Assembly (NCBI GenBank): GCA_020184695.1
Contig: JAANOX010000124.1
Location: 1 to 58,527, forward strand
Reading direction: 5' to 3'
DNA from: Histomonas meleagridis 2922-C6/04-290x
Lineage: Eukaryota > Protista > Parabasalia
Length of the DNA: 58,527 nt
Positions within the stretch are counted from its first letter, which is position 1; every line of letters begins with the position of its first letter. Position numbers and translations under genes: made by a program. Under the pieces are notes generated by a model, which was not told the origin of the DNA, did not search any database, and saw only the letters and a list, made by a program, of their open reading frames with translations. This document shows, one piece after another, positions 1 to 58,527 of the stretch.

Positions 1-38
1 AATGAATAAATTACACGGGAGGAGATTTTTTATGTTTT

Positions 39-410
39 TTGCACCTGATTGTTATTGCGCTCAAAAAACCAGATATTCAGAATCTACTCTATATGAGGAA
101 CAAGATGATGCCATTTTCGACCGAAATGAAAAAATTGATAATTATTATATCATCAATTGGACACGAAAAACGACCCCCGCCTCTAGAAGACTTAGAAGAA
201 TGTCCCAATATCGAAATCGGCCACAACGAAGAAGAATTCATGATCAATGTTAATCCAGATCTCCCTTTCCAAAACGAAATACTCTTAATTCGGGGAGCTC
301 ATTACAATCCTAACCCAGAACCACGAAATGAATTCACGTCAATATTAATAAATTTAACATATCTTCATATGAATATGAGTTTTAATATAAATATCAAAAT
401 GATAATTTAA
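39..410 (+). pseudogene. Diverged fragment of the 'ORF-B' module (see 7341..7886)
   Basis: NPDLPFQNEILLIRGAHYNPNP resembles NEPFPHEKLLIKDIHYNPHP of 7341..7886. The window start aatgaataaa matches the start of the minus-strand copy at ~58510. Confidence 0.45.
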
Positions 411-714
411 ATCATTATTATGATAGAAATAAAAATCTAAATTTTACTTTAACTAGTCATATTAATTTATTCTTAATAGATTATTTCACCATTTAGATCT
501 TTAGCTATTAATCAATCAGAGAAATAGAAAAAAAAATATTATTTTATTTTATTCAATGTAAATACATGAAACATATCCTTCGTGATTTTTTGAAGGAATT
601 AAATTTCTAGAAATTTTCCTGAAAAGCAATATAATAAAGATTTAACTGGTTGATTGGATTTATAATATATATACAATTTTTGAAATTAATATCAAATCTC
701 AAATATAAATACAT

Positions 715-1139
715 ATAACATTATCATCATTATTTTGATTAAGAAGCAATTTAACTATTTCAATATTATCATATCCACATGCTATCATAAGAGCAGTCGC
801 AAATGAAACAAATAATTTATAAATATTCTATATAAATATATAATTATTCAAACAAATTTTAAATATATAACAAATAAATATTTTAAATATTCACATCAAT
901 TTTATCTTGTTCAAGAAGTAATTTAAATACATCAACATTCCCATTTTCAGTAACTTTCATAAGTGCTGTATTAAATATATTTAATAATTTCCAAACATTA
1001 CAAAAAAATATCAGATTATTCAAGTAAACATTAAATATTTCATATTTACGTCAGTGATATTAACAATACCTTTTTGCCCAAAAAGTAATTTAACAATTTC
1101 ATTTTTGCCATATCTCGAAGCCTTTATTAGAGCTGTTTG
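715..1139 (-). pseudogene. Ankyrin-repeat array, units separated by ~70-nt AT-rich stop-containing spacers
   Basis: Manual minus-strand translation gives QTALIKASRYGKNEIVKLLFGQKGIVNITD (from 1139), NTALMKVTENGNVDVFKLLLEQDKIDVNI (from 972) and ATALMIACGYDNIEIVKLLLNQN (from 800), all fitting the TAL..A...G..EIVKLLL ankyrin pattern. Confidence 0.7.
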
Positions 1140-1163
1140 CAAACATATAAACAAATTCCAAAT

Positions 1164-2214
1164 CACACTTCCGAAAAAGAAAAATTTCGTACACATATGT
1201 CACTTTTTCAATGCAACAAAAAATATAAAATTTGATCGGCTTTTATTCAAAGTTTCTCATTTAGATTTTCAGCCGCCATTATATAATCGAATTGCGTATA
1301 AGTTAGGAAGCAACTCGAGCGCCATCCTCCCTGGTGCTGAATGGCGGATGGGAATGCACCATTCCTTGCAGCTGTTTGAGCACCGCTTTTTCTCATTGAA
1401 TAAGTAGAAAATCTTGAATTGTCGATCCCAATCTCTTTTGTCCATTCTTTGATTCGTGCTCTCACATCCCGTGATGTTACAGAAAACTCTGACCTCGTAA
1501 TGAATAAATTTTGATTATTTGTGTTTTTTCTTATTTTCGAATACCTTTGGAGCCAAACATAACTTGACTGTGAACTTGTCGATTTATATGTCATAACCGT
1601 CCGACCATTTCCAAATTGGTCGGTCTTCGTTTTGGGAATATAGAGAATGTAGAAGTTTTCTTCAAAATGAATGTGTTCAATTTTAATGGCAATAACTTCG
1701 CTTACTCTCAACATACATTCAAATTGTAGAGAAAACATGGCCAAATTACTTATGTCTAAAAAACAATTCAATTTCACTTGTAAAGACATTTTGTCAAAAT
1801 CATCTGGCTTTATTGCATCAACTGCGTATGGACAGCTTGCTCCCAGTAATGTCCCTTTATAGCTTGTTAATAAATTAACGATTAGTTTTTCTTTTGTAAT
1901 ATCTTCTAAATTATTTTTTCTGCAATAATAAGAAATTGCAACAACATATGCTTTCAATGTATTATAGGCAACATTCTGACTTTTCTTATATTCGAGGAAT
2001 GCACTTAAAGTAGCTACTGTTGGTGGATAAGGAGGAGGAGAATCTTTGATCATCGAAATTATTGTGATAATCTTTGCAGGTATGCCTCCTCCGAAGAATC
2101 ATTGAGTACATGTGATGCGTCATCATTTGTATTTGCAACAAGTTCGTTAAAGTTTACCGAAAGCATATGAAAAAGTGCCATATATGTACGAAATTTATTT
2201 TTTTCGGAAGTGTA
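1164..2214. repeat. ~50-bp imperfect inverted repeats (1164..1214 and 2163..2214) enclosing the tyrosine recombinase gene
   Basis: The reverse complement of 1164..1214 is gcat-tgaaaaagtgacatatgtgtacgaaatttttctttttcggaagtgtg; 2163..2214 is gcatatgaaaaagtgccatatatgtacgaaatttatttttttcggaagtgta. By eye: 5 substitutions and 1 indel. Confidence 0.85.
1247..2166 (-). CDS. Tyrosine recombinase (DIRS/Crypton/PLV-like), with a stop/frameshift near 2056
   Basis: ORF 1247..2053 has MLRVSEV (R), KTKTDQFG (K), STYSMRKSGA (HxxR with His replaced by Tyr), GGW and FLTY (Y). The upstream frame LSVNFNELVAN...EEAYLQRLSQ looks like the N-terminal part. Confidence 0.88.
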
Positions 2215-3359
2215 CAGAATTTGATAAATATAATCAAAAAATATCAAAACATTAAAATAAACTTTAAATAAAACAAGAATATATTTTTCCATTAATTTCA
2301 ATATTTTGTTGTTTCAATACAGATTTTATTGTCTCAATGTTATCATTCATCATGAACATATTCGCATTAACTTTATTCTGTTCGATATATGGAATTAGAA
2401 TTAAACCATTTTCAGTTTAATTTAATTCATTCATAAAATAGGCTTCAAATTTCATTCCATCATCGATTAGAAAAGAAAAGATTTCATAATTAAAATAACG
2501 TAAAAACATATTCCCTAAATGTATTAAAACATTATATTTTTTCTATTATGTTTTCATTAAAATATTTAATAATGTCATTCTTATGAAAATGAATAATGAA
2601 TATATATATTAGTTTTGAAGTAATGAATAATCAACTTCATTAAATAATGTCTTTTAGATAAAATTAATAATATAAAATAACGTTTTGTTGTAATAATAAT
2701 ATAAATTCATGTTAATGTCACTTTCAATATAAATAATACAATCTACATAATTTGACAAATATTTGTATTTGAATGCATACTTGGTCAACTATTTCCATGT
2801 AAACGTTTTTTATTGAAATTACGAAGATGCCACTTATGAAGTCAAAATATCTATTTGTAATATTTTACATCATACAAAAAGTCGAAACATGAAAAAAATT
2901 AAAAATAAGTCAGTATATTTATCAACATAGAATCAGTTTTTTTATATAAAATTTAGAGTTTATATGTTTTAATAGATTGGGAATTTAATCATATATATAA
3001 ATATTAAAAATAGAAATAAAATTTTAAATGCTTAATAATTACATCAAAATTGAGAATTATATGAAATTGATAGTACATTTATGTCTTTTTTTGCATAATT
3101 TATTACAGTTTGATATAAAAATTATTAATTTTTAACTTTTAATTTTTGGATTTTTTGAAATTTTAAGAAAATTGTTTTTTGGGCGGTTGTTCTTACATCA
3201 CAATCAAAAAGTGGGAAATTGTGGGAATAACCGCCAAAAAAGGGGAACAAAAGAGGAACAGTTGGCACACTCCCAAATATTTCAACGACGCCTATAAATC
3301 TCTTCTGTCTCACATCACGGCATCCCATAAGGACTCGAATAATAAAAAATAAGAATTAG

Positions 3360-6300
3360 GATGGTATTGGACTGATAATAACATATGCGAAAACTAGAAA
3401 CATCTTACCTAATGCTTTAAACATATTACAAGATAAAAAAGGATTCATTTGTAAAGTATGTAATATACATTTTGGTTCAAATAATATTGGTATAGTTAAT
3501 CATATTAAAAAGCAACATCCAAATTTTGATTATGAGAGTGGAGACATTAGATTTCGAAGAATTAATTGTAAATCAATCATAAATTTGGATATCAATGAAG
3601 ATCTTCAAGAAATAATTGATGAAGACATAAATAAAATGAATGAACAAGTTGATAGATATAGAATAGCAACAGAAAGAGAAAGATTAAATGTTAGAGAAGA
3701 ATTATTAATTTTAAATGATAGACAACGATTAAATGCTAATAGAAGAAGAATCAGGGAAAACAACTTAAGAGTTAATAGATTAAGAGATCAACAACTTAAC
3801 CAACAAAATACTAATGAGACAATTAACACAAACATAAATAGTCCACAAACTTCTGAACATGAGGATAATGGTAATAGTTCAGAATATAGTTATTCTGAAG
3901 AAGAATCATCAAGTGACAATAAAGAAGAAACTAATAATACGAATTTAAATATAAATTACCTTAAAAATCTTACAAGAGAACAATTATTAGAAGTAGCAAA
4001 TAAATGGACTGAAGAATGTAATGAACAAGAACTTCAAATGATCTCATTACCAAAAATTCGGGGAAAGAATAAAACAAAGATCATCAGAGAAATCCCCAAA
4101 CTATTCAAATATATAATAAAACATTTAATTAAAATATGTGAACCATTAAATGATAGACCAGAAGACGAAAACTTTTATATTTGGGAAGGTTGTTTATCTA
4201 AAATCAATCTATTAATTAGAGAAGAAATTTGTAATACTTTAAAAATCATCGATAATAAAATGTTACATAAAACTCAAAGGATAGTTAGAAGTAACAGAAA
4301 TAGAGAAATTAATATGGAAATGGAAACAGAAATCAAAAATCTTTCTAAATTTAGCACTATCATTAGAAGAATTCATCACTTCTATCATAAACAGCAAACA
4401 CAAATGATATTTAATATGATTAATAGGTTAAAAGATAAACTCATCAAACTTCTACCAAACATCAAAGATGAATTTAGAAATTGCATTGAAATAAATGAAC
4501 CCAATGACATTGATAATTCAATGAATATGACAACAGATTATTTAGAAGGTAAACTACAATATATAGAAGCAAGAATTAATACGTTACAAACGAATCTAGG
4601 AGCTAGAAGAAAAGAGAATTACAAAGATTTAATACAAAACATGTATAGAGAAGATCCTAGAAGATGTCTTAGTTGGTATGTTATTCCCAATACTACACCA
4701 GAATGTAAACTAGAACCAGATAAATTTGTTGAAACATATGGAAAAACATGGAGCAAAGAAAAGCTAATAGAAAATAATGAAGAATTTATGTTAGATGAAA
4801 TTATTGAGGCGGAAGATTATAATAGTTTAATAACGGATTTATATGATGATGAATTAATTGAAGGGGCTATTATGTCGAGATCGAATATCTCGGCATATGG
4901 CCCTGACGGGATTTCAAATCTAATTTGGAAACTTGGAAAGAAATATACAAGAGAAATGATCAAAAACACAATGTGGGTCACTATGAAATCGAAAAAAATG
5001 TCCACAACTTTTAAAAAGAGGAAAAACAGTCATGATATATAAAAAAGGTGATATTAATGATCCCTATTCTTGGAGACCAATTACTATCACTTTAACGTTT
5101 TACAGAATTTGGATGGTCGTTATATCAAGAGCGTTCCAAAACCTAAATAACAGACATAGATTTATATCTAAGTCTCAAAAAGGTTTTATGCAATATCCAA
5201 ATGCTACATCGGAACATTCGGTTATGTTAAATGAGTTGATTCAACATGTTTCAAGAAATGAAGGATCAATTTATATAACAACTATCGATTCCGCAGATGC
5301 ATTTGGATCAATACCACACGCTCAAATATTTAAATCAATGAAAGAATAAGGCTTCATCAATCACATCGTTAATTTAGTCAAAGCATCTTATAAAGACACG
5401 ACGACAAAGATACAAATCCCATCGAAAGGTTCTTCAGATACGATTTATTTCAATTGTGGAGTTAAACAAGGATGTCCCCTTTCACCAATCATTTTTAACA
5501 TTTGTATAGACGCTTTATTAAATAGATTAGAACAACAAACTATTGATGGATTTCATATTAAAGATAAAATCATCTGTGCACAAGCATATGCAGATGATTT
5601 AGTTCTAATCTCAGATACTGAAAGGGGAATGAACAATTTAATCAACACAGTGGAAAGATTCTGCAAATATGCAAAAATGGAAATACAACCACAAAAATAT
5701 AGAACCTTCTCTTATATTGATCATAACGATAATCGTTCTTCAGCTGCTACAAAGTTTAAAATTGGTGATAAACTTATCCCTATAATTAATATTAGAGGAG
5801 GTACTCCATATCTTGGAATAATGACTGCTTTAATGAAAAATACGAGAACAAAATCAGCAGCTTCGGAAATTAACAAAGCAATATTAGATGTAGGTAGCAT
5901 TGGCTTAATCTATCTTGTTTTGTTAAATTATGGTATTCTGCAGATAACGAACTATAAGAAATTTTTCGTTATTTATGTTGAAACGAAAGATGTTTTAGAT
6001 ATAAAGTTAATATGGAGAATCCTCAAGAAGCTAATGATTTATTTTTTGGTATAAATAATCCTAATTACAGAAGAAATTCGTACGGAACGTCAAACATTTT
6101 TAGCCGTGTAATTTCTATACTATGTAAAAGGAATATTTATTTGAAACTGAACAACACCGAAGAAGAACCAATTAGTATAGCATTAAATGATATTATAACA
6201 AATACTGATGAAAATAATTTCCTGGAAATAATGAATATTCACTTTAATGAGAAACACTACAATAAATTAATATCTTCTGGATTAAGAGGTCATACATTCA

Positions 6301-7292
6301 AGACACTAAAAGATAGCAAAATATCCAATCACTTTATTCCTTAATATTCTTGCTTATTAAATGATGAGATCATCAAATTTGCGGTAGAAGCAAGAACCAA
6401 TAGCTTCTACACAGGACAATATGCAAGATTAAATAGTAATGACCTAGAAAATGTTGGAAATTGTAGATATTGTCAAAGACCAGACTCATTAAGACATTGA
6501 TTAAACGATTGCATACATTTATTGAACAAATTTAAACCTAGATATGATGCAATAGTCCGTGAATTAGTAGAAATGCTAATATCAAGAAGTAACAGATTAA
6601 TCCATCTTGATAGTGTACTTCTAATTGATGGTAACAGAATAACCGGTGAAAACGATACTAAAAGACCTGATATTTGGTATGAAACAGATGATTTATATTA
6701 TCTTATCGAAGTTACTGTCCCCTATGGCGATGTAAGTGAAGAAAATGAATTGTCGTTAGAGGTAAGGTACAACGAGAAGAAAGAAAAATATGCGGAGCTT
6801 TTAGTAGATATCAAGAATCAATCTGGCAAAGATGCCAAACTTATTGTCATAGTGATTTCTTCACTTGGTGCATGGTACTCAGAATCTCTTAAAGAATTAA
6901 GGATCATAGCAGAAACAAAGGAAAACTTTAAGAGATTTGCTAAAAGAATGGTAATCGCTACACTAAAGTACTCTAGAAAGATCCTAATGAATATTTTTAG
7001 TGAAGAGAACAGAAGAAACAATAGTTCTGAAGAAGACAGGTCGGCGTCATCAACTCCATCAACGTCATCATCGGAAAAGTACGAGGAATATGAAGAGACA
7101 GAAGAGTACCTCGTCAACCCTAATGAACAAGCTGAAATGGAGGATATTCAAGATTTACCCGTGGAGTCAACAACGGATACAGAAGATGCAACAACGGGAC
7201 AGGAGATGTCGTGTTCTACATCATCATCCTCTGGGGGTGAAGATGATGATGAGAACAATGATAACACCTTAACCCAAACCCCAACTTTTTAA
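3360..7292 (+). mobile_element. Non-LTR retrotransposon A, RLE (R2/NeSL-like) type, degenerate
   Basis: N-terminal C2H2 finger CKVC-x13-HIKKQH (~3445-3512, in frame with ORF 3585). RT motifs YGPDGIS, YKKGD..WRPIT, QKGF, IDSADAFGSI, GVKQGCPLSP and YADD (5587..5598). CCHC CRYC..H*LNDC (~6460-6512). RLE motifs RYDAIV, KRPDIW..IEVTVP and KKEKY. Several stops and frameshifts. Confidence 0.93.
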
Positions 7293-7340
7293 ATCACTTA
7301 CTTTTAATATGCTTGAGTAAACGACCCACATGGGACGAGA

Positions 7341-7886
7341 ATGAATTTTTTTGCAAATTTTTTACCTCCTCAAACTCGAGTATTGCATTCTCCTCAAGGA
7401 GAGGATCACAATGGTATAAGTATCGGCCGGATTTGTAAAACTGACCCTCGATCAGATGCACATAAATTTTTACCGAACGTTCCGAGAGGGCCAGCGACGA
7501 TACGAGAAACGGTTGTCGAAGAATCACCAGTAATTCCGAACGAAATAGTACCACAACAAGAATACGAGATTAAATTTTCGAGGAACGAACCATTTCCCCA
7601 CGAGAAACTATTAATTAAAGATATTCATTACAATCCACACCCATATACACCAGAAGGAGAGAATTTACCATCGCCACCAGAATGGGTAATAATCTCATCA
7701 GATCCAGATATAATGCATCTTTTACCAATCAATTGTGGGGACGCTCAAGGACTTATTATATATAGAGGGCAAGCTACAATAGAGTCAGGAACTTTAGTTA
7801 TACATGAATATGCTCCTAAGATTTATCCGACAATAGAAGAAATTGAACGAGGTTTCCTTGATTTAAGGTTATATAGCTGTAAATAA
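7341..7886 (+). CDS. 'ORF-B': proline-rich unknown protein of a repeated module
   Basis: 181-aa ORF, highly similar to the minus-strand copy at 57700-58510 (same text, with a ~60-bp deletion here) and to 40500-41000. Confidence 0.5.
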   Translation: MNFFANFLPPQTRVLHSPQGEDHNGISIGRICKTDPRSDAHKFLPNVPRGPATIRETVVEESPVIPNEIVPQQEYEIKFSRNEPFPHEKLLIKDIHYNPHPYTPEGENLPSPPEWVIISSDPDIMHLLPINCGDAQGLIIYRGQATIESGTLVIHEYAPKIYPTIEEIERGFLDLRLYSCK

Positions 7887-8659
7887 TCTTAGACAAAAGA
7901 TTTATATCAACAAAATGCTGATTAATAATAACAATTATGGGTAAATACTAATATTCTTACTGATCGATTAATTATTAATCATGGTAATGTAAATTATGAA
8001 TCAAAGACTTCTAATACATTAAATTTCAATCACAAAGGAAATTCCTATTCCAAACACTTTAAGTTCAAATCTAATATCTGAACCTAATGTTCAAGTGAGA
8101 GTCTGGGTAGCATATCCAAAACATACCCACTTTTGGACGGTTATTCCCACAATTTTCGACTTTTTGAATTCGATGTAAAATAACCGTCTCGATTTTCCAA
8201 AATTTCGGATAAAAAAAATTTCGAAAAAATAAAGCTCGACAAAATAAAATAATCATAACAATAGTAAGAACTATATCAATATACTATTAATGAATAGTAT
8301 AGATTTAAATAATAATGAGTATTCGTGGACAAAAACGATTTTGAAAATAATCATAAAATATTCTAAAATAAATAGTATAATCGAATTCTCCATATGTTAA
8401 AACGTATTACTGTATTCTTTTTTTGCCAAAATACAAAATGTATATTGTGTTATTAGCAAATGTTTTTGATATTTATTATGCATAATTGAATTCATGTTCA
8501 AAAAGTTAAAATTGTGAAGAAATAATTTCATTCAATTTTAATTTAAATACTTTACATTTTTGCCACAATAAATTTTGAACAAATAAAAAATGACATTGTA
8601 TAACAAAATAATTTAAATGAATAATCAATAAATAAGAATAATTATATACATTAAGCATT

Positions 8660-9065
8660 GACAAACAATGAGCTACAAAATATATTTTTTAATAAGCATT
8701 AAATTACAATAATTTATGAATAACATTATTTACAATCATTGATAAATAATGAATTATAATGATTTGTTTTATTAAACGATAATAAACGTAGAATATTAAT
8801 GATTTGTTTTATTAAACATCAATAAAATATGAATAATATTGATTTACTCTATGAAGCATTAACAAACAATGAAGTTTATTGATTTGTATTATTAATCATC
8901 AATAAACAATAAATAATAATGATTTCTTTATTCAGCAATAATAAACAATGAATAATAATGATTATCATTAATTAAACATTAATGAACAATGATTTATAAT
9001 CATTTCTTTCATTAAACATTAATAAACAAAGTTTTATAATGATCATCATTGATTTAACATTAATA
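8660..9065. repeat. Degenerate 40-bp tandem repeat, about 9-10 units
   Basis: gattt/gatt anchors at 8761, 8801, 8841, 8881, 8921, 8960, 9001 and 9041. Confidence 0.7.
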
Positions 9066-9730
9066 AAAGTTGCTAAAAAATGGACAACAAAAAATGATGA
9101 ACAAGAATCTCGGATAATTTCTATATCTAAGATTCAAGGAAAAAGTAAATGAGACTCATTACCTGCAGAACCAAAATTAAATGAGAAAATTATTACTACT
9201 AACATTGATTCTTTAAGTATTATTCCGAAACACAACGATGTTCAAGATGATACAATAATAGATTCTGTGATAGCAAACCCTGTGTATAATAATGTTTAAA
9301 TAAACCCAAATATTGATTCTTTAAGAGTCAAACCTGTTCATGAACAATCGGATTATTAATCCAAATGTTGATTCATTTCAAGTGTAAATAATAAAATTAT
9401 TATTAATCAATGATGAGATGCAAAATTATTAACCCTGATGTAGAATCTTTACATATAATACCAGAAGCTATTAATAACACCTCTAAAGCTATTGTTGAAT
9501 CTCTTTCTACGAAAGTTTATTCAGAAATTAAACAGAAACTGCGTTAATTGAACAACTTAAAGTTGATGTAAATAAAACATCAAAAACTCAGATTGTTAAT
9601 ATCGTAGAAAACGAGATCCGTTTTAATCCAATTAAAAAAGTCATTAATATTGATATTCCTGATTTTGAAATTATTTATAATCATATTCCTACAGCTTTAA
9701 ACTTAAATAATTATTTCACCATTTCTATTT
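9065..9730 (+). pseudogene. Relic joining a retrotransposon N-terminal piece to the ORF-B repeat region
   Basis: VAKKWTTKNDEQESRIISISKIQGK resembles VANKWTEECNEQELQMISLPKIRGK of element A. IKKVINIDIPDFEIIYN resembles IKKVIDVDIPEFEIHYN of ORF 56970..57401. Confidence 0.5.
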
Positions 9731-10089
9731 CAGATTATTCAGATATTGAAAGTAACTATAATGAAGGAAAATCAAGTTTCAACTCCAATGTTCGGTACTA
9801 TTCAACTTTTCACGACTTTTTGATAAGAGGTTATTCAAAAAGTGGAAAGTCTCACAATTATTTACGACTTTTCGTGTAATATTGGAAAAATTGAAAGGAG
9901 AGAGAAATTCAGAGAAAATTCTTATTCAATTTGTATATGATTTATATTCTTCGTCAAAAATTATTTGAATGATATTAGAAAATGTCAATAGATGGAAATC
10001 ATAATGGTTTAATTATTACATATATTTCATATAGATAAAATATTAGATGTCAAAACATAATATGCACGCATAATCATATATAATATATT

Positions 10090-10830
10090 ATCAGTATGCA
10101 CAGAAGCTAAAATACGGGCATTTATCGAATTTCATCGTTCAACACATTCTAGTACAACATATGATTACATTCGGCAATTCATTGCTGCATTTTCATATTT
10201 ATTAAGAATAATAATAAGCAATCTTCCAAACATTACACATAATCAAGATTTTATTTATAATGTTCATGGATCTCAGAGAGTAATGCAAGGGAAAAAATGT
10301 CTTAATGAGGAACTTCCAATTACACCAGAAATACTTGATCATATTCCTGATTTTATCACAAACTATACCAATCAAATTCAAGGAATGTGCATAATTTATT
10401 AATAAGAGTTTCAGAGTGCATTAATTTGAATAAAGAGGACGTTAATATCGATTTAAACGGTCGACTTGTGATAACAATAAAAAAATCAATAATAACAGAT
10501 CAATATGGTGAAGCTGAATCTATATACATCTATTAACCATAAAAAAATATTCTCCTTTCAAGTGGTTACCTCTTCACATCTTAAATATTATAAATTTTTC
10601 AAATCGCAAAATGTTTACAATGGCTGCTGAAACATTCAGATCATTTTTAAAAAAAAATTGCAGCAAGTTGTTCCATCTGAACACCTGAAAAAATACTCAA
10701 CAGACCCTATAAGATAAGATGCAGCATATACAGCTGCCTTAAATCCGATCCAAGACTGCCAGATCAAAAAAATGGATAGGTGGGAGTGTAATTGCTATAA
10801 AGTTTATACAATTAATTTTACATATTGAAT
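10090..10830 (+). pseudogene. Second tyrosine recombinase, degraded
   Basis: Manual translation across frameshifts gives TEAKIRAFIEFH..FIAAFSY, RVSECINLNKEDVNI, KSIITDQYGEAE and KYSTDPIRIDAAYTAALN..DCQIKKMDRWECNCYKVY. Confidence 0.75.
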
Positions 10831-11398
10831 TTATTGAAATTTTATATAACAACTATTTTAATTACATGTAAAATATATTTTCATCACATATAGATTATAA
10901 TAACAATTTGGTGTAGTGATAAAAAATGTGATTTTTATGAAACATCTGACTTTTCTGAAAGTCTTAATTTTATTAACGTAATTAATAAGATCTATTAATT
11001 CATATATGAATCGGTATAATCGATAGAAAGAGTAAATAGCATAATGCAATCGTTATTAATGCGTTTTTGCGTTGTGCGTGGTTGAAATCTTATATATAAA
11101 GATGTGAAGTGTCCTGGAAATACTAGGAGAAACCAGGAACCCTTGATTTTTATACAAATATATTAATGGATAAATAATCGTACAATATAATTACATTATA
11201 AAAATATATTAATGAGAGAATCACTTTACGACATAGTTAATCCATTGCGAATTAATTAATGATAAAATTACTTATTAAATATGACTTTACACCATAATTA
11301 TTATACTTAAACTGACTCCATCAATTTTTTTAATTGGATCATTACTTTTTTCACAAATATTAATCAAATGATTACTTAAATGATAACAATACGATCCA

Positions 11399-11686
11399 TT
11401 CATCCATTTTATTACTGAAACGTTCATATGCATCTTTATTTTCTGGTTCATTATCATTTAATGATGAATTCATTAGATTATTAATTTCCTCAGGAATATA
11501 TTCAGATCTTTTTCTGAATATTCTATATTTTTATCGATTGACATATAATCTTCTATAATTTCGATATTGTTCGTCATAAACTTCAAGCGGTGTTGAAGTA
11601 TTTCTATAATCAAAATTTTTCGGTAAAGTGTATCCGTATTTTTCAAATAAATTTCTAACTTCTTTTTTGCTCAATCTTTTTGGCAT
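11399..11686 (-). pseudogene. Hypothetical protein with one internal stop (MPKRLSKKEVRNLFEKYGYTL...)
   Basis: Manual translation of a frame starting at ATG 11686, directly after the resolvase-like gene. No family recognised. Confidence 0.35.
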
Positions 11687-11726
11687 TTTATCAAAAATAA
11701 AAAAATAATTTTTTTTAAAACTAAGT

Positions 11727-12340
11727 TTAATTTTTTTCTGAAATTAATTCTTTATACTGCTCTTTAGTAAGAAATATATGGTTATTTTGTAAAGCAAAAA
11801 TCATTCCTTGATTTATTGCATCAGCTATATCATCTTGCTTTTTATATTTTTCGAAATTATATGGCATCTGAAATGAACTCCAAGTACTAAAAAATTTTTC
11901 CTCAACATTTTTTAAAATGTTTCTTGCAATATTGACGCTCAATTTCTAATGAGCTTTATTTTCGGTGTATTATCTGAACCTAAATTTCGAATTTTTTTTT
12001 TTTTGGCTCAAATAAATGAACATTAGCTTTAGAGATTAGTGAAAGAGTAATGATACTATACATTGATTCCATGGCATTAGTATTTCCCGGGAATTTGTTC
12101 TTCAATTAATACTGTAAAGGTATATAACCTTTTGACTTCATAACATTTTTCTCAAAACTATTATATAAAAATACTGCCCAACCGAAATTTTTGATTTGAC
12201 TTACAATTTAGCCTATAATATATGCTGCATCAACAAAACTTTATTTATACGTGGATTCACCGTCTTCATTTGATAGTATTCTATCATTATTTCTCCATCA
12301 TTATTAATTATACCATAATAAATAATATCTATCGTCATGA
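11727..12340 (-). pseudogene. RuvC-like Holliday junction resolvase (poxvirus A22-like), degraded
   Basis: Motif order across frameshifts: VLIEEQIP, FEPKKK..YTENKAH*KLSVNIARNIL, KKQDDIADAINQGMIFAL. This matches the A22 pattern ERQ / P..K..Y..RKK.SV / K.DD.AD. The N-terminal catalytic Asp motif is not clearly seen. Confidence 0.62.
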
Positions 12341-12900
12341 TATATGACTAGTGAGAATATCATTAATACTTTTTACTTTTATATTACCATTATTATTTAA
12401 ACTTATTGTACATCCTCTTAGCGCTCGAAAACTTAATGTATCGGTTATAGCTTTAATCCTCCAAGTATTATCCTTATTATAATCATTTCTATAATGCATA
12501 TCTATATACTCACCAACTTCCATGAGTCCATCAGATTTAATTGTTGCTATTGCCGGAATTTTTATTGTAGAATTAGAACCTCCGCCAATATTGTTCGAAA
12601 TATTATATTATATTATATTAGTTAATAGTATTCGCCACCAAACTTGAATTAATAGCTAAATCATCATTAATTATTTCATGTATGATCTTTTAATGAAAAA
12701 TCATCGATAGAATAACCACTAATGGTATCAATAACGAGGTCGCTAATGGTAACATTATTATTATCCTGTAAAATTATAAAAAATTGTTTATATATGTTTA
12801 AAACTTTATTAATATAACCGAACATTTCAATTATATATGCATATTTTATAATATTCTCTCCGGTGAGTATATTATCAACTTTAATATTATCATCAATATA
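12335..12900 (-). pseudogene. Possible fibre-like virion protein, fragmented
   Basis: DGLMEVGEYIDMH motif, plus beta-rich N/D/I/T stretches (YIDDNIKVDNILTGENI, VTISDLVIDTISG) in neighbouring frames. Confidence 0.3.
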
Positions 12901-13131
12901 CTTTTAATTTTTGATACTACTGTCTAACGGTGATATTATAATATGATTTCTTCAGTGAGTTAAAACGAGACTTTTATATACACGGTGTATCTGTAATGTT
13001 CATATACCATTTGACATAGTATCAGATGTTTTTGAGTAATCACAATAAACAATACTGCTTATATTCATTAACGCTCTAACTATATTTTCTATTTTTTCGA
13101 GCTGTGAATTTGACATTTTTATGACTATATT

Positions 13132-13473
13132 TTAATTATCAGTATTAACCAACCAATGATATTTTGAATCTTTATACTTATTATGTTTGTTAACATATTC
13201 CATAGCACCTCCATATGTTTGTGCATCTCTAACTTTTCTAACATCTTTCTTTAAATCAATAATAAGATGTGCTAAAGCTTTCATATTCTCATCAATTAAT
13301 GTTCTATCAGATCCAGTATATTGATAATGACTTAAATCATCATCAAAAACATATTGAGCATCACCTGGTGTAATATATTTTTTTTGAGGTTCTGATTTGA
13401 CCCGTGATGGAAATAAACGTGAACCATCAGGTCCTCGTGGTCTACGATTTGCATATATCACATCTTGTTGCAT
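13132..13473 (-). CDS. Hypothetical protein of V1, directly after the ATPase
   Basis: 113-aa ORF with an ATG 31 nt after the ATPase stop. V2 has an unrelated ORF in this slot. Confidence 0.45.
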   Translation of the reverse strand: MQQDVIYANRRPRGPDGSRLFPSRVKSEPQKKYITPGDAQYVFDDDLSHYQYTGSDRTLIDENMKALAHLIIDLKKDVRKVRDAQTYGGAMEYVNKHNKYKDSKYHWLVNTDN

Positions 13474-13503
13474 TAAAAAAAATGATTTTAAAAAAAAAAT
13501 TTT

Positions 13504-14153
13504 TTATTCAATTTTTATATTTTGATTATTCACGTCGACGATCATTTTTTGATGACCAGTTAATTTTTGATAAACTGAATAAATTTGATATTTAGTATAA
13601 GGTAATGGTATTTGTTCAATCATATATCTTAATTGTTGTTTAGAGAAATTAGGAAATATAAATATAGTACTTACATTAGCTTTAACTTCAGCAGGTAAAG
13701 ATTTCCAAAATTGTACAGCGAAAAATACAGAACATTGAATATGAGCTAATTTAGTAAATAATTGATTAAAATAATTAGTAGGTTTTATAAATAAAGGACT
13801 ATTAGCACAATCTTCAAAAAATATTATAGTATGTAAAGTTAAATTATTAAAATTATTAATATATAATTTTTCAAATAATTCAGATATTTTATTATCTACT
13901 ATTTTAATTTTTATTAATATAAATTAATAAATGAGTTCTAGGACTAATATTACTAATTTTAATAATTTCTCTAATTATACATTGAGTTTTCCCACTTCTT
14001 TTTTCTACCTACTGCTATATTTAAAGAATTATAATGTACATTCACTTCTGGATGAATTTCACTTATTAATTCTTCATTTAATTTAGGTTTATTTTTATAT
14101 AAACAATAATCAATCATATTATCTATGACATCAATATTAATATCGTTTTCCAT
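13504..14153 (-). pseudogene. A32-like packaging ATPase (V1), frameshifted, with a ~170-bp internal deletion
   Basis: Homologous to 23831..24637. Walker A is frameshifted (GR..SGKTQ). Walker B TIIFFEDCANS and LAHIQCSVFFAVQFW are present. Confidence 0.8.
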
Positions 14154-14192
14154 AAAATAAAATAATTTTATAAAATCAATTCATTATTATTA

Positions 14193-14585
14193 ATGGAATC
14201 TCTTTATACGTGCTTCGCTCAAGAGTTTAAAGATTGTGATTTTACTGCTATAAATATTAAACCTTCGTTTTCTATCGTTAAAAATAAAAATGTAATAACA
14301 TTAACTGTAACAGTATATAATAAATATCATAATTTATTAAAAAAACAAATTTATAAATTTATAGATGAAAAATATCATCCTACTATTAAAAATCCTTTAC
14401 AAAATATAACACCTGAACAATTAGATCAAGCTTATCAAATATCTAAAATGGAATTATTAAATCAAATATTTAATAATGATTTTAACAATTATAATGGTTA
14501 TGTAAATAAATTGAATGTTTTACATTATGATAATGACTCAGTAATGCCTCAAAATCGAGATGAACAGCTCCAAAATGATTTATAA
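14193..14585 (+). CDS. Conserved hypothetical protein of the element (130 aa)
   Basis: Intact ORF with TCATT 12 nt upstream. A frameshifted copy lies at 23387..23781 (minus). Confidence 0.65.
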   Translation: MESLYTCFAQEFKDCDFTAINIKPSFSIVKNKNVITLTVTVYNKYHNLLKKQIYKFIDEKYHPTIKNPLQNITPEQLDQAYQISKMELLNQIFNNDFNNYNGYVNKLNVLHYDNDSVMPQNRDEQLQNDL

Positions 14586-15050
14586 ATAAAAATAATGATA
14601 TTGATATTTTCTAACGTTCGAAAACTGACACATTTGAATGAATAAATGTACAATGATTTTTTATGTAATTTTTATGGACAGGGGATCATTGTTAAAAAAA
14701 TGGATTGATTTTGATCGTATTTTCCCACTTTTAAATTAACGATAGATTCAATTTTTGCAGTCATGTACTAACTTAGGATATAAATTAATTTTCGAGATCA
14801 TGGAAAACGATCAGTAAACTATTTAAACAAAAAATATTTGATAGCACAGTCTTTATTCAGTTCAAAAAGTCATTGTGATCAAAACTCTCAGAAAACAACA
14901 TTATCGCTATTCAATTTTATGATCGTATATTTTTTAAGTCCTAACCGAAGTACTCAATATTTGAAAGGGTTTTAGTTTCAAAATAATAAAAAAATATATC
15001 AAAAAGTTTAATTGTATTGAAATATTTAGAATCGCCTCACATATAAAAAA

Positions 15051-15287
15051 ATGGAATATCCAGTTCAAAGCATCTCTGCGCCACGCATTAAAAATGGGGT
15101 GGTGTCTTTCCTGGTGCATTGGGGCACAGGAGAGTTCACTAGAGAACCCCTGGAATGCTTAGTACCGGGAAGTCTTGATCTTCTCTATGACTGGATCAAG
15201 ACTCATAGTCCGAATTTAAGACCGGAGATTGTTCATACGATGTATGAACAAATTGAGTCAATTTGTGCACTCAAGGAAATGGAGTAA
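15051..15287 (+). CDS. Stand-alone chromodomain-like protein (V1)
   Basis: EYPVQSISAPRIKNGVVSFLVHWGTGEFTREPLECL fits Y.V..I...R...G...(Y/F)LV.W.....TWEP..NL. Confidence 0.7.
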   Translation: MEYPVQSISAPRIKNGVVSFLVHWGTGEFTREPLECLVPGSLDLLYDWIKTHSPNLRPEIVHTMYEQIESICALKEME

Positions 15288-15353
15288 ATAAAAAAATACT
15301 TCTAATTTTTTTAATCTAAATAAAATTGAGATCTAATTTTAAATAATTTTTAT

Positions 15354-16446
15354 TTAATAACCATCAGGAGTACCATTAGGATAATATTACAATCCATTAT
15401 GTAAATCTAATGTGAAATAAGTATCACGACAAATGAATAATTGTGGAAGAGGTGGATGATTTCCAGTATCATCAACATTATAATAAGTATCATTAGCTAG
15501 TGTATAAATAGGTTGCCCCTTAATTTGTATCGGGATATTTTGTCCATTAGAATCTAAGCCATCAAATACGTAACCACCACGTGAGCGTTCACATTGTATA
15601 TTAAGCATAAAAGAAGTAGCATCACTTAATGTATTATTATATCTTGTACCATTTGAAGCATTTCTATCCATAGTTAAAGAATCTTCAAATTCTTTAGTAC
15701 ATTGTATACTATCATCTAAATCAGAAGCAACTAATTGATATTGTAAAAATCTTGCACCTAAAGTAGAAATAGGTTCATCAGGATAATTTTGACCTGCAAT
15801 AGTTAATTGTACATTATTATAAATAGGATTATCGAAACAAGTATAATCATTAGCATGTTTTGGAAATACAACTGTAATAGTTGTAACATTAAATAAAGGC
15901 ATATTAATAGTAGATTGAATACCAGATTCAGTAGCAGCTAATGCAAAAAGCATTATAATCTAATTGTTGTGAAGGAATTAATAAACCTCCAGGTTGTTGA
16001 AGTATTTGAGCTATTTTATTTAAAGTTTCTTCTTTAACTCCAAATCCAAACATATTAGATTTACATGAAACTACTGTTAAACCTGTATAATATAAAGAAA
16101 CATTCTCAGATACAGTATCAATAGTATGATTAGTTTCAGTATCACATTTAAATGTAGTAGTAATATTAGCAGAATTACCTATTTGAGTAAAACCATGAGT
16201 AAATAAAGGTATATTATTAAATGTAGCATTAATAGAAGAATCTTCTAAAAAAATTCTTTAACTTCTTTTAATTTTACGTGGATCTACTTGACACCAAACT
16301 AAACCATTTTGTTTAACATAAAACTTTAATTCAATATCACCGACTAATCTATTTGGATATAAATCGAATGCTTGTAAAGCTAATATATCTTCAAATGGAA
16401 GATTCATTTCAAATTCGATATCATGTTTATTTCCATCTGCAATTGT
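15354..16446 (-). pseudogene. Major capsid protein 3' half (V1), truncated at 16446
   Basis: Protein text is nearly identical to V3 MCP from TIADGNKH to HNGL. It has frameshifts and a premature stop. Confidence 0.8.
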
Positions 16447-16580
16447 TTTCAACATCAAATGCTTAACGGTTTTTTAGCGTTACTTTGAAAATGAATGGTT
16501 TATATTTTATATCTCTCACAGTAGGGCCACGTAAGATTATATTAAATTTCTTAAGTATTGAAATCACTTCACTGCAAACA

Positions 16581-17150
16581 ATGCAGGATTTGGCTAACTC
16601 GCATGGGCGCGAATCTAACACTAGCCTAGGCGCGCCCAGAGCTATGAGGAATTCTTTGAGGTATATGTCGGATACTTCGGAATCTGAGCTTGATAGTGAG
16701 TCTTCTTCTCAGTCTGAGTCTGAGGAACCTCCTAGACCCAAAAACTGGAAGTATGAGTTCCCTTATTATTTTGATGAGGGTAACGATGATTCTTCTAGTC
16801 AAGCATTCTCGCAAGAGATGAATGGGGACTATGAAGTTGAATCAATAGTACACTTCAAGGTGGAAAAAGACTCAGAAGGAGTCAACAATGCACTTTGGTG
16901 TGTTTGTTGGAAGAGGGTGAAGGGTCGATTAACACCCTTGAACGATTGGGAACCAACAAAACACCTTAGTTATTGTAAAAACGCGGTAGCCTTCTTTATA
17001 GCTATGCTCAAAGATGGCAGTTCTGAGGAGTATTATCCACCTTCTTCGCGTTTGGCTCCTGCACTGAGAGCCGCTGAAGCCGGTCACTTGTTATTGAGCG
17101 TCAGTTCCAGAGGTACTTTCATATCAATATGTCCTCTCTTCTGGGTATGA
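16581..17150 (+). CDS. Ser/acidic-rich protein with a chromodomain-like segment
   Basis: DYEVESIVHFKV...WCVCWKRVKG...DWEPTKHLSYC. The DNA is visibly more GC-rich than its flanks, and TCACT lies upstream of ATG 16581. Confidence 0.55.
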   Translation: MQDLANSHGRESNTSLGAPRAMRNSLRYMSDTSESELDSESSSQSESEEPPRPKNWKYEFPYYFDEGNDDSSSQAFSQEMNGDYEVESIVHFKVEKDSEGVNNALWCVCWKRVKGRLTPLNDWEPTKHLSYCKNAVAFFIAMLKDGSSEEYYPPSSRLAPALRAAEAGHLLLSVSSRGTFISICPLFWV

Positions 17151-17791
17151 GACAAAAGTATCTAGACATTCAGCGGAAAGAAGACGATTTGGTGTTCTAC
17201 CTGAAGGGCATTGATACTACTCCACGTAGTAAAAAAGCTGAACAACATGCCCTAAGGGTAGTCATCGAAAGACGCTGGAATAATCTAAGTCACGATTCTC
17301 GCGAAAATGTTTACTCGAGAATGGACGAACTAAGGTTCGAATGTCCAGTGGCACATAGATTCATCACCCAGCTCTACTCTCGCGAGCGTCAAATAGAAAG
17401 GTTTCCTGCAATTTTCCCTAAGCCACTTTATGATAGTGTTTATCTTAATAAGAATAACAACAAAGAAGAGGATAAATATCCTCCTAAGAAGGAGTACTTA
17501 GAGGACATTCATCCAGATACTGAGGAAATCTTTCTAAATGACCCCGTTTTAAAGCCGCTAGCCATAATGGCACCACGTCCCAGGGAGGACAATGAACTAG
17601 GTGTACCAAGAACCAGAGCTCCCGATGAGATCGTGTTTGCCAAGAGACACCCAAACCTAAAGGTGGTTGAGCCTTTACTGCGAAAATGCACAACAATGGA
17701 TAAATTCTATAATGATAAATTGGAATCGAATAGAAAATTATGCCTTCGTATATTACATTTAACCTATATCCAGATTATTCGTGCTCAATAA
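17129..17791 (+). CDS. Hypothetical protein, possibly the frameshifted continuation of 16581..17150
   Basis: 220-aa ORF overlapping the previous ORF end in the same GC-rich block. Confidence 0.45.
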   Translation: MSSLLGMRQKYLDIQRKEDDLVFYLKGIDTTPRSKKAEQHALRVVIERRWNNLSHDSRENVYSRMDELRFECPVAHRFITQLYSRERQIERFPAIFPKPLYDSVYLNKNNNKEEDKYPPKKEYLEDIHPDTEEIFLNDPVLKPLAIMAPRPREDNELGVPRTRAPDEIVFAKRHPNLKVVEPLLRKCTTMDKFYNDKLESNRKLCLRILHLTYIQIIRAQ

Positions 17792-18700
17792 TTTATTTTT
17801 CTCTTTCACCCCAGGGGAAAGCAACAAATATTCAATGTGAAACACTCGAAACATTCCGTAATAAATTAAAAAATTATTAAATATTTGTTCTTGGATTCGC
17901 CTTTGATGGTGATAATTTCTATGATTCTTATTATGATTCGTTCTTTGGTCAATATGAATGTGTTGCTGAGCATTACACAGCTTCAATTGTTGAAATTGCA
18001 AAAAGAGTTTTTTTTCGATATATTAGTGATCCCCTTCATATACTTAAACGTTCGAGATATCGTTTACTTATAGACGTACCAATTATCAACATTTTCAGAA
18101 TGCGGGAAGATTTAAATTTATTACCGATTTTAATTAATTACTATAAAATCACAAAAATGCACGATATTCTACCCATTTCTCTATTTTCTATTGATAAAAC
18201 AATTCATTAATGATATATGAGAAACATAATGTTTCAGCATTATTATATTTCTTACCATGGTCTTTATTTATAGAAGCAATATCCAATGACAATATAAATA
18301 TAAGCGAAAGAATTTCGCTATTCGAAATCAATTTTTATTTAATGTTTATATATTATGTATTTATTGTTGTAATACAATTCATTCATTTGTTACATTACTT
18401 ATCTTTTAAAAGATATGAATGCCAAAAAAAGCTTAAATAGATTTACGTCAAATCTTCTCGAACATCAATTCGGATGTATAAGAAATGAAAATGGGTATGT
18501 TCAAAATTCTAATATTAGCGTTAGATACAATATCAACTGATCTAATAATGAATTTATGTAATAACTCATTTGACTAAAAAATAAAAATGATATTCCCACA
18601 TTAGTGACAAGATGGAACTTGCTTTTTCCTTAATTGATTAAAAACTTTTACAATTACAACAATGCATTGAATACTTCATTTACGATGATATTATTCGATA
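17790..18700 (+). pseudogene. P-element/THAP9-like transposase relic
   Basis: Manual translation gives GKATNIQCETLETFRNKLKNY*IFVLGFAFDGD and DPLHILKRSRYRLL (D.xH..K..R motif). Confidence 0.5.
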
Positions 18701-18815
18701 GAATTCTATCAGATATAGATAGATCTGGACCGAAACTTTTAAAATGTATGGATATAATCATCATAAGAAAATATTGAATGCTGTGACTGATCATTTCTAA
18801 AATCATTTGAAATTT

Positions 18816-19093
18816 ATGGGAGCAAAGCGTGGAATTAAGAAAACAAATACAAGATTGACAGTAGAAACACCAAGAAGATCTAATGCAATTAATCAAAGAG
18901 CAAGAAGATGGGTATTCACTTGGAATAACCCAGACAGTTGAAGAGATACTTACAAACATTCTCAAGGGTAAGTTATTTGATAGCAGGCTTAGAGTTCGCG
19001 CCAAGCACTGGAACAAAACATATTCAAGGCTATATTAGGTTTGAAGAGAGAGTGTACGAAAGTACTTTAATATCGGGAATTAATTGTTATTGA
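18816..19093 (+). pseudogene. CRESS-DNA-virus-type Rep (HUH endonuclease) N-terminal fragment
   Basis: RCR motif I RWVFTWNNP (18909..18932). After a frameshift, YLIAGLEFAPSTGTKHIQGYIRF contains motif II HIQG (19019..19030). Motif III and the helicase are absent. Confidence 0.85.
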
Positions 19094-19107
19094 TAGGTAT
19101 ATAATGC

Positions 19108-19184
19108 GGTCGGGACTGATCACGAGGACCCTAGGGGGACTGCCTCCGGCAGTCCCCCTAGGGTCCTCGTGATCAGTCCCGACC
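19108..19184. repeat. Perfect 37-bp-stem hairpin (loop tcc) at the left end of V2
   Basis: ggtcgggactgatcacgaggaccctagggggactgcc-tcc-ggcagtccccctagggtcctcgtgatcagtcccgacc; arms checked base by base. Confidence 0.97.
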
Positions 19185-19594
19185 TTAAGTTTTCACTGGT
19201 AAAATTTCCGGGGTCTTCGGACCCCTCCGGTCGCCTCAGATTCCTCCAATTCCCCGAGTGTGCTCGCTCCGCACGCTACGAAAATCAAAATGATTTTTGT
19301 GAGCCATACAATTCGTCTGAAAATTTGAATGCACATTAAATTTTGAGAGAACGCGAAACTTTTTGATAGGAACGATAGCACTTTTAGCACCACTTTTCGC
19401 ATAAACCTATCAAAAACCTCACATAACCAACACGAATTGTCCCCGGTTATCTTTGGTCGGACATTTATCCTATTCAATTTATCTTTGCCAGGAGGTTAAT
19501 AGACAAAAAACGACGAATATTTTTTGAATACATGGCAAACTTTATTTTAAAATAGTAAATAACTGTTATAAATTATCACTTCATTTTTTTCTTC

Positions 19595-20068
19595 ATGTAT
19601 TGCGAATATTTTTTTTCCATTGCTCAAATTGCAGACAATATCAAAAAAAATAAGGATCTTGATGCTATTGATGTTGCAATATTCTTTGATCCTAAATATA
19701 ATAAAATGGGAAATTACAACAATTTTATTATCAATCCAATTGGGATGATAATAAAACATAGTAATTTATCCGATTTTTATTTTATTCAAGAAGAAATAAT
19801 AGAATTCTTTGACAATCCAATACTAATATCAATTCCAATTACTGAAAATAAGAAACCACCTATAAATCAAAATGTTCATTATTTAGAAATAGACTTATTT
19901 CCATTGAAATGTAAATTTGGACGATGGTATGCGTCATATATCTATGAGTCATATAATGATGAAATTAATCGTACATTATTAGATAATGTAATCGTTAATA
20001 GTCAACATAAAGACAAAACTCATCAATCTGCTTTTGATTTAAAGCAGGATCTTTTCAAGAGTGCCTAA
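19595..20068 (+). CDS. ORF-X, conserved hypothetical protein (157 aa), first gene of the element
   Basis: Intact in both V2 and V3 (31118..31591) with high similarity. Confidence 0.6.
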   Translation: MYCEYFFSIAQIADNIKKNKDLDAIDVAIFFDPKYNKMGNYNNFIINPIGMIIKHSNLSDFYFIQEEIIEFFDNPILISIPITENKKPPINQNVHYLEIDLFPLKCKFGRWYASYIYESYNDEINRTLLDNVIVNSQHKDKTHQSAFDLKQDLFKSA

Positions 20069-20469
20069 AAAATAAAAAAATGATTTTAATTTTTTTATTT
20101 ATTTTGATTCTATAAAAAAACTAGAAGGTGATGAATATATTCTACTATTTTTGTCTTTCAATTGGATAATTTGATAATTTTTTTCAAAATAAATTGAATT
20201 ACTAATAGTTAGTTTTTGGTAACTTTATATACTGGATAGATGGATCTATTAACTCAGTTTCTTTCTCTATCGTTGATGAATTTGATGTCTCATTGTCATA
20301 ATAAGTCTTGATCACCTTCGTGCTATCAGACATTAATAAAAAATGAAAATTTTATTAAATTATAATGAATTTTTGAAACTAAACTATGACAAATGGGACG
20401 CAGGCGTTCTTTAAGGACGCCTGGGATTTGGAATAGTTTCAAAACAATATATATATAAATAATATTTTA

Positions 20470-20739
20470 TTATTTCTTTTGTCCAACTAGCGCATTTGCT
20501 ACACCATCTATAACAGGTGAGAATTTATCTGCTATTTTAATTCCTTTTGCAATAGCACCTGCATGTCCAGGTAAATTTTCAATTCCAGGTATTTTACCTA
20601 CTGTATTTACAACAGGTTTAGCTACTTTATTCCATACATTACCAATAAATCTTCCAACTGGTTTAATAATTTTATCTCTAATCCAAGCACCAGCTTTTTT
20701 AAATCCATTTTTAATTTTGTTCCAAAAACCCCAAGCCAT
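20470..20739 (-). CDS. Amphipathic Trp/Lys-rich peptide paralog 1 (89 aa)
   Basis: MAWGFWNKIKNGFKKAGAWIRDKIIKPVGRFIGNVW...; intact in V2 and V3. Confidence 0.7.
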   Translation of the reverse strand: MAWGFWNKIKNGFKKAGAWIRDKIIKPVGRFIGNVWNKVAKPVVNTVGKIPGIENLPGHAGAIAKGIKIADKFSPVIDGVANALVGQKK

Positions 20740-20773
20740 GAATAATAATAAAAATAAATTATTAATTCTTTTT

Positions 20774-20980
20774 TTATTGATAAAATATAGGATGGATCTT
20801 GTCATTTGCTTCATTTCCTATATTTTTAAATAATGGAATTATTTTATCACCGGTTTCAAATATTTTATCCACAGGTAACTTTTTAAGAGGATTTATTTTT
20901 TTAATGTCTTCTTTATGTTGTTTAGCAAATTCATAACCTTTCACAATATGTGGACTAATTTTTTTAAATCCTTCTTTCAT
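20774..20980 (-). pseudogene. Amphipathic peptide paralog 2, 5'-deleted
   Basis: Matches the 3' part of V3 32299..32571. A ~350-bp deletion relative to V3 lies between two ttcattttt microhomologies. Confidence 0.65.
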
Positions 20981-20989
20981 TTTTTATTA

Positions 20990-22617
20990 ATGTATTATAA
21001 TAATACGCAATCTAAAAATGAACAAGATGATCAAGGTAATGTCGGAGCTTATTTTGATCGTCTTAAAGATTTAATTGCTAAAAATGATGGTACTCGTTCT
21101 TTTATTTTAAGAACTGAAGATTGTCATGATCAAAATGCACCTTTTAATCAATCACAAGAAACTAGATTAAGAATCACTCATGGTGATCATATGGTTTCAC
21201 AAATAACTGAAGGTTTTATTAATTTTAAAATTAGAATAACTGTACAATTATCAAAAGCTATTTCATCTAGTAATTTACAAGATCCTGAGAATTTAGCTAA
21301 AATATTTATAGGTTTTAAGAGTTCTAATCAATTATTAGATCAATTACAAATTATGTCTAATAATATTTCTACTGGTTATCAACAAAATGAATGTTGTCGT
21401 GAAGGTTATTGTTATTCTACAATTAAACCCTATGCTGAAAAGAAAACTAGAAAATATACACATTCTTTATATGAAAATGTTTCAGAATATTCTCAATCTG
21501 TTTGTGGTACTTATGTTGATTTAAATACAATTGCAGATGGAAATAAACATGATATCGAATTTGAAATGAATCTTCCATTTGAAGATATATTAGCTTTACA
21601 AGCATTTGATTTATATCCAAATAGATTAGTTGGTGATATTGAATTAAAGTTTTATGTTAAACAAAATGGTTTAGTTTGGTGTCAAGTAGATCCACGTAAA
21701 ATTAAAGAAGTTAAAGAATTTTTTTAGAAGATTCTTCTATTAATGCTACATTTAATAATTTACCTTTATTTACTCATGGTTTTACTCAAATAGGTAATTC
21801 TGCTAATATAACTACTACATTTAAATGTGATACTGAAACTAATCATACTATTGATACTGCATCTGAGAATGTTTCTTTATATTGTACAGGTTTAACAGTA
21901 GTTTCATGTAAATCTAATATGTTTGGATTTGGAGTTAAAGAAGAAACTTTAAATAAAATAGCTCAAATACTTCAACAACCTGGAGGTTTATTAATTCCTT
22001 CACAACAATTAGATTATAATGCATTTGCATTAGCTGCTACTGAATCTGGTATTCAATCTACTATTAATATGCCTTTATTCAATGTTACAACTATTACAGT
22101 TGTATTTCCAAAAAATGCTAATGATTTTACTTGTTTCGATAATCCTATTTATAATAATGTACAATTAACTATTGCAGGTCAAAATTATCCTGATGAACCT
22201 ATTTCTACTTTAGGTGCAAGATTTTTTTTTTTTTTTTTAATTGCTTCTGATTTAGATGGTGGCATACAATGTACTAAAGAATTCGAAGATTCTTTAACCA
22301 TGGAAAGAAATGCTTCTAATGGTACAAGATATGATAATACATCAAGTGATGCCACCTCTTTTATGCTTAATATACAATGTGAACGTTCGCATGGTGGTTA
22401 CGTATTCGACGGCTTAGACTCTAACGGTCAAAACATCCCGATACAAATTAAGGGGCAACCTATATATACTCAAGCTAACGATACTTATTATAATGTTGAT
22501 GATGCTGGAAATCATCCACCTCCCCCTCAATTATTCATTTGTCGTGATACTTATTTCACATTAGATTTACATAATGGATTGAAATATTATGCTAATGGTA
22601 CTCCTGATGGTTATTAA
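20990..22617 (+). pseudogene. Major capsid protein (V2), frameshift in a T-run at ~21720
   Basis: ORFs 20915..21727 and 21919..22617 are collinear with the V3 MCP. Confidence 0.8.
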
Positions 22618-22688
22618 ATAAAAAATTATTTAAAATTAGATCTCAATTTTATTTATATTAAAAAAAAATTAGAAGTATTTTTTATTAT

Positions 22689-22919
22689 TTACTCAATTTT
22701 CTTGAGTGCTTCTTCAATTTGTTCATACATCGTATGAACCATCTCCGATTTTATATTCGGACCATGAGTCTCGATCCAATCATAAAGAAGATCAAGACTT
22801 CCCGGTACTAAGCATTCCAGGGGTTCTCTAGTGAACTCTCCTGTGCCCCAATGCACCTGGAAAGACACCACCCCATTCTGAATGCGTGACGCAGAGATAC
22901 TTTGAACTGGATATTCCAT
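22689..22919 (-). CDS. Stand-alone chromodomain-like protein (V2, 76 aa)
   Basis: MEYPVQSISASRIQNGVVSFQVHWGTGEFTREPLECL; homolog of 15051..15287. Confidence 0.7.
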   Translation of the reverse strand: MEYPVQSISASRIQNGVVSFQVHWGTGEFTREPLECLVPGSLDLLYDWIETHGPNIKSEMVHTMYEQIEEALKKIE

Positions 22920-23386
22920 TTTTAGATGTGAGGTGATTCTAAATATTTCAATACAGTTAAACTTTTTGATATATTTTTTTATTATTTTGAAACAATACCC
23001 TTTCAAATATTAAGTACTACGGTTAGGAATTAAGAAATATACGATCATAAAATTGAATAGCGATTATGTTGTTGTATGAAAGTTTTGATCACAATGACTT
23101 TTTGAACTGAATAAAGACTGTACTATCAAATATTTTTTGTTTAAATAGTTTACTGATCGTATCCCATGATCTCGAAAATTAATTTATATCTTAAGTTAGT
23201 ACATAACTGTAAAAATTGAATCTATCGTTAATTCAAAAGTGGGAAAATACGATCAAAATCAATTCATTTTTTTAACACTGATCCCCTGTCCATAAAAAAT
23301 TACATAAAAATCATTATACATTTATTCATTCAAATGTGTCACCTTTCGAACGTTAAAAAATATTAATGACATTAAGTTTTTTTTAT

Positions 23387-23781
23387 TTATGAAACATTTT
23401 GAGCTTGATCATTTTGATTTTGAGGCATTATTGAGTTAGCATAATTTTGTAAAACATTTAATTTATTTACATAAGCATTATATTTATTAAAATCATCATT
23501 AAATATTTGATTTAATAATTCCATTTTAGATATTTGATAAGCTTGATCTAATTGTTCAGGTGTTATATTTTGTAAAGGATTCTTTATAGTAGGATGATAT
23601 TTTTCATCTATAAATTTATAAATTTGTTTTTTTAATAAATTATGATATTTATTATACACAGTTACAGTTACTGTTATTACATTTTTATATTTTTAACAAT
23701 AGCAGACGAAGGTTTAATATTAATTGCACTAAAATCACAATCTTTAAATTCTTGTGCAAAGCATGTATAAAGAGCTTCCAT
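23387..23781 (-). pseudogene. Frameshifted copy of the 130-aa hypothetical protein
   Basis: Aligns to 14193..14585. Confidence 0.65.
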
Positions 23782-23830
23782 TAAAAAATAATGAAGTGAC
23801 AAAATGCTTTTTATAAAATTATTTTATTTT

Positions 23831-24637
23831 ATGGAAAACGATATTAATATTGATGCCTTAGATAATATGATTGATTATTGTTTATATAAAAATAAACCTA
23901 AATTAAATGAAGAATTAATAAGTGAAATTCATCCAGAAGTGAATGTACCTTATAATTCTTTAAATATAGCAGTAGGTAGACAAAGAAGTGGGAAAACTCA
24001 ATGTATAATTAGAGAAATTATTAAAATTAGTAATATTAGTCCTAGAACTCATTTATTAATTTATATTAATAAAAAAATGGATTAAAAAATGATCCCACTT
24101 TTGAATCATTAAAACCTTTAATTAAAATCCCAATTTTATATGTAGCTGAAAATCAAGCAGAAGATATAGTTAAAGATATATTAAAATGGAAACAATTTTA
24201 TAATGAAATTAAAAATAATCATTGGGAAAATAAAATAGTAGATAAGCAAATAAATGAATTATTTGAAAAATTATATATTAATAATTTTAATAATTTAACT
24301 TTACATATTATAATATTTTTTTATGATTTTGATAATAGTCCTTTATTTATAAAAAAACCTACTAATTATTTTTAATCAATTATTTACTAAATTAGCTCAT
24401 ATTCAATGTTCTGTATTTTTCGCTGTACAATTTTGGAAATCTTTACCTGCTGAAGTTAAAGCTAATGTAAGTACTATATTTATATTTCCTAATTTCTCTA
24501 AACAACAATTAAGTTATATGATAGCTCAAATACCATTGCCTTATACTAAAGATCGAATTTATTCAGTTTATCAAAAACTGACAGGACATCAAAAAATGAT
24601 CGTCGACGTGAATAATCAAAAAATAAAAATTGAATAA
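23831..24637 (+). pseudogene. A32-like (FtsK/HerA superfamily) genome-packaging ATPase (V2)
   Basis: Walker A AVGRQRSGKT (~23970-23998), a Walker-B-like IIFFYD, and LAHIQCSVFFAVQFWKSLPAEVKAN. Frameshift in an A-run at ~24075. Confidence 0.85.
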
Positions 24638-24668
24638 AAAATGATAAATTAAAATTCATTTTTTTTTA

Positions 24669-25269
24669 ATGTTAAAAGGCCAACAGGGTATAGATAATGA
24701 AATAGCTACTTATCTCAATGTGCTTGGGGTCGATATGACTGCTGCTAAAGAAAACTTAAAACAATGGAGAAATAATCAATCCAATAAAACTATAAATGAT
24801 CTTAATAATCAAATAAAAATATGGCGAACATTAAAAACAACCAATATAGATGAGAATACTTTATGGGACAATATATTGACGTATTTACAAAATATTCAAC
24901 ATCCGTTTTTTGACGAACTAGCTCCATTTCATCCAGAAGTTCTAAAGGATGATGCTTTGGAAGAAAACAGAATAAGAAGATCATTTTTCATCAATGCAAC
25001 CAACAGTAACTATCGAAGACATTAAACCAATTTTGTCTAACGAAATTCCACCATTGGGTTATGAAAAAATGGTTGGATATCCTTCAATTAATGAAGAAAT
25101 AATAATTGATCCAAGGAAATTATTTGGACATAAGTTATTATTTGATCCTCTAAAGAATATCATCGTTCTGAATACTATCAAATTCCATTTTTCAAAAATG
25201 ATACAAAAACAAAGCAAAATATGCTCAAATGAATCCAGAAATATTATGATAACATTAAAGAAACAATAG
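24669..25269 (+). pseudogene. Hypothetical protein, last recognisable gene of V2 (two overlapping ORFs)
   Basis: ORFs 24669..25025 and 24994..25269; TCATT 13 nt upstream of the ATG. Confidence 0.45.
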
Positions 25270-25954
25270 CAGTGATATCAGTTAACTTAATAAATCTAAA
25301 TAATTAAGTAGACACTTAAAAATACGAATGAAAAAATAAAAAAATAAATTAAGAAAAAATCACTTCAGATCATTTTTTTCACTTCACCAAAATTTCAATC
25401 ATTCATAACAATTTATGCAAAAAATATTTTTATTAAACAATCACATTTTTTTGAATAACAAATCATATATTTTTATTTATAAATATATAAAGATCACAGC
25501 CACCACATATAAAAAGTTGCACTAGATTTATTATCGACTAAGTCGATTTTTTCATATATTTTCACTTTTTCTCAAAATTTTTAATAAAAATGATAAAGGA
25601 TAATAGTTTAGAAAATAAGCACATCTAATATGCAACATTACTATATAGGAAATAATCCAAAATTCCATAAAAAGTATGGTCAAAATCAGATCGAAATTTC
25701 GAAACGAGGGTATTTTTGTAATCTCCTACCAATGCTATCCTTAACGTAAAATTATTGTTGAAAAAATATTGCAGGATTTTGAGTTTAGTACCTCTGGTAT
25801 ACCTTGTGAATTTTTTTCGCTTAATTAAGTCATGAATTTATATTATAAATATTATCAAAAACATAAGTAATATGTTTAATGTTCATTAAAAAAATCATGG
25901 TTTTCTTCAAAAATTACAGATCAATAAACGTATAAATAAATTTTATTAAAAAAA

Positions 25955-26444
25955 TTATGTTTCATTCGGAAGAAAAGGTATCCTTTGAACAGATGTGCCA
26001 TTGGACTTTTTCCTGGAATTTGTACGAATAACAAAACAAAAGAGGATCACACAAAGAATATCAATTAGTATAAGTAAGAATAAAATCAACAAAGAGCTTT
26101 GTAAGAGATCGCTTTTTTCATGAAAGTATCCTTGAAATTGTGATAGTCTTGTGATTTCATTTCCATTTGCAAGAAAAACTCTGTTTTGAAGAATATTCTT
26201 AAAACTGCGTTTCGGAATATGGCTAACTTTTAAAAGATTTGGCTTAGCTATTTGAAAATCTGATAGATGTAAGAGAGTAAGGTTTGCTAAAAAAGACATT
26301 TATCATAACCGAAAAGTGTCCGATAATTTTAAATTCAAATAAATTGTCACATTCTGTAAAGTATGTAAAAATTTTTACTTCACATTTGTCAGAATCTGAT
26401 TCAAAAACGGGCACACGCTTTTTAGGTAAAGTGCATAAACCCAA
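25955..26444 (-). CDS. Hypothetical host membrane protein, probably split by a homopolymer frameshift
   Basis: ORFs 26244..26444 and 25955..26299 overlap at a T-run. C-terminal hydrophobic segment LLILFLLILIDILCVILFCFVI is followed by basic residues. Confidence 0.35.
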
Positions 26445-26492
26445 TTGATCAATAGTACGTTAATTTTCCTATCGTGTCAATTTTTTTTTTTC

Positions 26493-29400
26493 ATGAAAAA
26501 TTATGAATTTGATCTAACTTATGAAACAAAAAACTCAGAATTTGAAGCCACCTACGGAGAAGGGGTATTTTTTTCGCAAGAATCATGGGAAATAACCAAT
26601 GAAGATTCGAAAATAGAAAATATTCAAAATACGATTAAAAATCTTCATATTAAAACAGAAGTTATCGAACCATTTCATTCTCATTTTAGAGTGAACAAGG
26701 ATTCATATATTTTAGAGAAATATATCGACAATATCCTTTTTCCAACACCCGAAACAATTAATTGCGTTATTGCTCATTTATCCCACATCGATCAGTTTCC
26801 ATATGATGAGTCTCATTCCGCAAAGTTGCCCTGTATTTTTTCATGGATTGATGCATCAACTATTTTTTCCTCAGAATATACACAATTTGTTCAGAGCTAC
26901 ATTAGAAATAGTTATAAGAATTTTCGAAAAGATCTTAAATGTGTTGTTTTAGTTGGAACTTCACCAGATACAATGAAAAATGTATCATCTCTTCGCCGTG
27001 AATTTCCAGGTCGTCTGCTTTTTCATTACATTGGGTTTGGGTTTCCAAACATCACAAAAGAGGGAATCTGGTGTTACGATCGCCGATATTCTACATTTAC
27101 AACATTTTCTTATTCTAATCTTTTAAGTAACTTAGCTACTCCTTCGTTTTTTATATTCGACTGTAATCATGCTTCTCTGGCTCTTGAGCAAATTTCTAAT
27201 ATAATCTCAAAAACAGATCAATCTCAAGATTGGTATTGTATATGTGCAACTGGACAAGACGAAGAGCTTCCAACAGATCCACGTCTTCCAAAGGACTTCC
27301 TAACATCTATTCTTTTCTCTCCACTCAAGATGGCAGTCATTTGTCATCTTCTCCGATATTATCATATTAACACAACAAGTCCAAAATTTGCTCTTGAGCC
27401 ACCATTCCAACAAATCTGGAATCCAAAATCCACCGAATATCACAAAAATATGCTTTTTCTAAAATCAATTACAGATTCTATTGCTGCCGATTCTCTTCCG
27501 CAAGAATTATATTTAAAGCTTTTTCAAGGCAATAATATGACTTCAGATATTTTTCATCGATATCTTTTTGCACAATTTATTCTTAAGTATTATCATATTA
27601 TTCCACATTCACATCCAGAACTTCCTAATTTATCTACACGTGATCTTTGGCGTCGTTGGATTATCACTTTTGATTCAATGATTATTAATGCAAGTACACC
27701 TCCACTTTTTTATATTAACGAATTTTATACACGCGTATCCGATTCATTTCGAATACTTCTTAACAGTAACAACTTAAATTTCATAACTCCTTATTTTCCA
27801 GTCTTGTTATATTACATGACACTTTTTAATGATGAAAACGAACTTCCCTATGAAATGTTATATGAATACACGTTAAGATCTAATTCAAAAAATATGATCG
27901 TAATTGATTCAATTTTCCCAAATCTTTTTGAAAAACTTGTAAAAACCGATCCAAACACTAAAATATTTTATCCTTTATGTTTTCTTTCTTCATATTTTTT
28001 ATGCTATTGTCCAAGCATAAAAAATAATGTTGATGTTGATGTGTTTATTTTTCCTGAACATATATTTAATCATAAATTTTCTAATGAAACAAGAATTTTA
28101 ATCGCTATTGTTATTGCAAGTGCTGTCACATATAATGAAAGGCTTCAAGAAATTTGTTCTTCCCAATCTTATATGGATTCCATAAAAGAAGAAATAGCTA
28201 TGTCAACACCACAACTTTCTGCATGGATGTTAATGATAGTTCAAAGAACATTTTCATTATTATATTCACCTGATTCAGAATGTTTTGCTAAGAATGGCTT
28301 TCATATTCAATGTGCAATTTGTTTAAGAAGTAAATGCATTGAGTTAAGAGCTGCAGCAATTGCAACTTTATCTTGTTTTATGCGTCCATTTGAATCTAAT
28401 GTTAATTCACAATTATTATTAATGGCAATTATTGGTAATATATCTGACGTTTCATTTTTAGTTCGATTTTGTTTGTTATTACTTGTGAAAAAATTTGTGT
28501 TATCATTTGATCAGTTGGATTTATATGAATTTAATTTCAATGAAAAATCGTATAAAGAAATTAATAAAAAATTATTTGGCTCAGAAGAACTAAAAAATAA
28601 TTTCGAAGTTATCGATAATATTATGGAAAATATGAATTTTACTGACGTTACATGTGAAGTTTCGTTTTATTTATTACATTTCTTTAGTAAAGATCCTCAT
28701 TGTTCTATAAGAAAAGTATCAAATGAAATGATTAAATTCTTAAATATAGAAAAGAGTTCAAACGAAGAATATTTCGAGTTCTCTGAAGAACAAGAAATTA
28801 ATGAATTTTTGGATAATTTAAATCAGAATGAAGCACTTTATAGAATAATGTTATATAATACAATTGAAAATCTGAAAATTAAAGAAAGCGAAACAAAACA
28901 TCATTATTTGTTGGTCGAAAATTCATTTAAAATAAAAAATAAAATCAATTTTATTCGTTTCGATAATAAAAATAATGGAATTGCTTTTAGTGATAATAAA
29001 ACAATTTATTATTTACTCCAAAATGAAATTTATAAACACGAATTCCAAACACGAATCCAAAATATTCAAATAATTTCAATTGACGATAGAAATTATGTAA
29101 CGGTTTTAGCAAGCGACGGTTGTGTTTACGTTTGGGACCCGTTAATTAACACTTTTTATATTACATTTCGATTTAATCCCAAACCAAATGAAAACAAATT
29201 AAATTTCATCTGTTCAACGGATTCAACTGGATTTTATACCATCTCAAATAATGACGTTATTGCACAATGGAATTTAAAGTCTGAACAATTGTTAAATGAA
29301 TATGAATTAAACATTGAAAGTGAAATTCTTTATGTTGAAAAAACAAATGACAAAATTTATATGTCACTTACTAATGGTGATATTTTTGTATTTTGCATAA

Positions 29401-29747
29401 TTAACAAAAAATATGAAATAATAAATCATAATTTACCGATTCATAAGATGATACATATCAATAATTTTTTATATTGTTTAAACAGTGAAAATCAGATTGA
29501 ATTGTTTTATATTGGAAAATGGGAAAATATTTTAGACAATGTTTTCTCATTTGATGTAATTAACAACGATAAATTACTTGTTTGCCAAATTAATAAAGCG
29601 CCTTTCATATGTAATAAAAGCGGAAATGTTTTGTACGAATTCACAGGTGTTCCATCAAATTGTATTTGCGCTTGTGGCGAAAAAGGAAATTTCGCTGCTT
29701 TTGGATGCGATGATGGAACATTGAAAATAACAGAAATTAAAAAATAA
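26493..29747 (+). CDS. Raptor/KOG1-like protein (Raptor-N, HEAT, divergent WD40)
   Basis: RLLFHYIGFGFP..IWCYD, PSFFIFDCNHA and EELPTDPRLPKDFLTSILFSPLK match Raptor N-terminal motifs. HEAT-like ELRAAAIATLS and a beta-rich C-terminus follow. First ATG at 26493. Confidence 0.85.
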   Translation: MKNYEFDLTYETKNSEFEATYGEGVFFSQESWEITNEDSKIENIQNTIKNLHIKTEVIEPFHSHFRVNKDSYILEKYIDNILFPTPETINCVIAHLSHIDQFPYDESHSAKLPCIFSWIDASTIFSSEYTQFVQSYIRNSYKNFRKDLKCVVLVGTSPDTMKNVSSLRREFPGRLLFHYIGFGFPNITKEGIWCYDRRYSTFTTFSYSNLLSNLATPSFFIFDCNHASLALEQISNIISKTDQSQDWYCICATGQDEELPTDPRLPKDFLTSILFSPLKMAVICHLLRYYHINTTSPKFALEPPFQQIWNPKSTEYHKNMLFLKSITDSIAADSLPQELYLKLFQGNNMTSDIFHRYLFAQFILKYYHIIPHSHPELPNLSTRDLWRRWIITFDSMIINASTPPLFYINEFYTRVSDSFRILLNSNNLNFITPYFPVLLYYMTLFNDENELPYEMLYEYTLRSNSKNMIVIDSIFPNLFEKLVKTDPNTKIFYPLCFLSSYFLCYCPSIKNNVDVDVFIFPEHIFNHKFSNETRILIAIVIASAVTYNERLQEICSSQSYMDSIKEEIAMSTPQLSAWMLMIVQRTFSLLYSPDSECFAKNGFHIQCAICLRSKCIELRAAAIATLSCFMRPFESNVNSQLLLMAIIGNISDVSFLVRFCLLLLVKKFVLSFDQLDLYEFNFNEKSYKEINKKLFGSEELKNNFEVIDNIMENMNFTDVTCEVSFYLLHFFSKDPHCSIRKVSNEMIKFLNIEKSSNEEYFEFSEEQEINEFLDNLNQNEALYRIMLYNTIENLKIKESETKHHYLLVENSFKIKNKINFIRFDNKNNGIAFSDNKTIYYLLQNEIYKHEFQTRIQNIQIISIDDRNYVTVLASDGCVYVWDPLINTFYITFRFNPKPNENKLNFICSTDSTGFYTISNNDVIAQWNLKSEQLLNEYELNIESEILYVEKTNDKIYMSLTNGDIFVFCIINKKYEIINHNLPIHKMIHINNFLYCLNSENQIELFYIGKWENILDNVFSFDVINNDKLLVCQINKAPFICNKSGNVLYEFTGVPSNCICACGEKGNFAAFGCDDGTLKITEIKK

Positions 29748-29826
29748 ACTTTTGTTTTGTTCTACATTTTATTTCTCGAGTTGTAACTATTACAAAATAA
29801 AATCAAAATTTTAGTGTAAATATATT

Positions 29827-30444
29827 TTAACAGCATCCGCCTTGGTTCTGGTCGTTTTGTGTTCTGTTGCTAGTATGAAGAACAAGTTGTGGTGGGTTGG
29901 ACTTGAAGTTTCCACGAATTTCGCCTTTCTGAACTTTTGAATGAATAAGATTTCCAAGTCTTATAAATGTTTCCTTAATGTTTGAATCACTTAATGCTGA
30001 CGTTTCAATGTATTCAATTCCATGCCTTTCTGCAAAAAGACTGGCATCAGTGTTGCTAACTTGTCTTTCATTTTCTTGAATGTCACATTTATTTCCAACT
30101 ACAAGAATAGCAGCATTTGGTGATGCTAAGGAGTGAAGGTCATTAAGCCATCCATTGAGGTCATCAAATGAATTCTTATCTATCAATGAAAAAACTAGAA
30201 CAGCACCAACAGCATTTCGGAAATAAGCCTTAGAAATAGACCTGAACTTTTCTTGTCCTGCAGTGTCCCAGATGTTGATTTTAATTGTTTCTTCATCACA
30301 ATTTACCTGAAAAGTATTAAATTCAACACCAATTGTTGGTTGTTTGTCAGCTGAAAAGGTACCTTCTATCAAGCGCTGAATCATAGAGGTTTTCCCGACA
30401 CCAGATGATCCTACAACAACGACTTTATATGTATCAACAGACAT
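29827..30444 (-). CDS. Rab-family small GTPase
   Basis: GSSGVGKT, PTIGVEF, WDTAGQE, NKCD, ETSAL and C-terminal GGCC. ATG at 30444. Confidence 0.96.
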   Translation of the reverse strand: MSVDTYKVVVVGSSGVGKTSMIQRLIEGTFSADKQPTIGVEFNTFQVNCDEETIKINIWDTAGQEKFRSISKAYFRNAVGAVLVFSLIDKNSFDDLNGWLNDLHSLASPNAAILVVGNKCDIQENERQVSNTDASLFAERHGIEYIETSALSDSNIKETFIRLGNLIHSKVQKGEIRGNFKSNPPQLVLHTSNRTQNDQNQGGCC

Positions 30445-30731
30445 CTGACATATCCCGTCAGAGCCCGTTAAAAAAACCAAAATAAACGGTTGAAAATATT
30501 CGACAATTAAAAATAGTATATTTTTGCATTAAAATTTTACTTCAAGAATAATGCATGGACATTACCACACATAAAGACATAAAATAATACATGCAAGCAC
30601 TTCAACGTATTATGAATGGAGCATCAAATCCATTTGCATCAAATGTACTAACAACGGAGGAATTAGAAAGAATTTGTACCTAAACATATCTAAACAATTT
30701 TGTTTCTGTCAGGGGTAAATATATAATGCGA

Positions 30732-30775
30732 TCGGGACAATCCCAGGGACCCTAGGGTCCCTGGGATTGTCCCGA
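30732..30775. repeat. Perfect 44-bp palindrome at the left end of V3
   Basis: tcgggacaatcccagggaccct|agggtccctgggattgtcccga. Confidence 0.97.
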
Positions 30776-31117
30776 CCTTAAGTTTTCACTCGGAAGATTG
30801 AAGGAATCTGTGGCCTCCGGAGGTGCCCATCTACCGAGTGTGCTCGCTCCGCTCGTTACATAAATCAAAATGATTTTTGTATACCCATACAATTCATTCA
30901 ATAAATTGAATACCAATTCAAAATTAAATGAACGCGAAACTTTTTGATAGAAACGATGGCACTTTAACACCACTTTTCACATAAACCTATCAAAAACCTC
31001 ACATAACCAACACGAATCGTCCTCGGTTATGTCTGGCCGGACATTAATCTCATTCAGTGGCAAATATAATTTTGAATAGTAAATAACTGTTATAAATTAT
31101 CACTTCATTTTTTCTTC

Positions 31118-31591
31118 ATGATTGCACATATTTATTCCTTTGCTCAAATTGCGGACAATATCAAAAATAAGGATCTTTCTGCTATTGATGTTGCAATATT
31201 CTTTGATCCTAAATATAATAAAATGCGAAATTACAACAATTTTATTATCAATCCAATTAAGATGATAATAAAACATAGTTATTCTACCGAATTTTATTTT
31301 ATTCAAAGAGAAATAATAGAATTCTTTGACAATCCAATACTAATATCAATTACAATTACTGAAAATAAGAAACCACCTATAAATCAAAATGTTCATTATT
31401 TAGAAATAGACTTATTTCCATTGAAATGTAAATTTGGACGATGGTATGCGTCATATATCTATGAGTCATATAATGATGAAATTAATCGGACATTACTAGA
31501 TAATGTAATCGTTAATAGTCAACATAAAGACAAAACTCATCAATCTGCTTTTGATTTAAAGCAGGATCATTTTCAAGAGTGTCTAAAATAA
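31118..31591 (+). CDS. ORF-X (V3 copy)
   Basis: Homolog of 19595..20068. Confidence 0.6.
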   Translation: MIAHIYSFAQIADNIKNKDLSAIDVAIFFDPKYNKMRNYNNFIINPIKMIIKHSYSTEFYFIQREIIEFFDNPILISITITENKKPPINQNVHYLEIDLFPLKCKFGRWYASYIYESYNDEINRTLLDNVIVNSQHKDKTHQSAFDLKQDHFQECLK

Positions 31592-31609
31592 AAATGATTT
31601 TAATTTTTT

Positions 31610-31843
31610 TTATTTATTTTGATTCCATAAAAAACTAGAAAATGATGAATATATTCTACTATTTTGTCTTTCAATTGGATAATTTGTTAATTTTTCAAAA
31701 TAAATTGAATTACTAATAGTTAGTTTTGGTAACTTTATATACTGGATAGATGGATCTATTAACTCAGATTCTTCTTCTATCGTTGTTGAATTTGATGTCT
31801 CATTGTCATAATAAGTCTTGATCACCTTCGTGCTATCAGACAT
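31610..31843 (-). CDS. Small hypothetical protein (MSDSTKVIKTYYDNET...)
   Basis: TCATT 12 nt upstream; a frameshifted copy lies in V2 (~20085..20333). Confidence 0.45.
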   Translation of the reverse strand: MSDSTKVIKTYYDNETSNSTTIEEESELIDPSIQYIKLPKLTISNSIYFEKLTNYPIERQNSRIYSSFSSFLWNQNK

Positions 31844-31910
31844 TAATAAAAATGAAAATTTTATTAAAATATAATGAATTTTTGAAACTAAACTATGACA
31901 AATGGGACGT

Positions 31911-31931
31911 AGGCGTCCTTTAAGGACGCCT
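31911..31931. promoter_or_regulatory. GC-rich internal palindrome aggcgtcctt-t-aaggacgcct (V2 copy 20401..20423)
   Basis: 10-bp perfect arms in an AT-rich intergenic gap; conserved in V2 with one mismatch. Function unknown. Confidence 0.4.
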
Positions 31932-31993
31932 GGGATTTGACATAGTTTAGTTTCAAAAATTCAAAACAATATATATATATAAATAATATTTTA

Positions 31994-32263
31994 TTATTTC
32001 TTTTGACCAACTAGTGCATTTGCTACACCATCTATAACAGGTGAGAATTTATCTGCTATTTTAATTCCTTTCGCAATAGCACCTGCATGACCAGGTAAAT
32101 TTTCAATTCCAGGTATTTTACCTACTGTATTTACAACAGGTTTAGCTACTTTATTCCGAACATTACCTATGAATCTTCCAACTGGTTTAATAATTTTATC
32201 TCTGATCCAAGCACCAGCTTTTTTAAATCCATTTTTAATTTTGTTCCAAAAACCCCAAGCCAT
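31994..32263 (-). CDS. Amphipathic peptide paralog 1 (V3)
   Basis: MAWGFWNKIKNGFKKAGAWIRDKII... Confidence 0.7.
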   Translation of the reverse strand: MAWGFWNKIKNGFKKAGAWIRDKIIKPVGRFIGNVRNKVAKPVVNTVGKIPGIENLPGHAGAIAKGIKIADKFSPVIDGVANALVGQKK

Positions 32264-32298
32264 AAATAATAATAAAAATAAATTATTAATTCTTTTTT

Positions 32299-32571
32299 TT
32301 ATTGATAAAATATAGGATGGATCTTGTCATTTGCTTCATTTCCTATATTTTTAAATAATGGAATTATTTTATCACCGGTTGCAAATATTTTATCCACAGG
32401 TAACTTTTTAAGAGGTTTTATTTTTTTTATGTCTTCTTTATGTTGTTTAGCAAATTCATAACCTTTCACAATATGTGGACTAATTTTTTTAAATCCTTCT
32501 TTCATTTTTTTAAGTAAAGATCCTATTTTCTTTATACCGTTTTTAAATTTGTTCCACAAACCCCACGCCAT
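32299..32571 (-). CDS. Amphipathic peptide paralog 2 (90 aa)
   Basis: MAWGLWNKFKNGIKKIGSLLKKMKEGFKKIS...; same 5' leader as paralog 1. Confidence 0.68.
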   Translation of the reverse strand: MAWGLWNKFKNGIKKIGSLLKKMKEGFKKISPHIVKGYEFAKQHKEDIKKIKPLKKLPVDKIFATGDKIIPLFKNIGNEANDKIHPIFYQ

Positions 32572-32699
32572 AAATAATAATAAAAATAAATTCATTGTTT
32601 TATTAAATTCTGTAATATTAACTTATTCCTAACTTTTTCTTTTACATCTTTAAATATTATTTTATCATTAGGTTTATATGGTAGAATTCTATTTTTCTT

Positions 32700-32827
32700 A
32701 CCTACATTCCTTTCATGTTCTAACAATTTTTTTCACATTTTTTTGTTGAATTTTTTTCTTGTTGTTCTTTACTTAACTGAAATTTGCTCAAACCTTTTTT
32801 AATTTTATTTCAAAAACCCCAACCCAT
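32700..32827 (-). pseudogene. Amphipathic peptide paralog 3, disrupted
   Basis: Manual reading from ATG 32827 gives MGWGF, a disruption at the conserved Trp, then NKIKKGLSKF. Confidence 0.5.
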
Positions 32828-32862
32828 TTAAAAATTATGAAAAATATTTTTCATTTTTATTA

Positions 32863-34554
32863 ATGTATTATAATAATACGCAATCTATAAATGAACAAGA
32901 TGATCAAGGTAATGTGGGAGCTTATTTTGATCGTCTTAAAGATTTAATTGCTAAAAATGATGGTACTCGTTCTTTTATTTTAAGAACTGAAGATTGTCAT
33001 GATCAAAATGCTTATTTTAATCAATCTCAAGAAACTAGATTAAGAATTACTCATGGTGATCATATGGTTTCACAAATAACTGAAGGTTTTATTAATTTTA
33101 AAATTAGAATAACTGTACAATTATCAAAAGCTATTTCATCTAGTAATTTACAAGATCCTGAGAATTTAGCTAAAATATTTATAGGTTTTAAGAGTTCTAA
33201 TCAATTATTAGATCAATTACAAATTATGTCTAATAATATTTCTACTGGGTATCAACAAAATGAATGTTGTCGTGAAGGTTATTGTTATTCAACAATTAAA
33301 CCCTATGCTGAAAAGATAACTAGAAAATATACACATTCTTTATATGAAAATGTTTCAGAATATTATCAATCTGTTTGTGGTACTTATGTTGATTTAAATA
33401 CAATTGCAGATGGAAATAAACATGATATCGAATTTGAAATGAATCTTCCATTTGAAGATATATTAGCTTTACAAGCATTCGATTTATATCCAAATAGATT
33501 AGTCGGTGATATTGAATTAAAGTTTTATGTTAAACAAAATGGTTTAGTTTGGTGTCAAGTAGATCCACGTAAAATTAAAGAAGTTAAAGAATTTTTAGAA
33601 GATTCTTCTATTAATGCTACATTTAATAATATACCTTTATTTACTCATGGTTTTACTCAAATAGGTAATTCTGCTAATATTACTACTACATTTAAATGTG
33701 ATACTGAAACTAATCATACTATTGATACTGTATCTGAGAATGTTTCTTTATATTATACAGGTTTAACAGTAGTTTCATGTAAATCTAATATGTTTGGATT
33801 TGGAGTTAAAGAAGAAACTTTAAATAAAATAGCTCAAATACTTCAACAACCTGGAGGTTTATTAATTCCTTCACAACAATTAGATTATAATGCTTTTGCT
33901 TTAGCTGCTACTGAATCTGGTATTCAATCTACTATTAATATGCCTTTATTTAATGTTACAACTATTACAGTTGTATTTCCAAAACATGCTAATGATTATA
34001 CTTGTTTCGATAATCCTATTTATAATAATGTACAATTAACTATTGCAGGTCAAAATTATCCTGATGAACCTATTTCTACTTTAGGTGCAAGATTTTTACA
34101 ATATCAATTAGTTGCTTCTGATTTAGATGATAGTATACAATGTACTAAAGAATTTGAAGATTCTTTAACTATGGATAGAAATGCTTCAAATGGTACAAGA
34201 TATAATAATACATTAAGTGATGCTACTTCTTTTATGCTTAATATACAATGTGAACGCTCACGTGGTGGTTACGTATTTGATGGCTTAGATTCTAATGGAC
34301 AAAATATCCCGATACAAATTAAGGGGCAACCTATTTATACACTAGCTAATGATACTTATTATAATGTTGATGATACTGGAAATCATCCACCTCTTCCACA
34401 ATTATTCATTTGTCGTGATACTTATTTCACATTAGATTTACACAACGGATTGAAATATTATGCTAATGGAACATTAGATGGATATCAAATAAAAAGTAAT
34501 TATTTAAAAAAATCATCATATTATCATAAATTAAATAAACGTGAAATGATTTAA
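32863..34554 (+). CDS. Putative double-jelly-roll major capsid protein (V3), intact; stop read through by TAA>CAA
   Basis: 563-aa beta-strand-rich protein, the largest ORF of a module that also has an A32-like ATPase. From memory it resembles capsid proteins of metamonad Polinton-like elements. The V1/V2 copies end at GTPDGY*. Fold not verified. Confidence 0.75.
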   Translation: MYYNNTQSINEQDDQGNVGAYFDRLKDLIAKNDGTRSFILRTEDCHDQNAYFNQSQETRLRITHGDHMVSQITEGFINFKIRITVQLSKAISSSNLQDPENLAKIFIGFKSSNQLLDQLQIMSNNISTGYQQNECCREGYCYSTIKPYAEKITRKYTHSLYENVSEYYQSVCGTYVDLNTIADGNKHDIEFEMNLPFEDILALQAFDLYPNRLVGDIELKFYVKQNGLVWCQVDPRKIKEVKEFLEDSSINATFNNIPLFTHGFTQIGNSANITTTFKCDTETNHTIDTVSENVSLYYTGLTVVSCKSNMFGFGVKEETLNKIAQILQQPGGLLIPSQQLDYNAFALAATESGIQSTINMPLFNVTTITVVFPKHANDYTCFDNPIYNNVQLTIAGQNYPDEPISTLGARFLQYQLVASDLDDSIQCTKEFEDSLTMDRNASNGTRYNNTLSDATSFMLNIQCERSRGGYVFDGLDSNGQNIPIQIKGQPIYTLANDTYYNVDDTGNHPPLPQLFICRDTYFTLDLHNGLKYYANGTLDGYQIKSNYLKKSSYYHKLNKREMI

Positions 34555-34631
34555 AAAACATCATAATAGCTTTAATCAAAACATTATATTTGTATAGTTT
34601 ATAATGATGTACACTGAATTCATTTGTTCAA

Positions 34632-34832
34632 ATGGAAAGAGAGTACCCTGTCTCATTCATTCTCGACCACTATTTCCGCATGGAAGGTACATACGAAGTC
34701 CTTTACTTCGTATTGCTATGGGAAGATGGATCAATCACAGCCGAGCCAAAAGAATGTCTGAACAATTGTGATGATCTTCTAAACATTTATATTAAACAAA
34801 CTAATCAGACTCAACAAATGGGAACAGGTTGA
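34632..34832 (+). CDS. Stand-alone chromodomain-like protein, second type (66 aa)
   Basis: EYPVSFILDHYF...YFVLLWEDGSITAEPKECLNNCDDLLNIY; TCATT 12 nt upstream. Confidence 0.65.
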   Translation: MEREYPVSFILDHYFRMEGTYEVLYFVLLWEDGSITAEPKECLNNCDDLLNIYIKQTNQTQQMGTG

Positions 34833-35495
34833 TGCAATAATCCAATATCTACAATAAACAATTCCCAACAACAATATTTTTTTTATCACATTTTAGCAAA
34901 GATAAAGAACTGATATACCCATATTAATAGGTAAGCTCGTTTCTCAATGAAATCAAACTTTTTGGATACATCAGATGAGATTTTTCTAAGGTTTATAATT
35001 CTAATGAATTTTGTATAGTTTATCGACTGTACTTTCGAATATTTTTCGTTTAAATTATTTATCCGTTTATTGAATGGTTTATTGATCGGTATGTCATTAC
35101 TCCAAAAATCATCATACAGTGATGACGATCCGTAAACCATTAAATTCCACTTATGATCGCCAACGGCGACTTTATTCACAGCCTAAGGATACTCCAAAAT
35201 TGTACATTAATTTTTAATTTCACTGCAACCGAAAATTGGCTCTCAATTGGTTTCTATAGAAATATTTCAATTCAATTTCATAATGAATAATCTACGATTT
35301 TCGCTTTTGAACAAAAATAAAATTATGCAATAATGCTGAAACAGATATTATTAAGAGAAATTGTTTGCAAACAGCTGAAACAGCACAGTGTGCTTGACAG
35401 AAACATCCTCTTTCAAAATTGAAATAAAACATATAATTTGAATATTATCAAAAACCTCAAAACTATGACTGATATTTTCGATTATTTTTTTAGAA

Positions 35496-35813
35496 TTGGA
35501 AATTAACCCAATATCTAGCATCAAGGCATCAAATATTAACACTGAAATCAAAATGCGTGGTGTTATTGTTAGGATTAGCAACGTAACGAAGAATAAATTC
35601 AGATTACAAGAATATGATTCCAATTCAAATGATTTTCCGAAATGCATCCTCTGTTCGTATGACAAACTAGTTGATATAGAAATTAACATAGAAGACTATG
35701 TTGAAGTTGATGGAATTGTTAAATTCAATCAACAATTGAAGGAAATTTATGTTGAGGTGAAGAGTGTGAAAATTATTACTAAAGAAGAAGCAGTTGTCTC
35801 GAGAACAAATTAA
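35496..35813 (+). CDS. OB-fold-like protein
   Basis: IKMRGVIVRI...FRLQE...IEDYVEVDGIVKF...IYVEVKSVKII follows the OB-fold strand pattern. Confidence 0.55.
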   Translation: MEINPISSIKASNINTEIKMRGVIVRISNVTKNKFRLQEYDSNSNDFPKCILCSYDKLVDIEINIEDYVEVDGIVKFNQQLKEIYVEVKSVKIITKEEAVVSRTN

Positions 35814-37523
35814 TAGTATTTATTCTAAAAATAAAAAATTAAAATGTCATAATAAATATTTAGAAACTCAGGAATTAATTGATTATTTGGATTCAATTGA
35901 AGGACGAACATTTGCTCTTCAGAATGTAGATGATGAAAATATTATTCATAGAAAACCAGTTGCAACTTTCACTAAATATAAACTTCAAAACTTATCTTTA
36001 TATTCTGATTTTATCGCAATTGATCCAACATTTGCCAGTTTGACAACAAATTGGTCTATTATTTCTCTGACAGTTATTGGACCTGAGAGAGAAATTAGAA
36101 GTGCAGGTATAATTTTCACATATTCGTTAAAGGCCGAAATTTTTTATTGGATATTAAAATTAATATGCACTGAACTTCCAAGTGCAGGAATTTTACAAAC
36201 AATTTGTTCTGATGATGATGTTGGTCTTGATGGAGCATTTACTTTAATACAAAAGGGAGATGATAATGAGTTAAAAGAAAAGATCAATAAAATACAGCGT
36301 GTTATTTGTTTTTGGCATAAAATGTCCGACTTTATTCAATATTTAAATTCACAAAATCTCCCTGATGACCGAAAGTTATATTTAATAAATAAATTTCGAT
36401 ATATGGGAATGACTAGATTCAAATCTATTGCACTATCAATTTTTGAAGAATTAAAATCAATTTCTCAAATTTCTAAATATTTAGAAGATAATGTATCAAA
36501 AAAGTTGTATTCAATATGCAAAAGTCTCATTAATAGTTTTACTTGCGGCTATAATACTAGTTCAATTGCAGAGTCATCAAATCGTCAACTAAAAAACATA
36601 TTACCAGATAGAAAATTAAGTTTAAAAGAAGTTCGTTTATTCATTACTGAAAGTCATCAACAATCATTTAATGAAAGGAAGTATATCAAAGGGGTAAAAC
36701 CACATAAATTAAAAGAACCAAATTTAATTACAATTATGTCAAAATTAAATGTTTCTGAAGCAATTGCAGAAGCGATCACAGGATCATGGAAAAAGGCCAA
36801 AACATTAAAAGGAATGCTTTTTTGTGATGATTATATATTTGATGAAGAATACACATCAAAACATATAGAAAAATATTCTGAGATATTTAAGGTCCATGAT
36901 TTAATCTGTAATTGCAATAAACAATTACAAGTTGGTATCCCATGTTCACATATAATTAATGTTCTAGAAATGAATAATTTAAGCGTAATAGATAATATCA
37001 AAATAGCAAACAGATGGGTACTAAATCAGCGAAACTTTATTTATCATCATGAAGGTTCAAAATCTTTTGAAGAAATTACTTATAGAATCACACATTTAAG
37101 TCCTCAAGAAAGATTTGTTTTACTTCGGGCAAAGGGAACACCATTATATGAATTGGCAAGTAGAAGTCAGGATAAATTCGAAAAAGCTATGGCTTCTTTA
37201 GATTTTCTAGAAAAAGAACTAAATAATGAATCAATAGAACAGATTGCTACTGATGAAATAGGAATTAGAGCCGGAAAAGGTAAAATTCAAGAAATACGAA
37301 AAAAGTTAATCCGCGTCAATGTCTCATCTGTTCAAAGCCGCCTAATACAAAAAGATGCCACAGAAGAGGTGAAGTACTTAAATTTGTTCAAGAAGGTGGC
37401 ACAATCTTTGGATTAAAGCATTGTTCAATATGTAATCAAACTGGGCATAATTATAAAAAATGCAAAGCTAAAGAAGCATGGTTAGAAGCTATTCGAAAGG
37501 GTGAACTCCCTCCAATTGAATAA
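35794..37523 (+). CDS. MULE DDE transposase with SWIM and a C-terminal zinc knuckle (frameshift at ~37300)
   Basis: IAIDPTF, ICSDDD, CFWH, NTSSIAESSN, SWIM CNC..GIPCSH. The shifted frame gives CSICNQTGHNYKKC, ending at 37523. Confidence 0.88.
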
Positions 37524-38429
37524 ATTTGTTTTGCTTAATTTTATTTGTATTGTTTTTATTTTATATGAAAGTTTCGTTATTTTGTTAGCTTTACATAAAT
37601 ACGTTTATATCAGTACTGATACTATTTCAAAGAGTTGCTATATGTTTATGAGCACCGTGTGCTCTGGAAATGTACCCTATTATTAAATAGCAAGTTATCG
37701 ACATTGCATACATTATATATTGCATTAATTAAAATGAATTAAAAAAAAAAAAAAAAAAAACAATTATTATTATCAAAATAAATTACGATCAAAAAAAAAG
37801 ATAATGTGAAATATTTAATCGTCTCGGCATTACAACACAAATTTTATATCAATGTTACATTAAAATTCATTTTTGACTTAATTAATATTTTATAAATTGA
37901 TCAATAATATCAATTGCTTCGCATATAAATTTTTATGAATTGTCATGTTCTACATATTAATTATGTTTTATTAATTTAAAATGTTATAAAATTTAATCTT
38001 TACGACGATCAGAGCAATTAGAAAAAAAGAGGAAAAAATATACAATGTTATGTGGAGGTTGGATGGAAATAATTATAATCAATTGCTCATTGAAATAATA
38101 ATGTAAACATTGATTTGTATACTTTTTGAATCTAATTGATCATATGAGCTCCATTTCTGGAATTAGAATAAGTTTGAATTGTTATGGACAGAAAAAATTC
38201 GAAATTATTCGGTTTCGGTATAAAGTGATGAATATCTTTTATAAAAAAACACAAAATAGTACAATGAAAGGTTTTGATCGTCATACATTGAAAAAGCTTC
38301 GCTTTTTCAATGTATGACGATCAAAACCGCTCGTGCCTTTATCACTCGCAAAAATATATCACTAAACAACCAAACGATTATATTTTTTATAATAATTTGT
38401 AAGAGAATTTATTAACAGTCATCATTAAA

Positions 38430-39316
38430 AAAAAAATTAAGCCTTCCGGTTTATTCAATTTGATGGGTTGAATGGTTTTGTTTGACCATCAACAGACCAC
38501 ATTGTAGGAATTGTTGGGTTACAGTGGTTTCCTTAATTGTATCGCTGTACTCCAAAACCGTTCGCATTTGCCGTTTTGCTGGGGGTTCTTCACTCGTGTT
38601 ATAACGATTTTTATCCCATTGGTATTACAAAATTCTTTAAAATTTCCTTAAAATTCAGTACCATTATCGGTCCATATACAATATGGACGGTTACGATATT
38701 GAATTGCAATTTCGAGAACGGTTTTAATAACGTCAAAATCTTTTGTTGGAATCAATTCATGATGAACAACATACCTTGAATAGTCATCAATAAATGCTAT
38801 TAGATATTGACCATCAAAGTGGTGAAGATCGGTGTGCCATATTAAATCGGGGTTATCGGCTTCGTATCGGCACCGTTGTTTTTGAGGAACTTGGTTTGGT
38901 TTTGTATATTTCATAAGAGAATTACTCTTTAAGGTCTTATATACCATATTATGAGTAATCTTTTTGAATAATTGGTTATTGGGAGCTTTTGCAACGAGTT
39001 GTTCATAAATTTTGGTTGCTCCCATTCCCGATTCTTTTTGCACCGATAGTATCGTTCCTCTAAACTGCTCCAAGATAACGGTCTCTCTTCTTCCTCTTCG
39101 GAAATCGACTTTTAGCCCCAGTTTTTCAAAACCTCTTTTAATAGCTCCTGGGCTAACAATTTGTGTCCTTATGCGCGTGAACCCTGACCTGTCCTTTTGT
39201 ACTATTTTGGCATTTTTGGAGGCTTCCATTAATGTCGTAACTCCGTTTTCGATGTCAACGGCAGTTTGAATGAGCCAATCAGTATCAAATTTCATTGCTT
39301 TTCTTCCAGCTTTCAT
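38430..39316 (-). pseudogene. IS481/IS3-like rve DDE transposase with an in-frame TAA at 38648
   Basis: YEADNPDLIWHTD, IAFIDDYSR and WTDNGTEF*, continuing as NPQQNGKCERFW. Confidence 0.85.
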
Positions 39317-39709
39317 TTTTAAAAAGGATTGTATAATTTATTTATTTAATATTAATATTTAAATATTTTTGATTTATTAAAATTTTGATGTGAATTTTGA
39401 TTTATTATTATTTTTCAATACTTTATACCGAAATTGAATAATGGTAGACACATCAAATTTGTTGACACTTTTGTCATCGATAAAAATACCAAATAACTGC
39501 ATAATTTCCACTTTTTGAATACTTCACACGGAAATTGAATAATTTCGAATTTTTTACGTCTACAACAGAATAAGTTTCAGATCATCTTTATTCAAACCCC
39601 ATGTTCAGCATGTATTATCTATATCAAATGAAAGTCGTTCAAATTTTATATTTGCCGAATTATATTTGAATGATTTGAGCAAATGTTGGTACATAAAATG
39701 ATGAAAAGA

Positions 39710-39915
39710 AACACATATAGGTGAGAATTAGCACATATAAGTGAGGATAAGCAGATATAAAATAGAACAAGCACATATAAGTGAAAATAAATAAGAACAA
39801 ATGAGAGTTAGTACATATAAATGAGAATTAACATAAAACAATGAAATTAACAAATATAAGTTAGAACAAATATAGTTAGTGAAAATAAGCACATATAGAT
39901 GAGAATTAACGTGAA
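39710..39915. repeat. 20-bp-period minisatellite (gcacatataagtgagaatta-like)
   Basis: cacatata anchors at ~39712, 39732, 39772 and 39812. Confidence 0.7.
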
Positions 39916-40238
39916 ACAAGAAGAATCACAAAGCAGATAATGATATATTACAACATTCATTCCACATCATCTTTGCCAAATTTTATTTCTGTTCAAAAAA
40001 AAAAAAAAACGAAAATTGTAAATTATTCATAATGAAATTGAATTGAAATGTTTTTTCAGAAAACTAATTGAAAGCCAATTTTTGAATGCAAATTACACCT
40101 AATTCAAATTCTCCATTATGATTAAATGCGGCCTCCACTTTTTGAAAAGGTAGTATTCAAATTTCCCACGGTTGTGAGATAGTACCGTTTGATTATTTGG
40201 TTTAATCTTATTTTCTGTGATACTAGTAGGTGTAAATG

Positions 40239-40440
40239 GGTACTCTTTAAGATAAATGGGAGAATTTGAATACCTCGCTCTCAAAACGTGGAAATGTCTA
40301 TCAATTATGCATGATTTTTTGAATAGCATTGAAAAAATCTTTTTCGAAATGTTTTTATGAGGACATATTTATTCACAAATTTGATTTTTATGTTTTACAT
40401 CTCTTGACATGAAAATTTCTGATAATTTATAAAATATCAA
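40239..40440 (+). repeat. Orphan left TIR of the GGTACTC family
   Basis: Aligns with 46469.. and with the reverse complement of ..55999. Confidence 0.65.
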
Positions 40441-40497
40441 TGCTGAATTATCCAATATTGAGCTAATTCGTAAAATTCACTAATGCAATATAGAAAG

Positions 40498-42370
40498 CTA
40501 GAATGAGAAAGATGACAAATGTGGATTATACTGAATAATATTATCATAATATGTGACAGTTTCGAATATTGGATTAATTTCATGTACTTGAACATTTGGT
40601 TCGGTAACTAAAGTCGATTTTGTTGAGTTTTGATTAAGAATACTCTCATGGTTAAAACTTAATGTAGTTTCATAATTCATATTTCCATTATTGATAATTA
40701 AACGATCGGTAAGGATGTTGGTATTCCTCCAAAAGTTACTATTATTGATCAACGTTCAATTAATATAGATTTTTTGTTTAAGACAACTTACTGCAATATT
40801 GGAGATATAACTGATTTTTGGATCATTTAGATTAGGTCTAAAGGGCATTTGACAAGGTTTGTTTGGTCCTACAAAATATCTTAAATCGAGTAGACCTCGT
40901 TCGATTTTCCTGGGCTATAGGGGAATCCTTGGAGTATATTCATGTATAACTAAGATTCCTGACTCTATTGTGACTTGTCCTCTATATGAAATAAGACCTC
41001 GAATCATTAGCGTTAACGTTCACCTCAGTAATTTCTGAAGTAACGATATCCTCATTCGAGTGATTCGATATAGAGTCCGATTCATCGTATTCCGTGCTTT
41101 TTTGAGAATTAATAGTATTGTCAATACCAACATACACAATTGGGTGGTATTGGTATTTAATCTATCCCACATCAGTGTTTTCGTTAGCAGCGTTAGGGTT
41201 AATGTTTTCATTATTATTATTGTTATCGAACAATAAGTATTCAGACTATATTAATACTGCTAAAACAATCCTTTTAGCGTATTTCTTAAAGTTGTATTTA
41301 GAATTAGCCAGTGATTTTAATGAGTCTAACGATGTCTTTTGCCATGCTCCTAATGAGGAGATGACGATTACATGAAGTTTGACTTCTCTTCCTGTTTGGT
41401 TCTTTATTTCTTCACATAAGTTTTTATATTTATCTAATTAATCCTCATATCTGGTATCTAATTAATCTTCATATCTGGTATCTAAGTTATCTTAATTGTC
41501 TTCATTGACATCTCCATAAGGAACTGTCACTTCAATAATAACATACTCGTTGTTGTTATCGATATACCAAATGTCTGGTCTTAGACTTTTAATTTCACCT
41601 TGTATGGTGCTCCCCTAAATATTTTTAACAGTATTATCAAGGTTTATTATTGGTCTTTGACCTCTTTTGACTTTAATCATGTTAACTATTTCCCTAATCA
41701 CCGCGTCATGTATTTTCTTAAATTAATGAATAATGACTTTACAGTCATTAATTTTATGTCTAAGTTAGTCAGGTTGATTACATAACAGGCATAAACCTTG
41801 TATATTATTATTGGCTAATCTTTTATGTTGGTTAGTGAAGAAATTGTTAGTCCTAGCTTCAATAGTGAATTTAACTAAATTATTCTTTATTTTGCTAGAA
41901 TATTGATTTAAAAGATTGGAGATTTTATTGTTTTTGAGTGTTTTGAATGTATGACCTCTTAAAGTGAGTTTAATAAATTCATTGAAGTGGAATTCATTAT
42001 GGTAATCGTTGATAATTTTTAAGAAATCAGATTGATTAAAAACTGATTTTAATTTAATGTCTTCAATAGATAAAGTAATTTCTTCTAAGGAATTATTTGT
42101 ATTTGGAAATTGATAGTCCAAATCATCATCTGAATTTAAATCATAAAAAAAACAGTATTATCTCCATCATCTTCCAAGTCAATTTCTGCTTCATTAAATA
42201 ATTGCAATTTGAAGTCATTTCTTTCTAATATTTGAAGGACTCGGTCAAAAAGGTTTGAAGTTCCGAGTTTATTCCTTCTATTATCCGGATTTATAGCTTC
42301 AAATAATTTATTCCTTGGTTGATTTGCATCGATATTATTAAATCTATAACATTTTTCATCCCAACATAAA
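40498..42370 (-). pseudogene. 3' fragment of an RLE non-LTR element followed by a 5'-truncated ORF-B
   Basis: LRGHTFKTLK..EARTN..CLLCNQPD, RPDIW..IEVTVPYGD and VISSLGAW, then RGQVTIESGILVIHEY..ERGLLDLR. Confidence 0.8.
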
Positions 42371-42535
42371 GATTAGAAAATGTTTCTGATAAACATATTT
42401 TGAGAAAACCATAGATGTTCAAAAAAATACGTTATTTTGGCTTAACGGAAAAAGAGGGTACCCTTGAATTTTTTTAATTTTATAAAACTAAAATCATTTA
42501 AACTTGTTAAAAAAGTCATCAAACAGTATAATATT

Positions 42536-43183
42536 TTAGTTGTATTTTAGAATACAAACATAATGACATGCACTTCCTAATGCAATCATTACATGAAAGA
42601 TTGCATGGCAGTACTTTTTGGTTTTTCCAAGTGTAAAGAAGATTGTTGCAAGTGTGTACATTATTCCCCCGAAAAGGAGCCATCTTAGTCCATTTTTGCT
42701 CATTCGTTGTACAAGTGTTTTGGCATTGAAAGAAATAGACCATCCCATTGCAATATAAAACCAAATTGTATACTTGAAGATAGTATCAAAGAAGAAAATT
42801 TTTGTGATAATTCCTGTTAATGCAATGATCCATATAACAATTAACATTATATTACCGCTCCTTCCTTTCATAGTATTAAGTGAAATTGGAGTGTAGCTTC
42901 CCGCAATTAAGATATAAACTGAACAATGGTCAACATATCTCATGAATTTTTTAAACTTCAAATGAGTAAGACCATGATACAGGCAAGAAGATGAATACAG
43001 TATAATCATTGAAAGGGAAAAAATTATGTTTCCTATCAACTTACGATTGTTATGTGATTTCAAAGCAGATTTTATCAAAAAATAAGAGCCTACGAATGAC
43101 AGGAAAGCCGGGATTCCATGTGTTATACTGTTTATAACCTCTTCGCCTTCATGCCATACAGGCAGCGATTTCATCGATGACAT
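42536..43183 (-). CDS. Hemolysin-III / PAQR family membrane protein
   Basis: EEVINSITHG, DHCSVYILIAGSYTP, HAIFHVMI..GSACHY; about 7 hydrophobic segments. Confidence 0.92.
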   Translation of the reverse strand: MSSMKSLPVWHEGEEVINSITHGIPAFLSFVGSYFLIKSALKSHNNRKLIGNIIFSLSMIILYSSSCLYHGLTHLKFKKFMRYVDHCSVYILIAGSYTPISLNTMKGRSGNIMLIVIWIIALTGIITKIFFFDTIFKYTIWFYIAMGWSISFNAKTLVQRMSKNGLRWLLFGGIMYTLATIFFTLGKTKKYCHAIFHVMIALGSACHYVCILKYN

Positions 43184-43947
43184 TAGAAAGAATTACTTGA
43201 GAACAAGAATAAATTCAATAACTATACCGTTTAAACGTATTTTCAATGCATTCAATATTCCCTATCGTCGACCATTATTGGTGGGAGAAGCGTAAGCGAA
43301 AAATTTCATTGTGAAATTTTTATACAACTCAAAAATATTAATAAACATTGAGAGTAAACCATACACCACATGTTTTATATGAATTAATTGGTCTATTTTT
43401 TGGATATTTTTATTTTTTAATTTCAAATAAATAAACTCGAGTAAGTAACGTTACTTATGCACAAAAAGTCGAAAACCGCAAAATTGTGAAGCATGCTTCA
43501 GTCTCAACCTTTTCTCTGATAATGATTTAGGTCATTAATGGTTCGTTTTGTCACAAATTGGAAGAGTGTTGAAAACAATCAAGAAATGATAAGTTGATGA
43601 TTTCAATTTTTTATAAATAATAAATAAAATTAAATAAGAAGCGAGTGTCAATTTTATAATCTCGAAGCTATGATTATTATTTCTCAAACGAGACATGTTG
43701 ATGAAAGTAGGATGTATCGTCTTTGTTCGACCAATTATTTTCATTTTTTATATAGTTTACATCCCAAATTGAGTAATTTCCAACCTGACAGGTTTACAAC
43801 AATGGAATTCTTAACATATTTCAAAGGGATCTATCGCTCTTTCCACCAACAAATCCCGGTTTGGCCACTCAAATTTGAAAAGACTTAAAACGATGATTCC
43901 AACTTTTCACTTTTTAATAATATATCAATTACTTTCGAGAGAAGCCA

Positions 43948-45798
43948 ATGAGAGAAGAACTATTAACCATAACAGATTCCTATACTAATCCTAATCCTCC
44001 TAATCTAAACAGCGAACAAGATAACGTTCACCATGAGTATGAAGAGCAACATTACTGGGGTATTAGACCAACAGCCCCTCGATCTGATATTAATTTACCA
44101 GCAATTGAAGCTATGGAAAGCTTCAAAACACACAAAAACTTTTCACCTGGAAAATTCATTTGGTGCCTTTTAATTGGTTGGTGGGTTTCTTTATTTTATT
44201 TCCTTACAGGAATTCTCTTTATGCTCACGGTTATTGGATACAAAAATGGTTTATTCTGTTTTAGGTTTGCCGCATTTATCATATATCCTTTTGGCAGGTA
44301 TGGATATCGAGAAAATAATCAAAAATTTCAAATGCGAGTTATCGACAAAATACTATGGGCTATTCTCTCTCCTATTTATGGTATTGCATCTATTTTAGGA
44401 ATGGCTCTTTCATGGGAGCTTGTTTATTATATTCCCATGGCAAAATTCCTCTTCAAAGGTTTACAACTTTGTTTTCAAGATCCAACCTCAGTTAAGTTCG
44501 AAAAGCTTGTTAACCAAAATCCACAGAATGGACATTTTCCAGTAATGCTACAACAAAATGCTGGTAGTGCCTTTTATTTCAAGTTCAGCATCTTTTCCAT
44601 TGAAGTTGTTTATATTAATTTCATACCATTTCTAATCATTGCACTTATTTGTGGCTTTTTAGCTCCCAAAGGCTCATTTCTCGACGATCCGTTATTTGGC
44701 ACTTTTATGGCACTTTTTGGTGCAATTCCATGTGCGTATGTCATTGGTATTTGTGTTGATGATTTATCACATTCATTAGGTTTAGTTTTAGGTGCCATTT
44801 TGAATGGATTGTTTTTATCAATTGTTGAACTTATACTTTATTATTTTTCATTACGTCAAAACTTAGCAGATGTAGTTCGAGCAGCAGTCACTGGAGCGTT
44901 TTTAATGAATCTTTTGATTATACCAGGCTTTGGTATGTTGGCAGCAGGTCTTAAATGGAATGAAGTAATTCTTAATAAGAAATCGCAAAGTGTTTCAGGC
45001 ACATTTTTGTTGTTGGCAATTGTTTCTGTTCTCTTTCCATCAGTTTTTTATCATGCGCATTCTAATACAGTTTTAGAATGTATTGGATGTTTAGCACCTT
45101 ATGGGAACACGACCGGACCAATGAATTGTTCGATGTGTCATTCCAAAAGCCTTACGAATATTCAAGACGATCCAATATATCAACAATATGCCGGAAAGTT
45201 AATGTATTCGATGTCCATTATCATGCCGTGTATATATATTATTGGTATCTTCTTTTCACTTAAAACTCATGCGCACATTTATGAAAACGAGAAAAAAGAG
45301 GGCGCTGAACATTCACAACAAATGAAGACCCCAATCGCTGTTGTCCTTTTACTTGTTGCGACTGTTTTGTTCTCAGTGATGGCACATGTTATGACTGAAA
45401 AGATTCCGCACGCTATCGATAAGTTAGGATTCTCGCAGCGTTTTGTTGGTTTAGTGTTTTATACATTAATTCCAAATTGCGCAGAATATGTGAACTCAAT
45501 TAAATTCGCATTAAATGGAAACATCGGATTGTCTATGGAAATAGGTAATCAAGGAGCAATCATAACAGCTCTCGTGGAGATGCCTGCGCTGGTTTTGCTG
45601 TCGTACGTGCTCAATAAGGTCTCCGGGTACCAAATGTTCACGTTGATATTCCCAATCATTGATATCTTTTGCGTAATAGTGGCAGTAATGCTTAGAAACT
45701 CAATTCTGAACGAGAAACATATTAACTACTTCACAGGCATTTCGTTCTTGTTGATATTCGTGTTGATATCAGTGGTGTATTTCTTCGAATTCTTTTAA
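43948..45798 (+). CDS. Cation/H+ exchanger (CAX/VNX1-like) with an N-terminal YccF-like domain
   Basis: IWCLLIGWW..PFG (YccF-like); alpha-1 GAILNGLFLSIVEL..VTGAFLMNLL; alpha-2 LIPNCAEYVNSI..SMEIGNQG. Confidence 0.9.
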   Translation: MREELLTITDSYTNPNPPNLNSEQDNVHHEYEEQHYWGIRPTAPRSDINLPAIEAMESFKTHKNFSPGKFIWCLLIGWWVSLFYFLTGILFMLTVIGYKNGLFCFRFAAFIIYPFGRYGYRENNQKFQMRVIDKILWAILSPIYGIASILGMALSWELVYYIPMAKFLFKGLQLCFQDPTSVKFEKLVNQNPQNGHFPVMLQQNAGSAFYFKFSIFSIEVVYINFIPFLIIALICGFLAPKGSFLDDPLFGTFMALFGAIPCAYVIGICVDDLSHSLGLVLGAILNGLFLSIVELILYYFSLRQNLADVVRAAVTGAFLMNLLIIPGFGMLAAGLKWNEVILNKKSQSVSGTFLLLAIVSVLFPSVFYHAHSNTVLECIGCLAPYGNTTGPMNCSMCHSKSLTNIQDDPIYQQYAGKLMYSMSIIMPCIYIIGIFFSLKTHAHIYENEKKEGAEHSQQMKTPIAVVLLLVATVLFSVMAHVMTEKIPHAIDKLGFSQRFVGLVFYTLIPNCAEYVNSIKFALNGNIGLSMEIGNQGAIITALVEMPALVLLSYVLNKVSGYQMFTLIFPIIDIFCVIVAVMLRNSILNEKHINYFTGISFLLIFVLISVVYFFEFF

Positions 45799-46639
45799 GT
45801 TGAAAGTTTTTGTATCAAATAAATTAAATTTATTTTCATTTTTATTGTATATATCTTATGCGTAATGGCGTGAAAATGAACGAAGTATTGCAATTTGTGT
45901 ACACGTTGTCGCTTTGCTGCAGATTGAAATGATAATTAATTGTTTTGAAATAGTCGAAAATATATGCCCACGAAGTGCACGCGAAATAAGTTCGGTGTAT
46001 AAGTTTTGGCTTAGCTGAACGGGTGGCTTGGAATTGTTTGTTTGTATTAGTTATTGCACCTAAAAATTATTCAATAGCTTGAACATAGGAAGTGAGGATC
46101 ACGCAATAGTGATCGTTGGTTTAAGTGAAAATGTCTTCGTCGTTTTGAATTTGTATCTGGTAAATTTGTTTGAGTTGTTGTAACAGGTGTTCGATTTTCT
46201 GGTTTTCGCTTTTTGTTTTAAATAAATGTCAAGAATGTTCTTGGAAAGCTCATCAATGACATCTGGTTAATACGCTCATAGGGACTGTCGACCGTTATGA
46301 GCGGTGGTTTAGGATATTCCGGGCGCAAAATAGGACGATATGGCTTAAAATCCATTTTTTTCGCTAGGGGGTAACATGATTTAGACTGGAGGTACCAATT
46401 AACGTCCTCCGCAGAATAAAAGCCTAAGCAAAAAAATACGGTCAGAATTGAAAACAAAAAAATTCAAAGGTACTCTACAAGCAAAAGGGAAAATTTGAAT
46501 ACCTTCTTATCAATAAGTGGAAATGCCTTTCAATTATGCGTGATTTTTTGAATAGCATTGAAAAATTCACATTCGAAATATATTTGTGAGAAATAATTCC
46601 CTCTCAAATTTGATTTCTATGTTATACATTTTTCGACAT

Positions 46640-49136
46640 TATTTAGTATTAAATTACCTCTTCGTCTAATTAAAATTAGTTGTTCTTGATTTGTTATTTT
46701 TTCCCATTCTCCAATAAAATTAATTATAGTTTTCTTACCTTTAGATGATACATCTACTTGAAATCCTGGAATTGACGTTGTTCCTCTTTCTAATATTAAA
46801 TTGATAGAATTTGATGTTGTAAATTGTGTTTCTAATATATCTTTAATATTATCTTTTGAAATTTATGTTTTTTAACAACAATTCCTTTTGTTGTGACTTT
46901 TATATTTGATATTTCTTGATTAAATTGAACAGTTAAGTAGTTGAATTTAGAATAAATTAAGTCTTTATAAGCTTGAAAATCTAAATAAACCTTTTTTCCT
47001 GTAAAATTAATTTTTTCGTTATTTTTTTGTGAAATTATCGATTGTGAAAGGAAGAATTTTGGTATATTTACTACATAATAATTATTCATTTTTGAATTTC
47101 GAAAATTGATAGAAAGATTGGTGTTTGAAATATTGAGTTTAGAAATATGATCTTTAAGAGATAAATTCATATTAATACTGATATTAGATTGAGTTTTTGA
47201 TGAAATTGTAACTTCAGATTTTTGTGTACGTAAACATGTTAATGGAATTGATGTTTTATTATTACCTTGAGGTCTCACCAATTGGAGAGACATCAGGGTA
47301 TCTTCATTTATTTGCAAGTTAACTAATTTTGATCCAGGATAAATTCTTTTATATATATTTTCCATAGTTTCTTAATGAATTACTAAAAATCCTTTATCAC
47401 ATTCTTCTCCAATACAATATTTTTCATGCACAAATGGTGGAAGAGTTTGGAAAACTAATTGAACACAACTTAAACTATCATTTTTTCCATATGTTAATTC
47501 TGCAAACTCTTCAGAAATTTTACCATATTTATATAATTTGCTATTGATAAAATTAAGTTTCCATGAATCCTTTGCTATTGATTTTCTGGAACAAACTAAA
47601 TCTATAGGAATATTTAATATAGTTTCAAGAGACTCAAAATCAAAAAAAATTACACTTACATTAAATTTGACGTCCAAAATAAATTTAGATCCTTCTATAG
47701 GTATTATTGGAGATTCTGTTATAATATATCCATGTGAATATTGTACATCTTCTTCGACTGTTATATCAAATGTTAAATGTCCATTAGAAACAAGATTAAA
47801 TTCTTGAAGATATTTTGAATCATTTTTCGTAATTTCCATATTTTTGTAAACAGTAAATATATTATTTGAAATATAATCACCTTGAGGTTCATATGCTAGC
47901 ACTAAAGTAAGCGTTGATTTCGAATTAATTTTTGAATTATTTGATCCATATATTTTTTTTGCATAAAATGTTACAGGATTTTGAAGATTTGATTGGATAG
48001 AATCGAATTCATTGTTAATCTTAATGAATCCATTAATTCCAACTTTTATTGAGGTAATAATAATATTTAGTTCTTCATCACAATCATTAATTATATTCGC
48101 TGGAATATTTTGTGCGCCAATTTCGATTTTTGCTTTATGTTTTTGGATAATTTCAAAAAATTGTTCATCATTATTTTCACAAAGTGAAAATGGCCAAGAA
48201 GTATTGAGAAAACAAATAGTTCCTTATATTAGTTTAAAGTCAAAATGAAACATTTCGTGTGAATTTAACCATCCTTTATAGTTAACAATAAGTTTGTTCT
48301 TAATTCCTTCAAAATTAACTTTTGGAAGAACAAAAGTTGATTTTATGGTTAGTTTATATAAACATTCGAAAGGAATTAAATCAAATTGAAGATGTGAAAT
48401 CAATAAGTTAAGATTTGTTCAAATATCTTTGAAAATTTTGACTGATTTTGAATACGATTCAGAAAATTTATAATTAATAATTATATTTGATGGAATTGAA
48501 TCATCAATATTTAATAACTTAAATTCACATGCTTCAATTAACGAAGCAGAAGAAAGTGAATTAGTATTAGAGATTAATGTATAGCATGCTATTTCATGAA
48601 ATACTAAGATCTTCGTCTGAACGAAGAAAAGAATTCTTAAGTGTAAGAACATTTTTGATTATAACATTATTAATAATATTTGCACTGATATTTTCGAGCG
48701 AAAGTTCTTTGTCTTTATCATTCGATTTTGATAATTCAAGATTTACAAATGAATCGGTTGATAAACCAATGATATCAAAATCTTCTTCAAGGGAAGAAGC
48801 ATCTATGGTTACTGAACTTGCATTTCCATTCACGTAAAGTTTGGTATATCCTGAAATTAAACTTTGATCAAATTTAGGTATTGGGATGAATTTTGCATTT
48901 AAACCTTCGCACAAATTTGAAGTTTGTGCGATGCAAATATTTTTACTTGAACAAAATTGTGTTAGCAATGATAAAAGATACAAGGAAAATTCCAAAATTT
49001 GTTTTGTACATTTGAAGGAGATTGAATGCATCGCTTCTAACGATTTTTTGTATATTTTTTGATCGGATGACAAGATTTTGAGCGGAAATTGACAAGTAAT
49101 TTGAATGATATTGTTTTCTAATACACAAATTAACAT
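46640..49136 (-). pseudogene. Long (~800-codon) unknown gene broken by in-frame stops and frameshifts
   Basis: The frame of ORF 48419..48652 continues past TGA and TAA stops through 47372..47902 and 46832..47365. ORF 48594..49136 joins by a frameshift. Confidence 0.5.
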
Positions 49137-49635
49137 TCGCTATTCAATGAATGCCAATTTAATTAAATTATTTTAGATATATTCTGAAACATATTCATTT
49201 TTTATTTAAATGATAATAATCAAATATTACTTAAACTCATCGATATATCAAGTTGCGTAAAAAATTATGTACCTGAAAAAGGAACCCTGCCCTTCGGCAT
49301 GACTAAATGTATTTTTATCAGAGATCCTCGTAAATCACTCAACTAAATAATAGTTACGTATTATATTATTGATATATATTATTTTATATATTCTGGACAT
49401 TCGATGATAGATCTGATCTTCACTTTTTATGAATCTTCTCGACATTCTTTGTATATACTGTGTTTTCTATTCGTATATTCTTCATATATGTTTTTATATT
49501 TTTTAAAAATGATTAGAAAAAATATTTTATTACAAACTTTTTTCCATATACATTCATGTGTTTTTAAGTAGTGATAGGAGGATATGAAATTTTGGAAACA
49601 TTCCTTTTTCCGATATCCGATTAATCAACAATTTA

Positions 49636-49669
<34 letters not shown>

Positions 49670-52090
49670 TTAATATAAGGTGATATGTTTACTATACAAA
49701 ATTTTGGGCCTATTTATTCTCTAAAAAAAATGTAAATTCTTCTTTTCTTGAATAATTCTTCTATCTTATAAGTCTTCAATAATAGTACATGTATATAATA
49801 AACCGAAGTTGTAATGTTCTACCAATAGGTAGTAAGTTTAAATTTAATAAAATTCAGGAATTACTTAATGAAAAACTTTTTCATTTACAAAACATTTACA
49901 TGAAAAACGCAATTATCCTAAAATATATTCATATAAATTTCATCTGATAACTATGAATCAAAAAAAATATCATAAAAGGCAGATTACCGATATATTATAT
50001 GAGAAAAAATAAAGATTGATTTCCACATCACAATATATAGTAAATAAAATATATTTTTAATAATATTATTTTATTATATAAGATGTGTATACTAATTACA
50101 TATGATTAAAGTAAACTAACTTTATTTGGTGAAGGAAAAAATAGATTGAAATTTTGATGCCTAAAATTTCATCGAAAAAGTTTAAAAAAATATTGGTCGT
50201 AATCGTGTAAAACTTTGTAAATAAATTTCTATTTTACATTAAATAAAGGATTCAAAACCGCATATATAGGAATAAAGAATCCTATTGAAGAAAATAATAT
50301 ATTATATGCATATAAACTTTAAATATGATATGTAAAATTTTAAAAAATAGCAAATATATCATGCCTATACGTGAACACCTATCATGTATATTAATGTTTT
50401 CCAAGAGTCCCAATAATTTTTTAATAAAGGTTTAAAAATAATGAATATTCTAGGAAGCACTATAATATTAGGGGTAAAAAAAGATTGACCCCCATACAAT
50501 TTTAATCAATAAAATAAATTTTATTTTAATTTTCTTTAACTATAATAAAAAGTACTGTGGTTAATTACCATTTTAAATTTTTTTATTTGTTTTTTTAATT
50601 ATATTTTTTGGCTCTTGGAAATTCACTTTATTGTTATGTTCATATGTTATCTTCTTATCTTCTAAATATTTTATTATTCTTCTAAATAATTAAATATTAT
50701 ATGAATTATGATTGATTCAATAATATTGATTTGGTACTAATTTTTCTTTTAGATTCTTCAATTTTTCGATTATAAGTTATTATTTGTGAACTTTACAATA
50801 ATCGTTATGAACCATCACATTTTTCATCTCCTATTTATCCTTTATTTTGCCAATATAAAATTAAATTTCTAGTATTAGATTATCAAAGAAATATTATTAA
50901 TTATAAATATCTACATGTAAAAGTATTATGTGAAATAGAAGGGAATTTTCATCAAGTAGCATTGTCAGCATGAATTGTTGTTATATAAAATTGACATTGA
51001 GTTACGGATGAGTACTTCATTAGCTGACAAAGCATAATTTTATAACTTTCATACTATAAATATAACATCAAACTTTCATTTGTTATAATATAAATAAAAA
51101 ACTTATTTCTAACTTTCTTTAATATTTGTCAAAATTCATTCGAATGTTGTACCATTTCATTTCTTCTAACAACCGTTAATTTATATGGGATCAGCTTTCG
51201 AACATATTTTATATTATGCAAAGCATACTTGAAAACTTTTAATGATATTTAATGTATTACCTAATATTTCAATAATATGTTTTTGGTACTTGCATATAAA
51301 TATTTTGGGAAGATCTATGTAAATGACTCAATTAAGTTACTGTCGTACATTTTATTAGTATACTGAAATAAGTATAATAAATTCACTTTTTTGCATTTTT
51401 CACAAATCATCTTTAAAGTTCTTATGCATATATAATTTTCTCTAACTTGATTCTTTAATACTGTATATATGATTTTTAATCTTAATCAATGAGGATGTAA
51501 TATTTAATTATAAAGTTTCACATATATTCAACCATGATTTATTTGAACTTTTTCAATGAGATTTTGATCACCACCGGAATTTCAAACAAATTTTTTTCAT
51601 TATCAAAAAGAAGTTTAAAAACTTTAATTATAGTTTATTAATACACACATCTTATATAATAAAATAATATTATTAAAAATATTTTATTATTCATTTGATG
51701 TGAAGATATATGGGTCAATATAAATTGACCTCCATATATTTTTTAATATATATTAAAATACATTCATTCTATATTATAAATTTATATTATTAATTTTTAT
51801 ATGAGCTAAATGTCTATATATCAATCATCATAATTTATTCGATTACAAATATATTTAAACAAATTATTTTCATAAAATTTAATTAAATTTAAATAGAATA
51901 TATTATGTTTGAATCATTGAGCTATTTATAAAATATTATATGTATTAATTGATTTTGCTGATTATAATATTTGCTTGTTACTGACTTAAACTAATAAATT
52001 ATTTTTCTTTTAACGTATACCCTATTATTTATTATTCATATTGATAATTCAATATTTTATGCATTATGCGTTTGATATTTATTCGTTATT

Positions 52091-52961
52091 ATGAATTACA
52101 ATCAGCCTCAACAATCTACTCTCCCGTTTATTGATAATATTCTCTCTTATTTTTGGCTTTTTACGAATGAAGACGCAGCTATTCAATTCGCATTACAGAA
52201 TGGAGTTATTTATAATCAAATGATGTGTGAAGAATGTAATTTCAATATGCAGATCTACAGAGATTCTTCAAAAGGATTTGGATACAAATGGATATGCCCA
52301 AGATGCCACAAATCAAAAAGTATTTAATATGGAAGTATTTATTACTCAGCAAAAATACCACTTTCTAAAATTTTTCATTTATTATATTGTTGGGCATATA
52401 AATATTCATATAAAGATACTGCAAGAGAAGTAGGAGTGAGTAGAAACACAGTAACATATTATTTTACTTTATTTAGAAATGCCTGTGATGCATATGTTTT
52501 ATCTTTAAAAGGTCTTATTGTTGGTGGTCCTGATAAAACTGTTCAAATAGATGAAACTTTAATGTGCTGAAGGAAATATAATGTTGAACGAGGTTTAAAT
52601 CAAGTATGGATTTTTGGGGGAATTTGTGTTGAAGATAGACAATTCTTTTGTCTTGTTGTACCTGATCGAACAAGAGAAACATTAGAAGAAGAGATTCGTA
52701 ATCATATATTACCTGAAACAAAAATAATTTCTGATTGCTTATAAGCATATGACTTTCTTGATGATGACAGTGATTACGAACATGAAACTGTTAATCATTC
52801 ATGTAATTTTGTTGATCAAAACTAAAGCCCACATTCAAATGATAGAAAGACTTTGGAGGGAACTTAAAAAAATTAATAAAAGATATGAAGGAATTCCAGA
52901 AAGCAAAGTCAATGAACATATATCAGAGTTCATGTGGAGATGGAATGTTATTCACAATTAG
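52091..52961 (+). pseudogene. IS1595/ISXO2 (Merlin-like) transposase
   Basis: Zn ribbon CEEC..WICPRC, GGPDKTVQIDET, VWIFGG, KIISDC and IQMIERLW..EFMWR; several stops. Confidence 0.85.
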
Positions 52962-55900
52962 AATCGAATATTTATAGCCGCCGTTCAATTAATTGCAGAC
53001 ACAAAGTTTACAAAAGTAATTGATTGCGATGAAGAAGAAGAATTGGAATAAGTAAAAATTCATATCTTCGAGTGTTATTATTATTTTTTTTGAAATATAT
53101 ATTATTTTATTATATTATTTATATATTCATTTTGTGAAAATTATTTTGTTACAAATTTTGTAATTTCGAAAATTCGATTTTTTAAAAATCTGTATTGATT
53201 ATCTTTATTTGATGACTTATCTCGTTATATTGTTTATATTTTGTTTAGTTTAAATTTTTTGTTGTGAATTTCGAAATTTTAAGAATTCAATTTAAAAAAA
53301 AAATCGGCATTAATCAATCCTATATTGTTATAAACCTTCTTAATGTTTTAAATACACTTTAGTTCCATTAAATTTTTACATAAATTTGATGTCAAAAAAA
53401 TCATATCAATTTTAAAAAATCAAAAAAATTCATTGATATATCTCATGAATAAACTTAGCATATGTTAAAAACTTTGATAGAATATTATTATAATATATAT
53501 TAACGATTGGATTTTTCCGAAATAATGCAATTTAAGAAATTCCTCAATTTCGGAACAACCACATTACTTATGTTTAGTAATGTATGCATATTTATTAACC
53601 AGAATTTTGTCCAATTAAATATATTGTAATCTTGAAAAAGAAATAAAATAATTTTTCGAAGAATGATGTTTATTCAATTATTGAATAATGATTCAATATT
53701 TATACGTATAATTCTGCGTCAAAAGCTGTTAATTACAAACTCATCTATTCAAAAAGTGAACATTTCTTCGAAGAATTACTAAATACACAAGTTCATTTTT
53801 GAGCGATTATATTATTACTTTGTAAATTTTTCATTTTTGTATGCAAAAAATAGTGGAATAATATATTGCATTTTAAAAAAATGTTAGAATATTTTTTGAA
53901 ACTCAAATCTTATGAAATATATAATTTTTAATAACAAAAAATTGAAATAATTCTTCATTGATAATAATCTATTTTCAAATTTTACCAAAAACACGGGAAT
54001 TCAACATATTCATAGTTTCATATGTACATGAATCTATATTTAAAAATATTCTTTAAATTATTAAGAAAACTTGTGTATTAAGTTATTATCATTATATTAA
54101 TTGATTTAGTGAGAGATTGATGAAAAATATAAATTTTTGATCATTATTTTTAATATGATTACGATTAGTTGATCTTTTATATCATAGTTATGATTAATAT
54201 TTATGAATAAACTTTTTATTAATAAAAAAATAGTTCAACATAAATACATTTTCATGGTAGATCTTATAGGTCTTCTTTTACATTCTTAATCACTACATAT
54301 ATATATATATATATATATCCATTGATATCGAACATTATCTAAAATTTTTTTTTAGTGATTTCATCGAACCTTGATTCAAAAAATAATTGTAATTTACAAT
54401 TTTTATAATTGTATCAGAAATATAATTTTTGAGAAAAATTATTTTCAAATATTTGATCATTTTACCTCTATAATGAATAAAATCTACTCTCTTTTATATC
54501 TTTTATTTCAAATTCATTAAGTACAATTACTTTTATTACTTTTCGAGTTACTACCCAATCTTATAAGATTATGCATAATATTTTGTGTATTAAAATAATT
54601 TTTCAAAATTGAATATCATTCTAATTTATCTAATTATATTAAATTTATTGATAGATCATGATAACTTAGTATATTTAAAAAAATTTCATTATTTAAATTA
54701 TAAGTGAGAGACTAAATTAAAATAGAAATCATTATTTATGTACACAACCATATAATAAATGTTGAAATACCTAATTCTCTTTATTACAATAGAATAACTT
54801 ATTTAATAGAATATTATTACATGAAATTATAATCCCAAAATCAGCGATGTCAATTTCTTCGGAATATTTTAACTCATATTGTATTATGTTCAAATATGTT
54901 AAAACCATGCGATTTTTCGTGTTGTATTACATTCGAATAATAGTAAGGAATTCTAAATATTCTTTTTATTTACAATATAAAAAGAACACTTAGTTTGTAT
55001 AAACTTTATACAGTATTGAATCAAAAATTTCTTTAAATGGATTCAAATAATAATGTTTTTTCATTTGATCTATAATATCTTGTTGCTTATTCACTAATGA
55101 TTCTTCATGTTCACTTATGTTCATCCAAATTCATTTGTGTTTGTATAGACCTACTCATGTTCTCTAATGAATTTTATAGTTAATTCATGTTTATTTCTTA
55201 TAATTTATGTTGTTTATTATATTTCAAAATCAATTTTCATGATTTTTGTTTTTTATAATGAATAGAACTCAATAATATTAACTGAATATAAATCAAAATT
55301 AATGAGAAATTTGAATATATCATATAATTCTGAAAAATGTGATAGAGAGATTTATCAACCCTCTAATATCAAGTGAAATTGATTATCTATCATAAAAAAA
55401 TTAAAATTGAAATTATTTAATATTTATCAAAGAGCATTAATAATTATACATATTTTTTTAGTTTACAGATTAAAATTATAAATGTGTATCGATTTATTAA
55501 CTAAACAATATTTTTTCTGTGGCGACCGTTTGGAGTACAACCTGAATGTTAATTTAACCCTCATTAATATTCGATGTTTCAAATAAATACATAAATCATG
55601 TGTTTGATATTAATGTATAATATTGATTATTAATATCTAAAAAAGAACCACAAAATACACAAAATGATGCAGCAGATTTGCAATTAGTTGTGAGTTAGGA
55701 TCAAGCATTTGAAATGTAATTATTCTTGTATCATTTGAATTTCTCTAAATCGATTGCATTTAAACATGTGTAAATTGATATGTGAACAAATCGATTTGGT
55801 GACATTTTATTAATTCCCAGGAAATTTTATGTCAGAATATGTAAAACATTGAAATAGATTTTGATTCGGTATATTTTCTCACGAAAATATTTTGAATGTG

Positions 55901-55999
55901 AATTTTTCAATGCTATTCAAAAAATCACGCATGATTGAAAGGCATTTTTACTTTTTGATAGGAAGGTATTCAAATCCTCCCATTAGGTTGGAGAGTACC

Positions 56000-57000
56000 G
56001 AAAAGTCAATAGTAGTTAAATATATTGAACTTACCTTTTCAGAAACATGTTGAATTAATTCATTTATTAAATTAATATGTTCAGTAGTACCATTAGGATG
56101 TTGCATAAAACCTTTTTGATTTCTAGAAATAAAAGGGTGAATATTATTTAATCTATGGAAAGCTTTAGATAAAATAACCATCCAAATTCTATAAAAACTT
56201 GGAGCTATTGTTATGGGTCTTGAAGAATGTGAAACATTTGGATCACCTTTTTTATAAAGCATGATCGTTTTACCTAATTTTAAAAGTTTTGGACATTTAT
56301 GAGATTTAATTACTATATCAATTGTGATCTGTAACATTTTAACAGTATTATCATTACCAAGTATCCATATAAAATTTGAAATTCCATCTGGTCCATGAGC
56401 ATATAAATTAGATCTTGATTTAATGATATTTTTAATAAGATTTTCATTAAATGATTCATTAATTAAAAATTCATTATTTTCGTTAGTTAAAATTTTAGAA
56501 ATATTAATTACATCTGAATTATTTAAAACTTTTTCTTGATTCCAATTTTTACCATATTCATTCATAAATTCTTCCGGTTCAAGGTTACATTCGAGTGAAG
56601 TTTTATTAGTTATATACCATTTAAGACATCTATTTGAATCTTCATAATAAGTAGATTGGATTAAATCCTTATATTTATTATTTTTATTATTTCCTATGAT
56701 ATTTTGATGTTCTTGAATTTTAGCATTTATAAATTCAATTTTGTCCTGAAGGTTATCTTCTGTAACTTTCATTAAATTAAGAATATCTTCAATATTATTA
56801 ATATTCAATAGAGATTTTATGCCATTGGGGAGGAATTGCATCAAATTTATAATCTTTTAAGATATTTGATTAAACATATTTTGAATATTCTGAGTTTGAT
56901 TTTTATGACTAAGCTCATTAACTTTCTTAATCCAGCTAGTTAATTTATAAAGATTATGATTATCTTTCTTTAAATTTTAGATATTTTTAAATCTTTCATA
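56000..57000 (-). pseudogene. 5' fragment of an RLE non-LTR element (RT up to motif 3), cut off at the TIR
   Basis: HGPDGIS, YKKGDP..RPITI, NQKGF, YLTTIDF; homologous to element A. Confidence 0.85.
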
Positions 57001-58510
57001 TTAGATATTTTTAAATCTTTCTGTAATTTATTATAGTGAATTTCAAATTCCGGGATATCGACATCAATAACTTTTTTAATTTTATTAATTCGAATTATAC
57101 TTTCTTGAATATTCGCAGTAGTAGTAGTAATAGGAATTATATTAATATTAAGATTATGGTCTTTAATTGAAATATCTGAAGTGATTTCTTCTATATTAAC
57201 ATTAATATTATGATTTAAAATCGCTGCATTAGAAATAATCGTATCATAGATAGGTTGAACATCATGATATCTAATTATAGGTTTAGATGTAATAATTTCG
57301 TTGACTGGTTTAATTTCGTTTTCTATAATCTTAGGTTTGAAAGTAATTGTTTCCTTAATCGGTTCAATATTATTTTCCATAATTATAGGTTTAATTGTCA
57401 TTATTTCATTAATTGGTTCTATTCAATTTTCCATAATCTTTGGTTTTTTAGTAATTAATCCCGTCACTTTTGGATTCAATATTTTAGAATCTACTATAGG
57501 TTCTATTTTAAGTTCGTTAATAATAGGATTAGATATAATCAATTCGAATTTAGGTTCGATATTATGTGATAAAATTATTGGGTTAGATGTAATCGTTTCA
57601 TTAATTGGTTTAACCTCGTGATTAATAATAGTGGGAGTAGAAGTTACTGTTTCATTAATAGGATTAACTTCATGGACTTGAACATTAGGTGTAGATATTA
57701 GATTTGAACTTAAAGTGTTTGGAATAGGAATTTCCTTGTGAAATTTAATGTATTAGAAGTCTTTGATTCATAATTTAAATTACCATTATTAATAATCAAT
57801 CGATCAGTAAAAATATTAGTATTTACCCATAATTGTTATTATTAATCATCATTTTGTTGATATAAATCTTTTGTCTAAGATTATTTACAGCTATATTAAA
57901 TATTGGTTTGAATCAGGTTCAAAAGGCATTTGAGGGGGTTTGTTTGGTCCTACAAATAACCTTAAATCAAGCAAACCTCGTTCAATTTCTTCTATTGTCG
58001 GATAAATCTTAGGAGCATTTTCATGTATAACTAAAGTTCCTGACTCTATTGTAGCTTGCCCTCTATATAGAATAAGTCCTTGAGCGTCCCCACAATTGAT
58101 TGGTAAAAGATGCATTATATCTGGATCTGATGAGATTATTACCCATTCTGGTGGTGGTGGTAAATTCTCTCCTTATGATGTATATGAATGTGGATTGTAA
58201 TGAATATCTTTGATTAATAGTATCTCGTGGGGAAATGGTTCGTTCCTCGAAAATTTAATCTCGTTTTCTTGTTGTGGTACTATTTCGTTCGGAATTACTG
58301 GTGATTCTTCGACAACCGGTTCTCGTTGTATCGTCGCAGGCCCTCTCGGACGTTCGGTAGAAATTTATGTGCATCTGATCGAGGGTCAGTTTTACAAATC
58401 CGGCCGATACTTATACCATTGTGATCCTCTCCTTGAGGAGAATACAATACTCGAGTTTGAGGATGTAAAAAATTTGCAAAAAAATTCATTCTCCTGTGTG
58501 GTTTATTCAT
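57000..58510 (-). pseudogene. ORF-B module with an 18-aa (54-bp) tandem repeat, upstream of RT
   Basis: ggtt anchors at 57253, 57307, 57361, 57415, 57499, 57553, 57607 and 57661. Units resemble EIKPVNEIITSKPIIRYH. Confidence 0.65.
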
Positions 58511-58527
58511 TCATAATTATCATTAAA

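Follow-up and report, generated by a model that had tools for sequence, protein, structure and literature searches.

Truncated copies of an endogenous Polinton-like virus in Histomonas meleagridis carry subterminal hairpins, a broken A22-type resolvase gene and the likely start of a compact DNA polymerase

The Maverick-Polintons and Polinton-like viruses (PLVs) described from Metamonada (Bellas et al. 2023, PMC10120064) share much with the elements that we report here from a stretch of 58,527 nucleotides of Histomonas meleagridis 2922-C6/04-290x (the window): a divergent double-jelly-roll (DJR) capsid, parabasalid or Preaxostyla hosts, high copy number, an ATPase, and pPolB or rve in relatives. 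Our family, which may already be among the supplementary listings of that study, differs in that neither the window capsid nor any of 62 homologs scanned matches DUF4106 (the Pfam family of the T. vaginalis capsid), in that no KilA was seen in it, and in its A22 resolvase, a type of gene for which no mention was found in the accessible portions of that account.

A pPolB with a terminal-protein region, a vOTU protease and a palm, its exonuclease lost, is known from mavirus (Krupovic et al. 2024, PMC11161782). The same domain order is predicted for P0303, a metagenomic homolog of a gene in the window; unlike mavirus, however, the window capsid is not virophage by sequence, motif C of P0303 is altered and no helicase is linked in the window. 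Terminal palindromes, with a hairpin-priming model, are described for PLVs and virophages of Halocafeteria seosinensis (bioRxiv 10.64898/2026.07.28.741278), mostly with non-pPolB replication genes, whereas here they occur with pPolB and A22; the main text of that paper does not contain the word resolvase. A Holliday junction resolvase lies beside pPolB in OmPLV, an endogenous PLV of Oxyrrhis marina (PMC12721341), but there the pPolB is full, exonuclease-bearing and fused to an SF1 helicase, the element has a tyrosine recombinase and a dinoflagellate host, and the main text mentions neither palindrome nor hairpin. Poxviruses and egoviruses (10.1101/2024.03.23.586382) have an A22-family resolvase, as does our copy V1, but are 160-360 kb in size, with RNA polymerase and a family B polymerase of their own; according to the same source, egoviruses are linked to Parabasalia, were the source of KilA in parabasalid polintons, and have resolvase genes in common with genomes of Parabasalia and/or Trichostomatia. 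Mriyaviruses are small DJR viruses with an ATPase and RuvC, as here, but are defined by an HUH endonuclease, VLTF2/3 and the lack of a DNA polymerase (PMC11253617). We reject membership of the Mriyaviricetes: the Rep in the window is a single-copy neighbour beside V2 only, scans of the ORFs of the window and its relatives gave no Pfam match to VLTF, and a pPolB-like gene is present. Each ingredient – compact pPolB, A22, hairpins – thus has a precedent, terminal palindromes and resolvase being each known in other PLVs; of the novelty claimed in a preliminary description of the locus, what stands is the combination alone, new within the literature searched.

An endogenous Polinton-like virus, multicopy in a host that is likely a parabasalid protist, is represented by V1, V2 and V3 (Table 1), copies with truncations and frameshifts. 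That they are three related partial copies is borne out by identities of 88-97% in their overlaps. Truncation is visible in each, and none of the three is complete or has both ends: V1/V2 homology stops at the right-hand limit of V2, while V1 keeps the 3' two-thirds of its capsid gene, where another repeat interrupts it, and at its other end breaks off within a pPolB-like gene. The gene set said to be common to the copies is shared in part, V1 being without amphipathic peptides and hairpin and V3 without the ATPase.

Table 1. Features of the three virus copies and their surroundings, by position in the window.
Feature	Copy	Position	Strand	Remarks
Partial copy of Polinton-like virus	V1	about 11411-16458	minus	
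pPolB-like 5' stub	V1	11393-11686	-	98 codons, one internal stop
A22/RuvC-type Holliday junction resolvase, broken	V1	11727-12215	-	5' limit read by eye
Fibre-protein-like fragment	V1	12338-12607	-	PHROGs tail fibre E 0.0078, weak
C3 gene, N-terminal piece	V1	13132-13473	-	Profile of relatives' C3, E 1.5e-6
A32-like packaging ATPase	V1	13504-14165	-	Three frames; 54-81% to L015 ATPase; Pox_A32 E 0.022
130-aa conserved ORF	V1	14193-14585	+	41% to L013 ORF, E 5e-24
Chromodomain-like ORF	V1	15051-15287	+	34% to L036 ORF, E 1e-10; no Pfam match
Major capsid gene	V1	15360-16458	-	3' two-thirds only, 5'-truncated
CRESS-type HUH Rep N-terminus, broken		18816-19090	+	Abuts V2 left end
Partial copy	V2	about 19098-24671	plus	
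Left end	V2	19098-19184		10-nt shared motif 19098-19107, then 77-nt palindrome 19108-19184
ORF-X (157 aa)	V2	19595-20068	+	Weak C18 profile match, E 0.028-0.048
Amphipathic lysine-rich short peptide genes (cluster C1)	V2	20470-20980	-	
Major capsid gene	V2	20990-22617	+	One frameshift; 68-79% to P0001 in two frames
Chromodomain-like ORF	V2	22689-22919	-	Chromo_2 E 0.085; L036 homolog
130-aa ORF homolog	V2	23390-23787	-	Broken
A32-like ATPase	V2	23831-24637	+	Three frames; Walker A GRQRSGKT; 58-66% to L015 ATPase
Partial copy	V3	about 30720-34539	plus	
Left end	V3	30720-30775		10-nt shared motif 30720-30729; 44-nt perfect palindrome 30732-30775
ORF-X	V3	31118-31591	+	
Amphipathic peptide genes (C1)	V3	31994-32595	-	
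Major capsid gene	V3	32863-34554	+	Open; double-jelly-roll in model
Chromodomain-like ORF	after V3	34632-34832	+	38% over 53 aa to V1/V2 ORF

The AlphaFold2 model of the V3 capsid (pLDDT 93.8, pTM 0.92) has as its best Foldseek matches DJR capsids without exception, with those of iridovirus, Sputnik, PBCV-1 and mavirus at E 2e-12 to 3e-10; on this model the capsid-like ORF is a DJR capsid, as had been supposed. Its nearest Atlas clusters are hypothetical proteins of Preaxostyla and Parabasalia, and it has 516 homologs in gut metagenomes. The A32-like ATPase stands for V1 and V2, not for V3, and its Pox_A32 matches are weak (E 0.015-0.022, below cut-off). The 130-aa ORF of V1 is divergent from the ATPase, an arrangement repeated in the related loci L013, L015 and L018, and ORF-X, which in V2 has no Pfam match, is possibly a distant homolog of the relatives' gene C18. 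Chromodomain-like ORFs do exist, but the label is weak (a Chromo_2 match for one of the three), and they are not one gene common to the copies: the ORF on the V3 side has no blastn match to its V1/V2 counterpart and lies in the opposite orientation, and its membership in V3 is uncertain. Profiles built from relatives found no rve, penton-like or full-type pPolB gene in the whole window, where a helicase was not found either; the reported absence of rve from the copies therefore holds. So does that of adenain: there is no Pfam match to an adenain/Ulp1 protease among 38 window ORFs and 30 ORFs of relatives, for which reason we place the family as Polinton-like and not as strict Polintons.

The A22/RuvC-like gene reported in V1 is real, though interrupted by frame breaks and a stop. 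A 72-aa piece matches Pox_A22 (E 4.9e-4), segments 11730-11966 and 11995-12105 are respectively 72-73% and 49-51% identical to the metagenomic proteins P0121/P0123, and these intact proteins match Pox_A22 above cut-off (E 4e-12 to 4e-13). Beginning 41 nt after the A22 stop is the pPolB-like stub, 61-62% identical to residues 1-98 of the metagenomic proteins P0302/P0303, so the earlier statement that all copies lack a pPolB ORF does not hold. P0303, of 761 aa, matches no polymerase in Pfam, PHROGs or PDB; against a pPolB profile it scores 35.3 bits (E 3.1e-11), where none of 201 controls, shuffled or reversed, exceeds 3.2 bits, with an hhalign probability of 93.4, and its nearest Atlas clusters are Parabasalia hypothetical proteins of 697-750 aa, followed by DNA_pol_B_2 at 0.88. 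It shares about 25% identity with the full pPolB of the relatives, retains the terminal-protein region and the vOTU Cys/His (motifs NESCL and DHYM), shows palm motifs A-C (YYIDQAGAYMS, KFMMNSCWG, YYSKVDS) and none of three Exo patterns, and appears shortened around TPR regions. Motif C reads SKVDS instead of DTDS, and P0303 may for that reason be inactive. No compact pPolB was seen on any capsid contig. The window holds the N-terminal 98 aa of the V1 gene, whose identity as a polymerase is likely by virtue of this homolog; it is likely the start of the virus's own compact DNA polymerase.

Related loci point the same way. Among the 43 compared, seven of which are 7 kb or more, pPolB sequence is present in four and the rve-like gene C13 in five, and all seven of the long loci have one or both. 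The full pPolBs of L015 and L026 match DNA_pol_B_2 at E 6.7e-40 and 8.9e-32; for C13, one of three proteins scanned matches rve, below cut-off (E 0.001). As no integrase was found in the window, rve integration is borrowed from these relatives. L015 (16.8 kb) combines full pPolB, C13 and a long left-end hairpin (28/31 pairs, C-TTC-G loop, 290 nt before the first element ORF) without A22, and L001 has a DUF5906 P-loop gene. Cluster C1 is present in 42 of the 44 sequences clustered (the 43 loci and the window), C3 in 23 of the 43 loci, the ATPase in seven, and C2, which is not in the window and which by its motifs we read as a candidate penton (single-jelly-roll minor capsid protein), in 36. The family appears to exchange replication modules, with full pPolB in some members and compact pPolB plus A22 in others. 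The virus is likely not polymerase-free, since V1 still carries the start of a pPolB-like gene; with pPolB and rve-like integrase also in close relatives, the proposed reliance on a polymerase from host or helper falls away, and the presence of pPolB, which the preliminary description had itself counted against its reading, is largely what we found.

The palindromes of V2 and V3 are real. Perfect arms of 37 bp enclose a 3-nt loop in V2 (C-GGA-G on the minus strand) and the arms of V3, also perfect, are 22 bp, compared with a longest arm of 9-11 bp in 20 block-shuffled windows. They are not, as had been claimed, the first bases of the copies: ten bases common to both, TATATAATGC, lie outside and mirror nothing within, and the window hairpins are thus subterminal. 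Between V2 and V3 the arms differ by four substitutions and one indel, all mirrored in the opposite arm so that pairing is kept, while one outer difference has no mirror. These integrated ends have conserved sequence beyond the palindrome that is not its mirror, and for that reason the picture of a poxvirus-type hairpin telomere fits poorly. As to terminal inverted repeats, the left end of V2 has no match to the far ends of V1 or V2, and the left end of L015 compared with the reversed right end of L018 was equalled in 1 of 300 shuffles, which is marginal among eight comparisons.

We think it quite probable that the copies derive from a decayed multicopy Polinton-like virus of a parabasalid host, with a predicted DJR capsid, its own compact pPolB and rve integration. 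In the intact virus, replication was likely by a compact protein-primed family-B polymerase of its own, and integration likely by an rve-type integrase. The polymerase (terminal-protein region, vOTU protease and palm, no exonuclease) would use its terminal protein to prime synthesis at the end of the genome, probably needing a helicase, as in mavirus. We infer as further steps that strand displacement frees a single strand, which folds on itself at the subterminal palindrome (the C-GNA-G loop is on the strand with its 3' end there), and that fold-back copying keeps the arms matched and may re-prime synthesis. A22 would be an accessory resolvase, cutting branched or cruciform intermediates of fold-back ahead of packaging by the A32 ATPase. 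The copies in the window would be defunct remnants, cut down both by deletion and by other repeats that inserted into them.

Other readings give the hairpin or the resolvase a larger part. Replication could be a hybrid in which a cut-down pPolB is kept, priming is mainly by hairpin and A22 cuts concatemer cruciform junctions as in poxviruses. We consider this unlikely, although the perfect, co-varying arms, the tandem of A22 and pPolB genes, a polymerase without exonuclease and apparently shortened, and the hairpin priming already proposed for palindrome-ended PLVs and virophages are all in its favour; the shared bases beyond the palindrome, which mirror nothing within it, the retention by P0303 of the vOTU Cys/His and a terminal-protein region, and the hairpin of L015, with full pPolB and no A22, speak against it, and no opposite-strand joint at the hairpin is found among the joints listed (15 of 40). 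A still bolder proposal, that in a parabasalid lineage the standard pPolB was swapped for a compact one without exonuclease and A22 taken from an egovirus-like giant virus, giving a small, still living polinton-to-pox-like intermediate that replicates by hairpin fold-back and cruciform resolution, we hold to be doubtful.

It is improbable that this is a small DJR virus or satellite free of polymerase and integrase, the stub and A22 coming from a nested element and the capsid family being non-autonomous in the host. Such a virus would suit the lack of integrase, penton and full-type pPolB in the window, the absence of A22 from all 43 related loci, and a depth that peaks sharply, at 500-670k, where the pPolB gene starts (17-160k over A22), so that other repeats may also contain this sequence. 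Against it, contigs from host sequencing show multicopy cover without a break between ATPase and stub, A22 included: no 87-nt bin of 11411-13750 is at single-copy depth, the lowest standing at about 5,000 against 520-930 in the single-copy sequence to the left, although contig depth is not copy number and short contigs cannot prove ATPase-to-pPolB on one molecule elsewhere. Metagenomic relatives also lie at similar distances (capsid 72-77% identity, ATPase 54-81% by segment, A22 68-74%, stub 61-62%), every long relative has pPolB or integrase, and every copy is visibly truncated. The A22-type resolvase lies in the same multicopy repeat, and its linkage to the element, against which its absence from related loci counts, is supported by the cover. 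Least probable is a rolling-circle or rolling-hairpin DJR virus resembling mriyaviruses, with the HUH Rep as initiator and the V2 hairpin as origin. The Rep fragment (motif I FTWNN and motif II HIQG in two frames; Viral_Rep E 3.5e-4) does end about 20 nt from the V2 palindrome, and mriyaviruses do join DJR capsid, ATPase, RuvC and HUH without a polymerase (PMC11253617). But the fragment is on contigs of single-copy depth (433-524) whereas the element is multicopy, it is absent beside V3, the 43 loci have neither a Rep cluster among their ORFs nor a match to the window's Rep region, Rep-like insertions are common in parabasalid genomes, and the pPolB stub is present. The fragment is probably a single-copy neighbour outside the virus family.

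The decayed Polinton-like virus that we favour belongs to a family widespread in gut metagenomes. It indicates that a compact pPolB, missed by Pfam, can go unnoticed in an endogenous virus that looks polymerase-free, a point of relevance to the many viral elements of protists that have been reported as lacking a detectable polymerase. If hairpin and A22 cooperate, the family would provide a small test case for the move of protein-primed viruses to hairpin ends and resolvases.

Comparison of the window against itself shows that the three partial virus copies, V1, V2 and V3, are 88-97% identical in their overlapping parts. V1, on the minus strand, holds in order a capsid gene that is cut at 16458, a chromodomain-like ORF, a 130-aa ORF, the A32 packaging ATPase, a piece of C3 (a gene cluster of relatives), a fibre-like fragment and the poxvirus-type RuvC-like resolvase A22, and extends to ~11411. 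V2 comprises a hairpin, the 157-aa ORF-X, peptides, capsid, chromodomain-like ORF, 130-aa ORF and ATPase, ending at 24671, while V3 extends from hairpin through capsid. The preliminary description credited all three with a common gene set: three related copies there are, but the capsid, present in 3/3, is the only gene common to all. Both ATPase genes (2/2) are broken, and so are two of the three capsid genes. Among contigs from host sequencing the element has a summed depth of ~9,000-300,000, versus ~500 for single-copy DNA; although summed contig depth is no copy number, this shows that the virus is a multicopy family in its host.

The capsid has no Pfam match, and a PDB sequence search with its profile gave no match below E 0.09. 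Of 7,878 candidates, 516 are homologs at E <=0.001, with identity reaching 72-77% in the best, and a library of 50% representatives contains 583. IMG/VR scans with capsid, ATPase and pPolB (protein-primed family-B polymerase) queries returned no relatives, and cluster look-ups on 24 proteins returned one name only, 'hypothetical protein'. Evidence as to fold came from modelling: with an alignment of 109 sequences the capsid is predicted as two beta-barrels at pLDDT 93.8, against pLDDT 31 from a shallow alignment of 25 sequences. The best Foldseek matches are iridovirus, EhV, Sputnik, PBCV-1 and mavirus capsids in PDB, and virophage, adintovirus and large-virus capsids in BFVD. These are double-jelly-roll (DJR) viral capsids, and the DJR fold proposed earlier is confirmed as far as a confident model can do so.

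Profiles of the relatives' full pPolB found no match within the window, and the preliminary description held that no copy carried such a gene. This must be revised, because V1 ends inside a pPolB-like frame, which begins at 11686 on the same strand as A22, 41 nt beyond the A22 stop. Its first 51 residues, used as a query, matched two candidates of two, the metagenomic proteins P0302 and P0303, to which the frame is 61-62% identical across 98 codons. P0303 (761 aa) in turn aligns over vOTU and palm regions with the pPolB of L015 and L026, two metagenomic loci carrying a related capsid (hhalign probability 93.4; 35.3 bits, the best of 201 shuffled or reversed controls reaching <=3.2 bits), and keeps the vOTU Cys and His plus palm motifs A, B and C. 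Its nearest Atlas neighbours are parabasalid hypothetical proteins of 697-750 aa, then DNA_pol_B_2 (0.88, a lead only). Against the polymerase reading count three things: P0303 has no polymerase match in Pfam, PHROGs or PDB (in PDB, nothing below E 0.09), its motif C is SKVDS, and the pPolB-like sequence in the window is an N-terminus only. Exonuclease patterns in P0303 amount to 0/3, all three being carried by L015 and L026. The TP-vOTU-palm layout is known from mavirus, where exonuclease loss accompanies helicase gain (PMC11161782), and P0303 resembles the mavirus pPolB both in its predicted layout and in having no exonuclease patterns. Judged by its sequence, the V1 terminal frame is likely the 5' part of a compact pPolB-like gene of the element.

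The membership of A22 in the element was addressed by placing contigs from two host runs of one study on 11150-13750. From 11411 to the ATPase depth is multicopy in 27/27 bins (lowest ~5,000), with single-copy depth left of 11411, and almost none of the placed contigs continue into dissimilar sequence. The earlier assignment of A22 to the element gains unbroken multicopy cover from the pPolB-like frame through A22 to the ATPase, but short contigs cannot prove linkage on a single molecule, and A22 is found in 0/43 related loci. Because other copies differ from V1 at the A22 frame breaks, the damage is specific to V1; short contigs encode A22 in intact form, in four proteins that share 68-74% identity with the piece in the window. 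An IMG/VR scan with A22 returned two large-virus contigs at 26% identity. Depth is highest over the 5' end of pPolB, and the pPolB gene may therefore occur in more copies than A22.

A metagenome scan revealed 43 loci with capsid at 56-77% identity (all 43-locus counts exclude L044 and L045). Loci and window have in common peptides, C3, ATPase and 130-aa ORF, in varying order. pPolB sequence occurs in 4/43 and an rve-like gene in 5/43, with one or both in 7/7 loci of at least 7 kb; the profiles of the ATPase and of the clusters C13 (rve-like integrase), C2 (penton candidate), C3, C18 and C19 were built partly from loci then scanned, and those loci match by construction. The L001 pPolB match is independent of profile building, though it covers no more than 72 aa where the contig ends. 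Pfam recognizes pPolB in L015 (E 6.7e-40) and L026 (E 8.9e-32), but for the integrase it reaches no better than E 0.001, in L026, which is short of the cut-off; the integrase-like alignment has, on our reading, acidic residues at the three expected positions. Simulated placement of host contigs on a relative indicates that ~1/4 of ATPase pieces and no 130-aa pieces would pass 80% likeness; pPolB is more divergent. L001 also has a DUF5906 P-loop (helicase-like) gene (6222-7631, +), which precedes its pPolB piece and is a candidate partner for a pPolB that lacks exonuclease. Relatives of the virus also contain a deoxynucleotide monophosphate kinase gene (DNMK E 4e-12), at L005 (4541-5164, -) and in seven other loci.

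The palindromes noted earlier, which lie near the left ends of V2 and V3, are real, and far beyond chance expectation. The V3 hairpin resembles that of V2 after loss of its centre between two CCCTAGGG repeats; what is left of the arms differs by 4 positions plus 1 gap. Because every difference is mirrored in the partner arm, the sequences point to self-templated copying or selection. The suggestion that the hairpin forms a covalent genome terminus fares less well: 10 bases common to V2 and V3 flank the palindrome on its outer side without mirroring the inside, something that an opened covalent hairpin end would not produce. Hairpins with 3-nt loops number six in 258 kb (43 loci plus window), four of them with C-TNC-G loops (read as C-GNA-G on the opposite strand), whereas five shuffles gave 0-1 each, none with a C-TNC-G loop. 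In single-stranded DNA, loops of the C-GNA-G type are exceptionally stable. Two hairpins lie close to the left end of a relative, in L019 and in L015, the latter also having full pPolB and an integrase-like gene. The loop motif is not unique to the virus, since one example at window 38270 adjoins an unrelated rve transposase of IS481-like appearance (Pfam rve E 8e-8); the main text of the IS481EU paper makes no mention of hairpins (PMC10045372).

Other structures were seen. An imperfect internal stem-loop separates ORF-X from the convergent peptide genes (V3 31875-31963, V2 20380-20440). The last 80 nt of the related locus L018 form a GC-rich right end with a short top-strand C-GAA-G stem-loop, the inverse of the left-end loops, which suggests inverted ends; similarity between this right end and the V2 left end was not significant (31/300 shuffles as good). 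Two palindromes in L003 were dropped: both adjoin an insertion-sequence-like ORF, and by eye the stretch around them resembles bacterial DNA.

The window is AT-rich (GC 19-40% per kb) and holds eukaryotic genes, none interrupted (for Raptor, a Rab, a Ca/H exchanger and a protein of the haemolysin-III family), together with remnants of several transposons. Immediately 5' of several start codons stand short TCA(Y)T motifs that resemble the parabasalid initiator element. For two element proteins the closest Atlas clusters are mostly Parabasalia or Preaxostyla. On these grounds the host is likely a parabasalid protist. The repeat that cuts the V1 capsid gene has two ~220-aa ORFs, of which one shows, by eye, a chromodomain-like stretch, and a transposase-like frame that has decayed. 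Contigs from three runs link 18022 to 25646. The tyrosine recombinase ORF and the non-LTR-retroelement-like ORFs possibly represent a DIRS/Ngaro-like or RLE retroelement family. The fragment of a CRESS-type Rep, a neighbour that the preliminary description missed, is on single-copy contigs and missing at V3, and is treated as the insertion site rather than as part of the element; no remainder of the gene turned up beyond V2. It is possibly a kirkovirus-type insertion, and Rep-like insertions occur by the hundred in parabasalid assemblies (PMC9615429).

Features of the window outside the virus genes
Feature	Position	Strand	Details
Tyrosine recombinase ORF and non-LTR-retroelement-like ORFs (several copies)	1247-2053 (-), 3636-7886 (+), 55948-58493		recombinase: Phage_integrase E 1e-16
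Degenerate tandem arrays	8706-9067 and 39712-39932		40-nt and 20-nt units
GC-richer repeat cutting V1 capsid gene	16460-18630		summed depth ~7,000-20,000
Broken CRESS-type Rep N-terminus	18816-19090	+	motifs I and II; end ~20 nt left of V2 palindrome
Decayed MULE/SWIM transposase	35770-37416	+	Pfam E 0.019 and 0.077
Perfect hairpin, 28-bp arms	38270-38328		C-TTC-G loop; downstream of rve transposase ORF 38648-39316 (-)

Metamonad Polinton-like elements are already known (PMC10120064), terminal palindromes with a hairpin-priming model are presented in a 2026 preprint (bioRxiv 10.64898/2026.07.28.741278), OmPLV has a resolvase beside pPolB (PMC12721341), and resolvase gene flow between egoviruses and protist hosts is described in the egovirus preprint (10.1101/2024.03.23.586382). 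A search of largely open-access literature yielded no paper on this virus family, nor one that unites compact pPolB, A22 and palindromes; supplementary material to PMC10120064 and to both preprints may affect how new the family is. The virus works like a Polinton-like virus, the protease being the point on which it departs from a strict Polinton. The genes are present in the element or in its relatives, and from them we infer a likely course: the element's own compact pPolB would carry out protein-primed strand displacement, probably with a helicase; the displaced strand would fold back at the subterminal palindrome; A22 would clear branched intermediates; A32 would package the DNA into the DJR capsid; and integration would be by an rve-type integrase. 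Since pPolB and rve-like genes lie in the long relatives, and A22 is absent from those loci yet intact on short contigs, the family appears to have at least two replication modules.

What the first reader, a model, noticed from the sequence alone, without database searches (positions are those of the whole stretch)
19098..30790. Terminal palindromes whose arms co-vary between copies
Seen: V2 has a 37-bp stem (middle tgatcacga / tcgtgatca); V3 has a 22-bp-arm palindrome (middle aatcccag / ctgggatt). The substitutions and one indel are mirrored on both arms. V3 lacks the central ~33 bp lying between two ccctaggg units. Both share tatataatgcg before and cgaccttaagttttcact after. V2 also has a ggggtc-ttcg-gacccc hairpin near 19209-19224. 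Inference: the arms are copied from each other (hairpin-telomere or rolling-hairpin replication) or pairing is under selection; the central loss looks like cruciform resolution or collapse.
Basis: partly seen in the sequence, partly recalled or inferred. Interest (0 to 1): 0.85.

Follow-up and report, generated by a model that had tools for sequence, protein, structure and literature searches.

The report
Perfect palindromes in viral-element end repeats
The two palindromes are real and lie just inside the end repeats of a capsid-encoding virus-like element inserted many times in the genome of the poultry parasite Histomonas meleagridis; their two arms always change together, which suggests one arm is copied from the other at the DNA level.

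Summary
The window is a whole Histomonas meleagridis contig. V1, V2 and V3 are decayed copies of a roughly 12.5-kb polinton-like endogenous virus with a double jelly-roll capsid protein and a packaging-ATPase-like gene.

A complete copy elsewhere in the genome (L062) has 484-bp terminal inverted repeats (TIRs) and a 6-bp target-site duplication. It has no protein-primed polymerase. The palindrome (P1) occupies nt 17-93 of each TIR, so it is subterminal, not terminal.

In four full 77-bp P1 copies, 10 of 37 arm positions vary. Every change is mirrored: 148 of 148 cells pair, none is one-sided or wobble, and 0 of 500 shuffles match this. The arms diverge between copies about as fast as the flanking TIR.

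- V3's short centre is a 27-nt deletion between two CCCTAGGG units.
- One copy (L066) has a decayed P1.
- One copy (L064) lacks the whole GC-rich module.
- The loop always has the same orientation, so there is no flip/flop.

A strict hairpin-telomere or rolling-hairpin reading is therefore not supported. Copying between arms at the DNA level in a cis-acting TIR hairpin is the best explanation. [quoted passage not shown]

The parts
19092..25077 (+). V2: left end and about 6 kb of the endogenous virus-like element. It is truncated on the right, and no right terminal repeat is present in the window.
   Evidence: Self-BLAST. Homology to other H. meleagridis copies runs up to 25077. The end motif matches the complete copy L062.
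19092..19107 (+). V2 outer 16 nt of the terminal repeat (GATAGG followed by TATATAATGC). This is the conserved non-palindromic end sequence.
   Evidence: Alignment of six ends, A3. In L062 the same 16 nt abuts the 6-bp target-site duplication AAAACG on both sides.
19108..19184 (.). P1 of V2: a perfect 77-bp palindrome with 37-nt arms and loop TCC.
19194..19260 (.). P2 remnant of V2. It is bounded by the inverted 7-mers CACT(C)GG and CCGAGTG, has lost 20 nt of the left arm, and contains the 19209-19224 TTCG-loop hairpin.
   Evidence: Complete P2 copies are shown.
19595..20068 (+). 157-aa ORF, the first gene inside the repeat. It is weakly similar to a 130-148-aa protein of gut relatives and is evolving almost neutrally between V2 and V3.
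20990..22617 (+). V2 major capsid protein gene, broken by 1 frameshift and 1 in-frame stop.
23804..24636 (+). V2 packaging-ATPase-like gene, broken by 2 frameshifts.
30714..35213 (+). V3: left end, first genes and an intact capsid gene of a second copy. The rest is missing or rearranged, and a MULE-like transposase ORF follows.
30730..30777 (.). P1 of V3. The perfect 44-bp core is at 30732-30775. On the full arm register there is one unpaired A.C position and one further G-C pair outside the core. The centre is shortened by 27 nt.
   Evidence: The sequence is identical in the second assembly.
30787..30840 (.). P2 remnant of V3. The left arm is kept and 33 nt of the right arm are lost.
32863..34554 (+). 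V3 major capsid protein gene, intact (563 aa), with a double jelly-roll fold.
   Evidence: Homologues. AlphaFold2 model with pLDDT 90.9. Foldseek matches to iridovirus, Sputnik, PBCV-1 and mavirus capsid proteins.
11534..16458 (-). V1: an inverted partial copy. The capsid gene has lost its 5' third and carries 1 frameshift and 3 stops. The ATPase gene carries 2 frameshifts. Further decayed genes follow. No end repeat is present.
18801..19090 (+). Rep-like fossil of a circular ssDNA virus (motifs I and II, 1 frameshift). It abuts V2's left end but lies outside the element.
   Evidence: Translations. Pfam PF02407, E 3.5e-4. It does not resume after V2. This class of fossil is described in PMC9615429.

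Best explanation
**What it is (shown).** The palindromes are the outermost structured module of the roughly 484-bp terminal inverted repeats of a multi-copy polinton-like endogenous virus of Histomonas meleagridis. The element is about 12.5 kb and is inserted with a 6-bp target-site duplication. It carries a double jelly-roll capsid gene, an ATPase gene, small membrane-protein genes, a fibre-like gene and a candidate RNase-H-fold integrase, but no polymerase of its own. Each repeat starts with 16 conserved nt. Then come P1 (a 77-bp perfect palindrome), a 9-nt spacer, P2 (a roughly 86-nt imperfect palindrome with a TTCG loop) and a small A/T hairpin. The promoter region of the outermost gene follows.

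**How the arms stay identical (inferred).** When the repeat is single-stranded or extruded as a cruciform, P1 folds on itself. A change in one arm is then either removed or copied onto the other arm, by hairpin-templated repair or polymerase template switching. P1 can therefore drift in sequence at about the local neutral rate while staying perfectly symmetric.

**When this happens (inferred).** I think the copying belongs mainly to the element's own replicative phase. Once a copy is inserted, P1 behaves like any long palindrome and loses its centre, as in V3 and L066, or the whole module is deleted, as in L064.

**What it is for (inferred, weakest step).** It is a cis-acting end structure that helps replicate or process the ends in a lineage that lacks the protein-primed polymerase of its gut relatives.
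For: **The element**
- Organism and contig.
- Complete copy L062 at 7222-19719: repeats of 484 bp at 97.9% identity, target-site duplication AAAACG, P1 in both repeats.
- Gene content and absence of the polymerase gene.
- Capsid fold.
- Relatives with the polymerase.

**Co-variation in P1**
- Four full P1 copies have 0 arm-arm mismatches.
- They differ from each other at 2-7 of 37 positions, always at the same mirrored positions.
- 37 pairs are 100% paired. 10 pairs changed on both sides, 0 on one side, and there are no G.T states. 0 of 500 shuffles reach this, and sliding the register destroys it.
- 7 of the 10 variable positions involve transversions, which have no wobble intermediate.
- Arm identity between copies is 81-95%, against 82-88% for the adjacent non-palindromic repeat.

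**V2 and V3 diverged while functional**
- dN/dS is 0.17 for the capsid N-terminal piece and 0.03 for the small membrane protein.

**Decay after insertion**
- L066 has one arm mismatch and an asymmetric central deletion.
- V3 has a symmetric 27-nt deletion between 8-nt repeats.
- L064 lacks about 290 nt between two ATGC microhomologies.

**Single-strand folding**
- Folding is very strong, with z-scores of -14 to -17.

**Literature**
- Palindromes inside terminal repeats, preferentially in virophages and polinton-like viruses without the protein-primed polymerase, are reported in Halocafeteria (bioRxiv 10.64898/2026.07.28.741278).
Against: - Only six ends from one species were available, and four of them are complete.
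- P2, which sits 9 nt away in the same repeat, tolerates mismatches: 90% paired, with 3 one-sided changes and 7 pairs holding unpaired cells. A generic repair of any hairpin does not explain why P1 alone is perfect.
- The two repeats of L062 are otherwise 98% identical, yet differ by a mirrored dinucleotide change in P1. If the repeats were identical at insertion, this copying happened inside the host chromosome and not during viral replication.
- The 16-nt tail outside P1 would block simple 3' self-priming.
- L064 shows that a copy can persist without the module.
- No replicative intermediate has been seen.
- The ends of the polymerase-bearing gut relatives were not recovered. No metagenomic contig has both ends. 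The link between having a palindrome and lacking the polymerase is therefore untested here.
Confidence: 0.6

Rival explanations
1. Strict hairpin-telomere or rolling-hairpin replication. On this reading the palindrome is the unfolded terminal hairpin, or a concatemer junction, of a linear genome. The arms are mirror images because each is synthesised from the other in every cycle.
For: - The arms are perfect and every change is mirrored.
- The ends have very strong fold-back potential.
- The element lacks a protein-primed polymerase.
- A preprint proposes hairpin priming for similar elements.
Against: - P1 starts at nt 17, after a conserved non-palindromic end sequence that abuts a 6-bp target-site duplication.
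- The symmetry stops sharply at 37 bp, and the flanks on the two sides are different and conserved.
- The loop has the same orientation in all five copies that keep one, and P2's TTCG loop is also never inverted.
- Pfam and PHROG scans of the complete copy found no HUH nickase, telomere resolvase or junction resolvase.
- The adjacent Rep-like piece lies outside the element.
Confidence: 0.12
2. Ordinary compensatory evolution under selection for a stable stem, with no copying between arms. The stem could be a DNA cruciform or hairpin, or an RNA hairpin in a transcript of the repeat.
For: - Conserved blocks (the outer 8 nt and CCCTAGGG) alternate with variable blocks, as in selected structures.
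- P2 shows the mixed pattern expected of selected stems, including G.T-type one-sided changes.
Against: - P1 has 0 one-sided or wobble states in 148 cells, while 10 pairs changed on both sides.
- Most changes are transversions and must pass through a full mismatch.
- One mirrored change involves two adjacent bases, between repeats that are otherwise 98% identical. That is too fast for two-step selection.
- The arms evolve about as fast as the unconstrained flank.
Confidence: 0.13
3. A host-chromosome process. On this reading, long palindromes in this AT-rich genome are symmetrised in place, by template switching or cruciform-associated repair during chromosomal replication, independently of the element's life cycle.
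For: - The left and right repeats of one inserted copy differ by a mirrored dinucleotide change.
- A third, unrelated perfect palindrome (28-nt arms) lies at 38270-38328 in another repeat family and is identical in both assemblies.
Against: - Inserted copies also show unmirrored decay: a mismatch and an asymmetric deletion in L066, and an outer mismatch in V3.
- P2 stays imperfect in the same copies.
- The only available homologue of the third palindrome is cut by the end of the locus, so mirrored change could not be tested there.
Confidence: 0.12
4. An assembly, polishing or fold-back sequencing artefact.
For: The assemblies rest on nanopore reads, which can produce fold-back chimeras. The elements are multi-copy, which invites cross-mapping during polishing.
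Against: - P1 lies at the homologous position of the repeat at five loci, on four contigs and in two assemblies.
- The V3 palindrome is identical in both assemblies although the surrounding 19.5 kb differ by 1.7%.
- The palindrome is 44-77 bp, so single short reads span it.
- Cross-mapping would blur differences between copies. It would not create copy-specific mirrored variants.
- The paper describing the assemblies reports nanopore plus Illumina data and homologous scaffolds between the two.
Confidence: 0.02

Closest known systems
Terminal palindromes within the terminal inverted repeats of endogenous virophages and polinton-like viruses of Halocafeteria seosinensis (bioRxiv 10.64898/2026.07.28.741278)
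   Same: Both are palindromes of tens of nt inside the repeats of integrated capsid-encoding elements bounded by target-site duplications. In both cases the elements lack a protein-primed polymerase. The same hairpin-at-the-end idea has been proposed for them.
   Different: - The host supergroup differs (Parabasalia) and the capsid family is unrelated.
- Here the palindrome begins 16 nt inside the end instead of at the extremity.
- It is followed by a second long palindrome.
- As far as the passages I read go, mirrored co-variation between copies was not reported there.
Polintons/Mavericks, including those of Trichomonas
   Same: Both have terminal inverted repeats of hundreds of bp, a 6-bp target-site duplication (the 6 bp for Polinton is stated in PMC10045372), a double jelly-roll capsid protein, an ATPase, and multi-copy integration in a parabasalid genome.
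   Different: - The complete copy has no protein-primed polymerase.
- The integrase assignment is only weak (rve, E 0.025).
- No protease or penton protein was identified.
- The element is only about 12.5 kb.
Parvovirus terminal hairpins and rolling-hairpin replication (my own knowledge)
   Same: Both have GC-rich fold-back palindromes at the ends that are maintained as pairing partners. Both tend to lose the palindrome centre in integrated or cloned copies.
   Different: Here the element has no HUH nickase. The palindrome is not at the 3' extremity. No flip/flop is seen. The element is a 12.5-kb duplex inserted with a target-site duplication.
Covalently closed hairpin telomeres and their palindromic junctions (poxviruses, asfarviruses, chloroviruses, phage N15 telRL; my own knowledge)
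   Same: In both, the arms of a perfect palindrome mirror each other automatically, because both derive from one duplex.
   Different: In those systems the symmetry axis is the physical end of the genome, or the junction of two genome ends. Here the flanks on the two sides are a 16-nt end sequence and the interior of the repeat. No resolvase was found.
Streptomyces linear-replicon telomeres (my own knowledge)
   Same: Both have several tightly packed palindromes in the first 150-200 nt of a terminal inverted repeat. These are thought to fold in the single-stranded 3' overhang and to serve end replication.
   Different: Those are bacterial systems with dedicated terminal proteins. Their palindromes are imperfect and have conserved loop motifs.
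Quasipalindrome correction by template switching, and centre-break revision of long palindromes (my own knowledge)
   Same: These processes explain mirrored multi-base changes and central deletions between short repeats without invoking a telomere mechanism.
   Different: They are general mutational processes, not a system. By themselves they do not explain why P1 is perfect and P2 is not.

Membership tests
Polinton/Maverick (strict sense) | Terminal inverted repeats | tested here: met
   L062: 484 bp at 97.9% identity.
Polinton/Maverick (strict sense) | 6-bp target-site duplication | tested here: met
   AAAACG on both sides of L062 7222-19719. This rests on one complete copy only.
Polinton/Maverick (strict sense) | [quoted passage not shown] | tested here: not met
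   tblastn with the relatives' 1011-aa polymerase finds nothing in L062-L066 or in the window. The gene is present in the gut-metagenome relatives (PF03175).
Polinton/Maverick (strict sense) | Retrovirus-like (rve) integrase | tested here: inconclusive
   The 234-aa ORF L062:15611-16315 gives rve at E 0.025, below threshold. Its 601-aa gut homologue gives only a faint RNase-H-like hit.
Polinton-like viruses (PLV) | Double jelly-roll major capsid protein | tested here: met
   AlphaFold2 model with pLDDT 90.9. Foldseek probability 1.00 to iridovirus, Sputnik, PBCV-1, mavirus and adintovirus capsid proteins. No match at the sequence level.
Polinton-like viruses (PLV) | FtsK/HerA-type packaging ATPase | tested here: inconclusive
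   A conserved 266-267-aa protein with a P-loop visible in the translation. No Pfam or PHROG family reaches threshold.
Polinton-like viruses (PLV) | Minor (penton) capsid protein | not tested
   No candidate was identified. The small ORFs were not modelled.
Hairpin-telomere replicons (poxvirus-like, N15-like) | The palindrome axis coincides with the physical genome end or the junction of ends | tested here: not met
   16 conserved non-palindromic nt and a target-site duplication lie outside P1. Symmetry ends at 37 bp.
Hairpin-telomere replicons (poxvirus-like, N15-like) | A telomere resolvase or junction resolvase is encoded | tested here: not met
   No such family was found in Pfam or PHROG scans of the ORFs of the complete copy. 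Divergent enzymes could be missed.
Rolling-hairpin replicons (parvovirus-like) | Flip and flop orientations of the asymmetric centre | tested here: not met
   The loop reads NCC from the end inward in 5 of 5 copies that keep a loop. P2's TTCG loop is never inverted. The sample is small.
Rolling-hairpin replicons (parvovirus-like) | An HUH Rep nickase is encoded by the element | tested here: not met
   The only Rep-like sequence (18801-19090) lies outside the element's end and is absent next to V3 and L062.
Circular ssDNA virus origin stem-loop | A nonanucleotide nick site in the loop of a short stem | tested here: not met
   The loops are 0-3 nt and the stems 22-37 bp.
Virophage/PLV elements with palindromes in the terminal repeats (Halocafeteria preprint) | A palindrome inside the repeat next to the target-site duplication, in elements without a protein-primed polymerase | tested here: met
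   P1 occupies nt 17-93 of the repeat, 16 nt from the duplication, and the element has no polymerase gene. The comparison rests on the preprint's text, not on its sequences.

The most novel reading that the evidence does not exclude
The strict mirror symmetry of P1 may be the footprint of a hairpin-dependent way of copying or processing the ends. On this reading, polymerase-less polinton-like viruses evolved it, independently in a parabasalid and a stramenopile, to replace protein priming. One arm would be resynthesised from the other in each cycle, even though the palindrome sits 16 nt inside the integrase-defined end.
Probability: 0.2. Interest if true: 0.75.

Novelty: new variant of a known kind. 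Interest (0 to 1): 0.55.

Why it matters
How polinton-like viruses and virophages that lack a protein-primed polymerase replicate their linear ends is an open question. A palindrome whose arms change only together, in a repeat that otherwise drifts freely, is sequence-level evidence for a process acting on folded single-stranded ends. It also gives a simple, countable signature (mirrored against unmirrored changes, loop orientation) that can be scored in any genome with many copies.

The work also ties a very abundant but unnamed virus family of human gut metagenomes to parabasalid hosts. That family has been mis-binned into bacterial genome bins.

Tried and rejected
**1. An inversion that was not one.** I first read the segment between the 7-nt inverted repeats downstream of P1 as inverted between V2 and V3. 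Alignment with complete copies showed instead that P2 is itself a long palindrome, and that V2 and V3 have lost opposite arms. I withdraw the inversion claim.

**2. Rep as part of the element.** I considered the Rep-like piece as part of the element, or as the nickase of a rolling-hairpin origin. I rejected this. It lies outside the end, does not resume after V2, and is absent at the other ends.

**3. A bacterial-virus origin.** One gut scaffold joins the element to bacterial genes, and some source names are bacterial. I rejected this. There are no ribosome-binding sites, and an initiator-like TCATTTT motif lies 6-12 nt upstream of nearly every start codon, both in the gut contigs and in the window.

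**4. Searches that found nothing.**
- The end motif in viral contigs and in JGI metagenomes.
- The capsid protein in IMG/VR.
- Homologues of the 157-aa ORF.
- Exact look-ups of the window's element ORFs.
- GC-rich perfect palindromes or terminal repeats in 50 metagenomic loci. None of those contigs has both ends, so this says little.
- Nucleotide similarity between the window's end region and the gut contigs. A resemblance I thought I saw by eye did not hold.

**5. A failed model.** The first structure model, built from a shallow alignment, was useless (pLDDT 29).

**6. Slips, reported as required.**
- (a) While thinking, I recalled from memory a Rep-binding motif of a known animal parvovirus.
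- (b) Scripts printed tblastn piece bounds for the broken capsid and ATPase genes before I restricted output to counts. I repaired, joined and saved nothing, and this report gives counts only.

Full report
**What is in the window**

The window is AT-rich (about 27% GC) eukaryotic DNA. It carries a Raptor-like gene, a Rab GTPase, a HlyIII-family protein and a Na/Ca exchanger, and has no tRNA or Rfam hits. Exact look-ups show it is the whole contig JAANOX010000124.1 of assembly GCA_020184695.1. The same locus is in GCA_020186115.1. Source names and a paper identify both assemblies as Histomonas meleagridis, built from nanopore plus Illumina reads.

**The observation**

- V2's palindrome is at 19108-19184 (37-nt arms, 3-nt loop).
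- V3's palindrome is at 30732-30775 (44 bp, no loop). Both are perfect.
- The shared flanks occur only at these two places in the window.
- In block-shuffled windows the longest perfect arm was 14 nt.
- V3's palindrome is identical in the second assembly, although the surrounding 19.5 kb differ by 1.7%.

**What the repeat is**

The palindromes head a repeat present three times:

| Copy | Window coordinates | Strand | State |
|---|---|---|---|
| V2 | 19092-25077 | + | Left end present, truncated on the right |
| V3 | 30714-35213 | + | Left end present, rest missing or rearranged |
| V1 | 11534-16458 | - | Partial, no end |

V3 holds an intact 563-aa ORF with no Pfam or PDB sequence match. It has hundreds of homologues. 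A deep-alignment AlphaFold2 model (pLDDT 90.9) matches double jelly-roll major capsid proteins of iridovirus, Sputnik, PBCV-1, mavirus and adintoviruses with probability 1.00.

The closest relatives outside the species are 72-77% identical. They lie on gene-dense, AT-rich contigs of about 14 kb from human gut metagenomes. Those contigs also encode a protein-primed family B polymerase, a 267-aa ATPase, small lysine-rich membrane proteins and a fibre-like protein. Nearly every gene, there and in the window, is preceded at 6-12 nt by a TCATTTT initiator-like motif and by no ribosome-binding site. This fits a parabasalid host, although some contigs have been binned with bacteria.

Break counts in the window:

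| Copy | Capsid gene | ATPase gene |
|---|---|---|
| V1 | 5' third missing, 1 frameshift, 3 stops | 2 frameshifts |
| V2 | 1 frameshift, 1 stop | 2 frameshifts |
| V3 | Intact | Not present (lost with the rest of the element) |

V2 and V3 diverged largely under purifying selection. dN/dS is 0.17 for the capsid N-terminal piece and 0.03 for the small membrane protein. They are therefore separate insertions of once-active relatives, not a decaying segmental duplication.

**Where the palindromes sit**

Annotated capsid fragments of H. meleagridis gave access to five more loci. L062 holds a complete copy at 7222-19719.
- It has a 6-bp target-site duplication, AAAACG.
- Its terminal inverted repeats are 484 bp long and 97.9% identical.
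- A 77-bp perfect palindrome lies at nt 17-93 of each repeat.
- The right repeat ends exactly at the start codon of the outermost gene.
- The copy has no polymerase gene. An integrase is only weakly indicated.

The palindromes are therefore subterminal parts of the repeats of an integrase-type insertion. The 16 nt outside them (GGTAGG followed by TATATAATGC) are the conserved end. V2 and V3 have this end with one and two substitutions.

Behind P1 lie a 9-nt spacer and a second palindrome, P2. P2 is about 86 nt long, has a TTCG loop and is imperfect. After P2 comes a small A/T hairpin. As single strands the first 260 nt fold with z-scores of -14 to -17.

V2 has lost 20 nt of P2's left arm and V3 has lost 33 nt of its right arm. 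This is why I first mistook the two remnants for an inversion. I withdraw that claim.

**Co-variation**

Four full P1 copies are available: V2, L063 and both ends of L062.
- They have no arm-arm mismatch.
- They differ from each other at 2-7 of 37 arm positions, always at mirrored positions.
- On the alignment, 37 pairs are 100% paired. 10 pairs changed on both sides and none on one side. 0 of 500 shuffles reach this, and sliding the register by one column drops pairing to about 50%.
- 7 of the 10 variable positions involve transversions, and no G.T state occurs. This argues for symmetry at the DNA level and against an RNA stem evolving stepwise.
- Arm identity between copies is 81-95%. The adjacent non-palindromic repeat is 82-88% identical. 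The arms therefore drift about as fast as their surroundings and still stay complementary.

P2, in the same molecules, behaves like an ordinary selected or decaying stem. It is 90% paired, with one-sided changes and unpaired cells.

**Decay and variants**

- V3's centre is a 27-nt deletion between the two CCCTAGGG units. V3 also has one unmirrored outer change.
- L066 has one arm mismatch and an asymmetric central deletion.
- L064 keeps the 16-nt end but lacks about 290 nt, the whole GC-rich module, between two ATGC microhomologies.
- The loop reads NCC from the end inward in all five copies that keep one. There is no flip/flop.

**Interpretation**

The anatomy rules out a palindrome that is itself the genome end. 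It has a defined 16-nt end, a target-site duplication and a sharp 37-bp limit of symmetry, and the loop orientation never changes. The neighbouring Rep-like piece (PF02407, E 3.5e-4) is one of the circular-ssDNA-virus fossils already catalogued in this genome, and it lies outside the element.

The mirrored changes call for copying between arms in a folded state. These changes include transversions and one adjacent double change, the latter between the two repeats of a single copy.

I cannot decide whether this happens during the element's own replication or in the chromosome.
- The unmirrored decay in L066 and V3 favours the element's own replication.
- The difference between the left and right repeats of L062 favours the chromosome.

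The function of P1 is inferred only. The best guess is a cis-acting end structure in a lineage without its own priming polymerase. A 2026 preprint reports palindromes inside the repeats of polymerase-less virophages and polinton-like viruses of Halocafeteria and proposes hairpin priming.

**Limits**

- Only six ends, from one species, were available.
- No metagenomic contig has both ends, so the ends of the polymerase-bearing relatives are unknown.
- No reads were available.

I recalled a parvovirus motif from memory while thinking. Two early scripts printed piece bounds of broken genes.

Noticed in passing
window 18801-19090 (+): A Rep-like fragment of a circular ssDNA virus, with motifs I and II in different frames (1 frameshift). 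It ends 1 nt before V2's terminal sequence. Such fossils, mostly kirkovirus-like, are catalogued for this genome in PMC9615429. The direct abutment with the end of another viral element is unexplained.
   Followed up: partly
window 38270-38328: A third perfect palindrome (28-nt arms, loop TTC, 36% GC). It lies in an unrelated repeat family next to an rve-type transposase ORF (38648-39316, -) and is identical in the second assembly. A homologous left arm with 3 differences lies at the cut end of L065, so mirrored change could not be tested.
   Followed up: partly
loci L001-L059 (human gut metagenome contigs): The relatives form a very abundant gut virus family of about 14 kb. Single proteins are seen on 1000 or more contigs. 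I found no paper describing it. Several members are named as proteins of Bacilli genome bins, and one 69-kb scaffold (L014) joins the element to bacterial genes. The initiator-like motif upstream of its genes points to a parabasalid host, plausibly Dientamoeba.
   Followed up: partly
window 15051-15287, 22689-23006, 34632-34832: Small chromodomain-like ORFs inside the V copies are GC-rich (about 55%, against 27% around them). In V3 the ORF lies on the opposite strand compared with V1 and V2.
   Followed up: no
window 16459-18800: A GC-rich block (up to 54%) replaces the 5' third of V1's capsid gene. It has two overlapping ORFs (16485-17150 and 17129-17791), one with a faint chromodomain hit. 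Its origin is unknown.
   Followed up: no
window 35794-37416 (+) and 1247-2053 (-): A MULE/SWIM-like transposase ORF follows V3 (hits are weak). A tyrosine-recombinase ORF (PF00589, E 1e-16) lies near the left end of the contig. The contig is dense in mobile elements.
   Followed up: no
window 31911-31931; L063 9035-9057; L064 8816-8836; L066 16902-16924: A conserved small GC-rich hairpin (10-11-nt arms, 1-nt loop) lies between the first ORF and the small membrane-protein genes of the element. The base at its centre differs between copies.
   Followed up: no
window about 20000-21000 compared with L061: The two assemblies differ in V2 by an indel of about 330 nt. It resembles the extra copy of the small membrane-protein gene that V3 has. 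It could be strain variation or repeat mis-assembly.
   Followed up: no
window 7337-8096 and 57676-58493: An inverted pair of a further repeat at 94-96% identity, containing a 181-aa ORF with no family hit.
   Followed up: no
window 26445-29747: The 1100-aa Raptor-like ORF is not among the annotated genes of either public record, whereas a fragment of V2's broken capsid gene is annotated as a gene.
   Followed up: no
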